A stretch of 64,000 nucleotides of DNA from the NCBI GenBank assembly GCA_964554265.1, contig CAZKOB010000002.1:386-64385 (forward strand), written 5' to 3'. The notes beneath the pieces were generated by a model that saw nothing but the letters and a program-made list of their open reading frames with translations, was not told where the DNA came from and did not search any database. The stretch is from an uncultured Bacteroides sp. (GTDB lineage Bacteria > Bacteroidota > Bacteroidia > Bacteroidales > Bacteroidaceae). The position numbers and the translations under genes were made by a program. Shown here piece by piece: positions 1-64,000 of this stretch; positions within the stretch are counted from its first letter, which is position 1; each line of letters opens with the position of its first letter.

Positions 1-490
1 ATTTTACCCCGAAAAACGGACGTTCTCAAACTCGTTCACCTTGAAAATAAATTTTGTTCACCTTGAAAAATTTTTTACAAGGCACTTTAAAACCATTTTC
101 AAGGTGAACAAAATTTATTTTCAGCGTACTCTTTTTTCAGGCAAATCATACGCAAATGTGAATAAATGTATCTTTTCGGAACAAAAATTATACTATTTTT
201 ACATTTTGGTTCCAAGGCCTGAAAATGACCTTAGAATCGCGTAAATGGAACTTCGACAAGGTTTGGCCGATTTTATGCGATTCTGCGATCCTTGAATTTT
301 AACATTTCAAATTGTCAAAAAAAACACATAATTCATGACAAATTGATGGTATATCCAAGCTGATTTGTGAGTCCAATGCCCATGAAAAGGCATCAAAGAA
401 AACGCGAGAATCTTCGATGAGAATGTTTTGGTGACACGATGACGAAGTCAGGAAAAAAGGGATGGTGTTGGAGCGTATAAAACTGAATAT
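1..490 (+). repeat. Interspersed noncoding repeat, copy A. Only the right-hand part is present; the left part lies outside the window.
   Basis: Aligns block for block with eight other copies. Shared blocks include ccgaaaaacggacg, gttcaccttgaaaat, aatgtgaataaatgtatcttttc, cagaatcgcg...gcgattct and ggtgacacgatgacgaagtcagg (431-452). A degenerate right terminal motif aaaactgaatat lies near 480-490. Confidence 0.9.
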
Positions 491-524
491 TTGTGGAGTG
501 CTGTATGAATGGGTGAACAAAGTT

Positions 525-570
525 AAAGTCAGGAATCGGCTTGGTGTAAGTATTCCCGATTCCTGACTTT
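525..570. terminator. Hairpin between repeat copy A and the 3' end of thrC; candidate bidirectional terminator
   Basis: The 15-bp arms aaagtcaggaatcgg (525-539) and ccgattcctgacttt (556-570) are perfectly complementary. The plus strand continues with the T-rich run cttcttttt, and there is an A-rich run on the other side. Confidence 0.65.
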
Positions 571-598
571 AGGCTTCTTTTTGTTGTGGTATATGTCT

Positions 599-1900
599 TT
601 ATCTGCTCATAAGATAAGCTTTGAAGTCGGCAAACTCTTTGCTCATTTCGACACTTTGCTTTGTGCCCTGCATGAATGCGGCGAGTTTTGCAGGAATCTC
701 TACTTCTGAGCCTATAATCTTTTCCACTGTATCGCGGAATTTCGCAGGGTGTGCGGTTTCAAGGAACACACCGACCTCGTCTTCGCGCAGACCTTCTTCC
801 AATGCGCGGTAACCGCATGCACCGTGAGGATCGCACAAGTATCCTGTAGCCTCATATACATTGCTTATCGTATCGGCAATCTGGCTGTCTGTGTATGTTG
901 CGCCGCTGACGTCCTCGCATACGGCTTCATGGCTTCCTTTGTACAAATCGTATATGCGGGCGAAATTGCTCGGGTCGCCGACGTCCATTGCGTTTGCGAT
1001 AGTCTGTACCGACGGACGAGGACTGTATTGTCCGGTTTGCAGATATTTATAGAATATGTCGTTGGCATTGTTTGATGCGATGAACCGTTTCACTGGAAGT
1101 CCCATCTTCTTGCCGAACAGGCCGGATGTGATGTTGCCGAAATTGCCGGAAGGTACGCAGATGACGAGTTGGTCGGCAAGCCCCTTCTTTTTCATCTGTG
1201 CGTATGCATGGAAATAGTAGAAAGCCTGCGGAAGGAATCTTGCCACATTGATGGAGTTCGCCGAAGTAAGTTTCATGTGGCGATTCAGTTCTTCATCCAT
1301 GAATGCTGATTTCACCAGCGCTTGGCAGTCATCGAACACACCGTCTATTTCTAAGGCTGTGATGTTTTGTCCGAGTGTGGTAAACTGGCATTCTTGTATA
1401 GGGCTTACCTTGCCTTTCGGGTAAAGTACATATACGTGTATGCCGTCGACACCGAGGAAACCGTTGGCAACAGCTGAACCGGTGTCGCCTGATGTTGCCA
1501 CCAGCACATTGACTTGCTCGTTGCCTTCCTGCTTGATGAAGTACCCGAGCAGACGTGCCATGAATCGCGCGCCTACATCCTTGAACGCAAGAGTCGGTCC
1601 ATGAAAAAGTTCAAGGCTGTAGATGTTGTCTTTCACCTTTACCACCGGACAGTCGAATGCCAGCGTGTCGTAGACAATCTGCTTGAGTGTGTCCGCCGGA
1701 ACGTCTTCACCGAAGAATGCGTCTGCTACAGTGTATGCAATTTCCTGGAATGTCATGTTTTCGATATTGTCGAAAAACTCCTTTGGAAGCGCTTTGATTA
1801 CTTCCGGCATATACAGTCCCTTGTCTTCTGCCAGCCCTTTCACTACAGCTTTGTGTAGGTCGGCAACAGGAGCTTTTGAGTTCGTACTGTAAAATTTCAT
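599..1900 (-). CDS. thrC: Threonine synthase
   Basis: 433-aa ORF with clear threonine synthase character, including the PLP-lysine context HGPTLAFKD. It is the last gene of a thrA / PGM-like / thrC operon. Confidence 0.93.
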   Translation of the reverse strand: MKFYSTNSKAPVADLHKAVVKGLAEDKGLYMPEVIKALPKEFFDNIENMTFQEIAYTVADAFFGEDVPADTLKQIVYDTLAFDCPVVKVKDNIYSLELFHGPTLAFKDVGARFMARLLGYFIKQEGNEQVNVLVATSGDTGSAVANGFLGVDGIHVYVLYPKGKVSPIQECQFTTLGQNITALEIDGVFDDCQALVKSAFMDEELNRHMKLTSANSINVARFLPQAFYYFHAYAQMKKKGLADQLVICVPSGNFGNITSGLFGKKMGLPVKRFIASNNANDIFYKYLQTGQYSPRPSVQTIANAMDVGDPSNFARIYDLYKGSHEAVCEDVSGATYTDSQIADTISNVYEATGYLCDPHGACGYRALEEGLREDEVGVFLETAHPAKFRDTVEKIIGSEVEIPAKLAAFMQGTKQSVEMSKEFADFKAYLMSR

Positions 1901-1913
1901 ATCTTGTGTTATG

Positions 1914-3185
1914 TTAGTTTAATTCCATAAAAGCCTTCATAAATTCATCTTTCTTCAGATAGCCGTATCCGCCCTTTTGGCATGACTCTTCATCAAAAGT
2001 CTCCACTTCGTCCTGTTGTATGCCGGGACAATAGATAAGGAAAGGTACAGGCTCGTTGGTGTGTGTGCGTAGTTTTATGGGCGTCGGATGGTCTGGCAGG
2101 ACAGCAATGGCTATAGGCTCTGTGCTGACTTTGGATGCATCGCCGTCATTGTTCCGCATTTCCTCTTCCCATGCCTTGTTCACAGACTCTACATATTGCC
2201 ATATAGGACGTATGGCGCGATGGTCAAGGTTCTCTATCGTCTGAATCTTCAAGTCAAGTTTGCCGTCGTGTCCCGCTTCGTCGCTTGCTTCGATGTGCAG
2301 GTAAACGAAGTCGTCGGTCTTCAGAGCCTCGATAGCTGCTTGAGCTTTGCCTTCGTAATTGGTGTCGGCAAGTCCGGTTGCACCTTCAACGTCGACGCAT
2401 CTGAGTCCTGCATAATGTCCGATGCCTCGTATCAGGTCTACGGCTGTGATGACAGCGCCTCGTTTGATTTGAGGATAAGTCTCTGTCAGCGGAACCATGT
2501 CCGGACGGTATCCGCCGGCCCAGGGCCAGATGCTGTTGGCTGGGTCTTTCCCTTCTTTTATGCGCTGTTTGTTGAACGGATGTTCGGCCAGTAACAGCTG
2601 CGATTTCAGAATGAGTTCGTTGATGAGTTTGGCTGTATCTTCTGCTTCTGGCACTTCCGCTCTGACGAGCAGCGGTTGCCACGGTTGTCCGGGTACATCA
2701 TGAGGAGGGGTGCATGCCAGCCGCTTGTCGCCGCCTTTGATGACCAGCAGGTGGCGGTATTGCACGCCTGTATAGAAGTGTATGCGCTCATTGCCCAGAT
2801 GTTCTTGCAAATACTTGATAAGTATGTCGCCTTCTTCTGTCTTAAGATGTCCGGCGGAATGATTCTTGATACATCCGTTCTCGATACAAATCAGGTTGCA
2901 GCGTATGGCCATGTCGTCCGGTTCCAGTTCCACACCTATGCTTGCTGCCTCCAGTGGGCCTCGCCCTTCGTAGACGTGTGTCTGGTCATATCCGAGAATC
3001 GAGGAATTTGCCACTTCACTGCCCGGATGAAATCCTTCCGGAATGGTAGACAGCATGCCCGTTCTTCCCTTTTTTGCCAGCAGATTCATGTATGGAGTGT
3101 CTGCATACTGTAGCAATGTCTTGTTGCCGAGACTCTCGACCTTCCAGTCTGCCATCCCGTCGCCAAGTATGATTATGTGTTTCAT
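1914..3185 (-). CDS. Cofactor-independent phosphoglycerate mutase-family protein (archaeal ApgM-like), embedded in the thr operon
   Basis: 423-aa ORF with metalloenzyme-superfamily motifs: ILGDGMAD at the N-terminus and HIEASDEAGHDG. It lies 13 nt upstream of thrC and about 110 nt downstream of thrA. Confidence 0.85.
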   Translation of the reverse strand: MKHIIILGDGMADWKVESLGNKTLLQYADTPYMNLLAKKGRTGMLSTIPEGFHPGSEVANSSILGYDQTHVYEGRGPLEAASIGVELEPDDMAIRCNLICIENGCIKNHSAGHLKTEEGDILIKYLQEHLGNERIHFYTGVQYRHLLVIKGGDKRLACTPPHDVPGQPWQPLLVRAEVPEAEDTAKLINELILKSQLLLAEHPFNKQRIKEGKDPANSIWPWAGGYRPDMVPLTETYPQIKRGAVITAVDLIRGIGHYAGLRCVDVEGATGLADTNYEGKAQAAIEALKTDDFVYLHIEASDEAGHDGKLDLKIQTIENLDHRAIRPIWQYVESVNKAWEEEMRNNDGDASKVSTEPIAIAVLPDHPTPIKLRTHTNEPVPFLIYCPGIQQDEVETFDEESCQKGGYGYLKKDEFMKAFMELN

Positions 3186-3296
3186 CTTTACATACGTTTT
3201 ATAAGGAACGTAGAACCGACATCCGAAAACCGGTGTGCAGGTTTTCGGTTCCTTCCGGCCGGTTCCGGTCCTTGTTCTCTTTGACTTGCTGTTTAT

Positions 3297-5735
3297 TTAG
3301 ATGTTTGCGATACTCATGATGTCGGCAAAAACTCCGGCTGCCGTAACACTTGCACCGGCACCGTATCCTTGTATGAGCATAGGATACTCATGATAACGCT
3401 CTGTCGTGATGAGGATGATGTTGTTGCTTCCTTCAAGATCGTAGAAAGGATGGTGCTCATTCACTTCTTCCAGCGATACGGTGGCCTCTCCTGCATCGAG
3501 TTTGGCCACGAACCTCCAATGCTTGTTTTCTGCTTCAAGCACTTTGCGTCGTGCCTCAAAGCTGCTGTCGAGTTCCGGCAGTTTCTTCCAGAAGTCGTCC
3601 AATGAGCCTGCAAGCAGAGCATTCGGGATAAACAGATTCTTCTTCACGTCTTCCTGTTCTATTTTGTATCCTGCCTCGCGCGAAAGGATGACAAGTTTTC
3701 TTATCACATCTTTTCCGCTGAGGTCGATGCGTGGGTCCGGTTCAGAATATCCCTCTTCCTTGGCAAGACGTACCGTCTGGCTGAATGGAATTTCTGCGCT
3801 TATGGTATTGAATATGAAGTTGAGTGTTCCGCTCAATACGGCTTCCAGCTTTAAGATGCGGTCGCCGCTGTTCTTGAGGTCATTGATGGTGTTGATGATG
3901 GGCAGTCCTGCACCGACGTTTGTCTCAAACAGGAACTTTACTCCTCTTTTGCGTGCGGTGTCCTTGAGTCTGGCATAATTCTTGTATTCCGACGAGGCTG
4001 CCACTTTGTTCGCTGCCACTACGGATATGTTATGCTCAAAGAAGTCGCCATACAGCGCTGCCACTTCTGCACTTGCCGTACAGTCGACAAACACGGAGTT
4101 GAAGATGTTCATCCCTATCACCTCGTTCCTGAGTCTTTCGATATTGCTTGCTTCACTCTGTTTCAACTGTTCGCGATAGTTGGAGAGGTTGAGTCCCTCT
4201 CTGTTGAACATGGCATTGTGTCCGCTGGCTATCCCCACCACATTGAGCTGCAGTCCGCGTTCTTTTTTCAGTTTCTCACGCTGTCCTGCTATCTGGTCTA
4301 TCAAACTGCTGCCTACCGTTCCTACACCGCAGATAAAAAGGTTCAGCACTTGATATTCGGAGAGAAAAAAACTGTCGTGGATGACATTCAGGGTCTTTCT
4401 CAGAGATTTGCTTTCGACGACAAACGATATGTTGGTTTCCGAGGCGCCCTGTGCACAAGCTATGACGCTTATGCCGCTGCGTCCCAGTGTGCCGAACAGT
4501 TTGCCGGCTATGCCCGGAGTGTGCTTCATATTTTCACCTACCACTGCCACTGTGGCGAGGTTGCTTTCAAGCTTCATCCTGTACATGGCGCCCATCTCTA
4601 TCTCCTTGGCGAACTCTTTGTTCAGCACCTCGCAGGCCTGTTCTGCGTCTTCATTGCGCACACCGATGGAAGTGCTGTTCTCCGAGGATGCCTGGCTTAC
4701 CATGAATACGCTTATTCCGCAGTCTGCCAAGGCCGAGAATATGCGGCGGTTTACACCGATAACCCCGACCATCGACAAGCCGGAAACAGTGATGAGGCTG
4801 GTGTTGTTGATGGACGAGATGCCCTTGATGGCTCTGCTCTCGTCTCCGCATTCCTGTTGTATGATGCTTCCTTTTGCCTCCGGATGGAACGTGTTCTTTA
4901 TCAATATCGGTATGTTCTTCACGCATACGGGATATATTGTAGGCGGATACACCACCTTTGCGCCGAAGTTGCAAAGTTCCATCGCCTCCACGTAGGAAAG
5001 TCGGTCGATGGTGTATGCCGTGTTTATCACTCTCGGGTCGGCTGTCATGAATCCGTCCACATCGGTCCATATTTCAAGCACGTCTGCATCAAGGGCGGCA
5101 GCGATGATGCTTGCCGTGTAGTCGGAGCCGCCGCGTCCGAGATTGGTAATCTCTCCGCTCTGCATGTCCGTGGATATGAATCCGGGTACAAGCGCAACTT
5201 TCACGTCCTTGCCGAAATCCTTGAAAGCTCCGCATACAAGCGAATTGGTCAGTTCTGAATTGAGGAAATTGCTGCGCTGTTTCTTCTCCGTCTTGATGAA
5301 GGACAGGGAATCGAACCATTGGGCGCCTTCTATCAGAGATGCGACGATATTTGATGATATGCGTTCTCCATAACTGACGATAGCATTGGAGGTCTTTTCT
5401 GACAGGTCTCGAATCAGGTATACTCCTTGATAAATGCTCTTTAGGTCTGCAAGCAGCTTGTCTACGGTTGTGAGCAGAGCATTCTTCTTTGCCGGGTCGG
5501 GGATGATGGCGTCAATTATCTGGTGATGACGTTCTACCATCTCTGCATAGGCATTGAGGTACGAAGTGTCGCCCGACTGGGCCAGCTTCGATGTGCCGAT
5601 CAGCTTGTCGGTGATACCTCCGAGTGCGGAAACTACAACTACCACTGGTTCCTCGGCTGCCTCGACAATCTTCTTGACATTGAGAATACTCTCTACGGAA
5701 CCTACGGATGTTCCGCCAAACTTTAATACTTTCAT
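3297..5735 (-). CDS. thrA: Bifunctional aspartokinase / homoserine dehydrogenase
   Basis: Aspartokinase N-terminus KVLKFGGTSVG, a central ACT-like region, and a C-terminal homoserine dehydrogenase with a GVGTVG dinucleotide loop. The ORF opens at 5786, but the ATG at 5735 (MKVLKFGG) fits the family N-terminus. Confidence 0.93.
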   Translation of the reverse strand: MKVLKFGGTSVGSVESILNVKKIVEAAEEPVVVVVSALGGITDKLIGTSKLAQSGDTSYLNAYAEMVERHHQIIDAIIPDPAKKNALLTTVDKLLADLKSIYQGVYLIRDLSEKTSNAIVSYGERISSNIVASLIEGAQWFDSLSFIKTEKKQRSNFLNSELTNSLVCGAFKDFGKDVKVALVPGFISTDMQSGEITNLGRGGSDYTASIIAAALDADVLEIWTDVDGFMTADPRVINTAYTIDRLSYVEAMELCNFGAKVVYPPTIYPVCVKNIPILIKNTFHPEAKGSIIQQECGDESRAIKGISSINNTSLITVSGLSMVGVIGVNRRIFSALADCGISVFMVSQASSENSTSIGVRNEDAEQACEVLNKEFAKEIEMGAMYRMKLESNLATVAVVGENMKHTPGIAGKLFGTLGRSGISVIACAQGASETNISFVVESKSLRKTLNVIHDSFFLSEYQVLNLFICGVGTVGSSLIDQIAGQREKLKKERGLQLNVVGIASGHNAMFNREGLNLSNYREQLKQSEASNIERLRNEVIGMNIFNSVFVDCTASAEVAALYGDFFEHNISVVAANKVAASSEYKNYARLKDTARKRGVKFLFETNVGAGLPIINTINDLKNSGDRILKLEAVLSGTLNFIFNTISAEIPFSQTVRLAKEEGYSEPDPRIDLSGKDVIRKLVILSREAGYKIEQEDVKKNLFIPNALLAGSLDDFWKKLPELDSSFEARRKVLEAENKHWRFVAKLDAGEATVSLEEVNEHHPFYDLEGSNNIILITTERYHEYPMLIQGYGAGASVTAAGVFADIMSIANI

Positions 5736-6117
5736 TGCGCTGGTTTGTTTTTTTTGTGTTTTGCCTGTCACAGGATATGCAGACATATCCGTACAGCTTC
5801 CCCCCCTACAGGGTTTGTATTTTTTTTGTAAATAAAAATCCGGATTCTGCCGGCTAACTCATGACCTTGTTAGCCGTTGGTTAGGAATCATGAATATATA
5901 CACCATCTGCTCAACCCCTAAGGGTCATGCCCTTGGCTGCTGTTGTCTCCGTACAAGTCCAAATACGGCTGAAGTCGGTATGAAGTGTATATATGTTCAT
6001 TTGTATGATAGCAAATTTCTTAAAATCGCTGCAAATTTAGAACTTTTTGAAGAATAAACAAACGAAATATGACTTTTTTAGATGCAGAAATACGGAGGTT
6101 TGGTAATCACAGTGTTA

Positions 6118-8121
6118 CTAAGCCGGGTCTACGTCGTAGTGGATGTTCAGTCCGTTGGCCGAAGGTTGCTTCAGTGTCTGTTCTTTTATGGCACGCAGTA
6201 TGGACCGCACCTTGCTGACGGAGGCGCCGGATTCAATCTTGATGACTATTTTCCGGATGAACAGCGACTGCACGCGGCTTACCGGAGGGCGGTCAGGGCC
6301 TAATATGCGGTCGCCGAATGCTGATCTGAGCATCGAGGCCATCGACTGCGAGAGGGTCTCCAACGTGTCGTTGTTCTTGTGGCGCAGGTATGCATAGATG
6401 AGGCGGTGGAACGGAGGGTAACGGAATAAGCTGCGTTCTTGCATTTGTGATGTGTACATGGCTGTGTAGTCGTTGCTGACCACCTGAGCGATAATGTCGC
6501 TTTCGGCGCTCCGTGTCTGCAAAACTACCTTGCCTTTGTGGTGTTTCCTGCCGGCGCGTCCGGCCACCTGCGACAGTATGTGGAATGTGCGTTCGTAGCT
6601 GCGGAAGTCCGGCTGGTTGAGCATGGTGTCGGCATCGAGAATGCCCACCACACTGACGTTGTCGAAGTCCAGTCCTTTTGACACCATTTGAGTGCCGATG
6701 AGGATGTCGCTCTTGTGTGCGGCAAAGTCGCCGATGATGCGTTCGTATGCTGTGCGTGTGCGCGCCGTGTCGAGGTCGAGACGCAAAATGCTTGCGTCCG
6801 GAAACAGGTCCTTTATCTGGTCTTCTACACGCTCTGTCCCTACGCCGACAGCTGAAAAATCTGCCTCTTCGCAGTTGGGGCATTTGGGGGGCAGGGTATA
6901 GGTGTGGCCGCAATAATGGCATGAAAGCATCCCCGTGCCCTTGTGGTAGGTGAGGCTTACATCGCAGTGCTCGCAGCGCGGAACCCATCCGCATGTGTGG
7001 CATTCTATGAATGGGGAGTATCCGCGCCGGTTCTGAAACAGAATCACTTGTTCGTGCTTGCCGAGGGCTTCTTCTATGGCATCGACAAGTGTCTGTGAGA
7101 ATGCGCCCTTCATCCGCTTCTGGTGTCTCAGCCGCTTGATGTCTACAACGTTGATTTCCGGCAGCTGTATGTCGTTGTATCTTTGTGTGAGCCGTACATA
7201 ACCGTAACGTCCGTTCTGTGCGTTGTGGTAAGTCTCGATGCTTGGAGTGGCAGTGCCGAGAAGTGTCTTTGCCCCATATTGGCGCGCGAGCATGATAGCC
7301 GCACTGCGTGCGTGGTAACGCGGTGCCGGGTCTTGCTGCTTGTACGATGTCTCGTGTTCTTCGTCCACAATTACAAGACCAAGATTCTTGAAAGGGAGGA
7401 ATACGGACGAACGCACCCCGAGGATGAGGCTGTAGGGGGTGTCGGAAAGCTGGCGGCTGTATACCTCCACACGTGCGCCGTCGGCAAATTTTGAATGGTA
7501 TACTCCGAGTTTGTCACCGAACACTTTCCGCAGCCGCTCCGTTATCTGGGTGGTGAGCGCAATTTCCGGAAGCAGGTACAACACTTGTTTCCCTTCTTCT
7601 ATGTATTTGTTGATAAGATGTATGTACACTTCCGTCTTTCCGCTCGACGTCACTCCGTGAAGCAGAGCGATGTCTTTTTCTGCAAAACACCGTCTTATCT
7701 CGTCGAAAGCCGTGAGTTGTGCTGCGTTCAGCACATTCTTCAAACCCTCCGCCTCCGGACGTATGCTTTCCGCCTTTCTTTTCCTGACACCCTCTTTCTT
7801 TTGAGGTGTTTTCATGCCGGCTGGCATGGCTGCGTTGTAGACATCTCCGAGAGGACAGATATAGTAATCGGACACCCATTTCCAGAATGCCAGTTGCCGG
7901 TCGCTGACTATCGGCGTGGCATCTGTAGTCTCGCAGATGTCTTTGGTGGAAATTCCCGTGGGGGCCTGGTCGTGTACACGGAGCACGATGCCTGTATACA
8001 GCTTTTTCTTCCCGAACGGTACAACCACTCTGCACCCTCTCCTTACTGTGTTTTCCATTTCTTTTGGGATGGAATAGGTGAAGTTTTCAAACGGAATGGG
8101 GAGTATTATATCTGCGTACAT
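6118..8121 (-). CDS. priA: Primosomal replication restart helicase PriA
   Basis: Walker A GVTSSGKTEVY, a DEEH box (VIVDEEHE), and a cysteine-rich zinc module (CHTCGW..CEHCD..CHYCGH..CPNC). The ORF opens at 8169; the ATG at 8121 (MYADIILPIP) fits the family N-terminus. Confidence 0.93.
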   Translation of the reverse strand: MYADIILPIPFENFTYSIPKEMENTVRRGCRVVVPFGKKKLYTGIVLRVHDQAPTGISTKDICETTDATPIVSDRQLAFWKWVSDYYICPLGDVYNAAMPAGMKTPQKKEGVRKRKAESIRPEAEGLKNVLNAAQLTAFDEIRRCFAEKDIALLHGVTSSGKTEVYIHLINKYIEEGKQVLYLLPEIALTTQITERLRKVFGDKLGVYHSKFADGARVEVYSRQLSDTPYSLILGVRSSVFLPFKNLGLVIVDEEHETSYKQQDPAPRYHARSAAIMLARQYGAKTLLGTATPSIETYHNAQNGRYGYVRLTQRYNDIQLPEINVVDIKRLRHQKRMKGAFSQTLVDAIEEALGKHEQVILFQNRRGYSPFIECHTCGWVPRCEHCDVSLTYHKGTGMLSCHYCGHTYTLPPKCPNCEEADFSAVGVGTERVEDQIKDLFPDASILRLDLDTARTRTAYERIIGDFAAHKSDILIGTQMVSKGLDFDNVSVVGILDADTMLNQPDFRSYERTFHILSQVAGRAGRKHHKGKVVLQTRSAESDIIAQVVSNDYTAMYTSQMQERSLFRYPPFHRLIYAYLRHKNNDTLETLSQSMASMLRSAFGDRILGPDRPPVSRVQSLFIRKIVIKIESGASVSKVRSILRAIKEQTLKQPSANGLNIHYDVDPA

Positions 8122-8319
8122 CTTGGTATTTCCTTTTTGTAATCGGTTGTTCGTTGATTGGGAATGCAAAGATAAGCGTTTTTATTGTCCGTGCGTCATT
8201 TTCGGCATGGAGTTCGTGAAAAAGAATTCTGTGAGATTTCTGTCTCATCGGTTTTCTGGCCGCCTTTTGCTTTTTCGGTAGATGTCAAGTTCCGTCAAGC
8301 GGTTTGGGGACTGGCGGAT

Positions 8320-8756
8320 TTAAGGTGGTGTATTCGCAGGGGTTTCTCGTGGATTTTGATGGGCTTTAAACTGATGTATCCACGAGAAGAGTCTGTGAGT
8401 ACACAAGCAAAGGCAACTGTCTTTCTTATGAGCGTTTCTTCTTTCTTTTTGACACAAAATCCACCCGTTGCAGACAGAACCTTATTAACACAATTAAGAT
8501 TCGTTTACATTCTTCGGATTGCCAAGTTTTTAAATATTTATTGATAAGTAATTAATAATCAATAAGATACTATTTTGATAAAACTATGCGGTTTTAGATG
8601 CAAGAAGTACAGGTTGGAACAAAAATAGGATATGCTGATAATCAGTAAGTTATAAAAATTCTTGTCCAAGATTTCTGTTTTCCGCCACCAAAACCTATCT
8701 TTGTTTTTCGTGACATTGAAAAATCCGATTTCAGTTTTTTTAAGAAATTCATTTGG
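8320..8756 (+). repeat. Interspersed repeat, copy B. Only the left-hand part is present, and it breaks off abruptly at about 8756.
   Basis: Contains ttcttctttctttttgacac (8438-8455), ttattaacacaattaagattcgtttacat, tgataatcaataag, agatgcaagaagtacaggttgg, aaaataggatatgctgataatcag and ctatctttgtttttcgtgacattgaaaaatc. Homology to other copies stops after taagaaattcatttg. The left boundary is approximate. Confidence 0.85.
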
Positions 8757-9472
8757 ACAATACTGAGCAGCGACAGCTCCATCTGCAGCACCTCGCTCTT
8801 GGTGGTGGTGCCCAGGGCGAGGCGTCGCTGAGCCATCTGGTGCAGCGACTCGCGGTCGGATAGTGTCGAGACGCTCTGCCTGTAGTCGGACTGCGCCGAG
8901 AGCACTCCGAAGAACAGCGACGTGGTGTGTATGGCGATGTCCTGCATGGATGCCATGTATGCCCGCTGCGCCACTTCATACTCTATGGGTGCCGTCTTCT
9001 TCTCCCACTTCAGCGCGTTGAATGCCCTCAACGGCTGGGTGTAGCTGATGCGCATGGGCTGCGAATTGTAGGTCCTCTCCTTGTAGGTGAACTGCTCGAG
9101 TCGATACAGATACGACTGAAGAGAAACTGTACCTCCAGTTGCTGCTATCTTCTGATCCACCGACAGGGTGAGGCTGTTGGAGAGCGAATTGTTGTTTACA
9201 TACGCCACCTTGCCATCCTCGTAGTTGCGCGCCTCCACTATGGAGTGGTCGAAGTTCATCAGCCCGCCACTGAGGTTGATTGATGGTAGCAACTCAGCTT
9301 TGAATGACCGATAAGTCCAGTAGCTTGCCATGAAAGAGTAGCGTGCTAGTGACGCATCGTATGAATTCTGTTGGGCAATGCGAATGGCATTTGCTAATGA
9401 TAATTCTTGCGCTTCGGCATAACCTATAGATGTCACTAAGGAGATTATTGCAATGAAATACTTCATAATCAT
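8757..9472 (-). pseudogene. TolC-family outer membrane efflux protein; 5' fragment only
   Basis: Signal peptide MIMKYFIAIISLVTSIGYAEAQ, followed by about 238 aa of TolC-like sequence (ELSLANAIRIAQQNS..., ..RRLALGTTTKSEVLQMELSLL). The reading frame then runs into repeat copy B, adding about 38 unrelated residues before a stop at 8642. Family members are usually well over 400 aa. Confidence 0.8.
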
Positions 9473-9916
9473 AAAATTCCGGAAAGTCAGAACGGAACAG
9501 AATGCTATCTTCAGCCATCGCTTCTATGCGTTGTCTTAAAGTATTGCTATCTATAGAATGTCCATTTAATATATAACCTTTGAAAGGTTGGTAATTTTTC
9601 AAAGATAAAGTAAATGTTTTTTTCGATTGACAATAAATTATAGTGGTTTTATGTCTTTTTTTACAAATTATCTGAGAATTGTATAAGAATGTCTGATGCT
9701 TGTCATGCGTAGATTCCCAAGCCATGATGTTTAATAAATATTAAAATCTTTAGTTTGCATACTTTTGTGTCTTCAAAATCGAGCCAACAATACTTTTCTG
9801 TCGTATTAAATTCCCTGCACTGATTATCAAGAAGTACTACAAATTTGGAATGACTGAACCGGAAATATAAAAACACTCTTTTGAAAAATCAAAATCACCG
9901 TATTGTTTTTTGTAAT

Positions 9917-9994
9917 CAGCACTGCTGATTATAAAAACTGCACTGCTGATTTTATAATCTGCACTGCTGATTTTACAATCGGCAGTGCAGATTT
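9917..9994 (+). repeat. Four 21-bp-phased repeats with core c(a/t/g)gca(c/g)tgc(t/a)gatt
   Basis: Units start at 9917, 9938, 9959 and 9980. The first sits inside the 17-bp near-palindrome aatcagcactgctgatt (9914-9930). Units 2 and 3 are identical (ctgcactgctgatttta). Confidence 0.8.
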
Positions 9995-10462
9995 AAGAAA
10001 TAAGTGCGGTGAAAACTACTTTCCTGTGGAGTGAAATTAAATTTCTTCAGTCTGTAATGTAATGATTCTCAATGTTCTACAGGAAAAGAAAAGTTTGCGG
10101 CGGAGGAATCTGTGAGAACAACAGCTAAGAAACCATCCGACTCACGAGACGAGTCTGTAAATACACCGGTAAAATGATCTCTATTGTATATGGGAAACCG
10201 TTTTGCGCCCTATGGCAGGTACTTCCGTAAAAATGCTACATTCTTGGAGTGACTTTGTGCAATCAGCTCTTTGGCCTGCGGATTCAAATACTCTCAAAAT
10301 CGGCAGAAAACTTAGTTTTCTCCTTATTCTGTCATAAAAAAAACTATCATTGTTGGTGAAAAGAGATTTTTCAGTAACTTTGCAGCTATTACATGCGGAC
10401 TGCTGCAACAAGTTATACTGCTAATCAGAAATCTAAATATATAATTTTTATATCTTAAATAT

Positions 10463-11335
10463 ATGAGTTTAAAAATCATCGTACTCGCGAAGCAGGTCCC
10501 TGACACGCGCAATGTCGGACCGGACGCGATGACTCCGGAGGGAACTGTGAACCGTGCTGCTCTGCCGGCCGTGTTCAACCCCGAGGATTTGAATGCCTTG
10601 GAACAGGCTTTGAGATTGAAGGATGCCAATCCCGGTTCTACTATTACCATGCTTACAATGGGATTGCCGAAGGCAACGGAAGTGCTGCGCGAAGGACTCT
10701 TCCGTGGTGCGGATGCAGGCTGTCTGCTCACCGACCGTGTGCTTGGAGGTGCCGACACTCTTGCCACAAGTTATACTCTTGCTCAGGGCATAAGGAAAAT
10801 CGGAGATTATGACATCATCCTTTGCGGACGTCAGGCTATCGACGGGGACACTGCTCAGGTAGGTCCGCAGGTGGCAGAGAAGCTCGGTCTCACCCAGATT
10901 ACCTATACCGAGGAGATTCTGGAATGTACAAAGGAGAAGATTGTGGCAAGGCGCCATATCGACGGAGGTGTGGAAACAGTGGAAGGTCCTATGCCTATCG
11001 TGGTGACTGTCAACGGAAGTGCAGCTCCATGCCGCAGCCGCAATGCCAAGCTTGTGATGAAATACAAGAAGGCGAAGACTGCGCAGGAGATAGCGGCTCT
11101 TTCTGACGAGGAGAAGGCTTTTTATGAGGCCCGTCCTTATCTTATGATACAGTCGTGGGGCGCTGCCGATATTGATGCCGATCCGGCACAGATCGGTAAG
11201 GCTGGATCGCCTACGAATGTGAAGGCTGTCAAGAATATCGTATTCAAGGCAAAGGAGAGCAAGACACTGACTTCGGGCGATGCTGATGTTGAAGGTCTCA
11301 TCGTGGAACTTTTGGAGAGCAACACCATTGGATAA
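10463..11335 (+). CDS. etfB: Electron transfer flavoprotein, beta subunit
   Basis: 290-aa ORF starting MSLKIIVLAKQVPDT, with ILCGRQAIDGDTAQVGPQ, both typical of EtfB. It is followed by etfA and an acyl-CoA dehydrogenase. Confidence 0.92.
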   Translation: MSLKIIVLAKQVPDTRNVGPDAMTPEGTVNRAALPAVFNPEDLNALEQALRLKDANPGSTITMLTMGLPKATEVLREGLFRGADAGCLLTDRVLGGADTLATSYTLAQGIRKIGDYDIILCGRQAIDGDTAQVGPQVAEKLGLTQITYTEEILECTKEKIVARRHIDGGVETVEGPMPIVVTVNGSAAPCRSRNAKLVMKYKKAKTAQEIAALSDEEKAFYEARPYLMIQSWGAADIDADPAQIGKAGSPTNVKAVKNIVFKAKESKTLTSGDADVEGLIVELLESNTIG

Positions 11336-11587
11336 GATTTAAGTTCTTGGACTGTTCGCCGGATTTCCTGAGCTTTGCGGGACTTTGGGCGGATTCATCC
11401 GGACTGCCTGTCCGGATAGGGCGCCCGGTCGGGAGTTCTGGATGCCTGAATGGCCGTGTCGGAGTCATTCTCTTCGGGAAAAATCCGCAGGAATGGCAGC
11501 GGATGGAATTTTCGGGACGCGGATATACTATCTGTCCGCAGAGGACGCGGACGGTCCGGCAAACTTAAAAACAAAAAAACTAAAGAA

Positions 11588-12625
11588 ATGAACAACGTAT
11601 TTGTATATTGTGAACTTGAAGGCAACAAAGTTGCTGACGTAAGTTTGGAGCTTCTCACAAAGGGCCGCAAATTGGCGAATAAGCTCGGTGTGCAGCTCGA
11701 ATGTGTCTGCATCGGTTGCGGACTTGACGGTGTTGAGAAGCAGGTTATGCCTTTCGGTGTTGACAAAGTGCATGTGTTTGATGCTGAAGGCCTGTTCCCT
11801 TACACTTCACTCCCTCATACATCGGCTGTGGTAAATCTGTTCAAGGAAGAGCAGCCGCAGATCTGTCTGCTCGGTGCTACAGTTATTGGCCGTGACCTTG
11901 GTCCGCGTGTCTCTTCTGCATTGCATTCCGGACTGACAGCCGACTGTACTCAGCTTGAAATCGGAAGTTTCGACATGAAGGTGAAGGTGGACGGCGAATT
12001 TGTTGAAAAGCACTACGAGGACCAGCTTTACCAGATTCGTCCGGCATTCGGCGGTTCCATCATTGCGACTATCGTCAATCCGGAGCATCGTCCGCAGATG
12101 GCAACGGTTCGCGACGGAGTGATGAAGAAGGAAGTGCTTGATGAAAACTACAAGGGCGAAGTGGTTCGTCATGATGTGGCAAAGTATGTGCCTGAGACAG
12201 ATTATGTGGTCAAGGTTCTCGACCGTCATGTGGAGAAGGCAAAACACAACTTGAAGGGTGCCAACATTGTGATTGCCGGAGGATACGGTGTCGGTTCAAA
12301 GGAGGGATTCGACCAGCTGTTTGAACTGGCAAAGGAGATTCATGCCGAAGTGGGTGCAAGCCGTGCCGCTGTAGACGCAGGATGGATTGACCACGACCGT
12401 CAGGTGGGACAGACAGGTGTGACTGTACGTCCGAAGGTCTATATCGCTTGTGGTATATCCGGTGCTATTCAGCATATCGCCGGTATGAAGGACAGTGGTA
12501 TCATCATCTCTATTAATAGTGACCCTAACGCTCCGATCAACCAGATTGCCGACTACATCATCAACGGTACGGTTGAGGAGGTTGTGCCGAAGTTGATAAA
12601 ATATTATAAGAAGAATAGTAAATAA
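11588..12625 (+). CDS. etfA: Electron transfer flavoprotein, alpha subunit
   Basis: The family-like N-terminus MNNVFVYCELEG starts at the ATG at 11588. The C-terminal FAD-binding region is VYIACGISGAIQHIAGM. The ORF track opens at 11450, but that extension reads through a GC-rich spacer. Confidence 0.9.
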   Translation: MNNVFVYCELEGNKVADVSLELLTKGRKLANKLGVQLECVCIGCGLDGVEKQVMPFGVDKVHVFDAEGLFPYTSLPHTSAVVNLFKEEQPQICLLGATVIGRDLGPRVSSALHSGLTADCTQLEIGSFDMKVKVDGEFVEKHYEDQLYQIRPAFGGSIIATIVNPEHRPQMATVRDGVMKKEVLDENYKGEVVRHDVAKYVPETDYVVKVLDRHVEKAKHNLKGANIVIAGGYGVGSKEGFDQLFELAKEIHAEVGASRAAVDAGWIDHDRQVGQTGVTVRPKVYIACGISGAIQHIAGMKDSGIIISINSDPNAPINQIADYIINGTVEEVVPKLIKYYKKNSK

Positions 12626-12813
12626 AGCCGGACAGGCCGGTGATGGAGGTACGGATTCGGAATTGAAGACCGGAAACTTTAGGGGTCCGGTATGAGATTG
12701 CCGATTCTTCGTACCGGAGATTTCCGGATGAATGGTTTGGACAAGAAAAATGCCCGGTTGTCCTGAATGGCATCCTCCCCTTTGATTGGGAGGTTAGGAG
12801 GGGACTTTGATTT

Positions 12814-14541
12814 ATGGCAAATTCATATACAGATTATCCTGAAATAAAATTCCACATGGAGCATGACCTTATGCACCGTATTGTGGAACTCAAGGAACGC
12901 AGTTTTGCGGATAAGGAAGAGTATGACTATGCACCTCAGAACTATGAGGATGCAATGGATTCATACGACAAGACATTGGAGATTGTCGGCGATGTGACGG
13001 CTAACGTAATTGCACCGAACGCGGAGGCTGTAGATGCCGAAGGTCCTCATTGTGAGAACGGCCGCGTGCGCTATGCAGCGAAGACATACGAGAACCTTGA
13101 CGCTACGATCAAGGCCGGCATGAATGGTATGACGATGCCGCGCCGCTATGGCGGTCTCAATCTGCCTATTACGGTCTATACAGCTGCCAATGAGATTGTT
13201 TCTGCCGGAGATGCGGGTTTTGAAAATATATGGTCGCTTCAGGACTGTACAGAGACGCTTTATGAGTTTGGTAACGAGGACCAGCGTAAGCGTTTCATTC
13301 CGCGTGTATGTGCCGGTGAGACAATGTCTATGGACCTCACAGAGCCTGATGCCGGTTCTGACCTCCAGTCTGTTATGCTCAAGGCTACATATTCGGAAGA
13401 GGAAGGCTGCTGGTTGCTCAATGGCGTGAAGCGTTTCATCACCAATGGCGATTCAGATATACATCTCGTATTGGCTCGTTCGGAAGAAGGTACGAGAGAC
13501 GGACGTGGTCTTTCGATGTTCATCTACGACAAGCATCAGGGCGGTGTGAATGTACGTCGTATAGAAAACAAACTCGGTATTCACGGAAGTCCAACTTGTG
13601 AACTTGTGTATAAGAATGCGAAGGCTGAATTGTGCGGCGACCGTAAACTTGGTCTTATCAAGTATGTCATGGCTCTTATGAACGGCGCGCGTCTCGGTAT
13701 TGCTGCGCAGTCTGTCGGTATAGAGCAGGCCGCATACGATGAAGCGCTTGCATACGCAAAGGACCGCAAGCAGTTTGGCAAGGAGATTATCAATTTCCCG
13801 GCTGTATACGATATGCTCGCACTCATGAAGGCAAAGCTTGATGCGGGACGTTCATTGCTCTATATGACAGCGCGTTATGTAGACATTTATAAGGCTCTCG
13901 ATGATATTGCACGTGAACGCAAGCTCACTCCGGAAGAGCGCAAGGAGCAAAAGATGTATGCCAAGCTTGCCGATTCGTTCACTCCTCTTGCCAAGGGTAT
14001 GAACTCGGAGTTTGCAAACCAGAACTCATACGACTGTATTCAGGTGCATGGCGGTTCCGGCTTCATGCTGGAATATAAGTGTCAGCAGTTGTATCGTGAC
14101 GCACGTATCACAAGCATTTATGAAGGAACTACGCAGCTCCAGACTGTTGCAGCGATACGATATGTCACTAACGGTACATACATGAGCACTATCCGTGACT
14201 ATGAGGCGCTGCCGGTTATGCCTGAATATGAAGACTATATGAAGCGTATAAAGGAAATGGCTTCCAAGCTTGAGGCAAGTACTAATGCTGTGAAGGAAGC
14301 TGACAATCAGGAACTTCTTGATTTCTGTGCACGTAAGCTTTATGAAATGACAGCCTACACTGTCATGTGTCATCTCCTTCTTCAGGATGCACAGAAGGCT
14401 CCGGAACTTTTTGCGAAGAGCCTGAATGTGTTTGTCAACTATGCGGAGAGCGAAGTGGAGAAGCATTTCAACTATATTCGCAAGATGGATGCAGCGCAGC
14501 TTGACAATTATCGTCAGGCAGTGCCTACAGCTGAAGCGTAA
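12814..14541 (+). CDS. Acyl-CoA dehydrogenase, long (about 575 aa) form
   Basis: ACAD-like N-terminal, middle and C-terminal regions (e.g. MSMDLTEPDAGSDL, GGSGFMLEYKCQQLYRDARITSIYEGT), in an operon with etfBA. Confidence 0.9.
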   Translation: MANSYTDYPEIKFHMEHDLMHRIVELKERSFADKEEYDYAPQNYEDAMDSYDKTLEIVGDVTANVIAPNAEAVDAEGPHCENGRVRYAAKTYENLDATIKAGMNGMTMPRRYGGLNLPITVYTAANEIVSAGDAGFENIWSLQDCTETLYEFGNEDQRKRFIPRVCAGETMSMDLTEPDAGSDLQSVMLKATYSEEEGCWLLNGVKRFITNGDSDIHLVLARSEEGTRDGRGLSMFIYDKHQGGVNVRRIENKLGIHGSPTCELVYKNAKAELCGDRKLGLIKYVMALMNGARLGIAAQSVGIEQAAYDEALAYAKDRKQFGKEIINFPAVYDMLALMKAKLDAGRSLLYMTARYVDIYKALDDIARERKLTPEERKEQKMYAKLADSFTPLAKGMNSEFANQNSYDCIQVHGGSGFMLEYKCQQLYRDARITSIYEGTTQLQTVAAIRYVTNGTYMSTIRDYEALPVMPEYEDYMKRIKEMASKLEASTNAVKEADNQELLDFCARKLYEMTAYTVMCHLLLQDAQKAPELFAKSLNVFVNYAESEVEKHFNYIRKMDAAQLDNYRQAVPTAEA

Positions 14542-14565
14542 GGTTGTTTGAGAAAATATGTGGGT

Positions 14566-14600
14566 GGCAGAGGAATGAGAATTCTTCTGCCGCTTTTTTG
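14566..14600 (+). terminator. Rho-independent terminator after the acyl-CoA dehydrogenase gene
   Basis: ggcagaggaatgagaattcttctgcc hairpin followed by gcttttttg. Confidence 0.7.
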
Positions 14601-14604
14601 TTGG

Positions 14605-15417
14605 AGAACTCTTAGAGACATTTCTTCTTTCTTTTTGACACTAAGTCCACCTATCGCGGATGGAATCTTTTTAACACAATTAAGGTTCATTTGCATTTGA
14701 ATGATTGCTGATTTCTTGATAATTTGTAGATAAATGATTGATAATCAAAAAAATACTATTTGGGTAGAACGGTGCAGTTTTAGATGCAAGAAGTACAGGT
14801 TGGGACAAAAATAGGAAATGTTGATAATCAACAAGTTATGAAATTATTCATCCAAAAATCCTGTTTTTCGTCGCCGGAATCTATCTTTGTTTTTCGTGGC
14901 ATTGAAAAATCCGATTTAAACTTTTTAAGAATTTAATTTGTGCAGCACCAAATTTCTGTCCGAAAAACGGACGTTTTCAAACTCGTGCACCTTGAAAATA
15001 AATTTCGTTCACCTTGAAAAAATTTTTAAAGCGCCTTTTAAACAAATTTGGTGCACCTTGAAAATTTATTTTCAGCGTACTCTTTTTTCAGACGATGCAC
15101 ACGCGAATGTGAATAAATGTATCTTTTCGGAGCGAAAATTGTATTGTTTTCACATTTGAATTTCAAGGCCTGAAAATGGCCTCAGAATCGCAAAAATGGA
15201 ACTTCGGTAAGGTTCGGCCGATTTTAAGCGATTCTACGGGCTTTGAATTTTAACATTTCAGATTGTCAGAAAAAGTCCGTAATTTATGACAAATAGATGG
15301 TATGGAGTGGAGATGACCAAACTGATTTATGAAGACCTTAGAACTCATGAAAAGACATCAAAGAAAACGCGAGAATCTTCGATGAGAATGTTTTGGTGAC
15401 ACGATGCCGAAGTCAGG
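14605..15417 (+). repeat. Interspersed repeat, copy C. The core is present but the left-hand module is missing.
   Basis: Runs from the ttcttctttctttttgacac block (about 14621) to ggtgacacgatgccgaagtcagg (ends at 15417). Its internal three-repeat segment is in the direct-repeat configuration. Confidence 0.9.
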
Positions 15418-15471
15418 AAATACGACTTGTGAAGAAGCTCATATCCGTGCCTTTTGTATGGATTGGGAATC

Positions 15472-16332
15472 TCAGAAACCGCTAATTCTGCGAAACTCGG
15501 TGGGAGTCATGCCTGTTGTCTTTCTGAACAGACGAATGAAGTAAGAGTAGTCATTGTAGGCAAGGGTATATGCAATGTTTTTGACAGGCATGTTGCTCGT
15601 GACGAGCATCAGTTGGGCCCTTTCTATTTTCTTGTTGTTGATGTATTGCAGTGGCGAGAGTCCCGTTTCCCTTTTGAATATTCTGATAAAATACTCTTTT
15701 GACAGGCAGACTTCAGCTGCGACATTTTCTGTACAAAGCATATTGTACAGGTTCTTCTTGATGAAAGACAATGCCTTCTCCACACGCTCATCGGTCGTGC
15801 CTTCTTTGCGCTTGGCCTGTGCCAAGAACCGGGCGATGAGTATAAGGATGATTCCTTGCGATTCTATACGTCTGCTGATAGAGCTTTGTTTGTACCTTTT
15901 TATGTTGCTGATAAGCGTGGGATTGTTGTCGTATGTGGTAGGGTCAGAACTAGGCAAATGCATGGATGGATTCAGGTTCAGGAGTCTCTCAAACAGCATC
16001 TTGTCAGACTTTTCGGATGGAACTCCGACGGGAAATGTGTATTCGTCGAATATGCCTGATATGGATCTGTATTCTTCGTATATATGCAGATAGTAGTGGG
16101 TGAAAAGCGAATTGCAGATATAACTGTGTGGGGTGAATGCCGGTATCATGTACAGATTGTTCGGAGTTAATACATATTCTCCTTCAGGAAGGACGATGGA
16201 TGCGGTTCCTTCTGTGACATAATAGATGCGAGTGAAGGGACTTTGCACATTCTTCCAGTTCCAGTCGCATTTATGTTTGGCAAGGCCGATATTGAGAATG
16301 AGCGGACTGAATGGGGTGGCAGATAAGGTCAT
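15472..16332 (-). CDS. AraC-family transcriptional regulator
   Basis: C-terminal double helix-turn-helix typical of AraC/XylS (...YFIRIFKRETGLSPLQYI...YFIRLFRKTTGMTPTEFRR) and a cupin-like N-terminal half. The ORF opens with TTG at 16374; the first ATG is at 16332. It is divergent from the fucosidase gene. Confidence 0.88.
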   Translation of the reverse strand: MTLSATPFSPLILNIGLAKHKCDWNWKNVQSPFTRIYYVTEGTASIVLPEGEYVLTPNNLYMIPAFTPHSYICNSLFTHYYLHIYEEYRSISGIFDEYTFPVGVPSEKSDKMLFERLLNLNPSMHLPSSDPTTYDNNPTLISNIKRYKQSSISRRIESQGIILILIARFLAQAKRKEGTTDERVEKALSFIKKNLYNMLCTENVAAEVCLSKEYFIRIFKRETGLSPLQYINNKKIERAQLMLVTSNMPVKNIAYTLAYNDYSYFIRLFRKTTGMTPTEFRRISGF

Positions 16333-16541
16333 ATTTGTATTCTTGTAGTTTGAGGGTGATAAGTGTAGAGGCAAAACTACCTTTTTTTTGTGTATTATAC
16401 AATTAAAGAAAAAGGCAAATACTGCATGAATGTCAATTTTGTCCTATTTTATGCCTTTGATAGTCCTGTGTTGAACTGTATTATCTTGCTTATATTTGCA
16501 ATGGAATAAAAAAAGATACAGATAATAGATTTAATTTAACG

Positions 16542-19500
16542 ATGATGCAAGACTTGAAAAAATTTTTGTTTACGACAGCTGTGGCACTGTTGGTTGCAGA
16601 ATCTGTCCATGCACAGTCTGATGAACCGGTGAAGGAAGGTCGGTTCTCTCCTGACTGGAAAAGCCTTAGCGGGTGGACTTGCCCGGAATGGTTCAAGGAC
16701 GCCAAGTTTGGAATATGGGCGCACTGGGGACCGCAGTGTCAGGCAGAGGCCGGCGACTGGTATGCCCGCTTCATGTATTATGAAAATTCCGGAGCCTATA
16801 ATTGGCATGTAGAGCATTTCGGAGAGCCTGAAACATTTGGCTTGAAGGACTTGTGTAATGCTTGGAAGGCGGAGAAGTGGAATCCGGAAGAACTTGTCGC
16901 ACTCTACAAGAGTGTCGGTGCGCGTTATTTTTTCACTCTCGGCCAGCACCATGACAATTTTGACCTTTGGGACAGCCCTTATCAGGAATGGAACTCTGTG
17001 AACATAGGTCCGAAGCGTGACATTGTGAAGGAATGGAGCGATGCCTGCAAGAAGAACGGACTGCCGCTTGGAGTGAGTATGCACGGAAGCCATACATGGA
17101 CATGGATGGAGAAGTCGCAGGATTATGACGGCAATCTGACCAAGGAAGATGGATACAAGCTGAATGAGGATGGTACGGAGAAATGGTGGAAGGGACTTGA
17201 TCCGCAGGAACTTTATGCCCAGCGTCATCCGCACAGTACAGGTTGGGAAAATTCCGGTACGATTCACAGCCAGTGGGACTGGGGAGCCGGAGCGGCGCTG
17301 CCTTCGGAGGATTTTAAGATGAAGTTTCAGAACCGCGTGCTGCAGTGTATCAACGACTACCAGCCTTCTATGTTGTATTTCGATGATACCGTATTGCCAT
17401 TCTATGGATGCGATGACCGGATTGGACTCAACATCCTGTCGCATTATTACAACTGGAGTGCAGAGGCCAATGAAGGTACTCCGCAGGTTGTCGTCATGGG
17501 AAAGATTCTGGAAGATATGCACAAGCAGGCAATGTTATGGGATGTGGAGCGTGGTATTCCAGACCGTGTGCAGGAGGAGTATTGGCAGACGTGTACATGT
17601 ATTGGCGATTGGCATTACAATACATCAACGTATGAGAACAATGGCTATAAGTCAGCGCAGCAAGTGGTCGACATGTTGGTAGATGTGGTCAGCAAGAACG
17701 GTAACATGCTTTTGAGTGTTCCTATCAAAGGCAACGGTACGATTGATGAGAAGGAAATGGCTGTGCTCCAAGGAATAAAGGCGTGGATGGATATTAACGG
17801 CAAGAGTATATACGGAACGCGCCCGTGGAAGACTTTTGGTGAAGGTCCTCTTGCAGAGGCAAGCAATCCGATTAATTCACAGGGCTTCAATGAAGGCAAT
17901 AATTATACTTGCAACGATGTGCGCTTTGTGCAGAAGAATGACACGGTGTTCGCTACGATTATGCGCTGGCCTACAGGACAAAAATTTACGATAGAGTCGT
18001 TCGCTCCTACATCGAAGTACTATAGCGGAAAAGTGAAGAGCGTGGAACTTCTTGGTCATGGTAAGGTTGAATACACCCTGAATGTCGATGGCTTGACTGT
18101 TGTTTTGCCGGCTGTAAAACCGAATGGTATTGCTCCTGTATTTGCGGTTACCTTTGACAAAGACGATACGGAAGTGTCATTGTCAGAGATTCTGGAACTT
18201 TATGAACAGCGTGTGGCTGACCTGCTGAAGCTGACAAGTTATAATACCGGTAAGGTGAACCGTGAACGTGTGAATGATTTTGCCACTGTGGTTCGTGATG
18301 CAAAGGCATATATAAATAATGCAGATGAAGCTACTCAGCAGAATGTGTTGAATACTGTCAACGAAGCATATGACAAGTTGAGAAAGGAAGGTGCCAATGA
18401 GGGCGGAGCTCCGAACAAGGGGTATATGGCAGACGTTACGACGGAATATTTGGTGGAGTCGGCTAATTTCAGCCGTATGGACGATAAGGGTACGCGCTTC
18501 GGCACTCCTGCATATTGGACCGTGGACAATTTTAATATTCCGAATGGCAAAGATGGAGTGAAGAATGGATTGGATAACTATCCTGGGCATGACTGTCTGA
18601 TGCTCGGTGTCTGGAACGATATTTCAAACTCAGCACAAGGAGAACTTGCCAATGCGCGTATTTACCGAAAGGTGCATCTTGTTCCGGGACGATATTATTT
18701 CGGCGCTGCATATAATACGACTTATGGTATGAGCGACAAGGCTTATATCTTTGCAGCCGATTCTTTACTCGATACAGATGATATTCCTGACAGTTCGATT
18801 GCTTGTTGGCAAATAAACAAGAGCAAGACGAACGGCGAATTTACCGGTCTGTATTTCACGCTTACGGAAGAGCAGGATATCGTTTTGGGGTTTCAGGCAA
18901 ACTTGCTCAATGGAAGTACAACGCAGGAATTTCGTGTTGACAATGTGATTCTGCTCGATTACGGACAGATGAATTATAGTGCACTCGAAGATCTTATAAT
19001 GACAACCGAATTTGTGGCCGATGACTGCAAGGTGAATGACAATACCGGTTTCTTCAGTAAAGAGGCTGTAGGGAAATTGCAGGAAGCTTTGGAAGTGGCG
19101 AGAGAAGTCGATACGAACTCAAGCTATGATGAGGTGGAGACGGCATACAATCAGCTTAATGCCGCCTACGAGGATTTTATGCTCAACGGTAAGAACAAAG
19201 GCGGCGCACCGAACGAGGTCGGTTGTACAGATGTGACAACAGACTATCTTTTGGAATCTGCCGGTTTCAGCCGTGCGGATGAAAGCGTCACAACTCGTTT
19301 TGCTTCTCCTGCAAACTGGATTGTTGAAAATTTTAAGATACCTAATGGTAGTAATGGCATAAAGAACGGACTCGACAAGTATCCTGGTTATGACTGTCTA
19401 TCATTAGGTGTATGGAATGACAGAGATGACAATCAAGTCGGCAACCTCTCCAATGCGCGCCTGTATCGCAAAGTGCGTCTCAAGGCCGGCCGTTATTATT

Positions 19501-20726
19501 GGGGTGCAAGCTATAATACAACATATAATGTAAATCCTGAAGCTTACCTTTTTGCTTCGTCTGAGATAATGGCTACGGATGAGTTGGCGGAAAACTCCAT
19601 TGCATACTATGCCATCAACAATGCTCCGGACGGAGTGACAGACTGGCATGGATTGTATTTCACTTTGGAGAAGGAACAAGATGTTTTTCTCGGGTTTCAG
19701 ATTAATCTGCTCAACGGCAGCGCAACACAGGAATTTCGTGTCAAGACAGTGAAGCTCCTCTATTATGGAGAAATCAATGTGGGCAAATTGAAAGAACTTG
19801 TCGGACTTGTAGATACCGAAGCGTCTGTTTTGAAGGTCAATGACAATACCGGATTTTACAGTAAGGAAGCGTATGACAAGTTCATCTCCGTTAGGAATGA
19901 GGCTGAGGCTGTGGCAGACGGTGCGGCACCGGAGGCAGTGTCTGAAATGTATGGCAGGCTCATGGAGGCCTTCAAGGATTTTAAGGACAATGGCAAAAAC
20001 GTGGGTGGTGTGCCTGATGAGGCCGGGGCTGTGGACATTACGGTTGATAAACTTGTGGAGTCGGAAAAATTCTCTCGTGCTGAAGGTTGTGGTACTTATC
20101 GTTTCGGAACACCGAAATACTGGACCGTAGAAAACATACTTATCGACAAGGGTGTTGAAGGTATGAAGAACGGACTCGACAAATATCCGGGGCGTGATTG
20201 CCTGATGCTTGGTATCTGGGGCGACCGTGATGCAAACCGGGATGGCGATATTTCCGATGCACGAGTATATCAGCGTATTCATCTCGATGAAGGACGATAT
20301 TACTTCGGCGGAAAGTTTGATGCTCTTTTTCAACTTTTTGCAGGATATATATTTGTGTCAGAAGAGATTGTGCCGACAAGCGAGATAGAAACGAAGTCTA
20401 TTGCCTACTACAACATGATGGACGCTGCGATAGACCGCAATCACTATGGTGTTTATTTTACGATAATTGAGCCGACAGATGTCGTTGTAGGAATACAGGC
20501 TGATTTGAGTCAGGGGAATCAGGCGCAGGAAGTGCGTATAAGCAGTGTCATGCTGTTGAAGTATTCAGACGAGGCTGATGCCATTGAAGATGTGATAGTC
20601 GAAAAAGAAATGCACTCTGAACCTGAGTTCTATTCTCTTCAAGGCATACGTCTTAAATCGGCTCCGGCCAAAGGACTTTATATCATGAGACAGAACGGCA
20701 AAGCTGTCATATTGATGGCGCGCTGA
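16542..20726 (+). CDS. Secreted multidomain alpha-L-fucosidase (GH29) with three tandem repeat modules of about 267 aa and a T9SS-type C-terminal sorting tail
   Basis: Signal peptide MMQDLKKFLFTTAVALLVAESVHAQ and a GH29-like catalytic region (FGIWAHWGPQ, ARYFFTLGQHHDNFDLWDS). Three repeats follow, beginning around nt 18400, 19200 and 20000. The C-terminus FYSLQGIRLKSAPAKGLYIMRQNGKAVILMAR resembles Por/T9SS sorting domains. Confidence 0.88.
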   Translation: MMQDLKKFLFTTAVALLVAESVHAQSDEPVKEGRFSPDWKSLSGWTCPEWFKDAKFGIWAHWGPQCQAEAGDWYARFMYYENSGAYNWHVEHFGEPETFGLKDLCNAWKAEKWNPEELVALYKSVGARYFFTLGQHHDNFDLWDSPYQEWNSVNIGPKRDIVKEWSDACKKNGLPLGVSMHGSHTWTWMEKSQDYDGNLTKEDGYKLNEDGTEKWWKGLDPQELYAQRHPHSTGWENSGTIHSQWDWGAGAALPSEDFKMKFQNRVLQCINDYQPSMLYFDDTVLPFYGCDDRIGLNILSHYYNWSAEANEGTPQVVVMGKILEDMHKQAMLWDVERGIPDRVQEEYWQTCTCIGDWHYNTSTYENNGYKSAQQVVDMLVDVVSKNGNMLLSVPIKGNGTIDEKEMAVLQGIKAWMDINGKSIYGTRPWKTFGEGPLAEASNPINSQGFNEGNNYTCNDVRFVQKNDTVFATIMRWPTGQKFTIESFAPTSKYYSGKVKSVELLGHGKVEYTLNVDGLTVVLPAVKPNGIAPVFAVTFDKDDTEVSLSEILELYEQRVADLLKLTSYNTGKVNRERVNDFATVVRDAKAYINNADEATQQNVLNTVNEAYDKLRKEGANEGGAPNKGYMADVTTEYLVESANFSRMDDKGTRFGTPAYWTVDNFNIPNGKDGVKNGLDNYPGHDCLMLGVWNDISNSAQGELANARIYRKVHLVPGRYYFGAAYNTTYGMSDKAYIFAADSLLDTDDIPDSSIACWQINKSKTNGEFTGLYFTLTEEQDIVLGFQANLLNGSTTQEFRVDNVILLDYGQMNYSALEDLIMTTEFVADDCKVNDNTGFFSKEAVGKLQEALEVAREVDTNSSYDEVETAYNQLNAAYEDFMLNGKNKGGAPNEVGCTDVTTDYLLESAGFSRADESVTTRFASPANWIVENFKIPNGSNGIKNGLDKYPGYDCLSLGVWNDRDDNQVGNLSNARLYRKVRLKAGRYYWGASYNTTYNVNPEAYLFASSEIMATDELAENSIAYYAINNAPDGVTDWHGLYFTLEKEQDVFLGFQINLLNGSATQEFRVKTVKLLYYGEINVGKLKELVGLVDTEASVLKVNDNTGFYSKEAYDKFISVRNEAEAVADGAAPEAVSEMYGRLMEAFKDFKDNGKNVGGVPDEAGAVDITVDKLVESEKFSRAEGCGTYRFGTPKYWTVENILIDKGVEGMKNGLDKYPGRDCLMLGIWGDRDANRDGDISDARVYQRIHLDEGRYYFGGKFDALFQLFAGYIFVSEEIVPTSEIETKSIAYYNMMDAAIDRNHYGVYFTIIEPTDVVVGIQADLSQGNQAQEVRISSVMLLKYSDEADAIEDVIVEKEMHSEPEFYSLQGIRLKSAPAKGLYIMRQNGKAVILMAR

Positions 20727-20735
20727 AAACGGTGA

Positions 20736-20780
20736 CATCCGGCCATGCAAAATATCGGTTGCATGGCCGGATGTGTTTAT
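20736..20780 (+). terminator. Rho-independent terminator after the fucosidase gene
   Basis: catccggccatgcaa / ttgcatggccggatg form a 15-bp stem, followed by tgtttat. Confidence 0.7.
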
Positions 20781-20781
20781 G

Positions 20782-21600
20782 AACAGTTCTTCTTTCTTTT
20801 TGACAATAACTCCACCTGCCGCAAACGAAACTTTATTAACATAATTAAGATTCGTTTACATTCTGCCAATAGCCGAATTTGGGATGTTTTGTTGATAAAT
20901 AATTGATAATCAGTAAAATGCTGTTTCAGCAAAACGATGCGGTTTCAGGTGCAAAAGGTATAGGTGGAAACAAAAATAGGATGTGTTGATAATCAGCAGG
21001 TTATAGAATTATTTATCTAAAACCCTTGTTTTTCGTTGCCGGAATCCATCTTTGTTTTTCGTGGCATTGAAAAATCTGATTTAGACTTTTTAAGAAATTA
21101 ATTTGTGCAACACCGGATTTCAGCCCGAAAAACGGACGTTCTCAACTTCGTTCACCTTGAAAATAAATTTCGTTCATCTTGAAAATGTTTTTAAAGTGCC
21201 TTTTAAACAAATTTTGTTCACCTTGAAAATTTATTTTCAGCGTACTCTTTTTTCAGGCAAAGCATAAGCAAATGTAAATTAATGTATCTTTTCAGGCAGT
21301 AAATTATATTATTTTTACATTTGAGATTCAAGGCCCGAAAACGGCCTTAGAATCGCGTAAATGGAACTTCGGTAAGGTTTGGGCGATTTTATGCGATTCT
21401 GCGAGGCTTGGATTTTAACATTTCAGATTGTCAAAAAAAAGCCCGGAATTTATGACAAGTTGATAGTATATGACGGTGGGGGAAATCAAGCTGATTGATG
21501 AAGACATCAGCCTTGTTGCAGTGTGATGGCCGGACTGATAAACGAGGTCTATATCTTGGCAAATTCATTCTTTTTTAGTATTTTTGCGGAAACTGAATAT
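20782..21600 (+). repeat. Interspersed repeat, copy D. The core is present, with the alternative right-end module.
   Basis: Starts at the ttcttctttctttttgacaat block. Its internal segment is in the direct-repeat configuration. The right end (...ccttgttgcagtgtgatggccggactgataaacgaggtctatatct...aaactgaatat) matches copy E rather than A, C, F, H or I. Confidence 0.88.
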
Positions 21601-21696
21601 TTTTGATAATTGTTCAATCTGTTGCAAATCATTTTGTTTTGTATTTGCTGCGGATTGAATACTGTATATTAATGTTGTGTGTAAAGCGAAAAAATT

Positions 21697-22440
21697 ATGG
21701 AAATGAAGAAAAAGGAATTGGTAAAAAGGTACATTGTGTATGTGTTGGGTGTATATGTGTTGGCAATGGGACTGGCGATGATTATCACCTCGACGCTCGG
21801 CACTTCTCCCATATCGAGTTGGGCTTATGTGATGAGTTGCAACACCCCTTTGTCCGTAGGCACCTATACATTTATCATCAACATGGCCATGATTGTGGGA
21901 CAGTTTATGATTCTCCGGCATCATGGACTTCGGTGGCAAGTGGTGGATATCGGGCTGCAAATCCCCTTCTCGTTTATGTTCTCTGCCTTTATAGATTTTA
22001 ATATATGGTGGATGCGGATGTCCGGAATAGCAACGCTGCATCCGTTTGGCGACTCTTCCGGGTGTGTCTATATTTATTGCTTCCTGTTGCTCCTTGTCGG
22101 ATGTTTCGTGCAGAGTGTCGGCATCCTGCTTGAAGTCAAAGCCGGTGTGACCATGATGTCGGGCGAAGCGTTTGTGTATTATGTGTGCACTCGTTGGAGC
22201 AGGGAGTTCGGGAAAGTGAAAGTTCTGTTCGATGTCTTTTTGGTACTTCTTGCAGTCATTTGTTCGGTTGGCTTCTCATTGGCGGATAACGATGGGGCGG
22301 TAAGCGTGAGCAGTATCGTTGGCGGACTTTTGGGTGCTGTTCGCGAAGGAACTGTCATTGCCGCACTTTCGGTAGGGCAGATTGTACGTCTGCTTTCCAG
22401 AAAGTCGAGTTGGATAGACAAACTGTGCATGAGTGACTGA
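21697..22440 (+). CDS. Integral membrane protein, YczE/YitT-like family
   Basis: 247-aa hydrophobic ORF with N-terminus KRYIVYVLGVYVLAMGLAMIITSTLGTSPISS, resembling YczE/DUF6198-type membrane proteins. The family assignment comes from recollection of sequence features only. Confidence 0.6.
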   Translation: MEMKKKELVKRYIVYVLGVYVLAMGLAMIITSTLGTSPISSWAYVMSCNTPLSVGTYTFIINMAMIVGQFMILRHHGLRWQVVDIGLQIPFSFMFSAFIDFNIWWMRMSGIATLHPFGDSSGCVYIYCFLLLLVGCFVQSVGILLEVKAGVTMMSGEAFVYYVCTRWSREFGKVKVLFDVFLVLLAVICSVGFSLADNDGAVSVSSIVGGLLGAVREGTVIAALSVGQIVRLLSRKSSWIDKLCMSD

Positions 22441-22464
22441 AGTGTCCTTCTTCATACAGAAAAA

Positions 22465-22515
22465 CAGCAAGATGCCGGTGCGGATAAAGGGAGTCTCTGC
22501 ACCGGCATCTTGCTG
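22465..22515. terminator. Bidirectional terminator hairpin between convergent genes
   Basis: cagcaagatgccggtgc / gcaccggcatcttgctg form a 17-bp perfect stem between the stop codons at 22440 (+) and 22527 (-). Confidence 0.7.
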
Positions 22516-22526
22516 TATGTGTGCTG

Positions 22527-23156
22527 TTATTGGCAGAATAGGCTGATCAACAGCGGAACGCTTATCTCCAGTATGAATCCGTGGAATATGGCGGCAGGCA
22601 GCAGCGACTGGCTGTCTGCTTTTGAAGAAAGAATCAAAGGCAGGCAGACGTCCATTGAACTGATTCCTGCGATAGAGATGGCGGCATTTCCGTTTCCTTT
22701 GCGTGTTATGGTTGGGCAGAACAAGAGGGCGAAGACCTCGCGCATGACATTGGCGAGCAGGGCAATCGTAGCTATTGGGGTTGCCTGTCCTATGCCGACA
22801 GTAGCCGATTTCATATCCAGAATCAAGACGGATGAAAGCGAATAGTATCCGAAACCACTGCCTACGGCCAGAATGTCTGCCAGCTTCTCCTCCTTGAATA
22901 TCAGCGAGGCGAGTGCTGAAAAGGCCAGTGTGCCTACTATGGTGAAGAACGGAAGCAGGAGCATGGACCAGTGTAATGAATGAAGAAGGGTGGAAAGGTC
23001 GCGCCGTGCTCCCAGTCCTATGCCCACTTGCACCATGAGCAAGGAGAGCCCTATTGTCGGGAGAGAGGGAAGAAGCAGTATTTCCGGTACAATGTCCGAT
23101 ACTCCGAAGCAGATGCCGCCGAAGAAAAAGGACAAGGTGATAAGTGAGTTCTTCAT
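22527..23156 (-). CDS. LysO/DUF340-family membrane protein, large subunit-like
   Basis: Hydrophobic 210-aa protein starting at MKNSLITLSFFFGGI (ATG at 23156); the ORF track extends it artificially to 23393. Its start overlaps the stop of the upstream small DUF340-like gene by 4 nt. Confidence 0.7.
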   Translation of the reverse strand: MKNSLITLSFFFGGICFGVSDIVPEILLLPSLPTIGLSLLMVQVGIGLGARRDLSTLLHSLHWSMLLLPFFTIVGTLAFSALASLIFKEEKLADILAVGSGFGYYSLSSVLILDMKSATVGIGQATPIATIALLANVMREVFALLFCPTITRKGNGNAAISIAGISSMDVCLPLILSSKADSQSLLPAAIFHGFILEISVPLLISLFCQ

Positions 23157-23437
23157 TTTTCGCCTCCCTTCTTTTGGGACGACAAGTGCTTGAATAGAAT
23201 GACAGCGGCAAAACTTCCTATTATGCCCAAGATGGAGATGATGAATGCCTCGATGCCGAAGCTTGCCAGATTCTCTATGATAGAGTGATTGCTCCCTATG
23301 GATACTCCGAAAATGAAGAGCAGCAGGAAGATTGTGTAGCGTGTGCTCTTTTCTATGTGGTGGCTTATTGTAGGGATACGACGCAACAAGCATCCTATTC
23401 CTATGCCTGTAAGCAATAAAAATAATATGCGGAACAT
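23153..23437 (-). CDS. LysO/DUF340-family membrane protein, small subunit-like
   Basis: 94-aa hydrophobic ORF (MFRILFLLLTGIGIGCLL...) translationally coupled to the downstream gene. This two-gene arrangement is common for DUF340 in Bacteroidales. Confidence 0.65.
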   Translation of the reverse strand: MFRILFLLLTGIGIGCLLRRIPTISHHIEKSTRYTIFLLLFIFGVSIGSNHSIIENLASFGIEAFIISILGIIGSFAAVILFKHLSSQKKGGEK

Positions 23438-23916
23438 GAAAAGTGGTTGTTTTTCTGATAAGATAAAAGTCCTTTTGTTTTTACGAATGCTTGACTTTCT
23501 GTGCCGGCTGAGAATCCCTGCTTCGGTTGCCCTCCGTCCGGCAGTGTATGATGGAAAATACCATCAGAACGTTTCTTTGGATGTCTGTGGAAGGGGCAAT
23601 CTGTAGCGGCAGGTAAAATAGTGCCACACATGAGATCTGTCTTCCGATGTGTTCGTTCGGAGACATTTATACCTTTCAGTCTTCACGAAAGGATTGGAAC
23701 GAACAAGGGTGTCCACTTAGATGAAGCCGCTGAACCAATGGACATGCATCAGGCAGCAAACATGCTTTCCTGCATATTTGCTGCTGAATATAGTATGTGC
23801 CGTCCGTGTTAGCATAATGATGATAGTCTGATTGGTGTATAGGCAAAGTTAGGGCTTTTTTTTCAAGTTCAAAAATTGTATCTCAAACAAATGTGGGGAT
23901 AATTTTTCCTACAACA

Positions 23917-23966
23917 AAAGGCACGACAGACAGTCCCGTCAAGAAAGAACTGTCGCCGTGCCTTTT
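23917..23966. terminator. Terminator hairpin downstream of the beta-barrel protein gene
   Basis: aaaaggcacgacagac...ctgtcgccgtgcctttt forms an imperfect stem flanked by A and T runs on both sides. Confidence 0.6.
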
Positions 23967-24033
23967 GTTTGCGGCTTTTCGCCGCGTCTATAAAAATTAA
24001 CGGTATTAGCCTTATGAATTGTGAAAGAATCGA

Positions 24034-24645
24034 TTAGAACAGATAAGCAACAGAAATCTGGTGAGTGTTGTTCTTCACATCTCCTCCGATGATTTTGCCT
24101 GCAACACTGATACTCTCTGTCAATGCACTATCCATTTCTCCTGTTTTGCCGATGGCGATATTGTAATTATAGCCAATTTGGAGATGCCCGAGAAGCTTGA
24201 CACCGGCACCTACGTTCCAGCTGAATTCTGAAGATTTGAGCGAATAAGACTGGTTAAATATATGTTTGCCTCCGATATTGTAGGAGAACTGCGGACCTGT
24301 TGCCACGTAGATTCCTGCAATGCTGCCGAGGCCGATTGAATATTTCACATTGATAGGTATGTCTATGTATTGCAGTGTTTCAGACTGGCCTTCAACTTCT
24401 ATTCCCTTGTTGTCATAGAGCAGAGACACATCAGCGCCCAATCCGATGATTGGAACTGTAAATTCTGCTGTCGGACCTACGAAGAAACCTGTGCGGCTGT
24501 CGATTGCATTTTTTGCTATGTCCTTGTCGAAACTGACTTTCGAAACATTCAGACCAGCCTTGAGTCCGAATTTGAACTGTGCGTTTGCCGGAGTTGCCAT
24601 TACCATAGCTACTGCAAACATGATGATGCCAAATAATTTTCTCAT
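24034..24645 (-). CDS. Outer membrane beta-barrel protein (porin-family, OmpA-beta-barrel-like)
   Basis: Signal peptide MRKLFGIIMFAVAMVMATPANAQ from the ATG at 24645, alternating beta-strand pattern, and a C-terminal aromatic residue (...HQISVAYLF). The ORF track start at 24705 is probably too far upstream. Confidence 0.8.
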   Translation of the reverse strand: MRKLFGIIMFAVAMVMATPANAQFKFGLKAGLNVSKVSFDKDIAKNAIDSRTGFFVGPTAEFTVPIIGLGADVSLLYDNKGIEVEGQSETLQYIDIPINVKYSIGLGSIAGIYVATGPQFSYNIGGKHIFNQSYSLKSSEFSWNVGAGVKLLGHLQIGYNYNIAIGKTGEMDSALTESISVAGKIIGGDVKNNTHQISVAYLF

Positions 24646-24741
24646 TTTTTTCTGTAATTTGTTAAATGATTTGGCAAATATATATATTTGTTGGAGACTG
24701 GACAAAATTTGTCTTAAAAAAACTGTTTTTTGTTTATATAT

Positions 24742-25977
24742 TACGCGAGTTCAGTTTAAATTTCCGGTTAAAAAAGGTTCCGGTTGCCCTTGCATTCTTC
24801 AATATGTATCTGCCGTGCCTCCGGCTTGTTGCTGAAAAGGGAATACGCCGTAAGTGTGGTGTAGATGTTCGCAAGGATGTTTGCAGTTGTTTTTTGCCGG
24901 TGGGGTTATAGATGACTCTTGTGATGCTTATGGTTGTAAGTGGTTGTATTCACAGACTCCTCCGTCGCTTCGCGCCACCTCCCCTAACTTAGGGGAGGAG
25001 CCTGGTTACTCAGTGGGTGTAAATGCTATCATGTTATCAACCAGCAAGTTGGCTTACAGTTGGCTTTTCAGCGAGCAAGGTAACTAAGCTCCTCCCCTAA
25101 GTTAGGGGAGGTGGCGCGAAGCGACGGAGGAGTCTGTGAAGACAACAGCAAAAACAGCTGACTTTCTTATAGACTTTTCTTCTTTCTTTTTGACACTAAC
25201 TCCACCTGTCGCAGACGGAACTTTATTAACATATTTAAGGTTCATTTACATTCAGCCAATAGCCGAAATTCCGAAGTTTTATTGATAAATGATTGATAAT
25301 CAATAAAATACTATTTTAGCAAGATGATGCAGTTTTAGGTGCAAGAAGCACAGGTTGTAACAAAATAGGATATATTGATAATCAGCGAGTTATGAAATTT
25401 CTTACCCAAGATTCTTGTTTTTCGCCGCCAAAATCCATCTTTGTTTTTCGTGGCATTGAAAAATACGATTTAATCTTTTTAAGAAATAAATTTGCACAAC
25501 ACCTGATTTCAGCCCGAAAAACGGACGTTTTCAAACTCGTTCACCCTGAAAATAAATTTTGTGCGCCTTGAAAAATTTTTTACAAGGCACTTTAAAACTA
25601 TTTTCAAGGTGAATGAAATTTATTTCCAGCGTACTCTTTTTACGGGCGATTCACGCACAAATGTGAATAAATGTATCTTTTCAAAACAAAAATTACATTA
25701 TTTTTACATTCTCGGTTCAAGGCCCGAAAACGGCCTCAGAATCGCGCAAATGGAACTTTGGTAAGGTTTGGCCGATTTTATGCGATTCTACGGAGCCTTG
25801 AATTTTAACATTTCAAATTGTCAAAAAAAACTTGAATTTTATGACAAACAGACGGTGTGACGGTGGGGATGACCAAGCCGGTTTATGAGGATGTCTGCCC
25901 TGTTGCAGCCTGACAGTCGGACTGACAAATAAGGTCTATATCTGCACTGATTCGTCGCTTAAAACCGAACTTGCGTA
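24742..25977 (+). repeat. Interspersed repeat, copy E. Full length, with terminal inverted repeats and the nested short-arm palindrome.
   Basis: The left end tacgcgagttcagtttaaa (24742-24760) is an imperfect inverted copy of the right end cttaaaaccgaacttgcgta (25958-25977). All internal blocks are present. It carries the alternative right-end module shared with copy D. Confidence 0.88.
24951..25138. repeat. Nested palindromic module in copy E
   Basis: Left arm 24951-25001 (cacagactcctccgtcgcttcgcgccacctcccctaacttaggggaggagc) is the exact reverse complement of right arm 25088-25138. The loop is 86 nt. Confidence 0.95.
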
Positions 25978-25994
25978 TATTTTGCAAAAATAAT

Positions 25995-26036
25995 TGTGGC
26001 AAAATGTGGGGAAATGTGGGGAATTGCATATATTTG
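25995..26036 (+). promoter_or_regulatory. Candidate mraZ promoter with three phased MraZ-box repeats
   Basis: TGTGGC (25995-26000), TGTGGG (26005-26010) and TGTGGG (26015-26020) are spaced at 10 bp. They are followed directly by tatatttg (26029-36), which matches the Bacteroidetes -7 box TAnnTTTG. The site is about 50 nt upstream of mraZ. Confidence 0.6.
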
Positions 26037-26085
26037 CATTTTATAGCGCGCGTGTGCGTGCAAAAGAGTTTAGAGTAAGAATTGT

Positions 26086-26535
26086 ATGCGTTTTATAGGA
26101 GATTATCCGGCTAAGGCAGATGTCAAGGGAAGGGTGTTCCTTCCGGTCGCATTTCGTAAAGTTCTGGAGGCAGAAGATGAACAGAAACTCATCCTGCGTA
26201 CAGATCTTTTTCAGAAATGTCTTGTACTTTATCCGGAAAGTCTCTGGAATATGATGCTGGACACTTTGCGTCAACGGCTTAACCGTTGGAACGGAGAACA
26301 TCAGAATCTCATGCGTCGCTTTGTGGCAGAGGCAGAAGTGGTGGAGCTTGACGGAGGCGGACGTTTCCTCATATCGAAGCGTAAGCAGACGTATGCCGGC
26401 ATAAAGCAGAATGTGAGGTTTCTTGCTGTCGACGACCATATCGAGGTGTGGGATGCAGAAGCCTGCGAAGCCCTGCTCGGTTCGGAGAATGGCATCGCGG
26501 ATGAACTTCAGGCGGTTATGGCCGATATATTTTGA
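26086..26535 (+). CDS. mraZ: Transcriptional regulator MraZ
   Basis: 149 aa with N-terminus MRFIGDYPAKADVKGRVFLP and duplicated SpoVT/AbrB-like halves. It is the first gene of the dcw cluster. Confidence 0.93.
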   Translation: MRFIGDYPAKADVKGRVFLPVAFRKVLEAEDEQKLILRTDLFQKCLVLYPESLWNMMLDTLRQRLNRWNGEHQNLMRRFVAEAEVVELDGGGRFLISKRKQTYAGIKQNVRFLAVDDHIEVWDAEACEALLGSENGIADELQAVMADIF

Positions 26536-26588
26536 GGAAAAAGGAAAAGTGTCGTTTTTTTGACACGACAAGGCTAACGAATGAAATA

Positions 26589-27509
26589 ATGGAAGAAAAT
26601 CAGATTACAACATATCATGTCCCCGTATTGCTTGGGGAGAGTGTGGATGGCATGAACATCGGTCGTGGCGGTGTCTTTGTCGATGTCACGTATGGCGGCG
26701 GTGGCCATAGCCGTGAGATTCTGCGTCGTGCAGATGCCAATGCGCATCTCTACGGTTTCGACCAGGACGAGGATGCAGAAAGGAATGCTGTGAGAGACGA
26801 CAGCCGTTTCACTTTCGTCAGGAGCAATTTCAGGTATCTGAAAAACTTTCTGCGTTACTATGGGGTGGAAGCCGTGGATGCTGTGCTTGCAGACCTCGGA
26901 GTGTCATCCCATCATTTCGATGATTCGGAGCGTGGCTTCTCATTCCGTTTTGACGCGGCCCTTGACATGCGGATGAACAGGCGGTCCGGGATGACCGCGG
27001 CAGATGTATTGAACGGGTATGACGAAAACCGTCTTGCCGATGTCTTTTATCTTTACGGCGAATTGAAGAACAGCCGTAAGCTTGCGGCGGCTGTGGCCAA
27101 GGCGAGAACGGAAAAAGCGATATTGACGACTGGCGATTTTCTTACGGTCATCAAACCTTTTTTTGGCAGAGAACGTGAGAAGAAGGACCTTGCGAAGGTT
27201 TTTCAGGCTTTGCGTATAGAAGTGAACCATGAGATGGACGCGTTGAAGGAGATGCTTGCCGGAGCGGTGGAGATGCTCAAGCCGGGCGGACGTCTGGTGG
27301 TGATTACTTACCATTCGCTTGAAGACCGCATCGTGAAAAACCTGATGAAGACCGGCAATTGCGACGGACATGTGGAGAAGGACTTCTATGGGCGGTGTGA
27401 TTTTCCGCTCCGTCTTCTGAACAACAAGGTGATTACACCCGGTGCAGACGAACAGGAGCGCAATCCGAGGTCGAGGAGTGCGAAACTGAGGATAGCGGAG
27501 AAATTGTGA
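26589..27509 (+). CDS. rsmH: 16S rRNA (cytosine1402-N4)-methyltransferase RsmH
   Basis: YHVPVLL, DVTYGGGGHS and ITYHSLEDRIVK motifs. The ATG at 26589 (MEENQITTYHVPVLL) fits the family; the ORF opens at 26532. Confidence 0.93.
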   Translation: MEENQITTYHVPVLLGESVDGMNIGRGGVFVDVTYGGGGHSREILRRADANAHLYGFDQDEDAERNAVRDDSRFTFVRSNFRYLKNFLRYYGVEAVDAVLADLGVSSHHFDDSERGFSFRFDAALDMRMNRRSGMTAADVLNGYDENRLADVFYLYGELKNSRKLAAAVAKARTEKAILTTGDFLTVIKPFFGREREKKDLAKVFQALRIEVNHEMDALKEMLAGAVEMLKPGGRLVVITYHSLEDRIVKNLMKTGNCDGHVEKDFYGRCDFPLRLLNNKVITPGADEQERNPRSRSAKLRIAEKL

Positions 27510-27540
27510 AACAAGTGTATGGCAAGAAAAACTGTTGGAT

Positions 27541-28053
27541 ATGGATTGGAGAAATGACAAGGAAGCGGATGAGGCGGCTGCGGATGGTTATTCTGAGAAT
27601 GCGGCAGATGATGTTCATGCCGGCACTTCCGAAGAAATGAGCCGCGACGAACAGCTTGAGGTGGCAGACAAGGCAGAAGCTATCGAAGCCATCAAGAAGT
27701 TTACGGACGAAGACGATGACGATTTCGGTGAGTTCTCGTTTAAGTCGATAATAGGAGGCGATATACTTCAGAGCAGGTTTTTCATGAAGCAGATTCTATG
27801 GTTCATGCTTGTGGCGGTACTTGCCGTGATCTATACGGGCAATCGCTATGCCGGTGAGCAGGATATAATCGTCATAGACAGTCTGAAGGGACGGTTGCAG
27901 ACCGTCAAATACAATGTCCTTACGCAGTCGAGCGAACTGATGAACCTGAGCAGGCAATCGAACGTGGAGCGTATGCTGAAGCATTCCAAGGACAGTCTGC
28001 TGCAGAATCCGACGACTCCGCCGTATGTCATATCGGCAGACAGTATAGACTGA
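27541..28053 (+). CDS. ftsL: FtsL-like cell division protein (Bacteroidetes type)
   Basis: Occupies the conserved position between rsmH and ftsI. It has an acidic N-terminus and a single transmembrane helix (ILWFMLVAVLAVIYTG). The first ATG is at 27541; the ORF opens with TTG at 27535. Confidence 0.65.
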   Translation: MDWRNDKEADEAAADGYSENAADDVHAGTSEEMSRDEQLEVADKAEAIEAIKKFTDEDDDDFGEFSFKSIIGGDILQSRFFMKQILWFMLVAVLAVIYTGNRYAGEQDIIVIDSLKGRLQTVKYNVLTQSSELMNLSRQSNVERMLKHSKDSLLQNPTTPPYVISADSID

Positions 28054-28121
28054 AATCTGTTGTCGGCAAATATTTTGTGGCGACAGGAAGGATTCCGTTA
28101 TTTATAAAAGGAGTAAAGAAA

Positions 28122-30296
28122 ATGAAGTTTGACAAAAAATATATATCCGGACGCTTTACGGGTGTTGTCATCGTAGCATTGCTTGTTTGTGTAGCTATTG
28201 TATGGCGTGCTGTGTATACAATGACGGTAGAGCATAAACATTGGCAGAAGATAGGTGCTTTGTATGAAAGCGAGAGTAAGCCGTTGAAGCCCATGCGTGG
28301 AAACATTCTTTCTGCTGACGGACAGCTTATGGCGAGTAGTTTGCCTGACTATAAAGTATACATTGACTTTTTGTCGGGAATACCCCGGAAAAGTTCTGAT
28401 GAGAAGGAGATGGCAGTGCGTGACAGTTTGATAAGACGTAAAGATTCCGTTTTCCTTTCATATATAGATACGATCAGTCAGGGGTTGAACCGTATATGCC
28501 CGAAGCTGACGGTTGCGGAGTACAAGAAACATCTGGCGAAAGGGCAGGAGAAGCATAGCCGGTACTACGAGGTGTGTCCTCGTCAGGTGCTCAACTACAT
28601 ACAGTTTCATGAACTGATAAAGCTCCCTTTGTTCAATGAGAAAAACAGGTATGTCAGCGGACTTGTCGTTGAGGAGAGGAACAACCGCAAGAAGCCGTTC
28701 GGTTCTCTTGCCAAGCGTACACTTGGCGAGATGTTTGGCGCCAAGGACTCCGCACGCTCAGGGATAGAGCTTGCGTACGATTCGATTCTTCGTGGAGAAG
28801 AAGGGTTGATTCACCGCAAGAAAGTATTGTCGAAATATCTGGACATCGTTGACCGTGAGCCGGTCAACGGAATGGATATAGTGACCACAATAGACGTAAG
28901 CATGCAGGACATCTGTGAGAGCGCACTTCGTGAAAAATTGAAGGAACTGGAAGCTTCGATGGGGGTGGTGGTTCTCATGGAAGTCAAAACCGGTGATGTG
29001 AAAGCTATTGTCAATCTGCAGCGTTATGACGACGGCGAGTATTACGAGGCGCGTAACTATGCGCTTGCATCGCTTATGGAGCCGGGTTCCACGTTCAAGA
29101 CAGCATCGATTATGGTGGCTCTCGATGATGGGATGATAACAGTGGATGATGTGGTGGATACAGGTTGCGGAGTCTATAATATGTATGGAGCATGGATGCG
29201 TGACCACAACTGGGCTACTCGCGGAGGATACCATGTGATAGACGTTCCGCATACGTTGATGTATTCTTCCAACATCGGAGTGAGCCGTTTGATAGATGAG
29301 CATTATCACAGCCATCCGGAGAAGTTCGTGGAAGGTTTGCGGCGTGTCGGAATCGGAGAACCGTTGAATCTGCCTTTTGTCGGTGCGGCAGAACCAAGAA
29401 TACGCATGCCGAACAAGGAGAACTGGTCGAATACCGCCCTTGCGTGGATGTCTATCGGGTATGAGACACAGATACCGCCGATCTCTACGGTTACCTTCTA
29501 TAATGCCATAGCCAATGGGGGCAAGATGGTCCGTCCGCGCTTTGTCAAGGCCGTGCAGAAAGACGGAGAGATAGTGGAAGAGTTTCCGGTTGAAGTAATT
29601 AAAGAACAGATTTGCAAGGAGTCAACCCTTAAGGACATTCAAGGCATTCTGAAGAGGGTGGTGAATGACAAGGAAGGACTTGGCAAGCGTGCGGGGAATC
29701 CTCATTTCCTTGTATCAGGAAAGACCGGTACAGCACAAGTGTCGCAGGGTAAAGGCGGATATCGTGCCGGGATGAGAGAATATCTTGTGAGCTTCTGCGG
29801 ATATTATCCTTCCGAAGATCCACGGTATTCTTGTATTGTAGCCATACGGAAACCCGGTTATCCTGCTTCCGGAGGCGGCATGGCAGGTCCTGTTTTTGCA
29901 AAGATTGCAGCAAGGGTATATTCCAAGAATGTCAACAATGACATTGCAAATGCCGGTGATTCGCTTTCTGTTTATGTGCCGGAAGTGAAAGCCGGAGATA
30001 TAGCGGCGGCACGCAGTGTGCTGGATGAACTTGGTATCGGTATCAGGAACGGAGAAGGCGGCACATGGGGCAAGGCTGCAAGGGCAGGAAATGCAGTATC
30101 CTTCACACCGGTCTCTTGTGATGACAAAGTCGTGCCGGACATGGCAGGCATGGGTGCACGCGATGCCGTATACGCGATAGAAAGCCGAGGCCTCAAAGCG
30201 AAGGTGAAGGGAGTCGGCAAGGTAAAGAAGCAAAGCGTGGCTGCAGGAACGAAGGTCGTTGCAGGGCAGACTGTTGTGGTGCATTTGGAAAAATAA
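28122..30296 (+). CDS. ftsI: Penicillin-binding protein (FtsI/PBP3-type transpeptidase)
   Basis: SxxK (EPGSTFK), SxN (YSSN) and KTG (SGKTGTA) motifs, with an N-terminal membrane anchor. The ATG at 28122 follows aaaggag; the ORF opens with GTG at 28077. Confidence 0.92.
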   Translation: MKFDKKYISGRFTGVVIVALLVCVAIVWRAVYTMTVEHKHWQKIGALYESESKPLKPMRGNILSADGQLMASSLPDYKVYIDFLSGIPRKSSDEKEMAVRDSLIRRKDSVFLSYIDTISQGLNRICPKLTVAEYKKHLAKGQEKHSRYYEVCPRQVLNYIQFHELIKLPLFNEKNRYVSGLVVEERNNRKKPFGSLAKRTLGEMFGAKDSARSGIELAYDSILRGEEGLIHRKKVLSKYLDIVDREPVNGMDIVTTIDVSMQDICESALREKLKELEASMGVVVLMEVKTGDVKAIVNLQRYDDGEYYEARNYALASLMEPGSTFKTASIMVALDDGMITVDDVVDTGCGVYNMYGAWMRDHNWATRGGYHVIDVPHTLMYSSNIGVSRLIDEHYHSHPEKFVEGLRRVGIGEPLNLPFVGAAEPRIRMPNKENWSNTALAWMSIGYETQIPPISTVTFYNAIANGGKMVRPRFVKAVQKDGEIVEEFPVEVIKEQICKESTLKDIQGILKRVVNDKEGLGKRAGNPHFLVSGKTGTAQVSQGKGGYRAGMREYLVSFCGYYPSEDPRYSCIVAIRKPGYPASGGGMAGPVFAKIAARVYSKNVNNDIANAGDSLSVYVPEVKAGDIAAARSVLDELGIGIRNGEGGTWGKAARAGNAVSFTPVSCDDKVVPDMAGMGARDAVYAIESRGLKAKVKGVGKVKKQSVAAGTKVVAGQTVVVHLEK

Positions 30297-30326
30297 GAAA
30301 ATCAAGTAAAATAAAAAACATAGCTT

Positions 30327-31790
30327 ATGGAATTACAGACTTTGGTAGACGGACTGGATATTCTTGATGTCAAAGGATGTTTGGCAAAAGACGTTAAGGG
30401 TGTGAACATCGACTCGCGTCTTGTTAGTGAAGGACATTTGTTTGTTGCTGTGAGAGGTACACAGTCTGATGGACACAGCTATATAGATAAAGCCGTGGAA
30501 AAAGGTGCTGAGGTTGTGGTATGTGAAGAATTTCCACTTTCGGTAAAAGAGAATGTCACCTATATAAAAGTGGCAGATTCCGGACACGTCGTGGGACAGA
30601 TAGCCACACGATTCTATGGTGACCCGACATCACGGATGAAGCTTGTTGGAGTGACCGGTACAAACGGCAAGACGACCATAGCCACAGTGCTTTACAACAT
30701 GTTCCGATGCATGGGGCATAAGGCTGGTCTGATATCCACTGTGGTGAACTATATTGACGGTGAGGCTGTGCCTACCGAACATACGACTCCCGACCCGATT
30801 ACATTAAACATGTTGCTCGGACGTATGGCCGATGCCGGCTGCGAATATGCTTTTATGGAGGTAAGCTCACATTCGATAGTGCAAGAGCGCATTGGCGGAT
30901 TGAACTTTGCCGGAGGCGTATTTACCAATATTACACGCGATCATCTTGATTATCACAAGACATTTGAAAATTACCTGAAGGCAAAGAAGCTGTTCTTTGA
31001 TAATCTGCCGGAAACAGCCTTTGCTGTGACGAATGCTGACGACAAGAATGGTCTGGTGATGATGCAGAATACGCGTGCGGAAGTCAAAACCTACTCAGTA
31101 CGTGGTGATGCGGATTTCAAGGCCAAAATCATAGAGTGCCATTTTGAGGGTATGTATCTTGAAATCAACGGTATGGAAGTTGGAGTGCAATTCATTGGTA
31201 AGTTCAATGTGTCCAATCTCCTTGCAGTGTATGGTACGGCAGTGATGCTCGGCAAGAATCCTTATGATGTATTGGTTGAGCTCAGCAAAATGCGGCCTGT
31301 TTCTGGTCGTTTCGATGCTGTGCGTTCATCTGTGGGCCAAATAGCCATTGTCGACTATGCACATACTCCGGATGCGATAGAGAATGTGTTGTCGGCAATA
31401 CATGGTGTGCTTGAAGGCAAAGGAAAAGTGATTACAGTATGCGGTGCTGGTGGCAATCGTGACAAGGGCAAGCGTCCTCTCATGGCGAGGGAAGCAGTAC
31501 GGCAAAGCGATATAGTCCTTATTACGAGTGACAATCCGCGGTTTGAGGAACCTCAGGATATTATCAATGACATGCTTGCCGGGCTTGACAGCGAGCAGCA
31601 CAGGAAAGTCATTTCCAATGTAGACCGCAGGGAAGCTATTCGGACGGCATGCCGTTTAGCACAAAAGGGCGATGTCATCCTTATCGCCGGTAAAGGACAC
31701 GAAAATTATCAGGAAGTGAAGGGAGTCAAGCACCATTTTGATGATAAGGAAGAAGTGGCAAAAGCTTTTGCCGAACTTGTCTTGAATTAA
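30327..31790 (+). CDS. murE: UDP-N-acetylmuramoyl-L-alanyl-D-glutamate--2,6-diaminopimelate ligase
   Basis: Mur ligase P-loop [10 protein letters not shown] and DNPR motif (TSDNPRFE), in the conserved dcw position. Confidence 0.93.
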
Positions 31791-31810
31791 GAATATATAC
31801 GTGATAGAAT

Positions 31811-33070
31811 ATGCTTTATTCGTTTTTTCAATATCTTGACAATTTGAACATCCCCGGTGCAAGAGTCTTTGGGTATGTGTCTTTTCGCTCATTGATGGCA
31901 TTGATGTTGTCGTTGATTATATCAATGATAGCTGGTGAGTACTTCATAAAGTATATGCGTCGTAATCAGCATATAGAGCAGGCACGCGATGCTGAAATCG
32001 ACCCTTACGGAGTACAGAAGAAGGGAGTTCCATCTATGGGTGGAGTCATTATCATTGCAGGTGTACTGCTACCGTCTCTGTTGCTTGGCAAGCTGACCAA
32101 TGTATATATGATATTGCTTCTGGTCACACTCGTGTGGTTTGGTTTTCTGGGGTTTATGGATGACAAGATAAAGCTCTCGGGGAACAAGGATGGCATGAAG
32201 CCGCGCTATAAGTTACTTGGGCAGCTTCTGCTCGGCTGTGTTATAGGGGTGACCTTGTGGCTTAGTCCGCAGGCCGTCGTGCGTGAGAATGTCAGTCGTG
32301 AGATAGGCCACTCCGAGGTGGTGTACCATAAGAGTGAAGCAAGGAAATCGACAGTGACGACGATGCCTTTTTTCAAGAACAACAACTTTGACTATTATGA
32401 AGTATTTAGTTGGATTAAGGACGGCAGGACACAGCGTGCTTGTGGCTGGATACTCTTCATACTTGTTACGACATTTGTGATAACAGCGGTGTCTAATGGA
32501 GCCAACCTGAACGATGGTATGGATGGAATGTGTGCCGGAAATTCGGCCATAATAGGCTTCACTCTGGGTGTTCTTGCCTATGTCTCCGGACACATACAGT
32601 TTGCCGGCTATCTGAATGTAATGTATATACCTGGTTCGGAAGAAATAGTGGTCTTCCTTTGTGCCTTTGTCGGTGCTTTGATAGGTTTTTTGTGGTACAA
32701 TGCTTATCCGGCAAAAGTATTCATGGGCGATACGGGGAGTCTGACGATAGGTGGAGTAATAGCCGTGACAGCAGTAATCATTCACAAAGAACTGATGCTA
32801 CCAATATTGTGTGGAATATTCCTTATGGAAAGCCTTTCTGTGATACTGCAACTGGGGTATGCAAGGTATGGAAACCGCAAAGGTCTGAAACTTCGCGTTT
32901 TCAAGCGCGCACCTTTTCATGACCATTACCGACACAAAATGCAGGCTGATACCAAATATCTGATAAAGAAGCCGGATGGACTGCTTTTTGAGAGCATGAT
33001 AACCACACGTTTCTGGATAATGACGATACTGTTGGCTGCCATCACGGTGATTACATTGAAGATAAGATAA
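31811..33070 (+). CDS. mraY: Phospho-N-acetylmuramoyl-pentapeptide transferase
   Basis: Polytopic membrane protein with NLNDGMDG and MGDTGSL motifs, in the conserved dcw position. Confidence 0.93.
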   Translation: MLYSFFQYLDNLNIPGARVFGYVSFRSLMALMLSLIISMIAGEYFIKYMRRNQHIEQARDAEIDPYGVQKKGVPSMGGVIIIAGVLLPSLLLGKLTNVYMILLLVTLVWFGFLGFMDDKIKLSGNKDGMKPRYKLLGQLLLGCVIGVTLWLSPQAVVRENVSREIGHSEVVYHKSEARKSTVTTMPFFKNNNFDYYEVFSWIKDGRTQRACGWILFILVTTFVITAVSNGANLNDGMDGMCAGNSAIIGFTLGVLAYVSGHIQFAGYLNVMYIPGSEEIVVFLCAFVGALIGFLWYNAYPAKVFMGDTGSLTIGGVIAVTAVIIHKELMLPILCGIFLMESLSVILQLGYARYGNRKGLKLRVFKRAPFHDHYRHKMQADTKYLIKKPDGLLFESMITTRFWIMTILLAAITVITLKIR

Positions 33071-33115
33071 GTGATAGAATGAAATGTTATTAAAAATAAA
33101 GTAAATAGAGAATAT

Positions 33116-34450
33116 ATGAAAAGAATTGTTGTTTTAGGAGCTGCAGAAAGTGGTGCTGGTGCCGCAGTGCTTGCCAAGGTGAAAGGATTTGATGTGTTTG
33201 TTTCCGACATGTCGGTAATAAAGGAAAAATATAAGAACCTTCTTGACTCATACCATATAGCATGGGAAGAAGGACACCATACAGAAGAATTGATTCTCAA
33301 TGCGGATGAAATCGTGAAAAGTCCGGGAATACCGGAAAATGCACCGATGATACTCAAGGTGAAAGAGAAGAAAATATCTATCATCTCGGAAATAGAATTT
33401 GCAGGCCGCTATACTGATGCCAAGATGATATGCATAACAGGCTCCAACGGAAAGACTACTACGACATCTCTTATCTATCATATTCTGAAGCAGGCAGGCT
33501 ACAATGTGGGGCTTGCAGGAAATATCGGTCGCAGTTTGGCTTTGCAGGTGGCCGAAGAGAAGGAATACGATTATTATGTGATAGAACTCAGCAGTTTCCA
33601 GTTGGATAACATGTATGATTTCAAGGCGGACATTGCTGTATTGATGAATATAACCCCAGATCATCTTGACCGTTATGATTTCAAAATGCAGAACTATGTG
33701 GACTCCAAGATGCGCATAACGAGAAATCAGACGGAAAACGATGCTTTTGTGTATTGGAATGATGACCCTGTCGTAGCTGAAGAATTGAAGAAATACAATA
33801 TAAAGGCTCGTTTGTATCCGTTCTCGGAGTTCAAGAGTACAGATACCATTGCATATACAGAAGATATGGAATTTATAATAGAAAAACCTATACCTTTCAA
33901 TATGGAGCAGGAAGAACTGGCTTTGAGAGGTAAGCATAATCTCTACAATTCTCTTGCGGCCGGTATAACAGCTGATATCGCTGGGGTTAACAATGAGCAG
34001 ATACGTAAGGGGCTCAGCAGTTTTGCCGGCGTAGAGCACAGGTTGGAAAATGCGGGACGAGTGCGTGGAGTGGATTTCATCAATGATTCCAAGGCTACGA
34101 ACGTAAACGCTTGTTGGTATGCCCTTGAAAGCATGAAGCAGCCGACAGTGCTGATTCTTGGAGGAAAGGACAAGGGCAATGATTACAGTGAAATTTTCGA
34201 TCTTGTCAAGGAAAAGTGCATAGGACTTGTGTTTCTTGGGGTAGATAATACGAAACTTCATGCAGCATTTGATGGTTTCGGTATTCCGATAGTGGATGTT
34301 CGTAACATGAAGGACTGTGTGGATGAATGTTATAAGATGGCTCGTCCCGGAAGTTGCGTTCTCCTCAGTCCTTGCTGTGCAAGTTTTGACTTGTTCAAGA
34401 ATATGGAAGACAGAGGAGAACAGTTCAAAGAATGTGTGAGAAACTTATAA
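33116..34450 (+). CDS. murD: UDP-N-acetylmuramoylalanine--D-glutamate ligase
   Basis: Rossmann-like N-terminus VVLGAAESGAGAA and Mur ligase P-loop ITGSNGKTTT. Confidence 0.93.
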   Translation: MKRIVVLGAAESGAGAAVLAKVKGFDVFVSDMSVIKEKYKNLLDSYHIAWEEGHHTEELILNADEIVKSPGIPENAPMILKVKEKKISIISEIEFAGRYTDAKMICITGSNGKTTTTSLIYHILKQAGYNVGLAGNIGRSLALQVAEEKEYDYYVIELSSFQLDNMYDFKADIAVLMNITPDHLDRYDFKMQNYVDSKMRITRNQTENDAFVYWNDDPVVAEELKKYNIKARLYPFSEFKSTDTIAYTEDMEFIIEKPIPFNMEQEELALRGKHNLYNSLAAGITADIAGVNNEQIRKGLSSFAGVEHRLENAGRVRGVDFINDSKATNVNACWYALESMKQPTVLILGGKDKGNDYSEIFDLVKEKCIGLVFLGVDNTKLHAAFDGFGIPIVDVRNMKDCVDECYKMARPGSCVLLSPCCASFDLFKNMEDRGEQFKECVRNL

Positions 34451-34575
34451 CATAAATGTCAGTAAGAATATAGGTCTCCGATATCTGAAACTGATAGTCC
34501 GGATGACGGTTTGCATCGTGCCTTGTATGTCGGTGTCCGATGCGAAGTGTTACAAAAGCCAAAAACTGTAGAAAA

Positions 34576-35898
34576 ATGGGCAAGATTGTTTCTGATTTTT
34601 TCAAAGGAAATCTTTTTAAGGGCGACAAGGGAGTGTGGATGATATATTTCTTCCTCTGCTTGATATCTCTTGTCGAGGTGTATAGCGCATCGAGTACACT
34701 CACTTATAAGACAGGGAATCATTGGGCTCCGATGATTAGTCAGGCTGGTTTTATTCTGGCAGGGCTTGTGGTCATTTTGTTTGTGCACCGTGTGCCTTGC
34801 AAGTGGTTCATGCTTTTCCCCTTTGTGCTTCTTCCCGTGTCAGTACTTCTTCTACTGTACACATTGATGTTTGGCGGTGAGATAAACGAGACAAGCCGTT
34901 GGATCACGCTTGGACCGATACGTTTCCAGCCTTCAGAATTAGGCAAGGCGGCTCTTATCATGTCTGTGGCTGTAGTGTTGGCTAAAACACAGTCGGAAGA
35001 GGTCGTTGAAGTCAGAGGCAAGCAGAAGCGTGTGGCAGGAGCGATAAAGGGAGGGCATTCCCTTGCATACAAAATTATAGTAGTCATGACATTGATAGTG
35101 TGTGGATTGATATTCCCTGAAAATTTCTCGACCGCAATCATGCTGGCAACAGTAGTCTTTGTCATGATGATAATCGGACATATACCATTGGATTTGATGT
35201 TGAAAACGATAGTGGCGGTCATTGCGGTAGGAATGCTTGCATTCTTTATGATGATGACGCTGGACAAATCGACTTTGGAAGGTTTGCCCGGGTGTAAGCG
35301 TCTTGCAACAGGAAAGGGAAGAATTGAACGGATGCTGCAAAGCAAACAGGAACAAGGGAATGATACAGTGGATCTTGCGAAATATATAAAGGATGAGAAT
35401 GCACAGGTGACACATTCGTTCATGGCTGTAGCAAATTCAAATATTATAGGAAGAGGAGCTGGAAATTCGATAGAGCGTGACTTCCTTTCGCATGCAGAGT
35501 CTGATTTTATTTTTGCGATAATTGTAGAGGAAATAGGGATTTTTGGTGCATTGTTTGTTATATTCCTATATGTGGCATTACTCATTCGCGTAGGACGAAT
35601 AGCACAAAAATGCCGGCGCTTTTTCCCAGCCTATCTTGTGCTTGGGTTTGGTATCATGATGGTGTTGCAGGCACTTGTAAATATGGGGGTAGCTGTCGGG
35701 CTGTTCCCCGTGACAGGACAACCTTTGCCGTTGATCAGCCGTGGAGGAACTTCCATTATGATAACCAGTTTTTATATAGGAGTGATTCTTAGTGTCAGTC
35801 GTTATGCGGATAAAGTGGGAGAGACAAAGGCGCAGCCTGCTGAAATCGTACCGGATGGTGAAACTTCAGAATATTACGATGACAAGAATATGATTTGA
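34576..35898 (+). CDS. ftsW: SEDS-family peptidoglycan glycosyltransferase FtsW
   Basis: Polytopic SEDS protein (..FQPSELGK.., ..PVTGQPLPLISRGGTS..) between murD and murG. The ATG at 34576 (MGKIVSDFF) is preferred over the ORF opening at 34540. Confidence 0.9.
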   Translation: MGKIVSDFFKGNLFKGDKGVWMIYFFLCLISLVEVYSASSTLTYKTGNHWAPMISQAGFILAGLVVILFVHRVPCKWFMLFPFVLLPVSVLLLLYTLMFGGEINETSRWITLGPIRFQPSELGKAALIMSVAVVLAKTQSEEVVEVRGKQKRVAGAIKGGHSLAYKIIVVMTLIVCGLIFPENFSTAIMLATVVFVMMIIGHIPLDLMLKTIVAVIAVGMLAFFMMMTLDKSTLEGLPGCKRLATGKGRIERMLQSKQEQGNDTVDLAKYIKDENAQVTHSFMAVANSNIIGRGAGNSIERDFLSHAESDFIFAIIVEEIGIFGALFVIFLYVALLIRVGRIAQKCRRFFPAYLVLGFGIMMVLQALVNMGVAVGLFPVTGQPLPLISRGGTSIMITSFYIGVILSVSRYADKVGETKAQPAEIVPDGETSEYYDDKNMI

Positions 35899-36061
35899 AT
35901 AGTATGAACGTGATTTTCAGCATGTAAATCAAATAAAATTAAAACATGAATCTTGTTTGCTCTTTTATTTGTACTTTTGCATCTAAGTGAAAATAATAGT
36001 ATATTTCCCTCTACTTAATATGGAGTAGAAATGAAGCAATAAGATTATAGATGTTGAGTTT

Positions 36062-37198
36062 ATGAACAAAGAAGATAAATTGAGGATTATTGTCAGCGGA
36101 GGAGGAACAGGCGGTCATATATTTCCGGCTGTGGCCATAGCCAATGCTGTAAAGAAGCTGCATCCAGAGGCTGAAATATTGTTTGTCGGTGCGGAAGGAC
36201 GAATGGAAATGCAGCGTGTGCCGGCAGCCGGATATAAGATTGTCGGATTGCCAATAGCCGGATTTGATAGGAAGAACATGCTGAAAAATATAGTGGTGCT
36301 GTGGAAGATACTGCGAAGCCAGATGATGGCCAGACGTATTATACGTGATTTCTCTCCTATGGTGGTGGTTGGTGTTGGAGGATATGCAAGTGGTCCTACT
36401 TTGAAAATGGCCGGTAGCATGGGAATACCAACACTTATTCAGGAGCAAAATTCGTATGCGGGTGTGACGAATAAACTTTTGGCAAAATCAGCCTGTAAGA
36501 TTTGTGTCGCTTATGACGGCATGGAACGTTTCTTCCCGAAAGAGAAAATTCTGATGACAGGTAATCCTGTAAGACAGTCTTTGCTTGACATCTCAATATC
36601 TAAATCGGAGGCTTTGCGTAGCTTTGGATTAGAACCTGACAAGCGAACCGTGCTTATCATTGGTGGGAGCCTTGGCGCAAGAACTGTGAATGAGAGTGTG
36701 TTGAGTCATTTAGAAGACATCCGTAAGTCTGATGTACAGTTCATTTGGCAGACAGGAAAATACTATAGTGAGAACATAAAAAGCAGGCTTGCCAAAGAAC
36801 CTGAATTGCATAACCTCCATGTTACGGATTTCATCTCCAATATGGACAAGGCTTATGTGGCGGCAGATCTTGTGATCTCACGTGCAGGAGCAAGTTCGAT
36901 ATCAGAGCTTTGCCTGTTGAAGAAACCTTCGATACTGGTTCCTTCGCCCAATGTGGCAGAAGATCATCAGACGAAAAATGCACTTGCGCTCTCAGAAAAG
37001 AATGCTGCTTTGTTTGTGAAGGACTGTGATGCGGTTGGAGAATTGATATTGCTTGCTATAAAAACTGTGGAAGATGATGCAAAACTTACTTCTCTTGGTG
37101 AAAATGCCGGGAATTTAGCTTTTGCAGATTCTGCGGATGTCATAGCAAGGGAAGTTTGTCGGCTTGCTGCTGATTATAAATGTAAAAACAATATTTGA
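36062..37198 (+). CDS. murG: Undecaprenyldiphospho-muramoylpentapeptide beta-N-acetylglucosaminyltransferase
   Basis: GGGTGGHIFPA N-terminal motif, in the conserved dcw position. Confidence 0.93.
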   Translation: MNKEDKLRIIVSGGGTGGHIFPAVAIANAVKKLHPEAEILFVGAEGRMEMQRVPAAGYKIVGLPIAGFDRKNMLKNIVVLWKILRSQMMARRIIRDFSPMVVVGVGGYASGPTLKMAGSMGIPTLIQEQNSYAGVTNKLLAKSACKICVAYDGMERFFPKEKILMTGNPVRQSLLDISISKSEALRSFGLEPDKRTVLIIGGSLGARTVNESVLSHLEDIRKSDVQFIWQTGKYYSENIKSRLAKEPELHNLHVTDFISNMDKAYVAADLVISRAGASSISELCLLKKPSILVPSPNVAEDHQTKNALALSEKNAALFVKDCDAVGELILLAIKTVEDDAKLTSLGENAGNLAFADSADVIAREVCRLAADYKCKNNI

Positions 37199-37206
37199 AT
37201 ACAAGG

Positions 37207-38601
37207 ATGGAAGGAAGTGTAGCTGAAACGTATAAGAATATAAAATCTGTGTATTTTGTGGGAGCTGGTGGAATTGGCATGAGTGCAATTCTGCGCTATT
37301 TCCTTGCAAAAGGTTATCATGTTGGTGGATATGACAAGACACCGAGTGAACTTACCCGGCAGCTTGTGAAAGAAGGGGCGGAGATTCATTATGAGGATGC
37401 TGTAGAGCGGATACCGGAGGAGTTCAAAGATAAAGAGACGACTCTTGTTGTGTATACTCCTGCAATACCAGAAGAACATAAGGAACTGACCTTCTTCCGT
37501 GTAAATGGGTTCCGTATCCGAAAGCGTGCACAGGTTCTAGGCTTTTTGACGAACAAGCACAAAGGGCTTTGTGTGGCCGGTACGCATGGCAAGACTACGA
37601 CTTCGTCTATGGCGGCACACTTGTTGCATCAGTCGCATGTCGATTGTAATGCCTTTCTTGGAGGAATAACCAAGAACTATGGTACCAATTACATTATATC
37701 CCATGAAAGTGATTATGTGGTAATAGAAGCCGATGAGTTTGATCGTTCTTTTCATTGGCTAACTCCCTATATGAGTGTCATTACTGCTACAGATCCTGAC
37801 CATCTTGACGTTTATGGAACGAAAGAGGAATATCTTGAGAGCTTCCGTAAATACAGCAGTTTGATTGAACCGGGAGGAGCGCTTATTATACACAAAGGAC
37901 TGGAAATGAAGGTTGATGTGCAGCCCGGAGTGAGGGTTTATGAGTATTCGCGTGATGAGGGAGATTTTCATGCAGAAAATATCCGCATCGGAGGTGGAGA
38001 TATTGTGTTCGACTTTGTTTGTCAGGACCGAGTGATTAGAGACATTCAGTTGGGAGTACCAGTCAGTATTAACATTGAGAACAGTATTGCAGCAATGGCT
38101 TTGACCACCCTGAATGGAGTGACGGATGATGAAATTCGTATGGGCATGGCTAGTTTTAGAGGAGTAGACCGTCGTTTCGACTTCAAAATAAAGAATGAAC
38201 GTATTGTATTTCTTAGTGATTATGCCCATCATCCTAACGAGATTCGGCAAAGCGTAAAATCAGTACGTGATATCTATCCAGAGAAGAGGATTGCTGCAAT
38301 ATTCCAGCCGCATCTTTATACTCGTACACGTGACTTTTATCGTGAATTTGCAGACAGTCTTTCACTCCTTGATGAAGTTTTTATATGTGATATTTATCCT
38401 GCACGAGAAGAACCTATAGAAGGTGTGACAAGCAAACTGATATATGACAATCTGCGTTGTGGCATCAAGCGCCATCTCATACGCAAGGAGGAAATTCTTG
38501 AATGTGTGCGTAAGGGCGATTTTGATGTGCTTATGTCACTTGGTGCCGGAGATATAGAAACTTATGTGCCACAGATAACAGAGATATTGAAGGACAGGTA
38601 A
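37207..38601 (+). CDS. murC: UDP-N-acetylmuramate--L-alanine ligase
   Basis: GAGGIGMS N-terminus and P-loop AGTHGKTTT. The first ATG is at 37207; the ORF opens with TTG at 37195. Confidence 0.93.
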   Translation: MEGSVAETYKNIKSVYFVGAGGIGMSAILRYFLAKGYHVGGYDKTPSELTRQLVKEGAEIHYEDAVERIPEEFKDKETTLVVYTPAIPEEHKELTFFRVNGFRIRKRAQVLGFLTNKHKGLCVAGTHGKTTTSSMAAHLLHQSHVDCNAFLGGITKNYGTNYIISHESDYVVIEADEFDRSFHWLTPYMSVITATDPDHLDVYGTKEEYLESFRKYSSLIEPGGALIIHKGLEMKVDVQPGVRVYEYSRDEGDFHAENIRIGGGDIVFDFVCQDRVIRDIQLGVPVSINIENSIAAMALTTLNGVTDDEIRMGMASFRGVDRRFDFKIKNERIVFLSDYAHHPNEIRQSVKSVRDIYPEKRIAAIFQPHLYTRTRDFYREFADSLSLLDEVFICDIYPAREEPIEGVTSKLIYDNLRCGIKRHLIRKEEILECVRKGDFDVLMSLGAGDIETYVPQITEILKDR

Positions 38602-38661
38602 CGGCTTTTACTGTGTTTTTTGTATACATATGTGAAGCTTGTTAGTTATATTTAACGCGAT

Positions 38662-39426
38662 ATGAAGTTTGTAAGAATAATAAAGTTCTCTTTGATGGTG
38701 ATTCTGCTTTTGGGAGTTGCCGTGTATGTTGCGTATGCAATGTTCGATATGTCCAAAAGCGATCCGGAAGAGAAGTGTACAGGTCTTATTCTTGATATTG
38801 ATGGTCGTTCTTGTACCAATTTTGTAGATAAAACAGAAGTGGAAGAGATGCTGAAGGCGGCTCATTTGTACCCGAAAGGGATGTTGATGAAAGATGTGAA
38901 TACTCGTGGCATTGAAACAGAACTCAAGACAAATGAGTTTATAGAAAGTGTTGAATGCTATAAGTCGTCTACAGGAAAACTTTGTATAAGGATTGTACAA
39001 CGCACTCCTGTGGTATACGCTCTTCCGGATAATGCGGCCGGATATTTCGTGGATCGCTCGGGCAAAATACTTTCCAATACCAATTACGCAGCGAATATAA
39101 TAACGGCGACAGGGCATTTTACACCTGACTATGCTGCAAGCAAGTTGGCCCCCTTGGGAGTCTATCTGCAGGAAAATCCTTTTTGGAACAATCAGATAGA
39201 ACAGGTTTATGTTAGTGTAAGTCGTGGCAATAAATATGTTGTAGAACTTGTACCGAGGGTTGGTGACCAGACCATATATCTTGGCGACATAGACGGATTT
39301 GAGAAAAAACTTCGTCGATTGAAAATCTTTTATGAGAAAGCTATGAGATGTGTGGGATGGAATAAATATGACAAGATAAATCTCGAATATAACAATCAGA
39401 TAATTTGTACAAAACAAAAGAATTAA
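38662..39426 (+). CDS. ftsQ: Cell division protein FtsQ
   Basis: Single N-terminal transmembrane helix followed by a POTRA-like region, in the conserved position between murC and ftsA. Confidence 0.8.
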   Translation: MKFVRIIKFSLMVILLLGVAVYVAYAMFDMSKSDPEEKCTGLILDIDGRSCTNFVDKTEVEEMLKAAHLYPKGMLMKDVNTRGIETELKTNEFIESVECYKSSTGKLCIRIVQRTPVVYALPDNAAGYFVDRSGKILSNTNYAANIITATGHFTPDYAASKLAPLGVYLQENPFWNNQIEQVYVSVSRGNKYVVELVPRVGDQTIYLGDIDGFEKKLRRLKIFYEKAMRCVGWNKYDKINLEYNNQIICTKQKN

Positions 39427-39432
39427 TTATAT

Positions 39433-41049
39433 ATGGCACCTACAGATAAAGATTTTGTTGTTGCAATAGAACTTGGATCTTCCAAGATTTCAGGTATTGC
39501 AGGGAAGAAGAAAGACGGCACAATGCATATACTTGCTTATGCTGAAGAAAAGACTACGGCATGCGTGAAGCGTGGCATCATTTATAATATAGAAAAGACA
39601 TGTCAGAGTGTCAATAATATAATAGAAAGGCTGGAAGCGGATTTGAAGACAAAAATAACACGGGCATACATTGGTATAGGCGGACAGTCGGTGCGCTCTT
39701 ATAAATGTATCGTTAAACGTAATCTGTTGACCCAAAGTTATATAACAAATGAGGTTATAGACTCGATTCATGACGAAAGCTATGAAATTCCTTATTCGGA
39801 TTGTGAGGTGCTTGAAAATTATCCGCAGGAATATATTGTAGATCAGAATATCGTAACAGATCCTGTCGGTGTGATGGGAACAAATATAGAGGGCGAATAT
39901 CTGAATGTGATTTCTCGTACTAAGCTTAGAAGCAATATTCGTACATGTTTTGCTAATACAACAGTTGCTCTCGCGGATGACTTTATGCTTTCTGCTTATT
40001 TGCTGGCGAACAATGTGTTGACTGATGCCGAGAAGCGCTCTGGGTGTGTGCTTGTCGATTTAGGCGCAGGTACCACAACTGTTGTGGTATATAAGAATAA
40101 TATTCTCCGCCATCTTGTCACAATTCCGTTGGGTTCGAATAATATCACGCAAGATCTTGCTACTTTACAGCTTGATGAGACTGAAGCAGAAGAGGTCAAG
40201 CTGAAGTATGGAGCCGCGTATGTGGAAGAAAGCGATATTAATGAAGAACAGGAAGCAAGAGTTTATACCACTTCTGATGGAAGGACGATTGAAATCTCCA
40301 AGATACAGCTGATTGTAGAGGCACGAATAAATGAGATTATTGCAAATGTAAGGAAGCAAATTGTCAATTCTAATTATGGAGATAAGCTTCTTGCCGGTAT
40401 AATACTTACAGGAGGTGGTTCCAATATGAAAAATATAGACAAGGCTTTCCTCTCCGAGATAAAGGTGGATAAAGTACGTATTGCAAAAACAGTCAATCAG
40501 CCGATTGTTAAAGCTGAATCATTGGCAAACCGGAAATTTGACAATGGTATGAATAACACGTTGTTGTCTTTGTTGCTGTCAGGAGAAATGTCTTGTGGCG
40601 GTGATGCTGTGGACGATGTGGCAAAAACTGTAGGTCCGGATGATGAACGCAGGGACCAACTCAATAAGGAACGAGAGGATATTGCACGGCGGGAAGCCGA
40701 AACGGCCCAACAGCTCGATGGCATCAAAGCACTTATACGTATCAATATAGATAAGGTGCAGAGTGCTGAAGAGGAACTTGAGAAAAACGGGAAAAACAAG
40801 ACGACAAGGTTGCAGGTTGAAGAACTTGTGAATACAGCTCCTGATGTTATAGGAAATGAATATGAAGAATGTGTCAGTTTGCTTAACGGCAAGGATAAAT
40901 ACAAGCAAAGTCTTAAAGAAGGGGCTGAACTTGCAAAGATTCTTAAGGACAGTGTAGACAAACTTGCAGACAAACTTGCAGAAGTCAAGAAGAATAACAG
41001 TTTGTGGGGTCGGTTCACTCGTATGATGAGTGATATTGTGAATGAATAG
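39433..41049 (+). CDS. ftsA: Cell division protein FtsA, with a long charged C-terminal extension
   Basis: Actin-like ATPase (VAIELGSSKISG, VLVDLGAGTTTVVVY, ILTGGGSNM). It is followed by about 100 charged, coiled-coil-like residues and a terminal amphipathic helix (LWGRFTRMMSDIV). Confidence 0.92.
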   Translation: MAPTDKDFVVAIELGSSKISGIAGKKKDGTMHILAYAEEKTTACVKRGIIYNIEKTCQSVNNIIERLEADLKTKITRAYIGIGGQSVRSYKCIVKRNLLTQSYITNEVIDSIHDESYEIPYSDCEVLENYPQEYIVDQNIVTDPVGVMGTNIEGEYLNVISRTKLRSNIRTCFANTTVALADDFMLSAYLLANNVLTDAEKRSGCVLVDLGAGTTTVVVYKNNILRHLVTIPLGSNNITQDLATLQLDETEAEEVKLKYGAAYVEESDINEEQEARVYTTSDGRTIEISKIQLIVEARINEIIANVRKQIVNSNYGDKLLAGIILTGGGSNMKNIDKAFLSEIKVDKVRIAKTVNQPIVKAESLANRKFDNGMNNTLLSLLLSGEMSCGGDAVDDVAKTVGPDDERRDQLNKEREDIARREAETAQQLDGIKALIRINIDKVQSAEEELEKNGKNKTTRLQVEELVNTAPDVIGNEYEECVSLLNGKDKYKQSLKEGAELAKILKDSVDKLADKLAEVKKNNSLWGRFTRMMSDIVNE

Positions 41050-41085
41050 TGATAAGTTAAAAACAGAATAATAAAAGATATAGAT

Positions 41086-42396
41086 ATGCCAGAACTAAAC
41101 GATAATATGGACGTATTCAATTTCCAAAAAGGTACAACAAGTATCATAAAAGTTATAGGTGTTGGCGGTGGAGGAAGTAATGCTGTCAATCACATGTATA
41201 ACGAAGGCATTCATGACGTTACGTTTGTTGTGTGCAATACTGATAACAAGGCTTTGCAGGATTCGCCGGTTCCGGTGAAACTGCAACTTGGTACGGAGGG
41301 ACTTGGTGCGGGAAACCGTCCGGAAAGGGCTCGTAAGGCCACGGAAGAATCTATTGAAGATGTGCGCAAGATGCTGAATGATGGTACCAAGATGGTATTC
41401 ATTACGGCAGGAATGGGCGGTGGCACCGGAACGGGAGCCGCGCCGCTTATTGCTAAGACCGCCAAAGACATGGGAATATTGACTGTCGGTATTGTTACTA
41501 TACCATTCCGTTGGGAAGGAAACAGAAAAATAGACCAAGCTTTGGATGGTGTCGAAGAAATCAGCAAGAATGTGGATGCTCTTCTCGTTATCAACAACGA
41601 ACGTCTTCGTGAAATATACCAGGACTATACGGTAATAAACGCTTTTGCCAAAGCTGATGATACACTTTGTAATGCGGCAAGGAGCATTGCCGAGATTATT
41701 ACAATGCATGGTATTATTAATCTTGACTTCAATGATGTCAGCACTGTTCTTAAAGACGGAGGTGTGGCAATTATGAGTTCTGGTTATGGTACGGGAGAGG
41801 GACGTGTGACAAAGGCTATAAATGATGCTCTTAATTCTCCTCTTCTGAACAATAACGACATTTATCGTTCAAAGAAAATCTTGTTGCGCATTTCTTTCTG
41901 TGGAGATGAAGGTGATGCAACCCTGATGATGGATGAGATGAATGAGGTCCATGAGTTTATGGAGAAGATAAAGACGCAGGATGTGGAGACAAAATGGGGA
42001 CTTTCCGTTGATCCGGAACTGAAGGATCAGGTAAAGGTGACGATTCTTGCGACAGGATTCGGTGTGGAGGATATTGATTCTGCAGAAATGGATGAGCGTC
42101 TTATCAAACGCGATGCAGAGGCGCAGAAGCGTAAGGAGGAAGAGGATGAGGAAATGGCCAGAAAGGCTATTCGCCGCAGTCAAATCTATGGTCCGGACAA
42201 GAAGGGAAGTTATATACGTCGTCCGACTTTCAGCTATATTTTTACAGATGAGGATCTTGATAATGATGATATAATCAGTATGGTGGAAACATCACCGACA
42301 TATAAGCGTACTAAAGATATATTGAAGCAGTTCTCTATCCGTTCACATGACGGTGGGAATGCTGCCGGAGGAACAGCCTCTGTCATTACTTTCTGA
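41086..42396 (+). CDS. ftsZ: Cell division GTPase FtsZ
   Basis: Tubulin signature GGGTGTGAAP and N-terminus IKVIGVGGGGSNAVN. Confidence 0.95.
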   Translation: MPELNDNMDVFNFQKGTTSIIKVIGVGGGGSNAVNHMYNEGIHDVTFVVCNTDNKALQDSPVPVKLQLGTEGLGAGNRPERARKATEESIEDVRKMLNDGTKMVFITAGMGGGTGTGAAPLIAKTAKDMGILTVGIVTIPFRWEGNRKIDQALDGVEEISKNVDALLVINNERLREIYQDYTVINAFAKADDTLCNAARSIAEIITMHGIINLDFNDVSTVLKDGGVAIMSSGYGTGEGRVTKAINDALNSPLLNNNDIYRSKKILLRISFCGDEGDATLMMDEMNEVHEFMEKIKTQDVETKWGLSVDPELKDQVKVTILATGFGVEDIDSAEMDERLIKRDAEAQKRKEEEDEEMARKAIRRSQIYGPDKKGSYIRRPTFSYIFTDEDLDNDDIISMVETSPTYKRTKDILKQFSIRSHDGGNAAGGTASVITF

Positions 42397-42473
42397 TGAC
42401 AAATACTTTGCGGGTCTGCTTCTTGATGGTATGAGGGAAAAGAACAAGAAACAATAGAAATATATTTTTTATT

Positions 42474-42923
42474 ATGGCACTTTTTGAACAAATCAGTAAA
42501 GACATTGTTGCAGCAATGAAAGCGAAGGATGCCGTGCGTCGTGACACTCTTCGCAATGTTAAGAAATTTTTTCTGGAAGCAAAGACAGCTCCGGGAGCGA
42601 ATGATGAATTGGCAGATGATGCTGCTTTGAAGATTCTTCAGAAATTGGCGAAGCAGGGCCGTGAATCTGCTGAGATATATAAAGGGCAGGGCCGTGAAGA
42701 TCTTGCAGAAGATGAGATGGCTCAGGTCCGTGTTATAGAGGAATATCTTCCTAAACAGCTTGACGCTGCAGAGCTTGAAGAGAAAATAAAGGAAATAATA
42801 GCTGAGGTCGGTGCTTCTTCTCCGCAGGAAATGGGCAAGGTTATGGGAGTTGCGACAAAGAAGTTGGCAGGACTTGCAGAAGGACGTGCTATTTCTGCTT
42901 GTGTGAAGAAACTGCTGGCATAA
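42474..42923 (+). CDS. GatB/YqeY domain-containing protein
   Basis: 149 aa, with MALFEQISKDIVAAMKAKD and YLPKQL typical of YqeY-like proteins. Confidence 0.85.
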   Translation: MALFEQISKDIVAAMKAKDAVRRDTLRNVKKFFLEAKTAPGANDELADDAALKILQKLAKQGRESAEIYKGQGREDLAEDEMAQVRVIEEYLPKQLDAAELEEKIKEIIAEVGASSPQEMGKVMGVATKKLAGLAEGRAISACVKKLLA

Positions 42924-42990
42924 TCCTCCTCCCTTCTGTATGTGTCTGTAGAACTAAATAGATAGGTGTTTTGTTCTGCAGAGAATGCGT

Positions 42991-43029
42991 AAAAACCGTT
43001 TGGTCTACGGACTGAACGGCTTTTTTTTG
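42991..43029 (+). terminator. Candidate terminator after yqeY
   Basis: Short stem ccgtt...aacgg followed by c and an 8-T run (43021-43028). Confidence 0.5.
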
Positions 43030-43039
43030 CTTGTAAGTG

Positions 43040-44247
43040 TACGCGGGTTCGGTTTAAGAAAGTCCTGTAAAAGTTGGTAAGTAGGTGTTTTTACAGATGA
43101 CTATAGCTTGTGTTTTTGGGGGATTTTCGCAGATGTATTCACAGATGACTCTTATAATTCTTATGGTTATAAGCAGGTGTATTCACAGACTCCTCCGTCG
43201 CTTCGCGCCACGCCCTCCGTCGCAAGCTCCCCAATTGCTCCTATTCCGCAATTGCCCCTAACTTAGGGGAGGAGCCTGGTTTCCTTGTTCGCTGGAATAT
43301 CAATGATAGGTTAATATGTTGAATATCATTGGCGCGAAGCGACGGAGGAGTCTGTGAAGGCACCTGCAAAAACAACTGACTTTCTCAGAAACATTTCTTC
43401 TTTCTTTTTGTCACAAAAACTACTCGTTGCGGACGGAATCTTATTAACATAATTAAGATTTGTTTATATTTACTCAACCGTCTAAATTTTGATATTTCAT
43501 AGATAAACGATTGATAATCAATAAAATACTATTTTAGCAAAACAGTGCAGTTTTAGGTACAAGAAGTACAGGTTGTGACAAAAATAGGATACACTGATAA
43601 TCAGTAAGTTATGAAAATACCTGGCTGAGATTCCTGTTTTCTGCTACCAAAATCCATCTTTGTTTTTCGTGGCATTGAAAAATGTGATTTAGACTTTTTA
43701 AGAAAGTAATTTGTGCAACACCGGATTTCAACCCGAAAAACGGACTATCTCAAACTCGTTCACCTTGAAAATAAATTTCGTTCACCTTGCAATTTTTTTT
43801 ACAAGGCATTTTAAAACCTTTTTCAAGGTGAACGAAATAAATTTTCAGCGTACTCTTTTTTCAGGCGAGGCACACACGAATGTGAATAAATGTATCTTTT
43901 CAGAATGTGAATTATATTATTTTTACATTTGGGGTTCAAGGCTTGAAAACGGCCTTAGAATCGCGTAAATGGAACTTCAGTAAGGTTCGGTCGATTTTAT
44001 GCGATTCTACGAGTCTTGAATTTTAACATTTCAAATTGTCAAAAAAAGTCCGTAATTTATGACAAATGGATAGCGGAGATGAGACAACCACACTGATTTA
44101 CGAGAACATTGGGGCACATGAAAAGGCATCAAAGAACAGCGAAACTCTTCGATGAGAATTTTGGGGCGACACGATGACGAAGTCAGGGTGCATAAACATG
44201 CAAGATTACCAACTTTTTATAGGACCTTCTTAAATCGAATTCGCGTA
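43040..44247 (+). repeat. Interspersed repeat, copy F. Full length, with terminal inverted repeats and a nested long-arm palindrome whose right arm is truncated.
   Basis: Left end tacgcgggttcggtttaagaaagtcc (43040-43065) against right end ggaccttcttaaatcgaattcgcgta (44222-44247): 22 of 26 positions are complementary. All internal blocks are present, including ggcgacacgatgacgaagtcagg, which ends at 44187. Confidence 0.88.
43184..43356. repeat. Nested palindromic module in copy F (long left arm, truncated right arm)
   Basis: The left arm cacagactcctccgtcgcttcgcgccacgccctccgtcgcaagctccccaattgctcctattccgcaattgcccctaacttaggggaggagc matches the copy I arms. Only ggcgcgaagcgacggaggagtctgtg remains of the right arm. 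Confidence 0.85.
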
Positions 44248-44418
44248 AGTATGGCTCGGTAACTTATTCGGTGAATAAAAACTTGAACTGTTGCTGTGAA
44301 AAATTCTGATTTGATGGGATTTGTGTCATTTTTATTGACTAAATTTGCAACTTCAAAGCATTTGGAAATGGTTTTAGGATAAAAAAACAATAAAGTATTA
44401 ATTATACAAGAGAAAACT

Positions 44419-45012
44419 ATGGCGGAAACTAAAAAAATCAAGACTGCGCTGGTATCTGTCTATCATAAGGACGGATTGGACGAATTGTTGGCAGAACTTC
44501 ACAAGAATGGAGTGGAGTTCATATCGACAGGTGGTACACAGAGCTTCATAGAGAGCCTCGGCTATGAATGCCGTAAAGTCGAGGAACTTACAACATATCC
44601 TTCTATTTTGGGTGGGCGTGTAAAGACGTTGCATCCGAAAGTCTTTGGCGGCATACTTGGTCGTCGTGGACTTGAAAGCGACTGTGCCGAAATGGCTAAG
44701 TATGAAATTCCTGAGATAGACCTTGTGATTGTCGACCTTTATCCTTTTGAAGAGACGGTGGCAAGTACAAATGATGAGGCTGCTATTATAGAGAAAATAG
44801 ATATAGGCGGAATTTCTCTTATACGCGCCGGAGCAAAGAATTTCAACGATGTCGTAATCATTCCGAGTAAAGCGGAATACACTCCGCTTCTTGACCTTAT
44901 AAAGGCTCAGGGTGCGGAGACAACCAAAGAGCAGCGCAAGTGGTTTGCAATGAAAGCTTTTGGTGTAAGTTCGCATTACGATACTGCGATTCACGCATAT
45001 TTTCAGAAATAA
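44419..45012 (+). CDS. PurH N-terminal (MGS-like / IMP cyclohydrolase) domain only. It is either a stand-alone protein or a truncated purH.
   Basis: 197 aa starting KTALVSVYHKDGL, with STGGT and VDLYPFEETV, all typical of the PurH N-terminal domain. The stop at 45010-45012 falls at the domain boundary, and no AICAR transformylase domain lies in the 186 nt before mreB. Confidence 0.8.
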   Translation: MAETKKIKTALVSVYHKDGLDELLAELHKNGVEFISTGGTQSFIESLGYECRKVEELTTYPSILGGRVKTLHPKVFGGILGRRGLESDCAEMAKYEIPEIDLVIVDLYPFEETVASTNDEAAIIEKIDIGGISLIRAGAKNFNDVVIIPSKAEYTPLLDLIKAQGAETTKEQRKWFAMKAFGVSSHYDTAIHAYFQK

Positions 45013-45198
45013 AGTATTGAGGGATATTGAGTGCGGAATGTCTGGATTCAGAACATATACAATATAATATGGACGCACAGGCAGAAGTGTACGTTGATGT
45101 TTGCTTGCGAGAATATGGGTGTGGTAAGTCTGTGTGCCTTTTTTGTGTATTCTGTATAAAGTCAGGTATTCAATATTGTAAAAACAAAGGAAACAGTT

Positions 45199-46221
45199 AT
45201 GGGATTTTTTTCATTGACCCAAGATATAGCAATGGATCTTGGCACAGCCAATACAATCATTACTTGCAATGGCAAGATTGTGGTTGACGAGCCTTCAGTT
45301 GTCGCCCTCGACAAGAAAACAAACAAGATGATGGCTGTTGGGCGGAAGGCCAAGATGATGTATGAAAAGACGCATGATAACATCAGAACATGTCGCCCTT
45401 TGCGCGACGGTGTCATTGCTGACTTTGATGCTTGCGAGCAGATGATGCGCGGACTGATAAAGATGGTGAACTCAGGACATCATCTTTTCACTCCGTCTTT
45501 GCGTATGGTTATCGGTGTGCCTTCCGGTTCTACAGAAGTTGAATTGCGTGCTGTACGTGACAGTGCGGAGCATTCCGGTGGCAGGGATGTCTACTTGCTT
45601 TTTGAACCGATGGCGGCCGCAATCGGTATAGGGCTTGATGTGGAGGCTCCGGAAGGATGCATGGTTGTTGATATAGGTGGTGGTTCCACAGAGATTGCAG
45701 TCATTTCTCTCGGCGGAATTGTAACCAACAATTCTATCCGTGTTGCTGGCGATGATCTTACGGCTGATATTCGTGAATATATGAGTCGTCAGCACAACGT
45801 GCTTGTCAGTGAACGTATGGCAGAACGGATCAAGATAAATGTGGGGTCGGCTCTGACAGATCTTGCGGAAAATGCTCCGGAGGATTATATTGTTCATGGT
45901 CCTAACCGCATTACTTCATTGCCGATGGAAATTCCCGTATGTTATCAGGAGATAGCACATTGCATAGATAAGTCTATAGCTCGCATAGAGACTGCGGTTC
46001 TTAATGCTCTTCAGAACACACCTCCGGAACTGTATGCCGATATTGTCAAGAATGGTATATGGCTCACCGGTGGAGGAGCATTGCTCCGTGGATTAGACAA
46101 ACGTCTTACTGATAAGATCAAGATTCCTTTCCATATAGCGGAGGATCCCCTCCATAGTGTGGCAAAAGGAACAGGTGTGGCCTTGAAGAATGTACATAAC
46201 TTTACATTCCTTATGAGGTAA
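45199..46221 (+). CDS. mreB: Rod shape-determining protein MreB
   Basis: MGFFSLTQDIAMDLGTANTII N-terminus and actin-fold motifs (VVDIGGGSTEIAV). Confidence 0.95.
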   Translation: MGFFSLTQDIAMDLGTANTIITCNGKIVVDEPSVVALDKKTNKMMAVGRKAKMMYEKTHDNIRTCRPLRDGVIADFDACEQMMRGLIKMVNSGHHLFTPSLRMVIGVPSGSTEVELRAVRDSAEHSGGRDVYLLFEPMAAAIGIGLDVEAPEGCMVVDIGGGSTEIAVISLGGIVTNNSIRVAGDDLTADIREYMSRQHNVLVSERMAERIKINVGSALTDLAENAPEDYIVHGPNRITSLPMEIPVCYQEIAHCIDKSIARIETAVLNALQNTPPELYADIVKNGIWLTGGGALLRGLDKRLTDKIKIPFHIAEDPLHSVAKGTGVALKNVHNFTFLMR

Positions 46222-46394
46222 TGCTTATGTGTTGAAGATTGTTCATGTACTGTGGATGATGTCGGGTAGGATGTCCTTTTTCCCGATCGTGTCCATGGTA
46301 CATTTCTATGATGTGATGATTTTACGAACAATGTTGTGGTTCTTTGTAACATGTCCGTGCATGTCAGGAGCGTCATTCCCATACTACAAGATTT

Positions 46395-47240
46395 ATGCGT
46401 AATCTAATAGATTTCCTTCGCAAATATTTATACTGGTTTGTGTTCGTCCTTTTGGAAACGGTCAGCCTCGTTACTTTGTTTAATGCCGGTGGCTATCAGG
46501 AATGCACGTATCTTACTACAGCAAACACTGTTGTGGGCACAATTTATTCTTTTACGAGCAGTGTGACGTCTTACCTTGACTTGCAGACGGTCAACCGACA
46601 GTTGGAGGCGGATAATGAGGAACTACGTAAAAGGGTTAATGGACTGGAACGCAAACTTAGAGAGATGTCTTCTGATAGTATGGTTGTCGGCAATATTTCA
46701 TTGCCAGATTATGAGTTTGTAAGTGCGCATGTTGTCAATTCCACTCTTCATCGGAACAATAATCTCATAACCATAGATAAAGGCGAGGCGGATGGCATAC
46801 GTCCAGAGATGGGTGTAGTGTGCTCACGTGGTGTTGTCGGGGTTGTGTTTCTTACTTCACAGCATTATTCTGTAGTAATACCTCTTCTTAATATTAGTTC
46901 CAAGGTCAGTTGCCGTCTTCGGGGATCTGAACATTTTGGAACAATGCAGTGGCGGCGTGGGGCTGTTGATGTGTCGTATGTTGCCGGTATACCGCGTCAT
47001 GCAAAGGTCAGACGTGGGGAGATTGTAGAAACAAATGGCTTTTCAGACATATTTCCTTCCGGCATACCTATAGGGCGTGTTATCGATTTCGGTGATTCAG
47101 CAGATGGAATGTCGTATATGTTGCGTGTATATCTGTTTGCCGATTTTAAGACATTGCGCAATGTCAGTGTGATTACCAATTATTCAAAACCCGAACGTCG
47201 GGAACTTGAGGGAAGAGCTGATTCGTTGATAATGAATTGA
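46395..47240 (+). CDS. mreC: Rod shape-determining protein MreC
   Basis: N-terminal transmembrane helix, coiled coil (LEADNEELRKRVNGLERKL) and a beta-rich C-terminal region, in the conserved position after mreB. Confidence 0.88.
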   Translation: MRNLIDFLRKYLYWFVFVLLETVSLVTLFNAGGYQECTYLTTANTVVGTIYSFTSSVTSYLDLQTVNRQLEADNEELRKRVNGLERKLREMSSDSMVVGNISLPDYEFVSAHVVNSTLHRNNNLITIDKGEADGIRPEMGVVCSRGVVGVVFLTSQHYSVVIPLLNISSKVSCRLRGSEHFGTMQWRRGAVDVSYVAGIPRHAKVRRGEIVETNGFSDIFPSGIPIGRVIDFGDSADGMSYMLRVYLFADFKTLRNVSVITNYSKPERRELEGRADSLIMN

Positions 47241-47310
47241 TTCTTTTGTGGATGTTTCCGGATGTTGGGGGAATCTGATGAGGATGACAAATGTATAATA
47301 GAGTACGTCG

Positions 47311-47820
47311 ATGAGCAATTCTTTTATATTTCGTCTTTTGCGGCTTTTGATTTTGTTGGTGGTTCAGGTGCTGGTACTTAACCATCTGCATCTTTTTGGG
47401 TATGCTACTCCGCTTGTAATTGGCTATATGCTTACCTGCTTCCATTGCAATTCATCCAGAATTGGTATTTTGCTGTGGGGATTTGTATTGGGCACATTGT
47501 TCGATATGTTTGCCAATACGTCCGGCATGGGTGCTGCGTCTTGTACATTGCTGGCGATGATTCAGCCTCCCTTGCTGCGTCTGTTCGTCCCTCGTGATGC
47601 TCCCGAAGATTTTGAACCGATGTTGGCAAACATGGGGATTGGACGCTTTTTGTCCTATATCTTTATTTCCTTGTTTATACTTCACGCTGCATTTTTTCTT
47701 CTTGATGCATTTTCTCTTTCCGAATGGCAACTTACTCTCATGGCAATTTGTGGAGGTTCGTTGCTTTCTACTGTCATAGTGTTCTTTATCGAACTTTTGG
47801 TAAGGAGAAAATCGCATTGA
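47311..47820 (+). CDS. mreD: Rod shape-determining protein MreD
   Basis: 169-aa polytopic membrane protein in the conserved position between mreC and mrdA. Confidence 0.75.
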   Translation: MSNSFIFRLLRLLILLVVQVLVLNHLHLFGYATPLVIGYMLTCFHCNSSRIGILLWGFVLGTLFDMFANTSGMGAASCTLLAMIQPPLLRLFVPRDAPEDFEPMLANMGIGRFLSYIFISLFILHAAFFLLDAFSLSEWQLTLMAICGGSLLSTVIVFFIELLVRRKSH

Positions 47821-47880
47821 ACTTTTTTCATGATTGTAGTATAGTTGTATTTTTGCTTGTCTCATTGCTAAGGTAACAAG

Positions 47881-49803
47881 ATGAAAAACCATATTCTTGA
47901 GAGTCGTAGGTTTGTTGTAGGTGGCATTGCTCTTATAATAGTTGTTACTTACATCATACGCCTTGCGTTCCTTCAGCTTATGAGCGAAGACTATAAGACG
48001 TATGCCGACAGCAATGCCTTTTTGAACAACGTGCTTTACCCTTCTCGTGGGGTTATATACGACCGTAACGGTAGTCTTATGGTATATAATCAACCTGCAT
48101 ACGATATTATGGTGGTTATGCGTGAAGTGTCCGGACTCGATACACTTGACCTTTGTCATACCCTTGGCATGACGAAGGACGAGTTTGACCGTCGTATGGC
48201 TGTTATTAAGGATAAAAGCAGGAATCCCGGATATTCTACATATACCCAACAACTTTTTGTAGGTCAGATTCCGGCCGAAGAATTTTCTGTGTTTCAGGAA
48301 AAGCTTTTCCGCTTTCGTGGGTTTTATGTACGTGAGAGGGCTGTTCGTCGTTATCGGTATCCTTACGCCGCACATGTATTGGGAGATGTTGCAGAAGTTT
48401 CTCCTTCAGACATTGAGGCTGATGATTATTATCAGGCTGGCGATTATATCGGTAAACAAGGTGTTGAGCGTTCGTATGAGAAATTCCTCCGTGGCGAGAA
48501 AGGAGTGGAAGTGCTTTTGCGAGATGCCAGAGGAAGGATACAGGGCCATTACAAGAATGGGGTAAAGGATAAGCGTCCGATACCGGGGAAGAGTATTACT
48601 TTAAGTATCGACCTTGAGTTGCAGAAACTTGGCGAGCGTCTTATGGAAGGTAAGAAAGGCAGTATTGTGGCTATCGAACCTAAAACAGGTGAGGTGCTCT
48701 GTATGGTGTCTGCTCCTACTTACGACCCGAGGCTTATGGAAGGCAAACAGAGGGGGAAGATGATGATGAGAATGGGGCGCGATCCGCTCAAGCCGATGAT
48801 CAACCGTGCTGTTCTTGGAGTCTATCCTCCGGGATCCACATTCAAGACATCGCAGGCTCTTACTTTCCTGCAGGAAGGCATCATAACGGAGTCTACTGCA
48901 TACCCTTGTTCTCATGGCTTTCGTTTTGGACGTTTGAAGGTAGGTTGCCACGGACATGCCGCCCCGCTTTCTTTGCAGCCGGCCATTGCCACTTCATGTA
49001 ATGGCTATTTCTGCTGGGGGCTTTATTACATGTTTGGTAATCGTAGGAAATATGCTTCTGTGCAGGAAGCCATGACTCGTTGGAAGGATTATATGGTGTC
49101 AATGGGATTTGGGTATAAATTAGGTGTCGATCTACCGAGTGAGGCGAGAGGTATGATACCGAATGCTCAGTATTACGATAAGGCTTATCGAGGAAGCTGG
49201 TCTGGACTTACCGTTGTCAGTATATCCATCGGACAGGGCGAAGTTTTGCTGACTCCATTGCAGATTGCCAATCTTGGTGCTACTATTGCGAACAGAGGAT
49301 ATTACATCACTCCTCATGTGGTAAAAAGTGTTGAAGGTGGGCATTTGGCCGACAGCTTGTTGGAGAAGCATACGACGATGGTGGATTCCAAGTACTATGA
49401 GTGTATTGTTGGAGGTATGCGGAAAGCTGTTCTGGGAGGAACATGCAGGGCTGCAAACAGTCCTTTCTATGAGGTCTGCGGTAAGACCGGTACAGCACAG
49501 AATCCTCATGGAAAAGACCATTCTGCATTTATGGGTTTTGCTCCTAAGGATGATCCTAAGATTGCCATAGCCGTTTATGTGGAGAATGGCGGATGGGGAG
49601 CTAATTACGGGGTTCCGCTTGGCGCATTGATGATGGAGCAGTATATCAACGGCAAGCTTTCTCCTGAAAGCGAGGTGAAGGCAGAGATGTTCCGGAATAA
49701 ACATGTGTCGTACGGAGTGGCAAGTGAAACGAAATCTGCCCTTTTCAATAGAAACCGGAATGAAGCTGAGATGGAGATAAAAGATGTTTCCCTGTCGGAA
49801 TGA
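47881..49803 (+). CDS. mrdA: Penicillin-binding protein 2 (elongasome transpeptidase)
   Basis: SxxK (PPGSTFK), SxN (TSCNG) and KTG (CGKTGTA) motifs, located upstream of rodA. Confidence 0.92.
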   Translation: MKNHILESRRFVVGGIALIIVVTYIIRLAFLQLMSEDYKTYADSNAFLNNVLYPSRGVIYDRNGSLMVYNQPAYDIMVVMREVSGLDTLDLCHTLGMTKDEFDRRMAVIKDKSRNPGYSTYTQQLFVGQIPAEEFSVFQEKLFRFRGFYVRERAVRRYRYPYAAHVLGDVAEVSPSDIEADDYYQAGDYIGKQGVERSYEKFLRGEKGVEVLLRDARGRIQGHYKNGVKDKRPIPGKSITLSIDLELQKLGERLMEGKKGSIVAIEPKTGEVLCMVSAPTYDPRLMEGKQRGKMMMRMGRDPLKPMINRAVLGVYPPGSTFKTSQALTFLQEGIITESTAYPCSHGFRFGRLKVGCHGHAAPLSLQPAIATSCNGYFCWGLYYMFGNRRKYASVQEAMTRWKDYMVSMGFGYKLGVDLPSEARGMIPNAQYYDKAYRGSWSGLTVVSISIGQGEVLLTPLQIANLGATIANRGYYITPHVVKSVEGGHLADSLLEKHTTMVDSKYYECIVGGMRKAVLGGTCRAANSPFYEVCGKTGTAQNPHGKDHSAFMGFAPKDDPKIAIAVYVENGGWGANYGVPLGALMMEQYINGKLSPESEVKAEMFRNKHVSYGVASETKSALFNRNRNEAEMEIKDVSLSE

Positions 49804-49854
49804 TATTTATATGGATAGTTGTACATTGCAAACGAAAAAACAGATACAGTAGAG

Positions 49855-51318
49855 ATGCAGAATGAAGGACATAAAGGAGTGATGAAGTCTTTGGACTGGT
49901 GGACTATCGGTCTATATCTTGTCTTGATTACATGGGGATGGTTTTCTGTATGCGGAGCAAGCTACGATTTCAGTAATCCTGATGTTTTCAGTCTTGGTTG
50001 CAATTCCGGCAAACAACTCTTGTGGGCCGGGACTTCTGTGTGCCTTGCCGGCACGCTTCTTTTGATTGAGAAAAGATTCTTCGATACGGCTTCCTATTAT
50101 ATATATATAGTAATGATTGGAGTGCTTGTTGTGACAATCATTGTTGCGCCCGATACAAAAGGTTCGCGTTCGTGGTTGCCTATCGGGTCATTTATGAAAA
50201 TACAGCCGGCTGAGTTTGCCAAGTTTGCTGTTGCTCTGACCATAGGGAAATACATGGACCGGTATGGTTTTGATATACATAATCTGAAGGATTTTGGCAG
50301 AGTGGTGGGACTCATACTGTTGCCGATGGTGCTCATTGTGTGCCAGAAAGAAACAGGGACAGCACTTGTTTATCTCTCTTTCTTTCTTGTGCTTTATCGA
50401 GAAGGAATGACGGGCGCTTTTCTTTTTGCTGCATTTGCGGCTGTGGTCTACTTTGTTGTGGGTATACGTTTTGGCGATGAACTTATCCCTGACATGCCTG
50501 TTTCTGTCGGTGAGTTTACGGTGCTGCTGTTGTCAATGCTGTTCACTGTCGGCATGACGCTTGTGTTTTGTCATAACATTAAAGCCGTCAAACTGATGTT
50601 TTTTGGAGGAGGCGGAACTATTCTTCTTGCATACCTTTTTTCTGCATACGTGATTCCTTTCAATGTGTGTCATGTCATGCTTGCTGTCAATATTGCCGTT
50701 ATTCTGTATCTGCTGATACTTGCCATATATACTCGTTTGTACACTTATCTGCTGATAGGCTTGTTTGCCATTGCCTCTACCGGTTTCTTTTATATGTGCC
50801 ACAAAATGTTCAATGCACTTGATGACCATCAGCGTGTACGTATTGAAGTGCTTCTTGGCATGAAAGAAGATCTGCGTGGTGCCGGATATAATGTGAATCA
50901 GGCTAAGATTGCCATCGGTTCTGGAGGGTTTTATGGAAAGGGTTTTCTTAATGGTACACAGACTAAATTGAAGTATGTGCCCGAACAGGATACGGACTTT
51001 ATCTTTTGTACTGTCGGTGAAGAAGAAGGTTTCATCGGTGCGTCAGCCGTATTGATTGTCTATCTGCTTTTTATATGGAGGTTGATTTTTGTCGCAGAGC
51101 GCCAGCCTGACACGATGGGACGTGTCTATGGCTACTCAGTCATAAGCATCTTCCTTTTCCATTTGTTCATAAATGTAGGCATGGTGCTCGGACTTACTCC
51201 TGTCATCGGTATTCCTCTGCCGTTTTTCAGCTATGGAGGTTCTTCTTTGTGGGGATTTACCATTCTTTTGTTCATTTTTCTGAGAATGGACGCAGAGAGA
51301 AATCTTAAAAAGAGGTAA
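49855..51318 (+). CDS. rodA: SEDS-family peptidoglycan glycosyltransferase RodA
   Basis: Polytopic SEDS protein (..QPAEFAK.., ..PVIGIPLPFFSYGGSS..). The ORF opens with TTG at 49819, and in-frame ATGs lie at 49855 and 49882, so the exact start is uncertain. Confidence 0.9.
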   Translation: MQNEGHKGVMKSLDWWTIGLYLVLITWGWFSVCGASYDFSNPDVFSLGCNSGKQLLWAGTSVCLAGTLLLIEKRFFDTASYYIYIVMIGVLVVTIIVAPDTKGSRSWLPIGSFMKIQPAEFAKFAVALTIGKYMDRYGFDIHNLKDFGRVVGLILLPMVLIVCQKETGTALVYLSFFLVLYREGMTGAFLFAAFAAVVYFVVGIRFGDELIPDMPVSVGEFTVLLLSMLFTVGMTLVFCHNIKAVKLMFFGGGGTILLAYLFSAYVIPFNVCHVMLAVNIAVILYLLILAIYTRLYTYLLIGLFAIASTGFFYMCHKMFNALDDHQRVRIEVLLGMKEDLRGAGYNVNQAKIAIGSGGFYGKGFLNGTQTKLKYVPEQDTDFIFCTVGEEEGFIGASAVLIVYLLFIWRLIFVAERQPDTMGRVYGYSVISIFLFHLFINVGMVLGLTPVIGIPLPFFSYGGSSLWGFTILLFIFLRMDAERNLKKR

Positions 51319-51389
51319 GGCTGAATCGTGATGTGATGATTGCAAAAGTGGGGCTGTAAGTGCGGCTTCCCGTAGACCTGTGCATATTG

Positions 51390-52390
51390 TTTACGGTCAA
51401 TCGTTCTCGTCGAAGATTCTCGCTGTTCTCTGATGCCTTTTCATGGGCCCTGACGTCCTCATCAATCAGTTTGGTTATTCCATTCCACTATCTATTTGTC
51501 ATAAATCATGGGTTTTTCTTGATAATTTGAAATGTTAAAATTCAAGGCTCGCAGAATCGCATAAAATCGGCCGGACCTTACCAAAGTTCCATTTGCGCAA
51601 TTCTGAGGCTGTTTTCAGACTTTTAGCCCCAAGTGTAAAAATAATATAATTTGCATTCCGAAAAGATACATTTATTCACATTCGCGCGTGCATCGCCTGA
51701 AAAAAGAGTACGCTGGAAATAAATTTCGTTCACCTTGAAAATAGTTTTAAAGTGCCTTGTAAAAAATTTTTCAAGGTGAACGAATTTTATTTTCAAGGTG
51801 AACGAGTTCGAAAATGTCCGTTTTTCGGGCTGAAATAGGGTTTGACTAAATTTGATTTCTTAAAAAATCTGAATTGGATTTTTCAATGCCACGAAAAACA
51901 AAGACGGGTTTTGGCGACGAAAAACAGGAATTTTGGGCAAGATTTTTTTATAACTTATTGATTGTCAACATATTCTATTTTATCCCGACCCGTATTTCTT
52001 GCATCTGAAACCGCATTGTTTTGCTGAAATAGTATTTTACTGATTATCAATTGCTTATCTGTGAAATGTCAAAATTTAGACAGTTGATTAAGTGTAAATT
52101 AGTCTTAATTATGTTAATAAAGTCCCGTCAGTTAAAAGTGAACTTAGTGTCAAAAAGAAAGAAGAAATGTTCATAAGAAAATCAGCTGTTTTTGCTGTTG
52201 TATTCACAGACTCCTACTTTAAATCATCAATTTTACAAAAGTCGCCCGTGGAAACACCAGCTCACAACCATAAGAATCACAAGAATCATCCATGAATCCC
52301 CCGGCAACACACACAACCGATTCACTTTTTGAATCGATTTTCGCGTATCACCCAAAACCGCAGACATTAGAATTACAATCTATTAATATT
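51390..52390 (-). repeat. Interspersed repeat, copy G (reverse orientation). It includes the left-hand module, but the palindrome is reduced to a stub.
   Basis: The reverse complement carries every core block (e.g. gtgtcaaaaagaaagaagaa at about 52148-52167, ccgaaaagatacatttattcacatt, gaatcgcataaaatcggcc). Both boundaries are approximate to within a few tens of nt. Confidence 0.85.
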
Positions 52391-52545
52391 TAATCACTTA
52401 TAAACCTCAACATATTTTTTCAAAGAAATATGGCCCCAAAAAAGCAGGAACTTTTTCTTCTGTAAGTTCGCAATATTGGAAAAAATCTATCTACATCAAG
52501 TATTTTTTCTTATATTTACAGCATAAATTCAAAAAAACAGGTCCT

Positions 52546-53376
52546 ATGGAGAAAAGAGCGGAATACATACAGAGCATAGAAATAAAGGCTCTCTGGAAAG
52601 GAGGACGACATATTGAATGGCATCTGCGTCCTGACGTCAACATCCTCAGTGGAATAAACGGAGTAGGAAAAAGTACAATCATAAACCACTCCGTAAAAGT
52701 GCTCGACTTGATTGACAGCGGAGAACTGCGCCCCGGAGAAGTAATACAAGGCATCAACATCAAATTGTATCCGGAGGATGCCACAACTATGAAATTCGAT
52801 GTAATACGCAGTTTTGATCGTCCGCTTCTCAATAGCGACTTGCTTGAGAAACTGTCGGATTCAAGAGTAAGGACAGAACTTGACTGGCAGATATACAAGC
52901 TCCAGAAACGCTATCTTGACTATCAGGTGAATATCGGAAACAGGATTATCGAACTGCTGACAAGCAGCAATCCGGAAAACCAGTTGTTAGCGACGGAAGT
53001 GTCCAAACCCAAGATGCAATTCCAAAATATCATAGATGAACTGTTCAAAGACACATTGAAGAAGATAGACCGCAAAAGCAATGAAATACTGTTTATACAG
53101 AACGGTGAAAGGCTGACCCCCTACCAGCTTTCTTCCGGAGAAAAACAAATGCTTGTAATCATGCTGACCGTGCTTGTAGAAAATGGGGAGCACTACGCAT
53201 TACTGATGGATGAACCGGAAATAAGTCTGCACATAGAATGGCAGCAGCAGCTTATCAAGCTGATACGAGAACTCAATCCGAACGCACAGATAATTCTGTC
53301 AACTCATTCCCCGGCCTTAATCATGGACGGATGGATAGACAAAGTGACAGAGGTTACAGATGTTACCATGAAATAA
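52546..53376 (+). CDS. Compact ABC-type (AAA_21/AAA_15-like) ATPase, AriA-like
   Basis: Walker A SGINGVGKST, ABC-signature-like LSSGEKQ, Walker B ALLMDEPEISLH and an H-loop-like STHSP, in only 276 aa. It lies 16 nt upstream of the DUF4435-like gene. Confidence 0.8.
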   Translation: MEKRAEYIQSIEIKALWKGGRHIEWHLRPDVNILSGINGVGKSTIINHSVKVLDLIDSGELRPGEVIQGINIKLYPEDATTMKFDVIRSFDRPLLNSDLLEKLSDSRVRTELDWQIYKLQKRYLDYQVNIGNRIIELLTSSNPENQLLATEVSKPKMQFQNIIDELFKDTLKKIDRKSNEILFIQNGERLTPYQLSSGEKQMLVIMLTVLVENGEHYALLMDEPEISLHIEWQQQLIKLIRELNPNAQIILSTHSPALIMDGWIDKVTEVTDVTMK

Positions 53377-53392
53377 AGAAAGGGCTGCGAGT

Positions 53393-54484
53393 ATGGCTAA
53401 AACTCTGACAGACAATCTGACTTCGCGATATTTCAATGCCGCCAACAAGCTACGTCCGGGAAAGAAGAAACAAAAAATCATAGCCTACGTCGAGAGCTAT
53501 GACGACATCTTCTTCTGGAGGAGTGTGTTCTCTGAATACGAAACCGATGAGCGCACATTTGAGGTCGTGTTGCCTTCACGAACCAAACTATCACGCGGAA
53601 AGAAAACAGCCATGATGAACCGGCTCGGAGTGAACCTCGGAACGAGCATGATTGCATGTGTCGATGCCGACTATGACTATCTGCTGCAGGGCAAGACACA
53701 GTTTTCGCACCAGATGCTGTCCAATCCTTATATTTTCCATACTTATACGTATGCTATAGAGAACTACCAGTGCTATGCACCAAGCCTGCATAACGTATGC
53801 GTTATGGCCACTCTCAACGACCGTCAGGTGTTCAATTTTGAGGCTTATCTGCGCAGCTATTCCGAAATCATATACGATCTGTTCGTCTGGTCTGTCTGGA
53901 TGTACCGGGAAGAACACTACAAAGACATGCCGCTAACGACATTCTGCAACTTCATAGCTGTCAACCATGTAAATCTTTACCATCCGGAAAAAGCTCTTGA
54001 AGAACTGCGGCATGTGGTGAACCGCAAGATGGCATGGATGCAAAAGCATTATCCACAGGCGCGCGGACAGATAAAACCGTTAAAAGAAGAGCTGCAAACT
54101 CTTGGGGTCCGTCCGGACAACACTTATTTATATATACAAGGACACCACCTGCTCGACAATGTAGTGATGCAAGTACTCGACCCTGTGTGCACTCTGTTGA
54201 GAAGGGAACGGGAAAAAGAAATAAAGAGGCTTGCCGGACATACCCAGCAAATGGACAACGAATTATCAAGCTATATGCACAGCCAATGCCCGATAGACCA
54301 AATGGTGAGACGCAATACTTCATTCAAGCAATCGGAGCCTTACCAAAGACTGAAGAATGACATCGAGGCTTTTCTGCAACGAATAGACAACAACGGAAAT
54401 ACGGATAAACAAAAGACAGAAACGGAAGACAGTCAAGCGGTCAAGCTGTTAACAAATGAGGAGGAAGCCGACAAGCCATTCTGA
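53393..54484 (+). CDS. DUF4435 / OLD-type Toprim-like protein, AriB-like
   Basis: Conserved acidic pattern expected of DUF4435/Toprim: IIAYVESYDD (Glu), ACVDADYDYL (DxD) and YAIENY. It has an acidic, low-complexity C-terminal tail. The domain assignment is by motif recognition only. Confidence 0.65.
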   Translation: MAKTLTDNLTSRYFNAANKLRPGKKKQKIIAYVESYDDIFFWRSVFSEYETDERTFEVVLPSRTKLSRGKKTAMMNRLGVNLGTSMIACVDADYDYLLQGKTQFSHQMLSNPYIFHTYTYAIENYQCYAPSLHNVCVMATLNDRQVFNFEAYLRSYSEIIYDLFVWSVWMYREEHYKDMPLTTFCNFIAVNHVNLYHPEKALEELRHVVNRKMAWMQKHYPQARGQIKPLKEELQTLGVRPDNTYLYIQGHHLLDNVVMQVLDPVCTLLRREREKEIKRLAGHTQQMDNELSSYMHSQCPIDQMVRRNTSFKQSEPYQRLKNDIEAFLQRIDNNGNTDKQKTETEDSQAVKLLTNEEEADKPF

Positions 54485-54544
54485 ATGCACGGCAAAGGAG
54501 GTAAGCAAAAACCAAATACGTTTTCCAAATACACCAGAAAAAAT

Positions 54545-54579
54545 ACCGCAGCCTGTATGAACAAAGTACAGGCTGCGGT
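54545..54579 (+). terminator. Terminator after the two-gene ATPase/DUF4435 cassette
   Basis: accgcagcctgta / tacaggctgcggt form a 13-bp perfect stem, followed by gttatta. Confidence 0.65.
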
Positions 54580-54644
54580 GTTATTATGTCATAAATCAAA
54601 CGGGCATACTTGCCCACAGTTATAAACCTAAACTTTATATTAAT

Positions 54645-55253
54645 ATGACATCTTGTGTTTTAGCAAAAATCGTTATCGCCACACTGCCTTATGCAACAAA
54701 TGCGCTTGCACCGGTAATTTCAGAGGAAACCATCAATTACCATTATGGCAAACATTACCAGACCTACGTGGACAATCTCAATGCCAAGATTGCAAATACG
54801 GAATGGGAAGGAATGTGCCTTGAAGAACTTGTCAAGAACGTACCGGAAGGCCCGTTGTTCAACAATGCAGGACAAGCGCTGAACCATCAACTGTATTTTT
54901 TGCAGTTCAGACCGGCCGAACAAGCCGTGACAGAGCCTTCGGAAAAAATGACAAAGAAAATCAATGAAGCATTCGGTTCTGTAGAAAAAATGAAACAAGC
55001 CATGACCTCGTCTGCCGGTGCCTTGTTCGGAAGCGGATGGATATGGCTTGAAGCCGACGACAACAGCAGACTCTACATCAGTTCTTATGCTAACGGCGAC
55101 AACCCTGTAAGGCACGGCCGACATCCTATTATCGGAGTTGACGTATGGGAACATGCCTATTATCTTGACTGGCAGAACAGACGCACAGCACATGTCGATG
55201 CTCTGTGGAAGATTATCGACTGGAATGTTGTAGAAGAACGTATGCCGAAATAA
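54645..55253 (+). CDS. sodB: Fe/Mn superoxide dismutase
   Basis: [25 protein letters not shown]-type N-terminus and the [10 protein letters not shown] signature. Confidence 0.93.
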   Translation: [202 protein letters not shown]

Positions 55254-55309
55254 ATCAGAAGAAGACAACACAGACCGGTACACACTCTTTTCTATTATAT
55301 ATTTGCAGA

Positions 55310-55358
55310 AGGATGTTATTGCCACTTATCAACAGTTGGCAATAACATCCTCTTTTTA
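55310..55358 (+). terminator. Rho-independent terminator after sodB
   Basis: aggatgttattgcca / tggcaataacatcct form a 15-bp perfect stem, followed by ctttttaatt. Confidence 0.8.
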
Positions 55359-55584
55359 ATTAAAAAGATGTACAACACCTACGATAGTATGCCACGAAGT
55401 CTTTTTCACACATCAAAAAGCAAGCATATTTGAAATATGAATTACATTTTTGTATAACAATTTCAAAATAATAATCAAAATAATTATATTTGCCGAGGAT
55501 TTGCGTCATAAAGAAACATAAACGAAAGAAAACATTACAAGTGTCACAAACAAAAAGAATATACGAACAAAAAACAGAATCATC

Positions 55585-57249
55585 ATGTGTGGAATAACAG
55601 GAATATTCGGTATCAAGGAGCAGACTCCCGAACTAAGAAAAAAGGCATTGAGAATGTCACAGAAAATTCGTCACCGTGGTCCCGACTGGAGCGGAATATA
55701 CTGCGGAAAAACGGCAATACTGGCCCACGAACGATTGTCAATCGTTGATCCTGAATCGGGCAAACAGCCCCTGTTCTCCCCCGACGGCAAACAGATTCTG
55801 GCTGTCAACGGAGAAATCTACAATCATCGTGACATCCGAGCAAAATACGCCGGAAAGTATGAATTTCAAACCGGCTCCGACTGTGAAGTCATTCTTGCAC
55901 TATACCGCGACAAGGGAATAGAACTCTTTGAAGAACTCAGCGGAATATTTGCATTTGCACTATACGACGAGGAGCGCGATGAATTCCTCATCGGACGTGA
56001 CCCTATCGGTGTCATACCGCTTTACATAGGACACGATCGCGACGGTCTGGTGTATGTAGGCAGCGAACTCAAGGCTCTTGAAGGATTCTGCGATGAATAC
56101 GAGCCTTTCCTTCCTGGACATTACTACTGGAGCAAGGAGGGAAAGCAAAAACGATGGTACAGGCGCGATTGGACAGAGTATGATGCCGTAAAGCACAATC
56201 CAGCCAACAAGGAGGCTCTGCGCGATGCGCTTGAAGATGCCGTGCGCAGGCAACTGATGAGCGATGTGCCATACGGTGTACTTCTATCCGGCGGACTCGA
56301 CAGTTCCGTCATATCTGCAATTGCCGCCAAATATGCCGGCAGACGTATCGAGACAAACAGCACGGAGAAGGCATGGTGGCCCCGTCTACATTCCTTTGCT
56401 GTAGGTCTGAAAGGCGCTCCGGACCTGGAGAAGGCGCGTATTGTGGCAGAACATATCGGCACGGTACACCACGAAATAAACTACACCATACAGGAAGGCA
56501 TTGATGCCATACGCGATGTAATATACTTTATAGAGACTTACGACGTCACGACAGTGCGCGCAAGCACCCCCATGTATCTTCTCGCCAGAGTCATAAAGAG
56601 CATGGGAATCAAAATGGTTCTTTCCGGCGAAGGTGCAGACGAAGTGTTCGGAGGCTATCTGTATTTCCATAAGGCCCCGAACGCCCAGGCTTTCCACGAA
56701 GAGACCGTACGCAAACTGTCCAAACTGCATCTCTACGACTGCCTCCGCGCCAACAAGAGTCTTTCGGCATGGGGAGTAGAAGGGCGCGTGCCGTTCCTTG
56801 ACAAAGAGTTTCTTGATGTCGCCATGCGCCTCAATCCGGAGGCGAAGATGTGTCCGGGAAACAGCATCGAAAAGCGCATTGTCCGCGAAGCCTTCGCTGA
56901 TATGCTGCCGGAAAGCGTAGCATGGCGGCAAAAAGAACAGTTCAGCGACGGTGTAGGCTACAGTTGGATTGACACTCTGAAGCAAATGACCTCCGAACAG
57001 GTGAGCGATGAGCAAATGGCCAATGCCGCGGAGCGTTTTCCTATCAATACACCAATGAACAAGGAAGAGTATTTCTACCGTTCCATATTCGAGGAACACT
57101 TCCCAAGCGAGAGTGCTGCACGATGCGTCCCGAGTGTCCCGAGCGTGGCATGTTCAACAGCAGAGGCTCTCGCATGGGATGCAAGTTTCAAGAACATGAA
57201 CGACCCCAGCGGACGCGCCGTGAAAGGGGTGCACGAACAAGCGTACTAA
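55585..57249 (+). CDS. asnB: Asparagine synthase (glutamine-hydrolysing)
   Basis: N-terminal nucleophile MCGI and PP-loop LLSGGLDSS; 554 aa. Confidence 0.95.
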   Translation: MCGITGIFGIKEQTPELRKKALRMSQKIRHRGPDWSGIYCGKTAILAHERLSIVDPESGKQPLFSPDGKQILAVNGEIYNHRDIRAKYAGKYEFQTGSDCEVILALYRDKGIELFEELSGIFAFALYDEERDEFLIGRDPIGVIPLYIGHDRDGLVYVGSELKALEGFCDEYEPFLPGHYYWSKEGKQKRWYRRDWTEYDAVKHNPANKEALRDALEDAVRRQLMSDVPYGVLLSGGLDSSVISAIAAKYAGRRIETNSTEKAWWPRLHSFAVGLKGAPDLEKARIVAEHIGTVHHEINYTIQEGIDAIRDVIYFIETYDVTTVRASTPMYLLARVIKSMGIKMVLSGEGADEVFGGYLYFHKAPNAQAFHEETVRKLSKLHLYDCLRANKSLSAWGVEGRVPFLDKEFLDVAMRLNPEAKMCPGNSIEKRIVREAFADMLPESVAWRQKEQFSDGVGYSWIDTLKQMTSEQVSDEQMANAAERFPINTPMNKEEYFYRSIFEEHFPSESAARCVPSVPSVACSTAEALAWDASFKNMNDPSGRAVKGVHEQAY

Positions 57250-57317
57250 CAACACCGTTTATGGAGTTGGGGATGCTTGGCAATAGATTTCCCAAGTGAA
57301 TACGAATACTTGGTTAA

Positions 57318-58279
57318 TACGCGAGTTCGGTTTAAGAAAGTCCTATAATATAAAAAGTGGTAATCTTGCAAGTTTTTTGCCGGTGGATTTACAGGCTTCT
57401 CTTGTGATTCTTACTGTTGTTTTCACAGAATCCTCCAATTTGTGAATACACCGGCAAAAACAGCGAGCTTTCTTAGTGGCATTTCTTCTTTCTTTTTGAC
57501 ACCAAGTCCACCCATTGCAAACGGACTTTTATTAACATAATTAAGATTCGTTTACACTTGTCCGGCTATCGAATTTTTGAAATTTTATTGATAAGCGATT
57601 GATAATCAAAGAAATACTATTTCAGCGAAACTATACAGTTTCAGGTGCAAGGAGTATAAGTTGAAACAAAAATAGGATGTGTTGATAATCAATGAGTTAT
57701 AAAAAATCTTGTCTAAGATTTCTATTTTTCGTCGCCAAAACCCATCTTTGTTTTTCGTGGCATTGAAAAATCTGTTTTTGATTTTTTAAGAAATCACTTT
57801 TAGTCAATGTCCAATTTCAGCCTGAAAAACGGGCATTCTCAAACTCGTTCACCTTGAAAATAAATTTCGTTCACCTTGAAAATTTTTTTGCAAGGCACTT
57901 TAAAACCATTTCCAGGGTGAACAAAATTTATTTCCAGCGTACTCTTTTTTCAGGCGAGGCACGCGCGAATGTGAATAAATGTATCTTTTCGGAATGCAAA
58001 TTATATTATTTTTATATTTTGGATTCAAGGCTTGAAAACGGCCTTAGAATCGCGTAAATGGAACTTCGGTAAGGTTCGGCCGATTTTACGCGATTCTGCG
58101 AGCCTTGAATTTTAACATTTCAGATTGTCAAGAAAAGCCCATAATTTATGACAATCAGATGGTGTGAAGGTAGGGATGACCAAGCAGATTTATGAGGAGA
58201 TTAGGACTCATGAAAAAGATATCAAAGAAAGCACGGAACTCTTCGATGGGAATTTTTTTGTGATACGATGACGAAGTCA
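57318..58279 (+). repeat. Interspersed repeat, copy H. The left-hand module is present and the palindrome is reduced to a stub.
   Basis: Starts with tacgcgagttcggtttaagaaagtcc. It has cacagaatcctccaatttgtgaatac where other copies carry the long palindrome. The core blocks run through gatacgatgacgaagtca (ends at 58279). Confidence 0.88.
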
Positions 58280-58406
58280 CACAAAAACGCAGAAAAACAA
58301 ACGGACAGAATATCAAAAACAAGGAAACAGATTCTAAAAAAAACGGAAGCATAGATTCCGCTATACTTCCGACAATTAATCATTTTGAAGAAAAACACGA
58401 ACCGTG

Positions 58407-59735
58407 TCACTGCGTCATACGGAATGCCACAGGAGTGTTATATTTTACCTTGACAGGCCTGCCATTCCGCATGCCCGGCTTCCATTTGGGCATACTAAGT
58501 ATAGCCCTTATCGCTTCTGCATCAAGCAAAGGATGTACACTCTTGGTTATTTTCGGGTCTATGATACTGCCATCAGTATCTATAGTGAAAGAGACAAGAA
58601 CCCTCCCTTGAATACCTAAATCCATTGCTGCCGACGGATATTTAACATTTTTAGCCCAAAAACTTAGCAGTGCCTCCATTCCTCCCGGAAACTCCGGCAT
58701 CTTTTCCACAACCTGATACACTTGCTCTGTACTATCAGCCTGCGTCTCCCCACCATCTGCCTGCGCCTCATCTCCATTGTCGAAATCATCTTCGGCCATT
58801 ACACCTCTTGCCTTCATAATTTCATCGAAAGACAATGCTCCGGGTGTCAATTCAAATATCACTGGAATTTCTACACACGAGCGCACAACCATCCCGAAAT
58901 GTTTGGCCGATTCCCAATCCGGCATTGCTTTGACAATACGAATTGCTTCTTTTTCAAACAGAGGATCACATTCATTCACTACCTTAATGCCTGTAAGCAT
59001 TCCACTCTGTTCGACTATACACGATACAAAGGCCACACCTTGCAAACCTTGATTTTTCGCTTGCTCAGGATATTTCATCAGAGCCTTTATAAAAAGAAAC
59101 ATATTGCCGCTGCCTCCGGGGTAAGATGCTTTACATTCCGGAGAAAGAATAACCTTGTTTGCCAAATTCCCGATTCGGGTTTTGGGTTTCACCACAGGGA
59201 CATCCGAATCAGTCTGATTGGACGAAGCCACAGGAGCGGTCTTGTCTTCCACAATACGAAAAGCCACAGGAACGCTATATTTCACCTTGACTACAGTGCC
59301 GTTTTGCTTTCCCGGAATCCATTTGGGCATGGTTTGAATCACTCTCTTTGCCTCATCATCAAGCAAGGGATGGACGCTTTTCACGACCTTAGGATCGACA
59401 ATGCTGCCATCGGTATCCACAGTGAAAGAGACTACAACCCTCCCTTGAATGCAACTATCCAATGCCACAGCCGGATATTTGACATTCTGGGCAAGATAAT
59501 TGAACTGTGCTTCCATTCCACCCGGAAACTCCGGCATCTGTTCCACAACCTGATACACCTGCCCTGAAATATCAACGGTATCCCTTTTCGCCACCACGAG
59601 GTCTGCCTCATATACACGGCCGAACGAAGCTCCGACATCGGCCACAGCGAACCCCTGTGCGGAGGCCGATATCACAGAGCACGCACATATCAGCCTTATC
59701 CGCTTAGGCAAGGGGGTAAAAAATCTTAAATACAT
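58407..59735 (-). CDS. Secreted protein with three TonB C-terminal-like domains
   Basis: Three copies of the pattern MPEFPGG..(N/K)VKYP..A....IQGRV.VSF.(V/I)D.DGS(I/V)..P.......P.LD.EA.R.....PKW.PG..NG..V.V.Y..PV.F. The middle copy is divergent. The N-terminus looks like a signal peptide rather than the usual TonB anchor plus Pro-rich linker. Confidence 0.85.
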   Translation of the reverse strand: MYLRFFTPLPKRIRLICACSVISASAQGFAVADVGASFGRVYEADLVVAKRDTVDISGQVYQVVEQMPEFPGGMEAQFNYLAQNVKYPAVALDSCIQGRVVVSFTVDTDGSIVDPKVVKSVHPLLDDEAKRVIQTMPKWIPGKQNGTVVKVKYSVPVAFRIVEDKTAPVASSNQTDSDVPVVKPKTRIGNLANKVILSPECKASYPGGSGNMFLFIKALMKYPEQAKNQGLQGVAFVSCIVEQSGMLTGIKVVNECDPLFEKEAIRIVKAMPDWESAKHFGMVVRSCVEIPVIFELTPGALSFDEIMKARGVMAEDDFDNGDEAQADGGETQADSTEQVYQVVEKMPEFPGGMEALLSFWAKNVKYPSAAMDLGIQGRVLVSFTIDTDGSIIDPKITKSVHPLLDAEAIRAILSMPKWKPGMRNGRPVKVKYNTPVAFRMTQ

Positions 59736-59828
59736 ATTTTTATTCGTTTTTCAGAAAAAAAGATGCTAATCTCTTTCTTAAAAATGCTCTATAACTATCC
59801 CCTCTCTATTACAAAACAAATTTAAGCT

Positions 59829-60354
59829 CTACTTTGGCATAGACTTTGCTTTTGCCTTCGACGGATTCAGACGAAAAGCGACCGGTACTGAATATTGCAC
59901 TCTCACCGGCTTGCCATTCCGCATACCCGGCTCCCATTTAGGCATATTGCTGATTACACGCATTGCCTCCGCATCAAGTTGAGGATGGGCAGGAATGGTA
60001 ATTCTCGCATCCGAAACACTACCATCCTTGTCTACTGTAAATGTCACCACAGAACGACCCTGGATGCTGTCTTCCAATGCCTGTTTCGGATATACGACAT
60101 TTTTTTTGGATATACGACATCATGGCCTTCACACCTCCCGGGAATGAAGGCATCTGCTCTGCCTCCAGATACACTTGATCGGCACTGTCCGCAGATTCAA
60201 CACTGATTTCAGCAAAAGGAGTAACAGATGAATATGCCGCCAAAGACTCCGGCAACCTCTCAGCCGAAAAAGATGTGGCTGAAAAAAACATAGAAGAGAG
60301 AGCGCACAAAAACTTTGCGTGTCTCCATTGAACAGAAAGAAAATCTACTGTCAT
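59829..60354 (-). pseudogene. TonB C-terminal-domain protein interrupted by a +1 frameshift in an A8 tract
   Basis: ORFs 60019-60354 and 59829-60077 together encode one protein, ...MPSFPGGVKAMMSYIQK / NVVYPKQALEDSIQGRSVVTFTVDKDG.... Removing one base from the 8-nt homopolymer at 60100-60107 restores the frame. Confidence 0.8.
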
Positions 60355-60693
60355 TGTTTTTCCTATTTTTTAGATTTGAAAATGTTCCATTTCACGACAT
60401 GAACATAATGTTTTTACAAAAAACATTTCACTATCAATTGCATGCAAAGTTACAGAAAAGAAATAAATCAGACTCTAAAAACATGAAGATTTTATGGAGA
60501 TAAAGACAAAAAGGCTATACTGCGAGCCATCTGCAAGCGACTTTTTCTGCGATTCCCGCCTCATTCGTATACAACCGCAAGGGCAATATCCGTATTTTAC
60601 AGACAAAAAGCTCCGCCTCGGTCCGTTCCCTCCGCCGACTACGGCATGAGAGAGTGAATACAGGCAGAGCTGAATGACGGTATGGGTGTACTG

Positions 60694-61928
60694 CCTGACT
60701 TCGTCATCGTGTCACTCCAAAAATTCTCATCGGAGAGTTTCGCTGTTCTTTGATATCTTTTCATGTGTCCTGACGTCCTCATAAATCTGCTCGGTTATCC
60801 CATCTTCACACTATCTTTTTGTCATAAATTGCAGGGTTTTCTTGATAATCTGAAATGTTAAAATTCAAGGCTCGCAGAATCGCATAAAATCGACCGGACC
60901 CGACTGAAATTCCGTTTGTGCGATTCTGAGGCCATTTTCAGGCCTTGAAATTCAAATGTAAAAATAATATAATTTGTATTCTGAAAAGATACATTTATTT
61001 ACACTCGCGTGTGCTTTGTTTGAAAAAAGAGTACGCTGGAAATAAATTTCGTTCACCTTGAAAATGTTTTTAAAGTGCCTTGTGAAAAATTTTTCAAGGT
61101 GAACAAAATTTATTTTCAAGGTGAACGAGTTTGAGAACGTCCGTTTTTCGGGCTGAAATTGGATATTGACTATAATTGATTTCTTAAAAAATCAAAATCG
61201 GATTTTTCAATGCCACGAAAAACAAAGATGGATTCCGGCAGCGAAAAACAGGAATCTTGGACAGGATTTTTTATAACTTGCTGATTATCAGTATATCCTA
61301 TTTTTATCTTCGCTTGTACTTCTTGCACCTAAAACTGCATTATCTTGTTAAAATAGTATTTTCTTGATAATCAATTGTTTATCTGTAAAATATCAAAACT
61401 TTGATAATTGAGTGAATGCAAACGAATCTTAATTGTGTTAAAAAGCTTCCATCCGATATGGATGGAGTTAGTGTCAAAAAGTAAGAAGAAATGTCTCTAA
61501 AAAAACTGTTGCTTTTGCTGGTATATTCACAGACTCCTCCGTCGCTTCGCGCCACGCCCTCCGTCGCAAGCTCCCCAATTGCTCCTATTCCGCAATTGCC
61601 CCTAACTTAGGGGGGAGGAGCTTAGTTACCTTGCTCGTTGGAAAGTTAATAGTAAGCTAATATGCTGGTTACTAATATGATAGCATTTACATCTGCTGAG
61701 TAACCAGACTCCTCCCCTAAGTTAGGGGCAATTGCGGAATAGGAGCAATTGGGGAGCTTGCGACGGAGGGCGTGGCGCGAAGCGACGGAGGAGTCTGTGA
61801 AAACACCAACTTGCAGCCATAAGATTTATAAGAGGAGTCTGTGAATACACTTGCTCTGTTTTGAAGCGATTTTCGCGTATCACCTTAAACCGTAAGCATT
61901 AGAATTACAGCCTATTGGCATTTATGTG
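60694..61928 (-). repeat. Interspersed repeat, copy I (reverse orientation). Full-size, with the long-arm palindrome.
   Basis: Begins on the plus strand with cctgacttcgtcatcgtgtcac and contains all core blocks and the palindrome. It is flanked by 23-nt direct repeats at 60671-60693 and 61929-61951. Confidence 0.88.
61528..61799. repeat. Nested palindromic module in copy I (arms of about 90 nt)
   Basis: The arms cacagactcctccgtcgcttcgcgccacgccctccgtcgcaagctccccaattgctcctattccgcaattgcccctaacttagggg... and their reverse complement match, apart from a 2-nt G-run difference. The loop is about 85 nt. Confidence 0.92.
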
Positions 61929-61958
61929 TGAATGACGGTATGGGCGTACCGAACAATC

Positions 61959-63206
61959 CTATTTTTCTCTAATCTGTCCGTTTCCGTGTATAATCCACTT
62001 GTAGGTAGTGATTTCTTCAAGAGCCATCGGACCACGGGCATGGAGCTTCTGTGTAGATATGCCAATCTCAGCACCAAGTCCGAACTGCGCTCCGTCTGTA
62101 AACGATGTCGGAGCATTGCAATAGACACATGCGGCATCCACCATACGCAGAAACTTGTCTGCTGCAGCTGCATCTTCAGTAATAATACACTCACTGTGCC
62201 CAGATCCGAACTTTCTGATGTGCATGAGGGCTTCATCTGTCGAACATACAGTCTTCACTGCCAATGTATACGACTGGAACTCTGTTCCATAACTTTCTTC
62301 CGACGACGTCTTCAGAAGGTGAGCGGGATAATGTCCGTCAAGTGCGGCAAGCGCCGGGGTGTCGGCATAAATCAACACATTGCTTTCGGCAAGAGGGTGG
62401 CAAAGCAACGGCAAGTCGGGCAGACGGTCGGCATGGACAACCAGACAGTCGAGCGCATTGCAGACACTGACACGCCTTGTCTTTGCATTGTTTACAATCG
62501 CTGCTCCTTTATCAACATCTCCGTTTTTGTCGAAATAAGCATGACAAACTCCTGCTCCGGTCTCTATCACCGGCACACTTGCTTCGCGGCGGACAAAATC
62601 AATCAGCCGCTTGCTTCCCCGAGGAATCACGAGGTCAACAAGACCATCGGCATGCAGAAGTTCTGCCGTGGCCTCATGGGTTGCGGGCAGAAGCTCTATT
62701 ATATGTTCGCCAACCCCATGCCTGTGCAACACATCCTTTATGATACGGACAATCGCCCGGTTTGAATTATCGGCATCACGTCCACCTTTCAATATACACG
62801 CGTTGCCACTTTTGAGACAGAGGGCAAAGACATCAAACGTCACATTCGGACGCGCCTCATATACAATACCAATGACTCCGAAAGGAACACTAATCCGTTT
62901 CAGGTCGAGTCCGTTGGGCAGAACAACATGCTTCAGTACATGCCCGAGCGGTGAAGGCAGCAATGCCACCTTACGGGTATCGGCCGCAATTCCCTCTATA
63001 CGTTCTCTTGTCAGCTTGAGCCTGTCGTACATAGGGTTGTTCTCGTCCATCAAGTCGAGGTCTTTCCGATTTTCTTTCAGAAGAGACTCTGCATTTTCAA
63101 CGGCAGCATCTGCCACATCACGAAGGATTTCATTAATCGTTTCTGTTTCAATGAGTGCAAGCCCAACACTTGCAGTCTTCACTTGTTCAAATATTTGTGT
63201 AAGCAT
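61959..63206 (-). CDS. proA: Glutamate-5-semialdehyde dehydrogenase (gamma-glutamyl phosphate reductase)
   Basis: 415 aa with aldehyde dehydrogenase-like ProA features (..[24 protein letters not shown].., ..HSECIITED..). It lies downstream of proB. Confidence 0.93.
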
Positions 63207-63293
63207 CCGGTTCTAATTTCAGTTTCTTTGTATTTAAACTATAAGTCCATGACAGACAGTTCAGGAATTGACAAATGGTTTAGAAATCGAATA

Positions 63294-64000
63294 TCAACTA
63301 TTCGGTTCGAGACAGAGGTAATCGTAATGAACAATAGGCCTCTTGTTGCGCTGCCCGACAACGGAACGCGCTTCATCACTGGAATAATCACTCCGCCCGA
63401 CCCCGATTATCACTCCGTTGCTGTCGATTATATGTATAATGTCGTGATACTCAAAATCTCCGTCCACCCGAGTCACTCCTATGGGCAGAATGCTTGCCGC
63501 TTTCTCTTCCATCATCATCACCGATGCACCCTCATTTAAATGTATTGCACCCTTTGCAAATCCTTCGCTATGCGCAATCCACTTCTTTACACTCGACATT
63601 TCAGATGCAGACGGTACAAACAGCGTGCAAGGAACGGAGCCTTCCGCCAAGCCTTCGATGCCTGACGGAGTCTTCTCCGCCAACGAAATCAAATCGGTCA
63701 GAATATTCTCTCTTTTACCATTTGCAATGATTACGGCTATGCCTTCTTCGGCAACCTTACGCGCAATATTACTTTTCGTCTGCATGCCTCCACGTCCGAA
63801 TCCCGATTTCTCAGCTTGTATATAAGCAGAAATATCCTTTCCCTGTTCTACCTTCCTTATAATCTCAGCATCAGGACGGGAAGGGGAACCATTGTATATG
63901 CCATCGATATTAGACAGGATAATCAATGCATCACTGTCTGTCATTGTCGCCACAAGTCCAGACAACTCATCATTATCTGTGAACATCAGCTCAGTGACGG
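63294..64000 (-). CDS. proB: Glutamate 5-kinase. The C-terminal part with the PUA domain is present; the 5' end lies outside the window.
   Basis: The reading frame is open to the window edge. It has a kinase-core C-terminal region (..GRGGMQTKSNIARKVAEEGIAVIIANG..) and a PUA-like tail (..ILPIGVTRVDGDFEYHDII..). Confidence 0.9.
   Translation of the reverse strand, partial: VTELMFTDNDELSGLVATMTDSDALIILSNIDGIYNGSPSRPDAEIIRKVEQGKDISAYIQAEKSGFGRGGMQTKSNIARKVAEEGIAVIIANGKRENILTDLISLAEKTPSGIEGLAEGSVPCTLFVPSASEMSSVKKWIAHSEGFAKGAIHLNEGASVMMMEEKAASILPIGVTRVDGDFEYHDIIHIIDSNGVIIGVGRSDYSSDEARSVVGQRNKRPIVHYDYLCLEPNS

Follow-up and report, generated by a model that had tools for sequence, protein, structure and literature searches.

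Nine copies or fragments of one repeat occupy 8,067 bp (12.6 %) of the window, that is, of the whole 64,000-nucleotide stretch of DNA analysed here. On balance, the family is probably a lineage-specific, non-autonomous, modular (mosaic) mobile DNA, namely a very large, gene-free repeat of the kind of MITEs or mobile insertion cassettes. It looks like a family restricted to its lineage, so far undescribed, and large for a protein-less mobile repeat.

Composition and conservation of the repeat family

The repeat consists of a single core of ∼810 bp, which extends to 0.8–1.24 kb with its end modules. The same nine loci were recovered identically by self-comparison, by blastn and by an nhmmer profile, and the original prediction of a ninefold repeat filling about one eighth of the window was borne out, with copy coordinates off by no more than a few tens of bases (Table 1). 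All nine copies are intergenic, as had been claimed, and are found in varied intergenic contexts and on both strands; the element is A+T-rich, with a G+C content of 37–41 % versus 45–53 % in genes. A tenth copy (J) was located just beyond the window, which gives 10 copies in ∼68 kb. Copy G adjoins a PARIS defence gene pair, at the position of the GC-skew switch.

Table 1. Positions of the repeat copies and of their component features in the window (TIR, terminal inverted repeat; P, long palindrome).
Feature	Position	Strand	Description
Copy A	1–452	+	3′ half of core, cut by window start; common terminus GTGACACGATGACGAAGTCAGG at 431–452
Copy B	8386–8763	+	5′ half of core only
B junction	∼8763		abrupt join to 3′-truncated TolC/OEP-like ORF 8642–9472 (−); deletion scar
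Solo motifs	10100–10175	+	two ∼35-nt copies of the core 5′ start motif (GAGTCTGTGAATACA..GCAAAA), no core attached
Copy C	14605–15417	+	core without ∼45 nt at 5′ end; common 3′ terminus
22-nt tandem array of C	14983–15065		3.8 units
Copy D	20775–21560	+	middle of C subfamily (direct third unit); alternative 3′ tail common to E
22-nt array of D	21150–21237
Copy E	24742–25977	+	full-length TIR type, 1236 bp; core from 25130
E TIRs	24742–24759 and 25960–25977		TA at both flanks
E palindrome P arms	24951–24976 and 25113–25138
Copy F	43040–44247	+	full-length TIR type, 1208 bp; core 43348–44187
F TIR arms	43040–43072 and 44215–44247		85 % complementary, reaching ∼55 bp; TA flanks
F leader			three ∼46-nt units; palindrome P at 43173–43367
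Most conserved block ATCTTTGTTTTTCGTGGCATTGAAAAAT	43651–43684	+	invariant throughout in 7 aligned copies; one G-to-A in B
Iteron-like region of F	43756–43835	+	two direct units TCGTTCACCTTGAAA 22 bp apart and an inverted unit
Copy G	51398–52390	−	core 51398–52213 without last ∼40 nt; alternative 5′ module common to I
Copy H	57318–58281	+	core 57436–58281; short palindrome version; common 3′ terminus
H left TIR	57318–57335		reaching ∼57375; right TIR absent
Right direct repeat of I	60671–60691	−	21 nt, GTACACCCATACCGTCATTCA
Copy I	60692–61928	−	complete unit, 1237 bp; alternative 5′ module, common 3′ terminus
I palindrome P	61528–61799
Left direct repeat of I	61929–61949	−	21 nt, GTACGCCCATACCGTCATTCA; 8 nt past proA stop

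The ordered series of blocks that had been ascribed to every copy is present, but A lacks the 5′ blocks and B the 3′ blocks; the last block (ggtgacacgatgacgaagtcagg) is missing from D, E and G, and the third gttcaccttgaaaat unit is direct, not inverted, in C and D. The core carries a 22-nt-period array of near-palindromic units. In the iteron-like region of F, each unit contains the near-palindrome TTCAnnnTGAA, and 16-nt arms are 100 % complementary. Divergence is higher than the one position in ten estimated by eye, full-length blastn identity being 79–87 % and segment-wise identity 52–95 %. Conservation is significantly patchy (window variance exceeded by 0 of 5000 shuffles): 55 % of the compared columns are invariant, and the longest invariant run measures 27 nt, a length reached by 2 of 5000 shuffles, so that the near-invariant blocks noted earlier are real. 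The nearest-copy relationship switches from segment to segment, and this mosaic similarity indicates recombination between copies. The earlier argument for constraint or gene conversion holds.

Among the copies, no ORF that has a start codon is conserved, and a Pfam search over the six frames of F gave no match and no DDE or HTH remnant, in line with the statement that no intact ORF is conserved. Database homologues other than the family members themselves were not found. Transposase and integrase domains were absent from every sizeable ORF of the window, as originally reported.

Ends, flanks and occurrence beyond the window

E and F carry TIRs of 33–55 bp at both ends, each flanked by TA, and H retains the left TIR only. 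No TIRs were detected at the remaining copies with up to three mismatches; both TIRs are present in 2 of the 10 copies, and the TA at the flanks of E and F could simply be the first two TIR bases. Copy I is abutted exactly at both ends by 21-nt direct repeats that differ by one mismatch (score 37, shuffled maximum 24; unique within the window), the left of which contains the hairpin CGGTA-cgccca-TACCG. As I itself lacks TIRs, two or more end architectures coexist in the family. Nothing significant was obtained for flanking repeats at the other copies; the 21-mer of I was found at none of them, so a common att site is lacking. Copies A, C, F, H and I end at the same sharp 3′ terminus, as does J outside the window, and no flanking tetranucleotide is shared beside it. 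Both C and D had been described as starting immediately after a terminator hairpin. C begins ∼10 nt past a strong acyl-CoA dehydrogenase terminator (14562–14595); the hairpin upstream of D is weaker and has no T-run.

At least seven further diverged copies exist outside the window, namely six pseudo-proteins on six other contigs, none of which exceeds 84 % identity to a window copy, and J; a local segmental duplication is refuted. Relatives with ∼70 % protein identity keep the araC-fucosidase-DUF6198-LysO synteny without the element, with a spacer of ∼260 bp versus 971 bp here. A search with one conserved 21-mer returned only chance matches in 185,579 species genomes and the JGI metagenomes, blastn against 72,556 plasmids and 50,697 phages found no similarity, and motif scans of IMG/VR contigs were empty. 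In several samples, every conspecific metagenome contig stops at an element boundary, and as far as these contigs extend, element orientation is constant across samples. The copies are old (13–21 % apart) and fixed in all populations sampled; the family is therefore not claimed to be currently mobile.

Polarity, RNA structure and alternative readings

The original prediction had left three options, a mobile element, a structured RNA and a boundary element that binds a host factor. The first gained from the TIRs with TA, the 21-bp repeat, the 3′ terminus, the outside copies and the relatives without the element. Against it stand the presence of both TIRs in so few copies, with a TA that is perhaps part of the TIR, a 21-bp repeat that greatly exceeds the usual length of transposase duplications and sits at a copy without TIRs, and the absence of any transposase, integrase or candidate helper within the window; the patchy conservation could also mean that the copies function in place. 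The boundary option is kept alive by the 22-nt near-palindromic units and the replication-related polarity. A GC-skew switch lies near 52 kb and persists once the gene-strand effect is removed. Relative to it, 9 of 10 copies have one polarity (p ∼0.02, n=10), with opposed orientation groups across the switch (A–F on the plus strand; G, I and J on the minus strand) and H as the sole copy of opposite polarity to replication. A and B hold the polarity of their group although the surrounding genes lie on the opposite strand.

If the repeat is a polar DNA element that serves the host, its core would be a cis-acting chromosomal site at which a host protein binds the 22-nt units, with an effect dependent on direction relative to replication; examples may be a Ter-like fork trap, a signal for segregation or orientation, an insulator or a nucleoid-domain element, perhaps originally spread by mobility. 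We regard this as unlikely. Opposed groups around a real skew switch, the polarity of A and B and the very high density of copies at the switch are in its favour, as are the TTCAnnnTGAA arrays, which are kept at 22-nt period in both subfamilies despite differing orientation, and the patchy conservation, in which the top block shows no change at the first, second or third codon positions of an overlapping small ORF. However, H breaks the pattern, p is only ∼0.02 with ten copies, a dif-like site was looked for near the switch and not found, at least six more copies are on other contigs, and a test for A-tract phasing gave no robust result; a master-copy lineage selected for mobility would likewise be expected to show patchy conservation. 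It is quite improbable that the element is a polar, protein-bound chromosome-organising site (fork trap or segregation signal) that was spread by mobility and is arranged in two opposed groups at the terminus. To our knowledge, 0.8 kb far exceeds the size of any known Ter, KOPS or parS site, and no termination system has been described for Bacteroidota. Ter sites of the Tus-Ter (E. coli) and RTP-Ter (B. subtilis) systems are ∼20–30 bp long and not mobile; they resemble the present family in arrangement only (two opposed groups flanking a skew switch, repeated protein-binding-like units), whereas the element consists of diverged 0.8-kb repeats for which protein binding and fork arrest are hypothetical.

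If the copies were instead noncoding RNA genes of ∼0.8 kb, they would be transcribed, blocks and hairpins would represent RNA structure, and the polarity would reflect selection for transcription co-directional with replication, with which the orientation bias is in keeping. Hairpins are numerous (folding z = −3.70), a few stems have compensatory changes (for example YTGATAATCAR, with T..A, C..G and T..G variants), and local helices on the plus strand are marginally above control (observed values reached in 2, 5 and 9 of 500 shuffles), a signal that according to the caveat of the pair-counting tool is within reach of unstructured alignments. Folding is, however, symmetric (z = −3.63 for the opposite strand), and the RNAalifold covariation terms, −0.05 and +1.42 kcal mol−1 for the plus and minus strands, are close to zero net, the power being limited in an alignment of only 7 sequences. 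Departures in strand-neutral stems comprise 77 G·T versus 96 A·C, and ∼19 % of the stem cells are not Watson–Crick. Members of the C/D subfamily, which also occur elsewhere in the genome, cannot form the longest hairpin, and no conserved promoter of the Bacteroidota or sigma-70 type was found. A covariance-model search of Rfam, whose large structured RNAs include OLE, GOLLD, ROOL, HEARO and group II introns, gave 0 matches at gathering score, in agreement with the earlier failure to recognise a family, and only miRNA-like hairpin noise (E up to 5) at permissive thresholds. With covariation near zero, symmetric z-scores and no excess of G·U over A·C, the large structured RNA that had been proposed is unsupported, and RNA genes of this kind appear improbable.

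There is also a slight chance that the copies are relics of integrated replicons or integrative elements, that is, an iteron origin with a 5′ rep or int stub that was duplicated or site-specifically integrated, or that E and F are phase-variable invertible segments. Invertons, invertible segments bounded by inverted repeats, are known from the order, and inverted repeats do bound E and F; the constant orientation across samples, within the reach of the contigs, argues against inversion. The relic reading would account for 22-bp units with an inverted copy ∼250 bp upstream of the start of a decaying ORF (MTKLIYEDVRTHEK..; ATG in 3 of 8 copies) and for a flanking repeat of att-core size. It is opposed by the empty plasmid, phage and IMG/VR searches, by the absence of the stub peptide from every protein of 5.8 billion clusters, by the restriction of the 21-mer to I and by the lack of a recombinase nearby.

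Comparison with known repeats and a proposed route of spread

MITEs and mobile insertion cassettes of bacteria are TIR-bounded, non-autonomous elements that are moved in trans; RUP, for instance, is thought to be mobilised by IS630-Spn1, an element with insertion at TA. IS200/IS605-derived elements (IS608) and REP/BIME sequences, which depend on HUH enzymes and single-stranded DNA, have hairpins, a mosaic build, an orientation tied to the replication strand and no target duplication, and are much shorter. The present element shares the lack of TIRs (in most copies), the many hairpins, the mosaic build and the strand-tied orientation, but no TnpA or RAYT gene was seen, there is no fixed target tetranucleotide, and an apparent 21-nt duplication flanks I.

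TIRs, a terminal 5′-TA-3′ and target duplications are typical of bacterial MITEs, with a described size of less than 200 bp (PMC2229807). The element resembles them and mobile insertion cassettes in being noncoding, A+T-rich, multi-copy and intergenic, with TIRs that begin and end with TA in E and F. It differs in its length (4–6 times the 200 bp, and at 0.8–1.24 kb also beyond a limit of ∼200–500 bp), in the rarity of paired TIRs, in its long conserved unique core, in one copy that has a 21-bp flanking repeat instead and in that no cognate IS was identified. Elements of the IS630 family insert at TA, which is duplicated (PMC2170065); TA flanks and a size of 1.2 kb would suit a derivative of IS630/Tc1-mariner type, whereas no DDE or HTH remnant is present in any frame. 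YPAL/RU-2 have internal inverted repeats and target duplications of 3–26 bp, with targets at or beside dyad symmetries (PMC2229807). Likewise, the apparent 21-bp duplication of I spans a small hairpin, and terminator hairpins immediately precede C, D and F (that of D being the weaker one); YPAL/RU-2 and ERIC-type repeats are, however, 127–168 bp long and not A+T-rich, and the long duplication occurs here at one copy only. BrickBuilt of Porphyromonas gingivalis is a species-restricted, modular and always intergenic MITE with a leader and a tail that have small inverted-repeat ends, internal 23-nt tandem units (up to 22.8), a total length of up to 991 nt and many partial copies (19 copies in all, 0.44 % of the genome; PMC4596501). 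The likeness to this element, also from Bacteroidales, is one of architecture (modules at the 5′ and 3′ ends, an array of 22-nt period, copies that are partial, 0.8–1.24 kb): BrickBuilt is mostly minisatellite, whereas the present element has 3–4 units within an 810-bp unique core and takes up 12.6 % of the window.

For the mobile, MITE-like family favoured here, the unit comprises a variable 5′ module (either of TIR type or alternative), a leader in which short boxes recur and which has a long palindrome, the A+T-rich conserved core of ∼810 bp, which is full of hairpin-forming inverted repeats and contains the 22-nt-period array, and the sharp 3′ terminus. Such units would have been inserted into intergenic DNA, often just beyond a terminator or hairpin, by an enzyme encoded elsewhere that possibly acts on hairpins. 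Fixation would then have been followed by reshuffling through recombination or gene conversion between copies, some of which were presumably truncated by deletion. The conserved blocks may be cis-acting sites (protein-binding units, hairpins) for the mobilising machinery or a host factor, and the common polarity may have arisen because copies were inserted into one replication strand or selected on it.

Should this reading be correct, an unusually large protein-less mobile repeat makes up one eighth of a region of housekeeping genes (dcw cluster, thr, pro, mre) and would fragment short-read assemblies of this uncultured Bacteroidales lineage. The coexistence of two kinds of ends (TIR with TA; apparent 21-bp duplication spanning a hairpin) and an orientation tied to the replication strand are unusual among MITE-like elements; both hint at mobilisation via hairpins or single-stranded DNA, a route undescribed for elements this large. 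With copies polarised around a skew switch that resembles a terminus, a host function also becomes open to test. Recombination between copies would also remodel intergenic regions, and at least one deletion scar has been left.

Copies of the element and their modular anatomy

The same nine loci were recovered by self-comparison, by blastn with the two longest copies as query and by an nhmmer profile of the aligned cores. Summed, they occupy 8,067 bp (12.6% of the window), in agreement with the original prediction of nine copies filling about one eighth of it. The unit common to the copies is a core of ~810 bp. Full-length identity between copies is 79–87% (blastn), and the copies are thus more diverged than the one difference in ten positions estimated by eye. 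The predicted ordered series of blocks is present, with exceptions: A lacks the 5' blocks, B the 3' blocks and D, E and G the last block, and the third 22-nt unit is direct instead of inverted in C and D.

Positions of the element copies and of other features (window coordinates unless a contig is named)
Feature	Position	Strand	Remark
Copy A	1-452	+	cut by window start
Copy B	8386-8763	+	5' half only
Copy C	14605-15417	+
Copy D	20775-21560	+
Copy E	24742-25977	+
Copy F	43040-44247	+
Copy G	51398-52390	-
Copy H	57318-58281	+
Copy I	60692-61928	-
Copy J	1-54 of conspecific short-read contig L031	-	strand in the sense of the window; about 3 kb (~3.3 kb) past its right edge
Core, in F	43378-44187
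TolC/OEP-family ORF	8642-9472	-	3'-truncated, only 276 aa
Minisatellite	9914-9994		3.9 units of 21-22 nt
Solo core start motifs	10100-10175		two in tandem, ~35 nt each
Direct repeat AAATGTGGGG	26002-26023		2.2 units
24-codon ORF, in F	43604-43678	-
GC-skew switch	about 51500-52500
PARIS-type pair	52546-54484	+
TonB-like protein	58407-59735	-	three TonB_C domains
Repeat within TonB-like gene	58417-58716 and 59254-59553		300 nt, direct, 74% identity

The copies are modular in build. Inverted repeats (TACGCGRGTTCRGTTTAA...) bound E and F, in F over 33 nt at 85% with some similarity up to about 55 nt, and all four ends are directly bordered by TA; the terminal inverted repeat (TIR) sequence of the element is TACGCGRGTTCGGTTTAAGAA... 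H has the left inverted repeat only; the 5' module of G and I is of another kind, common to these two. A palindrome of 170–270 bp with perfect arms of 26–38 nt occupies one and the same place in E, F and I, and H has a 25-nt miniature of it. The leader consists of three ~46-nt units with a box that is the inverse of the first 15 nt of the core. The core start motif also occurs twice without a core (GGAGGAATCTGTGAGAACAACAGC.. and GAGTCTGTAAATACACCGGTAAAA), either as the remnant of a lost copy or as an independent small repeat. One sharp 3' terminus (...GTGACACGATGACGAAGTCAGG) is common to A, C, F, H, I and the tenth copy, J, just outside the window; D and E share another 3' tail. The first ~45 nt are missing from C and D, both of which begin just past hairpins; the claim that these are terminators was borne out for C, where the terminator is strong, but D follows only a weak hairpin.

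In the middle of the core, units of TCGTTCACCTTGAAA recur with a 22-nt period, each with the near-palindrome TTCAnnnTGAA. Two direct units and one inverted unit form a 16-bp perfect hairpin in most copies; in the C/D subfamily, which comprises C, D and two or more copies elsewhere in the genome, about four units form a direct array without the hairpin. A-tract curvature was significant by a Fourier test against a crude null only, and was dropped because the autocorrelation lacks a 10–11-bp peak. The 3' end of the TolC-like ORF runs into copy B with an abrupt junction at about 8763; the deletion of half an element together with some of the gene probably turned this ORF into a pseudogene.

Invariant positions make up 55% of the aligned columns and are clustered: the longest invariant run (27 nt) was reached by 2 of 5000 shuffles and the variance among 20-nt windows was exceeded by none of 5000. 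The nearest neighbour of a copy shifts along the element, from D-E (0.84) to D-F (0.94), C-D (0.91), G-I (0.95) and F-H (0.92). Within the C-D segment both copies stand at 0.71–0.77 to all others, and D has the 3' tail of E and the middle of C. This segment-wise incongruence indicates that copies, or their source lineages, have recombined or undergone gene conversion. The suggestion of constraint or gene conversion holds: conservation is patchy and similarity mosaic. The patchiness fits constraint at the copies' sites and descent from source copies kept mobilisation-competent alike.

Coding potential and RNA structure

The long open frame of the element (57–91 codons) lacks an ATG and in E is directly preceded by a stop codon. 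It was rejected as a gene: its variability at third positions (0.139) is only 1.5 times that at positions 1 and 2 (0.091 and 0.088), and nothing in the database is related to it except six copies of the element. A decayed transposase was also rejected, as a Pfam scan of F in all six frames had no match up to E = 1. Near the 3' end of the element, the ATG of a short ORF starting MTKLIYEDVRTHEK... is kept in three of eight copies and indels shift the frame; a parent gene with this beginning was discarded, the peptide being in no database protein. Every one of the eight copies covering the 24-codon minus-strand ORF (MPRKTKMDFG..EKQESW..) has its ATG; D and H have truncated versions of this ORF, and G an extended one. 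The ORF overlaps a 28-nt block in which no codon position varies and was judged noncoding, though it might conceivably encode a micropeptide, and no small ORF was convincing. The element is not a protein gene and, as had been predicted from the lack of a conserved intact ORF, was concluded to be noncoding.

A family of large structured RNAs had been proposed as one possible identity. Compensatory changes do occur in a few small hairpins, and local helices on the plus strand gave values reached by only 2, 5 and 9 of 500 column shuffles, a marginal signal that is weak by the pair-counting tool's own calibration; on the minus strand the observed values were reached by 61, 66 and 50 of 500. The RNAalifold covariation terms for seven cores were -0.05 kcal/mol (plus strand) and +1.42 kcal/mol (minus strand). 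Folding was stronger than that of shuffled sequence to the same extent on both strands (z -3.70 and -3.63), which is the signature of DNA palindromes. Stems defined by Watson–Crick pairs had about 19% of their cells unpaired and showed no excess of G·T over A·C departures (77 vs 96, p = 0.17). Searches of Rfam, as had been recommended, gave no match at gathering score and only sub-threshold miRNA-like hairpin matches at permissive thresholds, and the promoter search found no conserved Bacteroidota TTTG/TAnnTTTG or sigma-70 site. Because of the missing Rfam match, near-zero covariation, strand-symmetric folding, lack of G·T excess and lack of a conserved promoter, the element is probably not a large structured RNA, within the limited power of seven sequences.

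Insertion, distribution and polarity

Direct evidence of insertion comes from copy I, which stands between GTACGCCCATACCGTCATTCA and GTACACCCATACCGTCATTCA, the two copies of a 21-bp direct repeat with a single mismatch. The repeat abuts the 5' end of the copy and begins 2 nt past its 3' terminus; it lies 8 nt past the proA stop, holds a small hairpin and occurs nowhere else in the window (alignment score 37, shuffled maximum 24). At least this one complete unit (1,237 bp) was acquired by an insertion that duplicated a long target, and the single mismatch suggests that this happened after the time of the family's common ancestor. No significant flanking repeat was found at any other copy.

Local segmental duplication as the origin of the copies was refuted by copies on other contigs, by syntenic relatives free of the element and by contigs that end at element boundaries. 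A search of a protein database of 5.8 billion clusters with the long open frame as query returned six "proteins" of 65–118 aa, each on a separate NCBI contig of 23–60 kb; none exceeds 84% identity to a window copy (tblastn), and they are therefore further copies, two of them of the C/D subfamily. Same-species short-read contigs from several sequencing runs share identical proteins next to the elements, and every one breaks off at an element boundary: one of 17.3 kb spans exactly E to F and one of 5.2 kb G to H. The contig carrying proA has one end inside copy I and begins at the other with the last 54 nt of J, upstream of a phosphomannose isomerase gene; J ends at the common terminus GACGAAGTCAGG and is oriented as G and I. 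No empty sites were seen in conspecific strains, all contigs breaking at the elements. Two relatives at 70–72% protein identity keep the araC-fucosidase-DUF6198-LysO synteny and have no copy within 12–17 kb.

The best-conserved 21-mer, GTTTTTCGTGRCATTGAAAAA, is present in all eight copies that span its block. As one exact pattern, which diverged relatives may escape, it gave only two chance matches in 185,579 species, each represented by one genome, one unrelated match in JGI metagenomes and none in IMG/VR. A phage, plasmid or viral origin was rejected, as the plasmid, phage and viral collections held no match; blastn of copy F against plasmid and phage collections returned nothing. Within one narrow lineage the family extends across the genome, and in the populations sampled the copies of the window are fixed.

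Cumulative GC skew reaches its maximum near 51–52 kb. When skew was split by gene strand and side, gene strand contributed about 0.07 and a positional term (about +0.11 left of the switch, -0.05 to -0.10 right of it) remained; the switch is thus a genuine signal of the replication type. A replication terminus, or a point where oppositely replicated stretches meet, probably lies within the window; searches with the E. coli and B. subtilis consensus detected no dif-like site near the switch. Left of the switch, A–F are all on the plus strand, A and B included although they lie among minus-strand genes; right of it, G, I and J are on the minus strand and H on the plus strand. Nine of the ten copies thus share one polarity (two-sided binomial p about 0.02). 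Possible causes are insertion into one replication strand, as in elements mobilised via single-stranded DNA, selection against the other orientation, or a polar function.

Relation to known elements and genomic context

The repeat is real and matches nothing in any library searched; no named family had been recognised at the outset, and the Rfam, Pfam, plasmid, phage and literature searches bear this out, the last yielding no paper with the conserved motifs or a description of such an element. Bacterial MITEs typically have TIRs and terminal TA (PMC2229807), and IS630-family elements duplicate TA on insertion (PMC2170065). The element resembles MITEs and mobile insertion cassettes in its A+T-richness and noncoding, intergenic nature and, in copies E and F, in the TIRs bordered by TA, but is too large for the MITE size criterion. 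Among the closest kinds, compared by description, is BrickBuilt, a MITE of P. gingivalis that is built from a leader, a tail and 23-nt tandem units, reaches 991 nt and also occurs as partial copies (PMC4596501); the modular build, tandem units and partial copies are common to both. YPAL-type repeats, with internal inverted repeats and 3–26-bp duplications at dyad symmetries (PMC2229807), are also among the closest.

The element was left outside any named family because of its size, its two coexisting end architectures, its long unique conserved core and its replication-linked polarity. The proposal of a non-autonomous transposable element gains from the duplication flanking copy I and the TA-bordered TIRs of E and F. 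The element is described here as working like a non-autonomous mobile element, and on balance we lean towards a new, unusually large, modular mobile repeat of this kind, particular to one Bacteroidales lineage. A domesticated polar role in the chromosome is possible.

The genes of the window are chromosomal housekeeping genes: thrA, thrC, a phosphoglycerate mutase homologue and priA; ETF and acyl-CoA dehydrogenase; a DUF5013 fucosidase with AraC regulator; the dcw cluster from mraZ to ftsZ with a Bacteroidetes-type FtsL; purH, mreBCD, PBP2 and rodA; and a PARIS defence pair, sodB, asnB, a TonB-like protein and proBA. As predicted, no transposase or integrase domain was found anywhere in the window. 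Convergent, divergent and tandem gene pairs all have copies between them, so the element keeps no set arrangement relative to the transcription units beside it. Among named proteins, those most similar to the LysO-like protein come from Prevotellaceae and Bacteroides MAGs and are 68% identical to it, which places the host in a Bacteroidales lineage without close sequenced relatives.

The PARIS-type anti-phage pair, an AAA_15/AAA_21 ATPase and a DUF4435 protein (PADLOC matches AriA, 2.5e-56, and AriB, 2.7e-63), directly adjoins copy G at the GC-skew switch. The minisatellite upstream of the ETF operon has units of AATCTGCACTGCTGATTTTAC with the palindromic core CAGCACTGCTG, and the conspecific short-read contigs L022–L029 all begin right after it, at 9987. 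Immediately upstream of mraZ, 25 nt past the right TIR of copy E, the direct repeat AAATGTGGGG resembles the GTGGG-type direct-repeat operators bound by MraZ. The gene of the TonB-like protein contains an internal direct repeat.

Follow-up and report, generated by a model that had tools for sequence, protein, structure and literature searches.

Modular noncoding repeats around positions 24742-25977 of a Bacteroidales chromosome segment: a possible old family of non-autonomous mobile elements

In this analysis, we examined the block at positions 24742-25977 (copy E) of a 64,000-nt stretch of DNA, hereafter the window, together with the repeats related to it. Copy E is tentatively interpreted as a member of a family of composite, noncoding and non-autonomous mobile repeats, of which at least nine decayed copies are present. 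The most economical account of the family, to which we assign a rough probability of 0.45, is an old burst of a non-autonomous element bounded by terminal units (T) and holding a conserved and far older core (K579), followed by decay and by recombination between copies. The T units are specific to the family and flank its copies, the DNA is noncoding, the copies are nearly equidistant from one another (75-83 % identity) and they coincide with synteny breakpoints.

Repeat copies and their terminal units

The window is a Bacteroidales chromosome segment carrying thrC-pgm-thrA-priA, etfBA-acdA, a fucosidase gene and the mraZ-to-ftsZ division cluster; it also encodes mreBCD-pbp2-rodA, a PARIS defence pair, sodB, asnB, tonB and proAB. 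The nearest relatives found were genomes, apparently metagenome-assembled, that carry the labels Bacteroides sp., Bacteroidaceae or Prevotellaceae. One of the outgroup contigs originated from a spiny pocket mouse gut assembly.

Nine copies (A to I) were identified in the 64 kb of host genome on which this census rests, i.e. 8098 nt or 12.7 % of the window and about one copy per 7 kb. All of them are intergenic and dispersed, as expected of a multi-copy MITE family. The copies listed by an earlier, sequence-only reading of this DNA are real, but the two minus-strand copies G and I were missing from it. The features are as follows:

Copy A, 1-492, plus strand: cut by the window start; part of K579 (1-323), right arm, truncated right T unit (480-492)
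Copy B, 8386-8763, plus strand: 5' half alone, abutting a broken OEP/TolC-like gene
Copy C, 14610-15420, plus strand: no T units, no left arm; directly after the acdA terminator; four of four iterons direct
Copy D, 20787-21602, plus strand: no left arm; D/E-type right arm; truncated right T unit (21590-21602)
Copy E, 24742-25977, plus strand: 1236 nt, full length, with left T unit, left arm with nested palindrome P, core, D/E-type right arm and right T unit
E, left T unit, 24742-24760, plus strand: two mismatches to the consensus
E, right T unit, 25958-25977, minus strand: about 99 % identical in three conspecific short-read contigs
E, nested palindromic element P, 24943-25146, no strand assigned: stem of ~55 bp, DNA fold of -89 kcal/mol, z = -17.7
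E, conserved unit K579, 25213-25829, plus strand: bounded by TATTAACATA (25224-25233) and TTTTAACATT (25803-25812)
E, iteron-like array, 25543-25632: inside K579, which also holds the AGAATCGC/GCGATTCT hairpin
Copy F, 43040-44247, plus strand: 1208 nt, full length; left T unit 43040-43087, P 43178-43358, K579 43430-44048, right T unit 44190-44247 (minus strand)
Copy G, 51404-52392, minus strand: diverged left T motif 52327-52347; homology with copy I out to 52392; 3' end truncated
Copy H, 57318-58284, plus strand: left T unit 57318-57382, degenerate short palindrome, K579 57520-58138, no right T unit
Copy I, 60724-61924, minus strand: diverged left T motif 61859-61879, P 61524-61808, K579 60836-61455

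From the outermost layer inward, the fullest copies are built of T units, a variable left arm with the nested P and a ~0.8-kb core that holds K579 (~580 nt). Among the seven complete copies (783 ungapped core columns), pairwise identity ranges from 74.6 to 82.9 % with no pair especially close, and 53 % of the columns of the core alignment are invariant. The longest invariant run, TCTTTGTTTTTCGTGGCATTGAAAAAT, measures 27 nt, a length that 20,000 column shuffles never reached. E and F have only T and the core in common; they differ in left spacer and right arm, and their core identity (78.9 %) is not above that of other pairs.

The T units were searched as TACGCGRGTTCGGTTTAAG, allowing up to three mismatches. 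Five matches were found in the 64 kb (24742+, 25977-, 43040+, 44247- and 57318+) vs 0.00 expected, none of 100 shuffles containing any match, and the looser pattern TACGCGNNTTCNNTTTAA returned the same five sites vs 0.48 expected. All five lie at the edges of repeat copies, i.e. at both ends of E and both ends of F, as inverted pairs, and at the left end of H; the motif does not occur away from a repeat copy in the 64 kb. The terminal motifs quoted for E, F and H in the sequence-only reading are correctly placed. Similarity extends over 26 nt between the two ends of F and over ~55-65 nt between the right end of F and the left end of H; in E, it covers 19-20 nt with one indel. Each intact T unit opens with TA (TA-CGCG...CGCG-TA).

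At the other copies the ends are less complete. A truncated right T unit, AAACTGAATATTT, is present in A and D, where a degenerate right motif had been announced, and a diverged left T motif, TACGCGAAAATCGNTTCAAAA, in the minus-strand copies G and I. T units or their remnants were thus recorded at five of the eight assessable left ends (E, F, H, G, I) and at four of the eight right ends (A, D, E, F). Inverted terminal repeats of at least 10-15 bp are found in E and F, whereas A, D, G, H and I keep one end or remnants and B and C have none. Homology between G and I runs on for 45 nt beyond the T-like motif. The conspecific contig L001 has copy F as well, with the 9 nt ACTGAACCG in place of 56 nt (43032-43087) that include the left T unit.

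No clean target-site duplication was found at E (TAT or TATAT-like flanks) or at F (AGT or TAAGT, shifted by 1 nt), the AT-rich flanks being ambiguous. A TA duplication is possible at the T ends, but TA is part of the motif and the empty sites of relatives are strongly diverged.

Regarding the coding potential, a six-frame ORF comparison revealed no ORF with a conserved start in the repeat copies. An open frame of ~85 codons has proportions of variable columns of 0.39/0.33/0.44 by codon position (p = 0.36), i.e. no third-position excess, and is interrupted by stops in D; the concatenated six-frame translation had no homologue among 5.8 billion protein clusters. The absence of coding capacity claimed from the letters was thus confirmed. 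The 64-kb window holds no transposase, HUH or recombinase gene.

The family was also searched for elsewhere. Scans of public genome collections gave, among the matches listed, just L007 and L008, which are chance matches of 22-24 nt. JGI metagenomes scanned with core motifs yielded no family member, nor did viral contigs. By BLASTN, copy F had no match in plasmids and phages, and the T unit had chance matches alone in plasmids (E >= 0.5).

Extra DNA at the E and F sites and fixation among strains

The spacer between the OMP gene and mraZ, where E resides, is 1380 nt long here, of which 1236 nt are copy E. It measures 447 nt in L022, a sister-lineage locus (the family being present elsewhere in that lineage), and ~230 nt in five outgroup-species loci (L023-L029). 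When the window without E was aligned to these relatives, homology persisted until ~10 nt before the left T unit and resumed ~10 nt after the right one. At F, homology to L010 and L012 is back ~20 nt after the right T unit, and the left T unit begins 12 nt past the yqeY terminator. Homology is thus lost close to the T units at both sites; therefore, the DNA between them behaves as inserted and T marks the limits of the extra DNA. The T-to-T block of E is extra DNA relative to the sister species, and this role of the T units in E and F is the strongest support for the transposon view put forward from the sequence alone.

The E site is empty in L022-L029, with boundaries ~10 nt from T, but it does not form a clean filled/empty pair because the relatives hold 125-290 nt of unrelated and mutually variable spacer instead. 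The extra DNA of E and F ends near T, whereas the homology of G and I overruns the motif, F lacks its left T unit in L001 and the sister-lineage copies have no T at all.

No presence/absence difference of a copy was found within the species among the conspecific contigs. The conspecific short-read contigs, which come from several samples, have ends at every copy, and their lengths follow the distances between repeats:

E to F: contig of 17,290 nt, window distance 17,063 nt
A to B: contig of 8,030 nt, window distance 7,894 nt
C to D: contig of 5,477 nt, window distance 5,367 nt
F to G: contig of 7,420 nt, window distance 7,157 nt
G to H: contig of 5,362 nt, window distance 4,926 nt
H to I: contigs of about 2,600-2,730 nt, window distance 2,440 nt

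Copy positions are fixed among conspecific strains. An assembly artefact was rejected because the same junctions between genes and repeats are reproduced in independent short-read contigs from several samples. Synteny differences to relatives fall at the repeats, i.e. an inverted priA-thrC block, a break after rodA and other upstream neighbours in L013 and L014.

The sister lineage has a copy between yqeY and MGS, which is inverted relative to F, and further copies downstream of the MTHFR gene, 5' of etfB and in the interval from araC to the OMP gene. They are 72-75 % identical to the window copies and 78-86 % identical to one another, differ from the window copies in their 5' flanks and occupy sites and orientations that are partly different, which indicates that the family multiplied after the split. 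Moreover, the sister copy occupying the F site resembles F no more than it resembles E, in agreement with a separate multiplication in each lineage. Repeat density differs about twofold between the two lineages. Neither T units nor terminal inverted repeats surround the sister-lineage copies, though those copies multiplied too.

Nested elements, conserved core and alternative readings

The layers inside the T units have histories of their own. The left module described in the sequence-only reading is indeed missing from C and D, but it largely corresponds to the separate nested palindromic element P, to which degenerate solo arms adjoin. In the sister lineage, P lies on the opposite side of the core. 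It also occurs alone, with 49-nt perfectly complementary arms (L024), in an outgroup species that has no full-length core and shows a weak core-like relic. The right arm exists in two versions, one in D and E and the other in A, C, F, G, H and I, while the orientation of a 44-bp segment with the last two iterons, inverted between the two groups, sets C and D apart from the rest. As these two groupings differ, the copies have recombined. No outer arms without K579, i.e. no empty or core-free arm, were found in the fetched loci.

K579 is the sole part common to the window copies and the sister lineage. Its bounds, T[TA]TTAACAT and TTTTAACAT[TA]TC, are separated by 578-580 nt in 10 of the 11 copies from both lineages and by 568 nt in L013, and the 5' boundary motif persists in sequence that is otherwise unalignable. 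Direct repeats of TTTTAACAT stand at both ends. In between, K579 contains two TGATAATCA palindromes, an inverted pair (TTTGTTTTTCG.GGC / GCCCGAAAAACGG), four iteron-like repeats of ~22 bp (GTKCRCCTTGAAAATAAATTT) and the hairpin AGAATCGC...GCGATTCT, whose stem is extended inward in the window lineage and outward (CCTCCGT/ACGGAGG) in the sister lineage, its centre being kept. The iteron hairpin is missing in C, D and every sister-lineage copy. A K579 profile (nhmmer) detected the 3' half, with the iterons, the TAGAATC arm and ATTTTAACATTT, in the outgroup species (E = 9e-8 to 1e-6). The iterons differ by lineage, reading GTTCACCTTGAAAATAAATTT in the window, GTGCGCCTTGAAAATAAATTTT in the sister lineage and CAGTGCGCTGAAAATAAA in the outgroup. 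The outgroup core match (L023/L024/L028) and the L022 copy are co-positioned, with P followed by a minus-strand core, downstream of the OMP gene. A Xer/dif-like reading of the TTAACAT motifs was dropped as unsupported: on visual inspection, they match the XerD-arm half alone, an XerC arm being absent.

These features feed a rival that we regard as unlikely and nevertheless serious, in which mobility or function resides in K579 itself, T is a lineage-specific addition, and spread proceeded via the TTTTAACAT direct repeats, the subterminal hairpin and the iteron-like array, with an HUH/Y1-type single-strand transposase or a site-specific recombinase. Such a reading would accommodate K579 being all that the sister lineage shares, with other 5' flanks, P displaced and T absent, and it fits the constant spacing of the end motifs across lineages, the outgroup detection of the 3' motif, TAGAATC hairpin arm and iterons, the preserved hairpin centre and the 27-nt invariant run that no column shuffle equalled. 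However, the block inserted at the E site spans T to T and not direct repeat to direct repeat, arms free of K579 were not found, a direct repeat of 9-10 nt within 800 AT-rich bases is expected by chance, and there is neither an HUH or recombinase gene nearby nor an Rfam match to omega-RNA or IS605-type elements.

A model for a core moving by itself would be the IS200/IS605-derived PATEs, which have subterminal hairpins at both ends, a fixed target motif 5' of the left end, no TIR or TSD and a cognate TnpA. Like them, the core would need no TIR, has a subterminal hairpin ~14 nt from its 3' end and shows one short motif at both the left flank and the right end. In contrast to PATEs, the hairpin and repeated TTTTAACAT motif of the K579 right end have no similar hairpin at the left end, the window holds no tnpA or tnpB gene, Rfam has no IS605-type match and the 5' motif may be a coincidence.

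A broader form of this idea, which we judge slightly less probable again, is that the core would be an ancient self-contained noncoding element of a Bacteroidales clade (four ~22-bp iterons changing by lineage, a hairpin and TTTTAACAT ends), with a dedicated DNA-binding or recombination protein that recognises it and co-evolves with it, T being a late lineage-specific shell. It would then be either a new type of mobile DNA that is guided by a protein and has no terminal inverted repeats, or a genome-wide cis-element that has been domesticated. The retention of core iterons, hairpin and end motifs in lineages sharing almost no other intergenic DNA points to a protein partner and to a function that serves either the element itself or its host.

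A host function is central to the next reading, i.e. a host-selected cis-acting DNA module, not a transposon, serving as a platform for a protein that recognises the ~22-bp iterons and the palindromes, the module being kept between genes, with recombination and segmental duplication spreading it or making its copies uniform. Short, highly conserved blocks between variable spacers would suit it, as would the lineage-wise co-variation of the iterons, the co-positioned core-like elements of L022 and the outgroup, the fixation of copies among strains and the mosaic of modules, in which the iteron inversion joins C with D and the right-arm type joins D with E. We consider it improbable, given that the nine copies occur at unrelated loci and point either way with respect to the adjacent genes, that several are truncated (A at its right end, B, G) at no apparent host cost, and that density varies about twofold between sister lineages. 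In addition, the near-equal divergence and the lack of long near-identical tracts argue against ongoing gene conversion. The Bacteroidetes promoter consensus TTTG-N17-22-TAnnTTTG has no match within any copy, which weighs against this reading and against the two that follow.

Both of these are weak. In Bacteroidales, invertons with flanking inverted repeats are common, and E and F lie directly upstream of major cell-envelope operons (dcw and mre), where the inverted T units might act as crossover sites for a recombinase flipping a 1.2-kb regulatory cassette; the opposite orientation of the sister-lineage copy at the F site (L010) could be seen in this light, but that copy is just 72 % identical and has no flanking inverted repeats, a conserved promoter of mraZ lies outside E, at least one T unit is missing from most copies, conspecific contigs at the right end of E and the left end of F show one orientation only and no recombinase gene is nearby, all of which renders the inverton reading very improbable. 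Equally remote is the proposal that the copies are genes for a large structured noncoding RNA, for which several conserved hairpins and a length of ~600-800 nt, like that of known large bacterial RNAs, could speak, whereas Rfam (gathering and E-value modes) returned just chance miRNA-like hairpin matches, a tRNA search found none, the consensus fold from RNAalifold is weak (-32 kcal/mol) and its covariation terms are no larger than -0.2 for 7 sequences and -2.7 for 11 (626 columns), the iteron hairpin is not general to the copies and nine diverged copies in 64 kb are unlike the organisation of trans-acting RNAs.

Relation to known elements and implications

We therefore return to the burst of a T-bounded element as the preferred reading. 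The fullest layout would comprise a T unit (20-60 nt), the variable left arm with nested P, the ~0.8-kb core, a short right arm in one of two variants and an inverted T unit. Such a unit may have been moved in trans by a DDE-type transposase binding the T ends, encoded elsewhere or lost. It would have spread in one old burst, movement having since ceased, and later deletion and recombination between copies would have removed or shuffled ends and arms. The core could be either cargo from an older resident element or the carrier of sites that the element needs.

Prokaryotic MITEs are usually 50-800 bp (PMC11602168) or 50-1000 bp (PMC4596501) in size, a range that the full-length copies, at 1236 and 1208 nt, exceed. 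The family resembles them in being noncoding, intergenic, AT-rich and multi-copy, in having inverted ends of at least 15 nt in its best copies and in the lack of an internal transposase. It departs from them by its 1.2-kb length, by the lack of a demonstrable target-site duplication, by copies that are 75-83 % identical and not near-identical, by the loss of ends in most copies and by a local density of nine in 64 kb, much higher than the 10-20 copies per genome quoted for bacteria. Regarding the MITE-like, TIR-bounded nature proposed from the sequence alone, the bracketing of E and F by inverted family-specific T units, the noncoding character and the insertion of the E-site block were upheld, whereas the size, the missing clean duplication and the ends of the other copies do not agree with it.

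Judged by description, the BrickBuilt/MITE464 group of Porphyromonas gingivalis (PMC4596501) comes closest among the described systems. BrickBuilt and MITE464/PgRS are likewise Bacteroidales repeats of modular, MITE-like build, with TIRs in a subset of copies, ambiguous duplications, an exclusively intergenic location and nesting. BrickBuilt consists of a leader, an internal repeat and a tail, with a 23-nt tandem minisatellite and TIRs that match resident IS5-family elements (PMC4596501). Here, in contrast, there are a ~0.8-kb unique core and four iteron-like units only, and no matching insertion sequence is known.

Other comparisons are partial. The TA at the start of each intact T unit would fit the TA target duplication of IS630/Tc1-mariner-type MITEs, e.g. 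the Correia elements of Neisseria, which are 100-155 bp long; unlike in those, TA is inseparable from the T repeat here and the window has no IS630-like gene. Mobile insertion cassettes (e.g. MIC231 of Bacillus cereus) are ~1-2 kb long, have IS-type inverted ends and no transposase, are moved in trans and carry passenger genes; the size and inverted-end build are alike, whereas the present element has no coding capacity. As for P only, it recalls REPINs and palindromic repeats, being a long, near-perfect and dispersed palindrome also found in species without the core, but it is 180-290 bp long and has internal sub-hairpins.

If the preferred reading is true, this would be an unusually large and unusually dense noncoding transposon family for a bacterium, making up ~13 % of the sequence. 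The repeats would explain why short-read assemblies of this species break into 2-17-kb pieces, as well as the gene-order differences to the sister species exactly at repeats, and the family would provide a ready marker of strain and lineage history in rodent-gut Bacteroidales.

Gene-order breakpoints and genes adjoining the copies

Gene order in the window was compared with that of the sister lineage. The priA-thrA-pgm-thrC block is inverted (window 599-8169 versus 14163-20873 in the sister-lineage locus L013) and gene order breaks after rodA (window 51318-52546 versus 13438-13565 in L010, also of the sister lineage); every one of these breakpoints coincides with a copy of the repeat. Two sister-lineage assemblies, L013 and L014, likewise diverge from each other in the region upstream of etfB; the difference falls precisely on a copy, where L014 carries a run of N.

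In relatives, rodA is followed by gldH, PSP1, holB and the MTHFR gene. The point at which the window departs from this order is occupied by a PARIS anti-phage pair (52546-54484), AriA (PADLOC, 2.5e-56) and AriB (PADLOC, 2.7e-63; Pfam DUF4435), which directly adjoins copy G. The inverted copies G and H flank the block 52546-57249.

Truncated copy B adjoins an outer-membrane efflux gene (OEP/TolC-like, 8642-9725), which is apparently split into two overlapping ORFs of 276 and 143 aa. This arrangement suggests that part of both was lost through a deletion.

Two further features of the window were recorded. A TonB-family protein (58407-59735) contains three TonB_C domains, and its gene holds an internal DNA repeat (58417-58716 versus 59254-59553, 74 % identity). 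A non-coding stretch upstream of the lysine-exporter (LysO) gene is conserved between species (74-83 % identity) at the following positions:

Window 23715-23860
L012 17963-18107
L024 (outgroup species) 1731-1816
L028 (outgroup species) 2066-2200

This stretch may be a leader or a riboswitch-like element; it had no match in Rfam at the gathering threshold.

Direct repeats and iteron arrays of the core

The conserved core of the repeat is marked by the following features:

25224-25233 and 25803-25812, direct repeats of copy E (equivalent sites in all copies)
25543-25632, iteron-like array of copy E
14987-15077, iteron-like array of copy C
21153-21243, iteron-like array of copy D

The direct repeats, T[TA]TTAACAT and TTTTAACAT[TA]TC, are spaced by 578-580 nt in 10 of 11 copies from two lineages and by 568 nt in L013; the 3' motif TTTTAACAT[TA]TC is retained in the core-like element of the outgroup. 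Judged by eye, each seems to lie within the loop of a small hairpin, whose stem reads TTGAA/TTCAA in the window and TTGAT/ATCAA in the sister lineage.

In copies A and E-I, a 44-bp inversion has reversed the final two of the four iteron-like repeats compared with C, D and every sister-lineage copy; it gives rise to a 14-bp hairpin not present in the ancestral arrangement. Upstream of etfB (9908-10012), four 21-bp TTTTATAATCTGCACTGCTGA-like units stand in tandem and resemble the CAGTGCGCTGAAAATAAA iterons of the outgroup core-like element; in L013, the equivalent position is filled by a full core copy. The tandem units may be related to the iteron array or be what is left of one.

Palindromic element nested within or beside copies

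A distinct palindromic repeat family was found nested within core copies or beside them:

Window 24943-25146, 43178-43358 and 61524-61808
L024 2982-3267
L022 (sister lineage) 2069-2229
L013 8792-8942

Its arms contain TTCACAGACTCCTCCGTCGC and its inner sub-hairpins CCCCTAAnTTAGGGG. Between lineages, arm substitutions are paired on both arms (GTCGCTTCGCGCC/GGCGCGAAGCGAC versus GTCACTTCGTGAC/GTCACGAAGTGAC). The element also occurs solo, with arms of up to 49 nt that are 100 % complementary, in species devoid of a full-length core. It looks like an independent, young MITE- or REPIN-like element.

Follow-up and report, generated by a model that had tools for sequence, protein, structure and literature searches.

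The long palindromes at the edges of a large non-coding repeat in the 64-kb stretch of DNA analysed here (the window) are built from a ~47-nt unit, U, which is a free-standing module: in many bacteria it lies singly, in tandem or as inverted pairs between unrelated genes. The palindromes are probably inverted dimers of U with a spacer, similar to REP dimers, BIMEs or REPINs, that are lodged in a hairpin of outer motifs at the 5' edge of the large repeat. As the core of U is found unchanged in unrelated bacteria, they look like an element of the REP type in its own right and not like an oddity of the large repeat. The element has the grammar of CGTC-tagged REPs, yet it fails the published definitions of those families.

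Anatomy of the palindromes

The large repeat, ~0.9 kb in length, occurs in nine copies that occupy about 12% of the window. The palindromes at its edge are real, with an anatomy far beyond chance, and are found in copies E, F and I.

1-455: large-repeat copy A
8389-8760: large-repeat copy B
14610-15420: large-repeat copy C
20770-21556: large-repeat copy D
24878-25943, plus strand: large-repeat copy E (non-coding), the context of the E palindrome
43111-44190: large-repeat copy F
51404-52215, minus strand: large-repeat copy G
57372-58284, plus strand: large-repeat copy H
60724-61854, minus strand: large-repeat copy I
24943-25146, no strand assigned: palindrome of copy E; perfect arms 24951-25001 and 25088-25138, which the outer motif extends to 24943 and 25146; loop 25002-25087
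43184-43356, no strand assigned: shortened palindrome of copy F; long left arm 43184-43274 (extra module 43212-43254), loop 43275-43329, right-arm remnant 43330-43356
61528-61799, no strand assigned: palindrome of copy I; arms 61528-61620 and 61709-61799, loop 61621-61708, an extra module in each arm (about 61556-61598 and its complement)

An earlier note on this DNA had described a perfect 51-bp inverted repeat around an 86-nt loop in copy E, arms lengthened by an inner segment in copy I, and a long left arm facing a short right remnant in copy F, and this description holds with minor changes in length. The perfect core of the E palindrome consists of 51-nt arms (24951-25001 and 25088-25138) around an 86-nt loop, within an inverted repeat of 67 nt at 96% identity (24943-25009 and 25080-25146); folded as single-stranded DNA, it reaches -89 kcal/mol (z = -19.4). 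The arms of copy I measure ~92 nt (previously ~90), including an extra inner module of 43 nt (previously ~44), and enclose a loop of 88 nt, with a fold of -146 kcal/mol (z = -28). In copy F the right remnant is 27 nt long (previously 26), and the 55-nt loop is both flipped and shortened. The long arms of F and I also contain a second, partial U-like head (CCCTCCGTCGC-AAG-CTCCCC) and a CAATTG hairpin, inserted after GCGCCAC.

The unit U and its conservation in the window

Each palindrome arm corresponds to U, CCTCCGTC-GCTTCGCGC-CA-CCTCCCC-loop-GGGGAGG, in which a C-rich strand (CCTCCGTC) is followed by a CGTC-headed mini-hairpin (GCTTCGCGC), the dinucleotide CA and a second hairpin, CCTCCCC-loop-GGGGAGG. 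With an nhmmer profile made from metagenome copies, the only matches in the window are the six arms of E, F and I, at three intergenic sites. The CGTC head is present in all six of these units as well as in the family profile.

24955-25001, plus strand: U, left arm of E, CTCCTCCGTC-GCTTCGCGC-CA-CCTCCCC-TAACTTA-GGGGAGGAGC (E = 1e-10)
25088-25134, minus strand: U, right arm of E, the inverted copy (E = 8e-11)

The outer 28 nt and the inner 21 nt of the arms are identical across E, F and I, whereas identity outside the arms is 75-82% in the loops, 60-75% in the 60 nt upstream and 80-81% in the 400 nt downstream. Such identity of the arms next to diverged loops and flanks points to sequence-specific selection, because neutral drift or selection for pairing only would permit changes in the arms. 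We infer from this pattern that U is probably under selection for its sequence itself, beyond pairing.

Conserved stems between genes could also act as RNA. A transcribed, perfect stem of 51-92 bp, placed between the large repeat and the gene upstream of it, might serve as an RNase III site, as an insulator or terminator of transcripts, or as a stabiliser of mRNA. The palindromes of F and I do lie 150-260 nt past a stop codon and upstream of the repeat body (after yqeY, which ends at 42923, and after the minus-strand gene at 61959-63206), one strand of U is very rich in C and poor in G, and according to the literature (PMC3733652) most REPs follow coding regions and are often assumed to work at the RNA level. 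However, the E palindrome sits between divergently oriented genes, no T-run follows the stem, the solitary copies of U that were examined lack a consistent orientation to their neighbours, and the stems are conserved by sequence and not through compensatory change. Rfam likewise offers no match, and an RNA-level element is therefore considered unlikely. At the gathering threshold Rfam returned nothing in the window, and a permissive setting gave generic hairpins only, all below threshold, with weak matches to miRNA precursors in the window region. In a Reyranella locus (L003) the permissive search gave 35 bits to a Burkholderia sRNA (gathering score 46), located upstream of U and not overlapping it. 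A tRNA/tmRNA scan found neither.

U in other bacteria

Copies outside the window were gathered by exact matching of a 19-mer core, CTCCGTCGCTTCGCGCCAC, so that conservation within that stretch is biased upwards. Among the matches listed, the 19-mer occurs in more than 120 metagenome contigs with a G+C content of 29-73%, and a 30-base core recurs without change in unrelated soil, water and gut bacteria. Conservation extends beyond the search pattern: CCC precedes the 19-mer in 87-90% and CTCCCC follows it in 77-93%, after which come a variable loop and GGGGAGG. A hairpin of at least 6 bp stands directly after the core in 116 of 122 scorable occurrences, and about 100 of these stems begin with CT(C/T)CCC. 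Variants at 82-88% identity are found in Sphingomonas, Chelatococcus, a Hyphomicrobiales isolate and Vescimonas, and a species of Bacillota carries the U core as an 86% variant; cultured carriers include Sphingomonas parapaucimobilis and Vescimonas fastidiosa.

The arrangement of these copies varies. By a rough census of 109 copies, 42 have an inverted partner upstream, 16 have one downstream and four have one on both sides; five are in tandem and 42 are solitary. Judging by a crude ORF scan, whose results are noisy for contigs of high G+C, metagenome copies are mostly intergenic. In the partner arms, the segment from CGTC to (G)CCA forms a mini-hairpin with a covarying stem (TGGC/GCCA, AGGC/GCCT, AGCGC/GCGCT, AGCCC/GGGCT, ACGC/GCGT, CGGCGC/GCGCCG) of 4-6 bp that starts with A or T in 29 of 31 sequence types; the extraction pattern itself contained the flanks GACGG and TGG(C), so that only the hairpin between them counts as an independent observation.

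No recurrent family of neighbouring genes emerged when all ORFs of 120 aa or more lying up to 3 kb from U, or those of 55-170 aa up to 1.5 kb away, were clustered. U is absent from phage records and from 5,426 E. coli genomes, and a search of IMG/VR found it in one GC-rich contig only. A search of the paper library by sequence and by possible spurious peptide translations yielded no relevant paper and no description of U.

A closer comparison is provided by the metagenome-assembled genome JAMPEL01. Although this genome is labelled 'Roseburia', its integrase, which has a Phage_int_SAM_5 domain, and the large repeat family that it has in common with the window both suggest that it is related to the window's organism and is not Roseburia. 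Its loci contain at least 16 units of U, in heterodimers of which just one arm has the extra module, in one-armed truncations and with loops in both orientations. In four loci the same palindromes as in the window adjoin a diverged copy of the large repeat, at its opposite end. At another (L002) the palindrome has no adjoining repeat body, the nearest copies being about 1.7 kb off, and no large repeat was detected within the 8-kb loci of L008 and of both sites of L010.

These observations bear on the simplest alternative, namely that the palindrome is a mere diverging hairpin internal to the large repeat, with no separate existence. All six units in the window do lie at large-repeat edges, and the independence of U therefore rests on other genomes. 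There, the alphaproteobacterial and Bacillota replicons that carry U are without the large repeat, and in JAMPEL01 the palindrome stands at the opposite repeat end or away from any adjoining repeat; within the window, conservation of the arms far exceeds that of the surrounding repeat. The internal hairpin is thus already contradicted and hardly credible. The suggestion that the palindrome is a module apart from the large repeat is borne out by the JAMPEL01 palindromes that lack the repeat and by the arm unit in many unrelated genomes lacking it.

Loop orientation

The E loop matches the reverse complement of the plus-strand loop of I at 72 of 88 positions, and the F loop matches the plus-strand loop of I at 41 of 55 positions and poorly the other way. 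The F loop is therefore flipped relative to the large repeat, and the earlier proposal that the loop has inverted in at least one lineage stands, in the sense that its orientation differs between paralogous copies of the window (F versus E and I). Further support comes from JAMPEL01, where L002 and L008 share short left and long right arms, an internal reference, but hold their loops in opposite orientations. All flips were seen between paralogous copies that are ~20% diverged, and they fit recombination between the arms.

Inverted repeats around a segment that is found in both orientations, in the window and in two other lineages, could be read as a programmed switch, in which expression is altered when a site-specific recombinase inverts the loop that the arms enclose. 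A tyrosine recombinase does lie about 190 nt from a palindrome in JAMPEL01 (L010). Nevertheless, the differences are between ~20%-diverged paralogs and not between alleles, no recombinase or invertase is encoded in the 64-kb window, the loops lack the Bacteroidetes -7 promoter motif TAnnTTTG, and the downstream genes have promoter-like motifs of their own, beyond the large repeat. Typical invertase sites are also much shorter than arms of 50-90 nt. An inverton is very improbable on these grounds, and a dedicated inversion switch appears unnecessary.

Both loop orientations relative to the large repeat might also arise with no inversion at all if the palindromes were classical MITEs, that is, deletion derivatives of a DDE insertion sequence with long terminal inverted repeats that insert either way. 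This is improbable, since whole-element re-insertion cannot produce the flip of the loop relative to arm asymmetry that distinguishes L002 from L008. Long inverted termini, small size, freedom from ORFs and presence in several copies are as a MITE would have them. Against it, none of E, F and I has a visible target-site duplication, a related transposase is absent near about 130 copies, and U also occurs singly and in tandem, unlike the terminal repeats of MITEs.

With the palindromes taken as inverted dimers of U, the variety of copies, whether full, one-armed, reduced to a stub or with a flipped loop, would be what the decay and rearrangement of a long inverted repeat are expected to yield. 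Hairpins or slippage would give rise to deletions, and the spacer would invert through recombination or template switching between the arms. With a spacer of 86-88 nt, cruciform formation in duplex DNA is doubtful, and single-strand hairpins are more plausible.

Comparison with known repeat families

Like REPs, BIMEs and REPINs, U is a short palindromic intergenic repeat that occurs as singletons, spaced inverted dimers and clusters. As in REPINs and BIMEs, two inverted units and a spacer form a long hairpin, and the element is non-autonomous, intergenic and mosaic or modular. The REPs linked to RAYT, by contrast, are headed by GTAG, belong to particular lineages and pass mainly by vertical descent; the head of U is CGTC, U spans phyla, and the window has no RAYT.

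Close to U in structure are the CGTC-tagged REPs of Di Nocera, De Gregorio and Rocco (2013), which consist of a CGTC tag, a stem-loop whose 4-5-nt loop closes a stem of 8-9 bp beginning with A-T pairs, and a CCA tail. They include the Neisseria dRS3/NTS and Rickettsia RPE-4/6 repeats, are found mainly in Alphaproteobacteria and also in Bacteroidetes, and have no known dedicated transposase (PMC3733652). U shares with them the unpaired CGTC head, the stem-loop and the CCA tail (CGTC-GCTTCGCGC-CA in U), the intergenic location, and the occurrence as singletons and as head-to-head or tail-to-tail homo- and heterodimers with spacers of 20-100 nt. By the stem definition, however, U is not a CGTC-tagged REP: its mini-hairpin has 3-6 bp, and the canonical stem is GC...GC, starting with G and not with A-T. 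Further, the CGTC module of U sits between a C-rich strand (CCCCTC) and the second conserved hairpin CCTCCCC...GGGGAGG, which the described families do not have, and its 30-nt core is invariant across very different genomes.

Repeats of the NTS type (dRS3/CGTC-1) are bound and cut as single-stranded DNA by Ssn nucleases, and the taxa enriched in Ssn and its SRM target sites include Sphingomonas (PMC11893778). U shares the grammar of CGTC, hairpin and C with these targets, and the GIY-YIG nuclease Ssn would offer a mechanism that reads both sequence and structure on single-stranded DNA. Unlike NTS, however, neither U, its partner arms nor the Sphingomonas variant satisfies the SRM pattern HGTCWYN(0-2)YYVSBRHN(0-5)WNVSBRGN(0-2)RNCYNB, which has no match in the window and which the NTS control passes, and no cd10448 GIY-YIG gene was seen near the copies in a crude motif scan.

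The ERIC/IRU, Correia/NEMIS and pneumococcal BOX elements are likewise long, imperfect palindromes in which internal segments are optional, and both complete and truncated versions exist. To our knowledge none of these is related to U in sequence, and each is confined to single genera or families.

A putative reader of U

The likeliest reason for the constancy of U would be that its sequence is read by a protein encoded elsewhere in the genome, acting on folded single-stranded DNA. Candidate readers are an HUH transposase of the RAYT type or a small GIY-YIG nuclease of the Ssn type. No RAYT, GIY-YIG, transposase or recombinase gene lies beside U in the window or the fetched loci, except the tyrosine recombinase of L010, and the crude motif scan, which took in every ORF of the window and of about 140 loci, detected no GIY-YIG protein. 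An 88-aa ORF that adjoins a Sphingomonas copy has no match in Pfam.

Repeats of the REP type are normally lineage-specific; the U core is common to Bacteroidales-like gut bacteria, Alphaproteobacteria and, as the 86% variant, a Bacillota species. A 30-nt core that is identical in the first two groups and 86% identical in the third implies either a shared reader protein or repeated horizontal spread, and either would give a handle on how such repeats arise and persist. A broader proposal, tentative and on balance doubtful, is that U could be an undescribed cross-phylum DNA/RNA module with a ~30-nt invariant core (CCCTCCGTCGCTTCGCGCCACCTCCCC) and a G-rich closing strand, kept at 29%-73% G+C because a widespread putative protein reads it, possibly a new specificity class of single-stranded DNA nuclease or transposase whose logic resembles that of Ssn or RAYT. 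On this view the Bacteroidales palindromes would represent the module's expanded homodimeric form, and copies of U would mark places where single-stranded DNA is cut, recombination occurs or islands insert. The recent discovery that sequence-specific nucleases act on CGTC-type repeats as single-stranded DNA offers a concrete candidate mechanism, and a new pair of nuclease and site, if there is one, could become a new tool for single-stranded DNA.

Outer motif, stubs and the large repeat

Allowing up to three mismatches, the outer motif GGAGTCTGTGAATAC is matched 16 times in the window, compared with 1.5 expected by chance; the matches include those at 8388, 10105, 10150 and 61834. Reduced forms of the palindrome region and extra copies of the motif lie at the following sites.

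8327-8402, plus strand: copy B, outer motifs around an unrelated hairpin with an 11-bp stem (8344-8354 and 8378-8388)
52200-52257, minus strand: relic in copy G, outer motif 52200-52215, 24-nt AT-rich filler and degenerate partner 52240-52257; U absent
57422-57449, plus strand: stub in copy H, TTCACAGAATCCTCCAATTTGTGAATAC, with outer motifs TTCACAGAATCCTCC and AATTTGTGAATAC only and no sequence between them
61834-61848, plus strand: extra outer-motif copy within a 44-45-nt unit upstream of the copy I palindrome
43135-43149, 10105-10119 and 10150-10164: similar extra outer-motif copies

The earlier note had also taken copies G and H for stubs, copy B for the site of an unrelated short hairpin, and C and D for copies without the region. 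These assignments agree with the present coordinates, the relic in G comprising the motif and a degenerate partner, and the palindrome region is absent from C and D. Its 'orphan' outer motifs exist as motif copies (8388, 10150 and 61834); they belong to 44-45-nt units located at the repeat's 5' end and are not orphans of the GC-rich arm. If the element is mobile, the loop of the CACAGA...TCTGTG stub would be a candidate insertion target.

The large repeat contains a conserved inverted repeat of its own, AGAATCGCG...CGCGATTCT, which was considered as a structured RNA and rejected: its stem is invariant, so that covariation evidence is nil. A conserved 27-mer of the large repeat had no match in IMG/VR. 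A look-up with the OMP gene adjoining E found no record, and look-ups for orthologous loci with MreB and YqeY returned only short-read contigs; the public contigs with these genes stop inside repeat copies F and G or a little way short of them. Since the element marks the edges of the large repeat and public contigs break there, knowledge of its structure should aid assembly and the analysis of rearrangements. The spans between neighbouring large repeats correspond to the sizes of public short-read contigs.

Palindromes in copies of the large repeat

Long palindromes in three copies (E, F and I) of a large non-coding repeat were found to be a modular palindromic repeat that is built from a ~47-nt unit (U), is independent of the large repeat and occurs in REP-like arrangements. 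The large repeat (~0.8-1.1 kb) has nine intergenic copies in both orientations, which are 63-90% identical and make up ~12% of the window's housekeeping region:

1-455, large repeat copy A
8389-8760, large repeat copy B
14610-15420, large repeat copy C
20770-21556, large repeat copy D
24878-25943, large repeat copy E
43111-44190, large repeat copy F
51404-52215, minus strand, large repeat copy G
57372-58284, plus strand, large repeat copy H
60724-61854, large repeat copy I

All factual statements of an earlier note on the palindromes were borne out by re-examination. Copy E holds a 67-nt inverted repeat (96% identity) with the described perfect 51-nt core and 86-nt loop, and the long arms of copy I reach ~92 nt through an extra 43-nt module in each. 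Copy F has a long left arm, a 55-nt loop and a right arm reduced to a 27-nt remnant. Among the reduced copies, H is a stub only and G a degenerate relic; in B the same outer motifs, which flank the palindrome at the edge of the large repeat, enclose an unrelated 11-bp hairpin, and the region is absent from C and D. This variety may reflect ordinary palindrome decay, with central or one-arm deletions leaving stubs.

The outer motif GGAGTCTGTGAATAC is strongly over-represented in the window (16 matches against 1.5 expected). Its extra copies are no orphans of the GC-rich arm, however: they sit in a 44-45-nt unit found at the large repeat's 5' end, and this unit is a small CACAGA...TCTTGTG hairpin in its own right.

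Folded as single-stranded DNA, the palindromes of E, I and F reach -89, -146 and -61 kcal/mol, respectively (z = -19, -28 and -11 relative to shuffled sequences). Spacers of 86-88 nt make it unlikely that duplex DNA extrudes a cruciform, and hairpins would more plausibly form in the lagging-strand template or in RNA. Rival readings of the palindrome include an RNA-level insulator or processing site and a classical MITE.

Composition and conservation of U

Each arm contains one U, with the layout (C)CCTCCGTC - GCTTCGCGC - CA - CCTCCCC - short loop - GGGGAGG(AG). In the long arms of F and I, extra material is inserted 3' of GCGCCAC and comprises a partial second U-like head (GCCCTCCGTCGC-AAG-CTCCCC), then a CAATTG...CAATTG hairpin. 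An arm-profile search of the window found no U beyond the six arms of E, F and I.

These arms are identical in their outer 28 and inner 21 nt, as opposed to 75-82% identity in the loops, 60-75% in the upstream 60 nt and 80-81% in the downstream 400 nt. Recent spread of the whole palindrome does not fit, because the loops would then be identical too; neither does a constraint on pairing only, because compensatory arm changes would then be allowed. The contrast between identical arms and diverged loops and flanks points instead to selection or repeated correction acting on the arm sequence itself.

Occurrence of U outside the source genome

In a scan of a genome collection, a 22-mer of the arm matched the MAG JAMPEL01 (labelled Roseburia) at eight loci, another MAG at one contig end and, with 30-nt identity, a Reyranella contig (alphaproteobacterial, 67% G+C). 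A metagenome scan with the 19-mer CTCCGTCGCTTCGCGCCAC gave >120 contigs among the matches listed (29-73% G+C), from many projects, animal-associated ones included (e.g. a giraffe co-assembly); IMG/VR gave one contig. About 20 of these >120 listed matches look like chance or coding matches. The other listed matches share features that were not in the query, namely CCC before the 19-mer (87-90%), CTCCCC after it (77-93%) and, 3' of CTCCCC, a variable loop followed by GGGGAGG. Conservation within the 19-mer itself is overstated, because all these copies were gathered with the exact 19-mer, and the independent evidence comes from flanks, partner arms and BLAST variants only. The latter are 82-88% U variants in Sphingomonas parapaucimobilis, Chelatococcus sp. 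CO-6, a Hyphomicrobiales isolate and Vescimonas fastidiosa (Bacillota), and sit on megaplasmids or secondary replicons. The sequence of U appears to be under constraint. U was absent from the phage records and E. coli searched, and was not found in Rfam or the paper library, where absence is no proof that it has never been described.

Copies of U lie between unrelated housekeeping genes, and a comparison of their neighbours revealed no recurrent gene family. Single copies, 46-nt tandem arrays and inverted pairs of both possible arrangements are all seen. In metagenome contigs of ~51-53% G+C, head-to-tail arrays of 46-nt U units CCCTCTCCGTCGCTTCGCGCCACCTCTCCCnnAGGGCGAGGCCnA are located between convergent genes (L numbers denote loci retrieved outside the window):

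L048, 1618-1710, head-to-tail U array
L105, 1634-1770, head-to-tail U array
L108/L128, head-to-tail U arrays

JAMPEL01 harbours a diverged version of the same large repeat (~72% identity), and its palindromes uphold the earlier suggestion of a separate module. At four loci (L001, L004, L005 and L007), the palindrome abuts the large repeat at the end opposite to its position in the window. At L002 there is no adjoining repeat body, the nearest copies being ~1.7 kb off, and none was detected within the 8-kb loci at L008 and two L010 sites. L002 and L008 carry the extra module on one arm only, and L010 1-172 is a one-armed truncation. The reading of the palindrome as a mere internal hairpin of the large repeat is contradicted by the presence of U in the >120 listed metagenome contigs, in the BLAST replicon variants and in JAMPEL01 without an adjoining repeat.

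Relation to CGTC-tagged REPs and SRM

CGTC-tagged REPs (Di Nocera et al.) consist of a CGTC head, a stem-loop and a CCA tail, form head-to-head and tail-to-tail homo- and heterodimers with 20-100-nt spacers, and are found mainly in Alphaproteobacteria and also in Bacteroidetes, with no dedicated transposase known (PMC3733652). U shares the CGTC head / stem-loop / CCA layout but has stems of 3-6 bp rather than 8-9 bp, and its canonical stem lacks the AT start. In sphingomonad-type dimers, one arm has the invariant GCTTCGCGC and the other, at the same site between CGTC and (G)CCA, a covarying mini-hairpin stem (e.g. TGGC/GCCA, AGGC/GCCT, AGCGC/GCGCT, AGCCC/GGGCT, ACGC/GCGT, CGGCGC/GCGCCG); 29 of the 31 partner-arm types begin with A or T. 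A perfect mini-stem is regained by U variants in two ways, GGCGC-TTC-GCGCC in Vescimonas and GTCGC-TTT-GCGAC at L001 of JAMPEL01. In Vescimonas fastidiosa, a classic CGTC-type REP (L139 2560-2625; on the other strand GTCATTGC-...-GCAATCC) lies ~30 nt from a U variant, and the two kinds of repeat thus co-occur.

Repeats with the CGTC-REP layout (NTS, or more broadly SRM) are bound and cut by small GIY-YIG Ssn nucleases, which act on ssDNA only and recognise both sequence and structure (PMC11893778). The SRM search pattern matches an NTS control but neither U, nor its partner arms, nor any part of the window. With its short stems, non-AT start and this failed pattern, U falls outside the published family definitions. 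U would work like the CGTC REP and SRM families, yet membership is not established. A trans-acting protein may read the folded single-stranded U, candidates being an Ssn-type GIY-YIG nuclease or a HUH/RAYT-type enzyme (cf. Quentin et al.).

Inversion of the loop

The loop of E is the reverse complement of the plus-strand loop of I at 72/88 positions, so both have the same orientation relative to the large repeat. The loop of F matches the plus-strand loop of I at 41/55 positions and is flipped, as the earlier note had proposed. Similarly, L002 and L008 share their short-left/long-right arms but differ in loop orientation (alignment score 25.5 reversed versus -3.5 forward), and therefore imply inversion between the perfect 19-21-nt inner repeats on either side of the loop or an equivalent inter-arm module transfer. 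Re-insertion of the whole element was rejected as the cause, since it cannot give the same arms with opposite loops. In the sphingomonad class, likewise, GGACACGGAAC stands at the loop's 5' end in L024 and L025, and most others have its complement at the 3' end. Loop flipping is thus a recurrent property of the U palindrome family, and could proceed via recombination or template switching between the arms.

A programmed inverton is a further rival reading. Every loop flip seen is a fixed difference between diverged copies; no recombinase was found in the window and no TAnnTTTG motif in the palindrome loops. For the genes that follow the large repeats, TAnnTTTG motifs of their own lie past the repeat.

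Between two palindromes of L010 (1-172, truncated, and 6839-6997; loops opposite by eye), the intervening span 837-6655 encodes a 1369-aa coiled-coil/SMC-like protein and a tyrosine recombinase (Phage_int_SAM_5 + Phage_integrase, 5573-6655). This stretch may be an island inserted at the palindrome.

Genomic setting and further features of the large repeat

Housekeeping DNA from a Bacteroidota-type chromosome (~44% G+C) makes up the window, which carries the thr operon, priA, etfAB, an acyl-CoA dehydrogenase, a fucosidase, a mraZ-mraW-ftsL-ftsI-mur-fts cluster with FtsL of the Bacteroidetes-type family, an IMP cyclohydrolase-like gene, mreBC, pbp2, rodA, a superoxide dismutase, asnB and TonB genes. 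The 169-aa ORF next after mreBC had no Pfam match and may be mreD. The purH-like gene (44419-45012) encodes 197 aa only, with an MGS-like domain and the start of an AICARFT/IMPCHase domain; it is not an assembly error, because the same ORF is present in several independent assemblies. Public short-read contigs with the window's genes stop inside or shortly ahead of copies F and G, and their sizes match the spans between neighbouring large repeats.

Within the large repeat, C (14983-15065) and D (21150-21237) each have four direct copies of the 22-nt iteron-like unit GTTCACCTTGAAAATAAATTTC; elsewhere (E 25535-25617; equivalents in A, F, G, H and I) it occurs as two direct and one inverted copy around a ~30-nt spacer, a second inversion-type difference among the copies. 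An invariant 9-bp inverted repeat, AGAATCGCG...CGCGATTCT, with halves ~37 nt apart and followed by TTGAATTTTAACATTTCAAATTGTCA (25706-25831 and equivalents in all copies), is kept between the window and JAMPEL01 (L001, L004, L005, L007); TACATTTG precedes it in three copies (D, F and I). Its stem showed no covariation across copies, so that a protein site and an RNA stem are equally possible.

Copies H (57466-58174) and I (60799-61507) are inverted relative to each other over 709 nt (83% identity) and enclose a 2.6-kb segment, which from this layout could invert. Inside this segment are the gene for a 442-aa protein that has three TonB_C domains (58407-59735) and another TonB_C gene, which is frameshifted (59829-60354). 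Between copies G and H, an AAA_15/AAA_21 ATPase is followed by a DUF4435 protein (52546-54484), a pair that probably corresponds to the PARIS (AriA/AriB) anti-phage defence system. Copy B ends prematurely at ~8760, where it is overlapped by an outer-membrane efflux (OEP/TolC-like) ORF of 276 aa only (8642-9472), probably a gene fragment or rearrangement junction. Finally, a 21-nt sequence, AATCTGCACTGCTGATTTTAC, is tandemly repeated about four times at 9908-9994 in a gene-poor stretch that also has two relic outer motifs, at 10105 and 10150.

Follow-up and report, generated by a model that had tools for sequence, protein, structure and literature searches.

A compact PARIS-type ATPase–nuclease gene pair with housekeeping-like inheritance in Bacteroidaceae

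Is a small ATPase gene followed by a DUF4435/Toprim gene on a Bacteroides chromosome a mobile antiphage cassette, or is it part of the inherited core of the genome? Two genes in a 64,000-nucleotide stretch of DNA from an uncultured Bacteroides sp. (the window) raise this question. The system they call to mind, PARIS, has so far been understood through one architecture, in which a 464-residue AriA forms a hexameric, pore-bearing sensor of phage anti-restriction proteins. An earlier note on the window, made from the sequence alone, took the pair for a minimal defence cassette of this kind. The reading we prefer, with a probability of about 0.55, is that the pair is a compact PARIS-family ATPase–nuclease operon that is fixed in the chromosome and passed on vertically in Bacteroidaceae, with Bacteroides, Phocaeicola and Prevotella among the genera that have it.

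Gene 1 (52546-53376, forward strand) encodes a compact AriA-like ATPase of the ABC/SMC-head type with 276 residues, and gene 2 (53393-54484, forward strand) encodes a DUF4435/Toprim protein with 363 residues. A check of the open reading frames matched exactly the coordinates, shared orientation and 16-nt spacing first reported for the pair, and all motifs quoted at that time were found in the two translations. The flanks agreed as well, placing the pair between the rodA end of the cell-shape operon and sodB, beside a repeat copy. Upstream, an mreB-mreC-(mreD)-PBP2-rodA stretch ends at 51318 and a copy of a multi-copy repeat of ~1 kb (51404-52392) adjoins the pair; downstream lie sodB (54645-55253) and then asnB (55585-57249). 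An Rfam scan of the window and the upstream repeat yielded hairpin-type matches below threshold and none that reached the gathering score, and a search for tRNA genes found none.

Alignment of the regions upstream of gene 1 from the window and four related loci (L010, L011, L012 and L083) gave a near-invariant block, CATCAAGT..TTTT.C.CTATATTTACAGCA, at 52494..52518 on the forward strand. The consensus of the Bacteroides -7 promoter element is TAnnTTTG, and the octamer TATATTTA at 52511-52518, ~28 nt 5' of the gene 1 ATG, matches it at seven of eight positions. A 42-nt upstream segment is 88% identical in L008-L010. We infer that the conserved block is a promoter; a scan for sigma-70 promoters gave 11 sites against 10.2 expected and was uninformative. 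After gene 2 comes a hairpin with a 17-bp stem and a 7-nt loop (54542-54582, forward strand) that folds with a dG of -30 kcal/mol (z = -7.76; 0/200 shuffles as stable) and presumably acts as a terminator that closes the two-gene unit. The earlier note had recognized this hairpin but drawn it slightly short, at 54545-54579. The locus is best read as an autonomous two-gene operon bounded by a promoter-like block and a terminator hairpin of its own.

The protein encoded by gene 1 has a full set of ABC ATPase motifs: SGINGVGKST at residues 35-44 (Walker A, G36-T44), LSSGEKQ at 195-201 (signature, S196-Q201), LLMDEPEISLH at 219-229 (Walker B, D222-E223), a D-loop/SLHIEWQ helix at 224-234, and STHSP at 252-256 (H-loop, H254). 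K42, S196-G198, D222-E223 and H254 are invariant in 73/73 orthologs, and from these intact motifs the ATPase is predicted to be catalytically competent. Its assignment to the ABC/AAA_21 type was borne out by Pfam matches well beyond chance to AAA_15 (3.7e-17, 63.4 bits) and AAA_21 (3.4e-16, 60.6 bits), and SMC_N (1.2e-10) spanned the whole length. Among PADLOC profiles, the AriA profile PDLC04164 matched end to end (2.5e-56, positions 3-251 of 253), PtuA profiles matched partially (6e-25 and below), and GajA matched weakly and in the C-terminal part only (2.6e-13). Foldseek with the AF2 model (pTM 0.81) placed AriA chains on top, at E 4e-10, with PtuA structures next, so that AriA is the best PDB match of gene 1 in both sequence and fold.

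A weak Pfam match to ABC_tran (5.6e-6), together with source names such as 'ABC-type multidrug transport system, ATPase component', could be taken to mean that gene 1 encodes an ABC transporter subunit and stands next to gene 2 by chance. The AAA_15, AAA_21, SMC_N and AriA matches are far stronger than this, however, and no permease is conserved alongside, whereas a DUF4435 gene lies directly downstream in the same orientation in 78/78 related loci. This pairing, the family matches and a fold nearest to AriA and PtuA refute the transporter reading for practical purposes.

The DUF4435/Toprim identity claimed for gene 2 was supported by a Pfam DUF4435 match of 4.6e-53 (180.9 bits) that covered profile positions 2-237 of 238. 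In the PADLOC search gene 2 matched AriB profiles only, namely PDLC02983 (2.7e-63) and PDLC04165 (4.1e-35, positions 20-271 of 289). Residues 1-330 (53393..54382, forward strand) make up a Toprim alpha/beta core (~27-128) and a large helical domain (~129-330), and the AF2 model has a pLDDT of 88. The three motifs AYVESYDD (31-38), CVDADYDY (89-96) and YAIENY (120-125) supply six acidic residues, E34, D38, D91, D93, D95 and E123, that are invariant in 73/73 orthologs. With hhalign, YVExxDD, ACxDAD and IEN aligned with the AriB of a P2-like phage at a probability of only 36%. In this motif alignment E34, D38, D91, D93 and E123 correspond to E26, D30, D88, E90 and E122, the metal-binding acidic residues of the E. 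coli AriB Toprim domain (PMC11464382), all five of which are thus kept. Beyond the motifs, gene 2 is too divergent for E. coli AriB to be recovered by sequence or by Foldseek. PDB AriB was found neither by phmmer from gene 2 nor with a profile of 47 clade sequences, and Foldseek of the gene 2 model against PDB and BFVD gave nothing at E < 0.08, with sub-threshold Toprim, RloB and DnaG-like matches only. Because of this, what ties gene 2 to AriB is the Pfam and PADLOC profiles that they share, along with the motif-level hhalign alignment.

Residues 331-363 of gene 2 and the stop codon (54383..54484, forward strand) form an acidic, polar tail. The extra tail that the earlier note described is there in the window's protein, but it is a variable, low-confidence extension (pLDDT 48-68) rather than a conserved feature. 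Its conservation is 0.02-0.13, against 0.5-0.87 in the rest of gene 2; its length and composition vary among homologs, many of which stop near residue 330.

The reference for comparison is the PARIS system of the E. coli B185 P4 satellite (PDB 8UX9, 8V45-8V49; Rousset 2022, Burman/Deep 2024), which has the same gene order, ATPase then DUF4435, in the same orientation. The block of gene 1 that holds the signature, Walker B, SLHIxWQ and H-loop is closely similar to that of E. coli AriA, and the difference lies in what comes before it. Sequence comparison, AF2 and hhalign agree with the earlier observation that the ATPase is far shorter than AriA (276 versus 464 residues) and has no long inserted arm. 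Against PDB AriA 8UX9 (1.2e-13), the Walker A and C-terminal regions alone aligned, and between the blocks aligned to AriA 26-46 and 365-434 there are 144 residues in gene 1 versus 318 in E. coli AriA. Likewise, residues 170-259 alone aligned by hhalign to the 419-residue AriA of a P2-like phage, the C-terminal 90 residues being 43% identical (probability 99.4%). In the AF2 model, a single helical hairpin of ~56 residues (H111-138 and H144-166) takes the place of the coiled coil, which leaves no room for the two AriA insertions. Of these, IS1 (122-180) serves trigger recognition and the pores, and IS2 (242-289) serves hexamer assembly. The hairpin helix at 106-135 is highly conserved, on a par with the catalytic motifs. 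The compact class keeps the ATPase head and the Toprim nuclease and lacks both modules to which trigger sensing and complex assembly are ascribed.

Other validated PARIS systems have the same domain pair, with a long AriA (419-464 residues) and on a mobile element. The P2-like phage hotspot type (e.g., vB_EcoM-813R9) has an AriA of 419 residues, and a lactococcal plasmid PARIS has proteins of 453 and 280 residues; both are carried on mobile elements. The published MacSyFinder rule calls PARIS where adjacent co-oriented genes score at least 32 bits for AAA_15 or at least 27 for AAA_21, plus at least 27 for DUF4435 (Rousset 2022, PMC9122126); the window pair scored 63.4, 60.6 and 180.9 bits, respectively, across its 16-nt gap. 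This result and the PADLOC profiles agree with the earlier view that an ATPase with a DUF4435 partner is the PARIS architecture. Standard tools would be expected to label the pair PARIS on these profile scores, and we are highly confident that it is a PARIS-family homolog. The suggestion that it is a divergent, uncharacterised subtype stood in part. The literature searched contained no experimental characterisation of any short-AriA pair, nor any publication that describes how the PDLC04164/PDLC04165 class is built, what triggers it, what phenotype it has or how it evolves, and searches on DUF4435 in Bacteroides, on PARIS in B. thetaiotaomicron and on PARIS as a core or vertically inherited system returned nothing relevant. 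The class is not uncatalogued, however: PADLOC has a 253-position AriA profile, PDLC04164, whose end-to-end fit to gene 1 means that compact AriA is already filed as PARIS. It comprises at least 298 clusters (50% identity) at E <= 1e-30.

Other systems resemble the pair in part. PtuA of Septu and of retrons has the same AAA_15/AAA_21 type of head, consistent with PtuA being the next-best profile and structure match of gene 1, but Septu couples PtuA to the HNH protein PtuB, while the window pair has a DUF4435 partner and no retron RT. In OLD and GajA, too, an ABC ATPase is joined to a Toprim nuclease, but there the two domains share one polypeptide and the Toprim is of the Toprim_Old rather than the DUF4435 type, whereas the window pair consists of two separate genes. 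RecF is an SMC-head ATPase that lacks a long coiled coil and works with a separate Toprim protein, RecR. The pair may be likened to RecF/RecR in having a stub for a coiled coil and a separate Toprim partner, as an architectural analogy only; none of the pair's NCBIfam matches was to a RecF or RecR model, and the one point of contact is the generic SMC_N domain of Pfam.

The two genes are coupled across the family. In the 78 related loci the gap between them ranges from -7 to 306 nt, the genes often overlapping or almost touching, and the two proteins co-evolve, their pairwise identities correlating with r = 0.90. At the contact between AriA and AriB, which involves AriA D401/E404 and AriB R28/R31 (PMC11464382), the picture is mixed. 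The equivalent of D401 is E231 of gene 1, which is E or D in 73/73 orthologs, whereas E404 has its counterpart in Q234, a position with Q or K in orthologs. The contact arginines of AriB are replaced by Y36 and I39 in gene 2, and they are also missing in P2-like phage AriB.

We consider an ATPase-gated nuclease mechanism somewhat more likely than not. Gene 1 would dimerize through ATP-sandwich heads of the Rad50/RecF type and carry no more than a stub hairpin. Gene 2 would dock on a conserved surface of gene 1 above the ATP sites, at the SLHI(E/D)WQ helix that corresponds to the D401/E404 region of AriA, and docking would hold the metal-dependent Toprim nuclease inactive. A signal would then elicit an ATP-dependent conformational change that releases or activates the nuclease, which, by analogy with AriB, would cut RNA, most plausibly tRNA, and arrest translation. 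Lacking IS1 and IS2, gene 1 should be unable to act as the propeller-shaped AriA6:AriB3 sensor of Ocr known from E. coli, so the signal would have to be read differently; the missing IS2 in particular argues against a hexamer. Candidates for reading the signal are the hairpin helix 106-135 and the helical domain of the nuclease. The conservation profile of the pair is uniform and has no hypervariable surface, which suggests that the ligand itself is conserved.

The distribution of the pair bears on how it was acquired. It was intact in 78/78 related loci, and its synteny holds from one Bacteroides species to the next, with the same chromosomal position in B. fragilis, B. intestinalis, B. finegoldii and B. 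heparinolyticus. The order pair-sodB-asnB was found in 6/6 sampled members of the window's clade, in which the divergence of the pair is bracketed by that of AsnB and SodB. As the pair diverges, so do the housekeeping genes around it, with r 0.94-0.99 for most of these families, the ATPase being as conserved as AsnB, DXS, TrkA and ArgS and co-diverging with them. The dN/dS ratio (0.013-0.077) is like that of SodB and AsnB, and dS is equal too. Neighbours are overwhelmingly housekeeping genes, and gene contexts follow clades. A metagenome scan with SodB found one close relative, L083; SodB of the other loci was at most 53% identical and uninformative. Exact-protein look-ups with gene 1, gene 2, SodB and RodA found one other contig only, of 5 kb, and none for RodA.

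The picture of a cassette wedged into the chromosome as a defence island therefore had to be given up: the pair is ancestral, syntenic and vertical, lies among housekeeping genes and is under housekeeping-level purifying selection. A recent, strain-variable PARIS-like island at the rodA-sodB junction, possibly moved by the ~1-kb repeat, would fit a pair that brings its own promoter-like block and its own terminator and stands beside a multi-copy repeat, as well as the difference in upstream neighbour, which is rodA in the window and a Laminin_G_3 protein in the closest relatives. On the other hand, the GC content of the pair (0.42-0.47) and its dS equal those of the flanking genes, sodB and asnB follow it throughout the sampled clade, and relatives that do not have the repeat directly upstream still keep the promoter block. 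Mobile-element genes were not found around the pair, neither an adjacent integrase nor a transposase, although ~8 loci have one XerD-like recombinase at a distance of two to four genes. A scan of 2.9 million viral contigs with alignments of both proteins gave no relatives, and gene 2 had no match in the phage collection or PHROGs. Some apparent mobile relatives were set aside: a short ATPase of Fusobacterium phage Fnu1 has no DUF4435 partner, and the 'plasmid' matches in B. finegoldii ('plasmid 41') and P. massiliensis ('plasmid: 93') have chromosomal gene content and were typed as non-mobilizable. The evidence thus largely refutes recent mobility, to which we attach very little probability.

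Vertical inheritance also bears on the idea of a selfish toxin–antitoxin or addiction module, in which an ATPase antitoxin would restrain a nuclease toxin and both would be kept in place by post-segregational killing, not by any gain for the host. The names given to the families encourage it, the PDB depositors calling AriA an antitoxin and Pfam describing AAA_21 as a putative AbiEii toxin or type IV toxin–antitoxin domain, and so does the tight coupling of the two genes. Such modules are typically patchy, multi-copy and mobile. The pair instead has one conserved chromosomal site per lineage and a divergence that tracks its hosts, and strong purifying selection acts on both partners across family-level divergence, making an addiction module quite improbable.

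Whether the compact PARIS-family operon is an immune system is a closer matter. Conservation as a core locus, which the earlier note had held to speak against a defence role, weakens that role, and we put immunity at even odds. The main competitor is a domesticated or ancestral housekeeping module, a cellular ATPase–nuclease complex acting on host nucleic acids, of which PARIS would be the mobile relatives; it might serve in RNA maturation or quality control, as the Toprim enzyme RNase M5 does, or in DNA repair, by analogy with RecF-RecR. Co-divergence with AsnB, DXS, TrkA and ArgS, SodB- and AsnB-like dN/dS and dS, the position conserved in four Bacteroides species and all six clade members, the housekeeping neighbours and the lack of any copy on phages, viral contigs or true plasmids in the collections scanned all point this way and are unusual for immune genes. 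The missing AriA trigger-recognition insertion and the lack of a hypervariable sensing surface point this way too. Consistent with this, the defence systems of B. fragilis, including a DefenseFinder PARIS call that may not be the window pair, showed no differential expression during phage infection (PMC13139388).

Against a housekeeping role, every characterised relative (PARIS, Septu PtuA, retron PtuA, OLD and Gabija) acts as an immune effector, and it is to these immune proteins that the pair's best matches in PDB, PADLOC and NCBIfam lead, rather than to RecF, RecN or another housekeeping ATPase; neither protein matches an NCBIfam housekeeping equivalog. Some neighbours, though few, match defence profiles: at 1e-10, PADLOC families were found in ~6/128 non-redundant neighbours (mad2/mad3, an RT and PDC-S34 among them), at least one being a generic helicase match. 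A Mokosh neighbour in L054 was rejected as a helicase-domain match only. Moreover, core status within a species is known for bona fide defence systems too, as in phylogeny-dependent arsenals (PMC9090908). Weighing both sides, we regard a core, vertically inherited Bacteroidaceae module for processing or surveillance of host RNA (tRNA or rRNA) or DNA, rather than classical phage defence, as possible yet doubtful.

If that tentative view were correct, the pair would either descend from mobile PARIS immune systems by domestication or be their cellular ancestor, and it would illustrate how an ATPase-gated Toprim nuclease works without the trigger-sensing and hexamer-forming insertions. If the pair is immune, it would be an unusual abortive-infection module, deeply conserved and non-mobile, with a conserved sensor outside any arms race. 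The compact operon contrasts with E. coli-type PARIS, found on satellites and prophages, in being chromosomal, syntenic and vertical, and its class acts like a housekeeping locus across a bacterial family (Bacteroides, Prevotella) that dominates mammalian guts; defence censuses of these genera may be inflated if tools count the class as PARIS. Genes related to tRNA (ArgS, CCA-adding enzyme, GidA and a class-I synthetase) make up ~5/128 neighbours, which was judged not clearly above chance. Orthologs of the pair are present in the genetically tractable species B. thetaiotaomicron and B. fragilis.

The two co-oriented reading frames proposed earlier were recovered at exactly the coordinates claimed for them, gene 1 at 52546-53376 (+, 276 aa) and gene 2 at 53393-54484 (+, 363 aa), 16 nt apart. 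All of the motifs quoted from them are in the translations: SGINGVGKST (residues 35-44), LSSGEKQ (195-201), LLMDEPEISLH (219-229) and STHSP (252-256) in gene 1, and AYVESYDD (31-38), CVDADYDY (89-96) and YAIENY (120-125) in gene 2. Folding confirmed the hairpin reported 3' of the pair, which spans 54542-54582 (+) and has a 17-bp stem (dG -30 kcal/mol, z = -7.8); none of 200 shuffled sequences folded as well. In an alignment of upstream regions, the 50 nt 5' of gene 1 were nearly invariant within the window's clade and included a candidate promoter box (TATATTTA, 52511-52518, +) that resembles TAnnTTTG, the Bacteroides -7 consensus. In relatives, the gene before the pair ends in a terminator hairpin, with the promoter-like block coming right after it. 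Taken together, the conserved upstream block and the downstream hairpin indicate that the pair is a self-contained operon with a putative promoter block and a terminator-like hairpin.

The flanks were also as noted, with cell-shape genes 5' of the pair (mreB, mreC, a 169-aa ORF, PBP2 and rodA, which ends at 51318) and sodB, then asnB, on the 3' side. The 169-aa ORF occupies the mreD position and has no family assignment. The GC content of the pair (0.42-0.47) equals that of the flanking genes. Between rodA and gene 1 is one copy (51404-52392) of a multi-copy repeat of ~1 kb; because this repeat was not found 5' of the pair in relatives, its adjacency in the window is incidental.

Gene 1 matched the Pfam families AAA_15 (3.7e-17), AAA_21 (3.4e-16) and SMC_N (1.2e-10), and gene 2 matched DUF4435 (4.6e-53) over nearly the entire profile, bearing out their proposed identities as an ABC/AAA ATPase and a DUF4435 protein. 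By the rule of Rousset et al. (AAA_15 ≥32 bits or AAA_21 ≥27 bits, with an adjacent DUF4435 ≥27 bits; PMC9122126), the pair is classed as PARIS. PADLOC-DB likewise upholds the PARIS architecture suggested in the earlier note: its AriA profile PDLC04164, only 253 positions long, fits gene 1 end to end (2.5e-56), and the only profiles to match gene 2 are two for AriB (2.7e-63 and 4.1e-35). An NCBIfam search gave no equivalog for either gene. These matches establish the pair as a member of the PARIS sequence family, one from which the AriA insertions are missing.

The best matches to gene 1 among PDB sequences were AriA entries 8UX9, 8V45 and 8V46 (1.2e-13), with alignment limited to the Walker A region (29-49 vs AriA 26-46) and a C-terminal block (194-265 vs 365-434). 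Between these blocks lie 144 residues in gene 1 and 318 in AriA, and the AlphaFold2 model of gene 1 (pTM 0.81), an ABC/SMC-type head, has a single helical hairpin (H111-138 and H144-166) as its insertion, in agreement with the initial impression of an ATPase shorter than AriA and without the long insertion. A Foldseek search with this model placed AriA chains at the top (E 4e-10, TM about 0.5) and PtuA next, and hhalign against the 419-aa AriA of a P2-like phage aligned only residues 170-259 (43% identity, 99.4% probability). In AriA, IS1 (residues 122-180) is a predicted trigger-recognition element beside the pores, and IS2 (residues 242-289) enlarges the coiled coil and allows the hexamer to assemble (PMC11464382); the short insertion of gene 1 leaves space for neither. 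The short ATPase is not a truncation artefact, since its orthologs are uniformly 271-283 aa and a representative-library search with gene 1 recovered 298 clusters at E ≤ 1e-30, mostly of 270-350 aa. The ATPase catalytic residues are all invariant in 73/73 orthologs and E231 is E or D in every one of them; also kept is the SLHI(E/D)WQ helix, whose counterpart in AriA carries the AriB contacts D401 and E404.

Gene 2 is very distant from characterised AriB. Among PDB sequences, AriB was recovered neither by phmmer of gene 2 nor by a clade profile, and Foldseek of the gene 2 model against PDB and BFVD gave no significant match. The model is confident (pLDDT 88), with an alpha/beta core (~27-128), a large helical domain extending to ~330, and a low-confidence C-terminal helix/tail. 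The acidic C-terminal tail, singled out in the earlier note as a feature, is not conserved (0.02-0.13), and many orthologs end near residue 330. When gene 2 was aligned by hhalign with the AriB of a P2-like phage, itself a DUF4435 protein at 1.1e-25, YVESYDD paired with YVEGPDD, ACVDAD with ACDAD, and AIEN with SIEN; the AriB acidic positions E26, D30, D88, E90 and E122 correspond to the aligned gene 2 motifs (PMC11464382). E34, D38, D91, D93, D95 and E123 of gene 2 are invariant in 73/73 orthologs. At the positions of R28 and R31, the arginines through which AriB contacts AriA, gene 2 has Y36 and I39.

A scan of species-representative genomes yielded 69 loci; besides those of Prevotella aurantiaca and P. 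merdae, nearly all come from uncultured Bacteroidaceae and Prevotellaceae of herbivore guts. In 78/78 loci, the ATPase gene is followed immediately by the DUF4435 gene on the same strand. Pairwise identities of the two proteins co-vary (r = 0.90), the ATPase being the better conserved in 99.6% of comparisons. The compact AriA-like ATPase and the DUF4435/Toprim protein are obligate partners that co-evolve and retain intact catalytic sites.

Sorted by its neighbours, the pair occurs in a small number of context classes that track the protein clades: sodB-asnB, Cthe_2159/argS, TM2/DUF3109, TrkH-TrkA-DXS, CCA-adding enzyme/PurL, and PurF-like/asnB. The 128 non-redundant neighbours within two genes of the pair are nearly all housekeeping; about six had PADLOC matches at 1e-10, at least one of these only to a helicase domain. 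For most families of neighbouring housekeeping genes, pairwise identity was closely correlated with that of the ATPase (r = 0.94-0.99); co-divergence was weaker (r = 0.62-0.84) for the TrpB-like, DUF3109 and XerD-like families. The absolute conservation of the ATPase is that of AsnB, DXS, TrkA and ArgS. Within the window's clade, dN/dS was 0.013-0.031 for the ATPase, 0.025-0.077 for the DUF4435 protein, 0.019-0.067 for SodB and 0.014-0.026 for AsnB, with dS similar to that of the pair. No empty site was found among the six sampled clade members, all of which have the pair-sodB-asnB arrangement. Among cultured Bacteroides, one conserved site, (A2M-DUF1573-MeaB-)EamA-pair-MscS, is shared by B. 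fragilis, B. intestinalis, B. finegoldii and B. heparinolyticus, and the pair is also present in B. thetaiotaomicron, B. pyogenes, B. bouchesdurhonensis and B. zhangwenhongii. No relatives of gene 2 were found in 50,697 phage records or in PHROGs, and none of either gene in 2.9 million viral contigs. Co-divergence, dN/dS, synteny, and the lack of an empty site or mobile-element carriage together contradict the idea of a defence cassette wedged in between rodA and sodB; the pair is vertically inherited among housekeeping genes. Given this inheritance, a domesticated or housekeeping role is a live, if less likely, alternative to immunity; set against it is membership of an anti-phage family, and we put an immune role at about even odds (roughly 0.5).

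In the closest species (L008-L010), a gene of ~503 aa with several methyltransferase-domain matches lies between the pair and sodB (in L008 at 10080-11591, - strand), and a diverged repeat copy has been inserted too, so the pair persists at a site that accepts insertions. Two 'plasmid' matches in PLSDB, B. finegoldii 'plasmid 41' (L079, NZ_OY725943.1) and Phocaeicola massiliensis 'plasmid: 93' (L080, OY726067.1), were rejected as mobile copies: their gene content is chromosomal in type (A2M, MeaB, MscS, TonB receptor), they are typed non-mobilizable, and the plasmid label was probably given to chromosomal contigs in error. Metagenome-assembled genomes named 'Roseburia sp.', 'Candidatus Methanomethylophilaceae archaeon' and 'Acutalibacteraceae bacterium' (L010, L040, L047; also L041) carry Bacteroidales-type loci with pair copies 76-92% identical, and their names likely reflect mis-binning or mislabelling. 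Fusobacterium phage Fnu1 (L082, 3016-3792) encodes a 258-aa AAA_15/AAA_21 ATPase that shares 27% identity with gene 1 along its full length; no DUF4435 partner accompanies it, the next protein being 136 aa with no Pfam match. In several E. coli plasmids of ~5.36 kb (e.g., NC_005970.1, NC_017636.1), an ORF that is unannotated or labelled 'hypothetical' shares ~20% identity with gene 2 across 65-72% of its length; this may be a case of cryptic plasmids carrying a DUF4435-like gene.

Mechanistically, gene 1 would form an ATP-sandwich dimer with the nuclease docked over the ATP sites and would gate the activity of gene 2, which by analogy with AriB might cut tRNA or other RNA. Sensing must work differently than in E. 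coli PARIS. Helix 106-135 of gene 1, the first of the hairpin, is conserved to the same degree as the catalytic motifs, and there is no hypervariable surface; this points to a conserved ligand rather than an arms-race target. The pore residues of canonical AriA, in contrast, are reported to be poorly conserved. Several context classes include tRNA-related neighbours, namely ArgS (beside the pair in L002-L007, L013 and L017), the CCA-adding/poly(A) polymerase family (L065, L066, L074), GidA and a class-I aminoacyl-tRNA synthetase; at ~5 of 128, their number is suggestive given AriB's tRNA target, though not clearly above chance.

Every AriA of the characterised PARIS systems found in the literature is long (419-464 aa) and carried on a mobile element, whereas gene 1 is 276 aa and chromosomal. 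DefenseFinder has already called 'PARIS' in B. fragilis NCTC 9343 (PMC13139388), presumably the same pair, and this call together with PADLOC's short AriA profile means that the compact class is already catalogued. In the literature searched, no account was found of how this class is built, what triggers it or how it evolves. The family assignment is therefore routine; what is noteworthy, and deserves experiment, is that a sensor-less architecture is combined with conservation as deep as that of housekeeping genes in dominant gut bacteria, a combination that also bears on how defence-system censuses are read.

The non-coding repeat family (~0.8-1.2 kb, 75-90% identity) has at least nine copies in the 64 kb, at approximately 1-455, 8390-8740, 14610-15420, 20770-21450, 25128-25891, 43111-44190, 51404-52392 (-), 57441-58284 and 60724-61924 (-), always intergenic and in both orientations; the copies in L008-L010 are diverged (67%). 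An Rfam scan gave no family at gathering score, and a ~100-nt hairpin in the copy beside gene 1 (51704-51806) had only sub-threshold matches of miRNA-precursor type. The repeat contains an ORF of 57-67 aa (51623-51796, -; 57854-58057, +). A 97-nt segment (family D11; 43173-43269 and 61517-61613) is 98% identical between its two copies, a much higher conservation than in the repeat copies around it. Lastly, a TonB-like ORF (58407-59735, -) contains three stretches of TonB_C domain, and within it a segment of ~300 nt is directly repeated (58417-58716 and 59254-59553, 74% identical, 837 nt apart).
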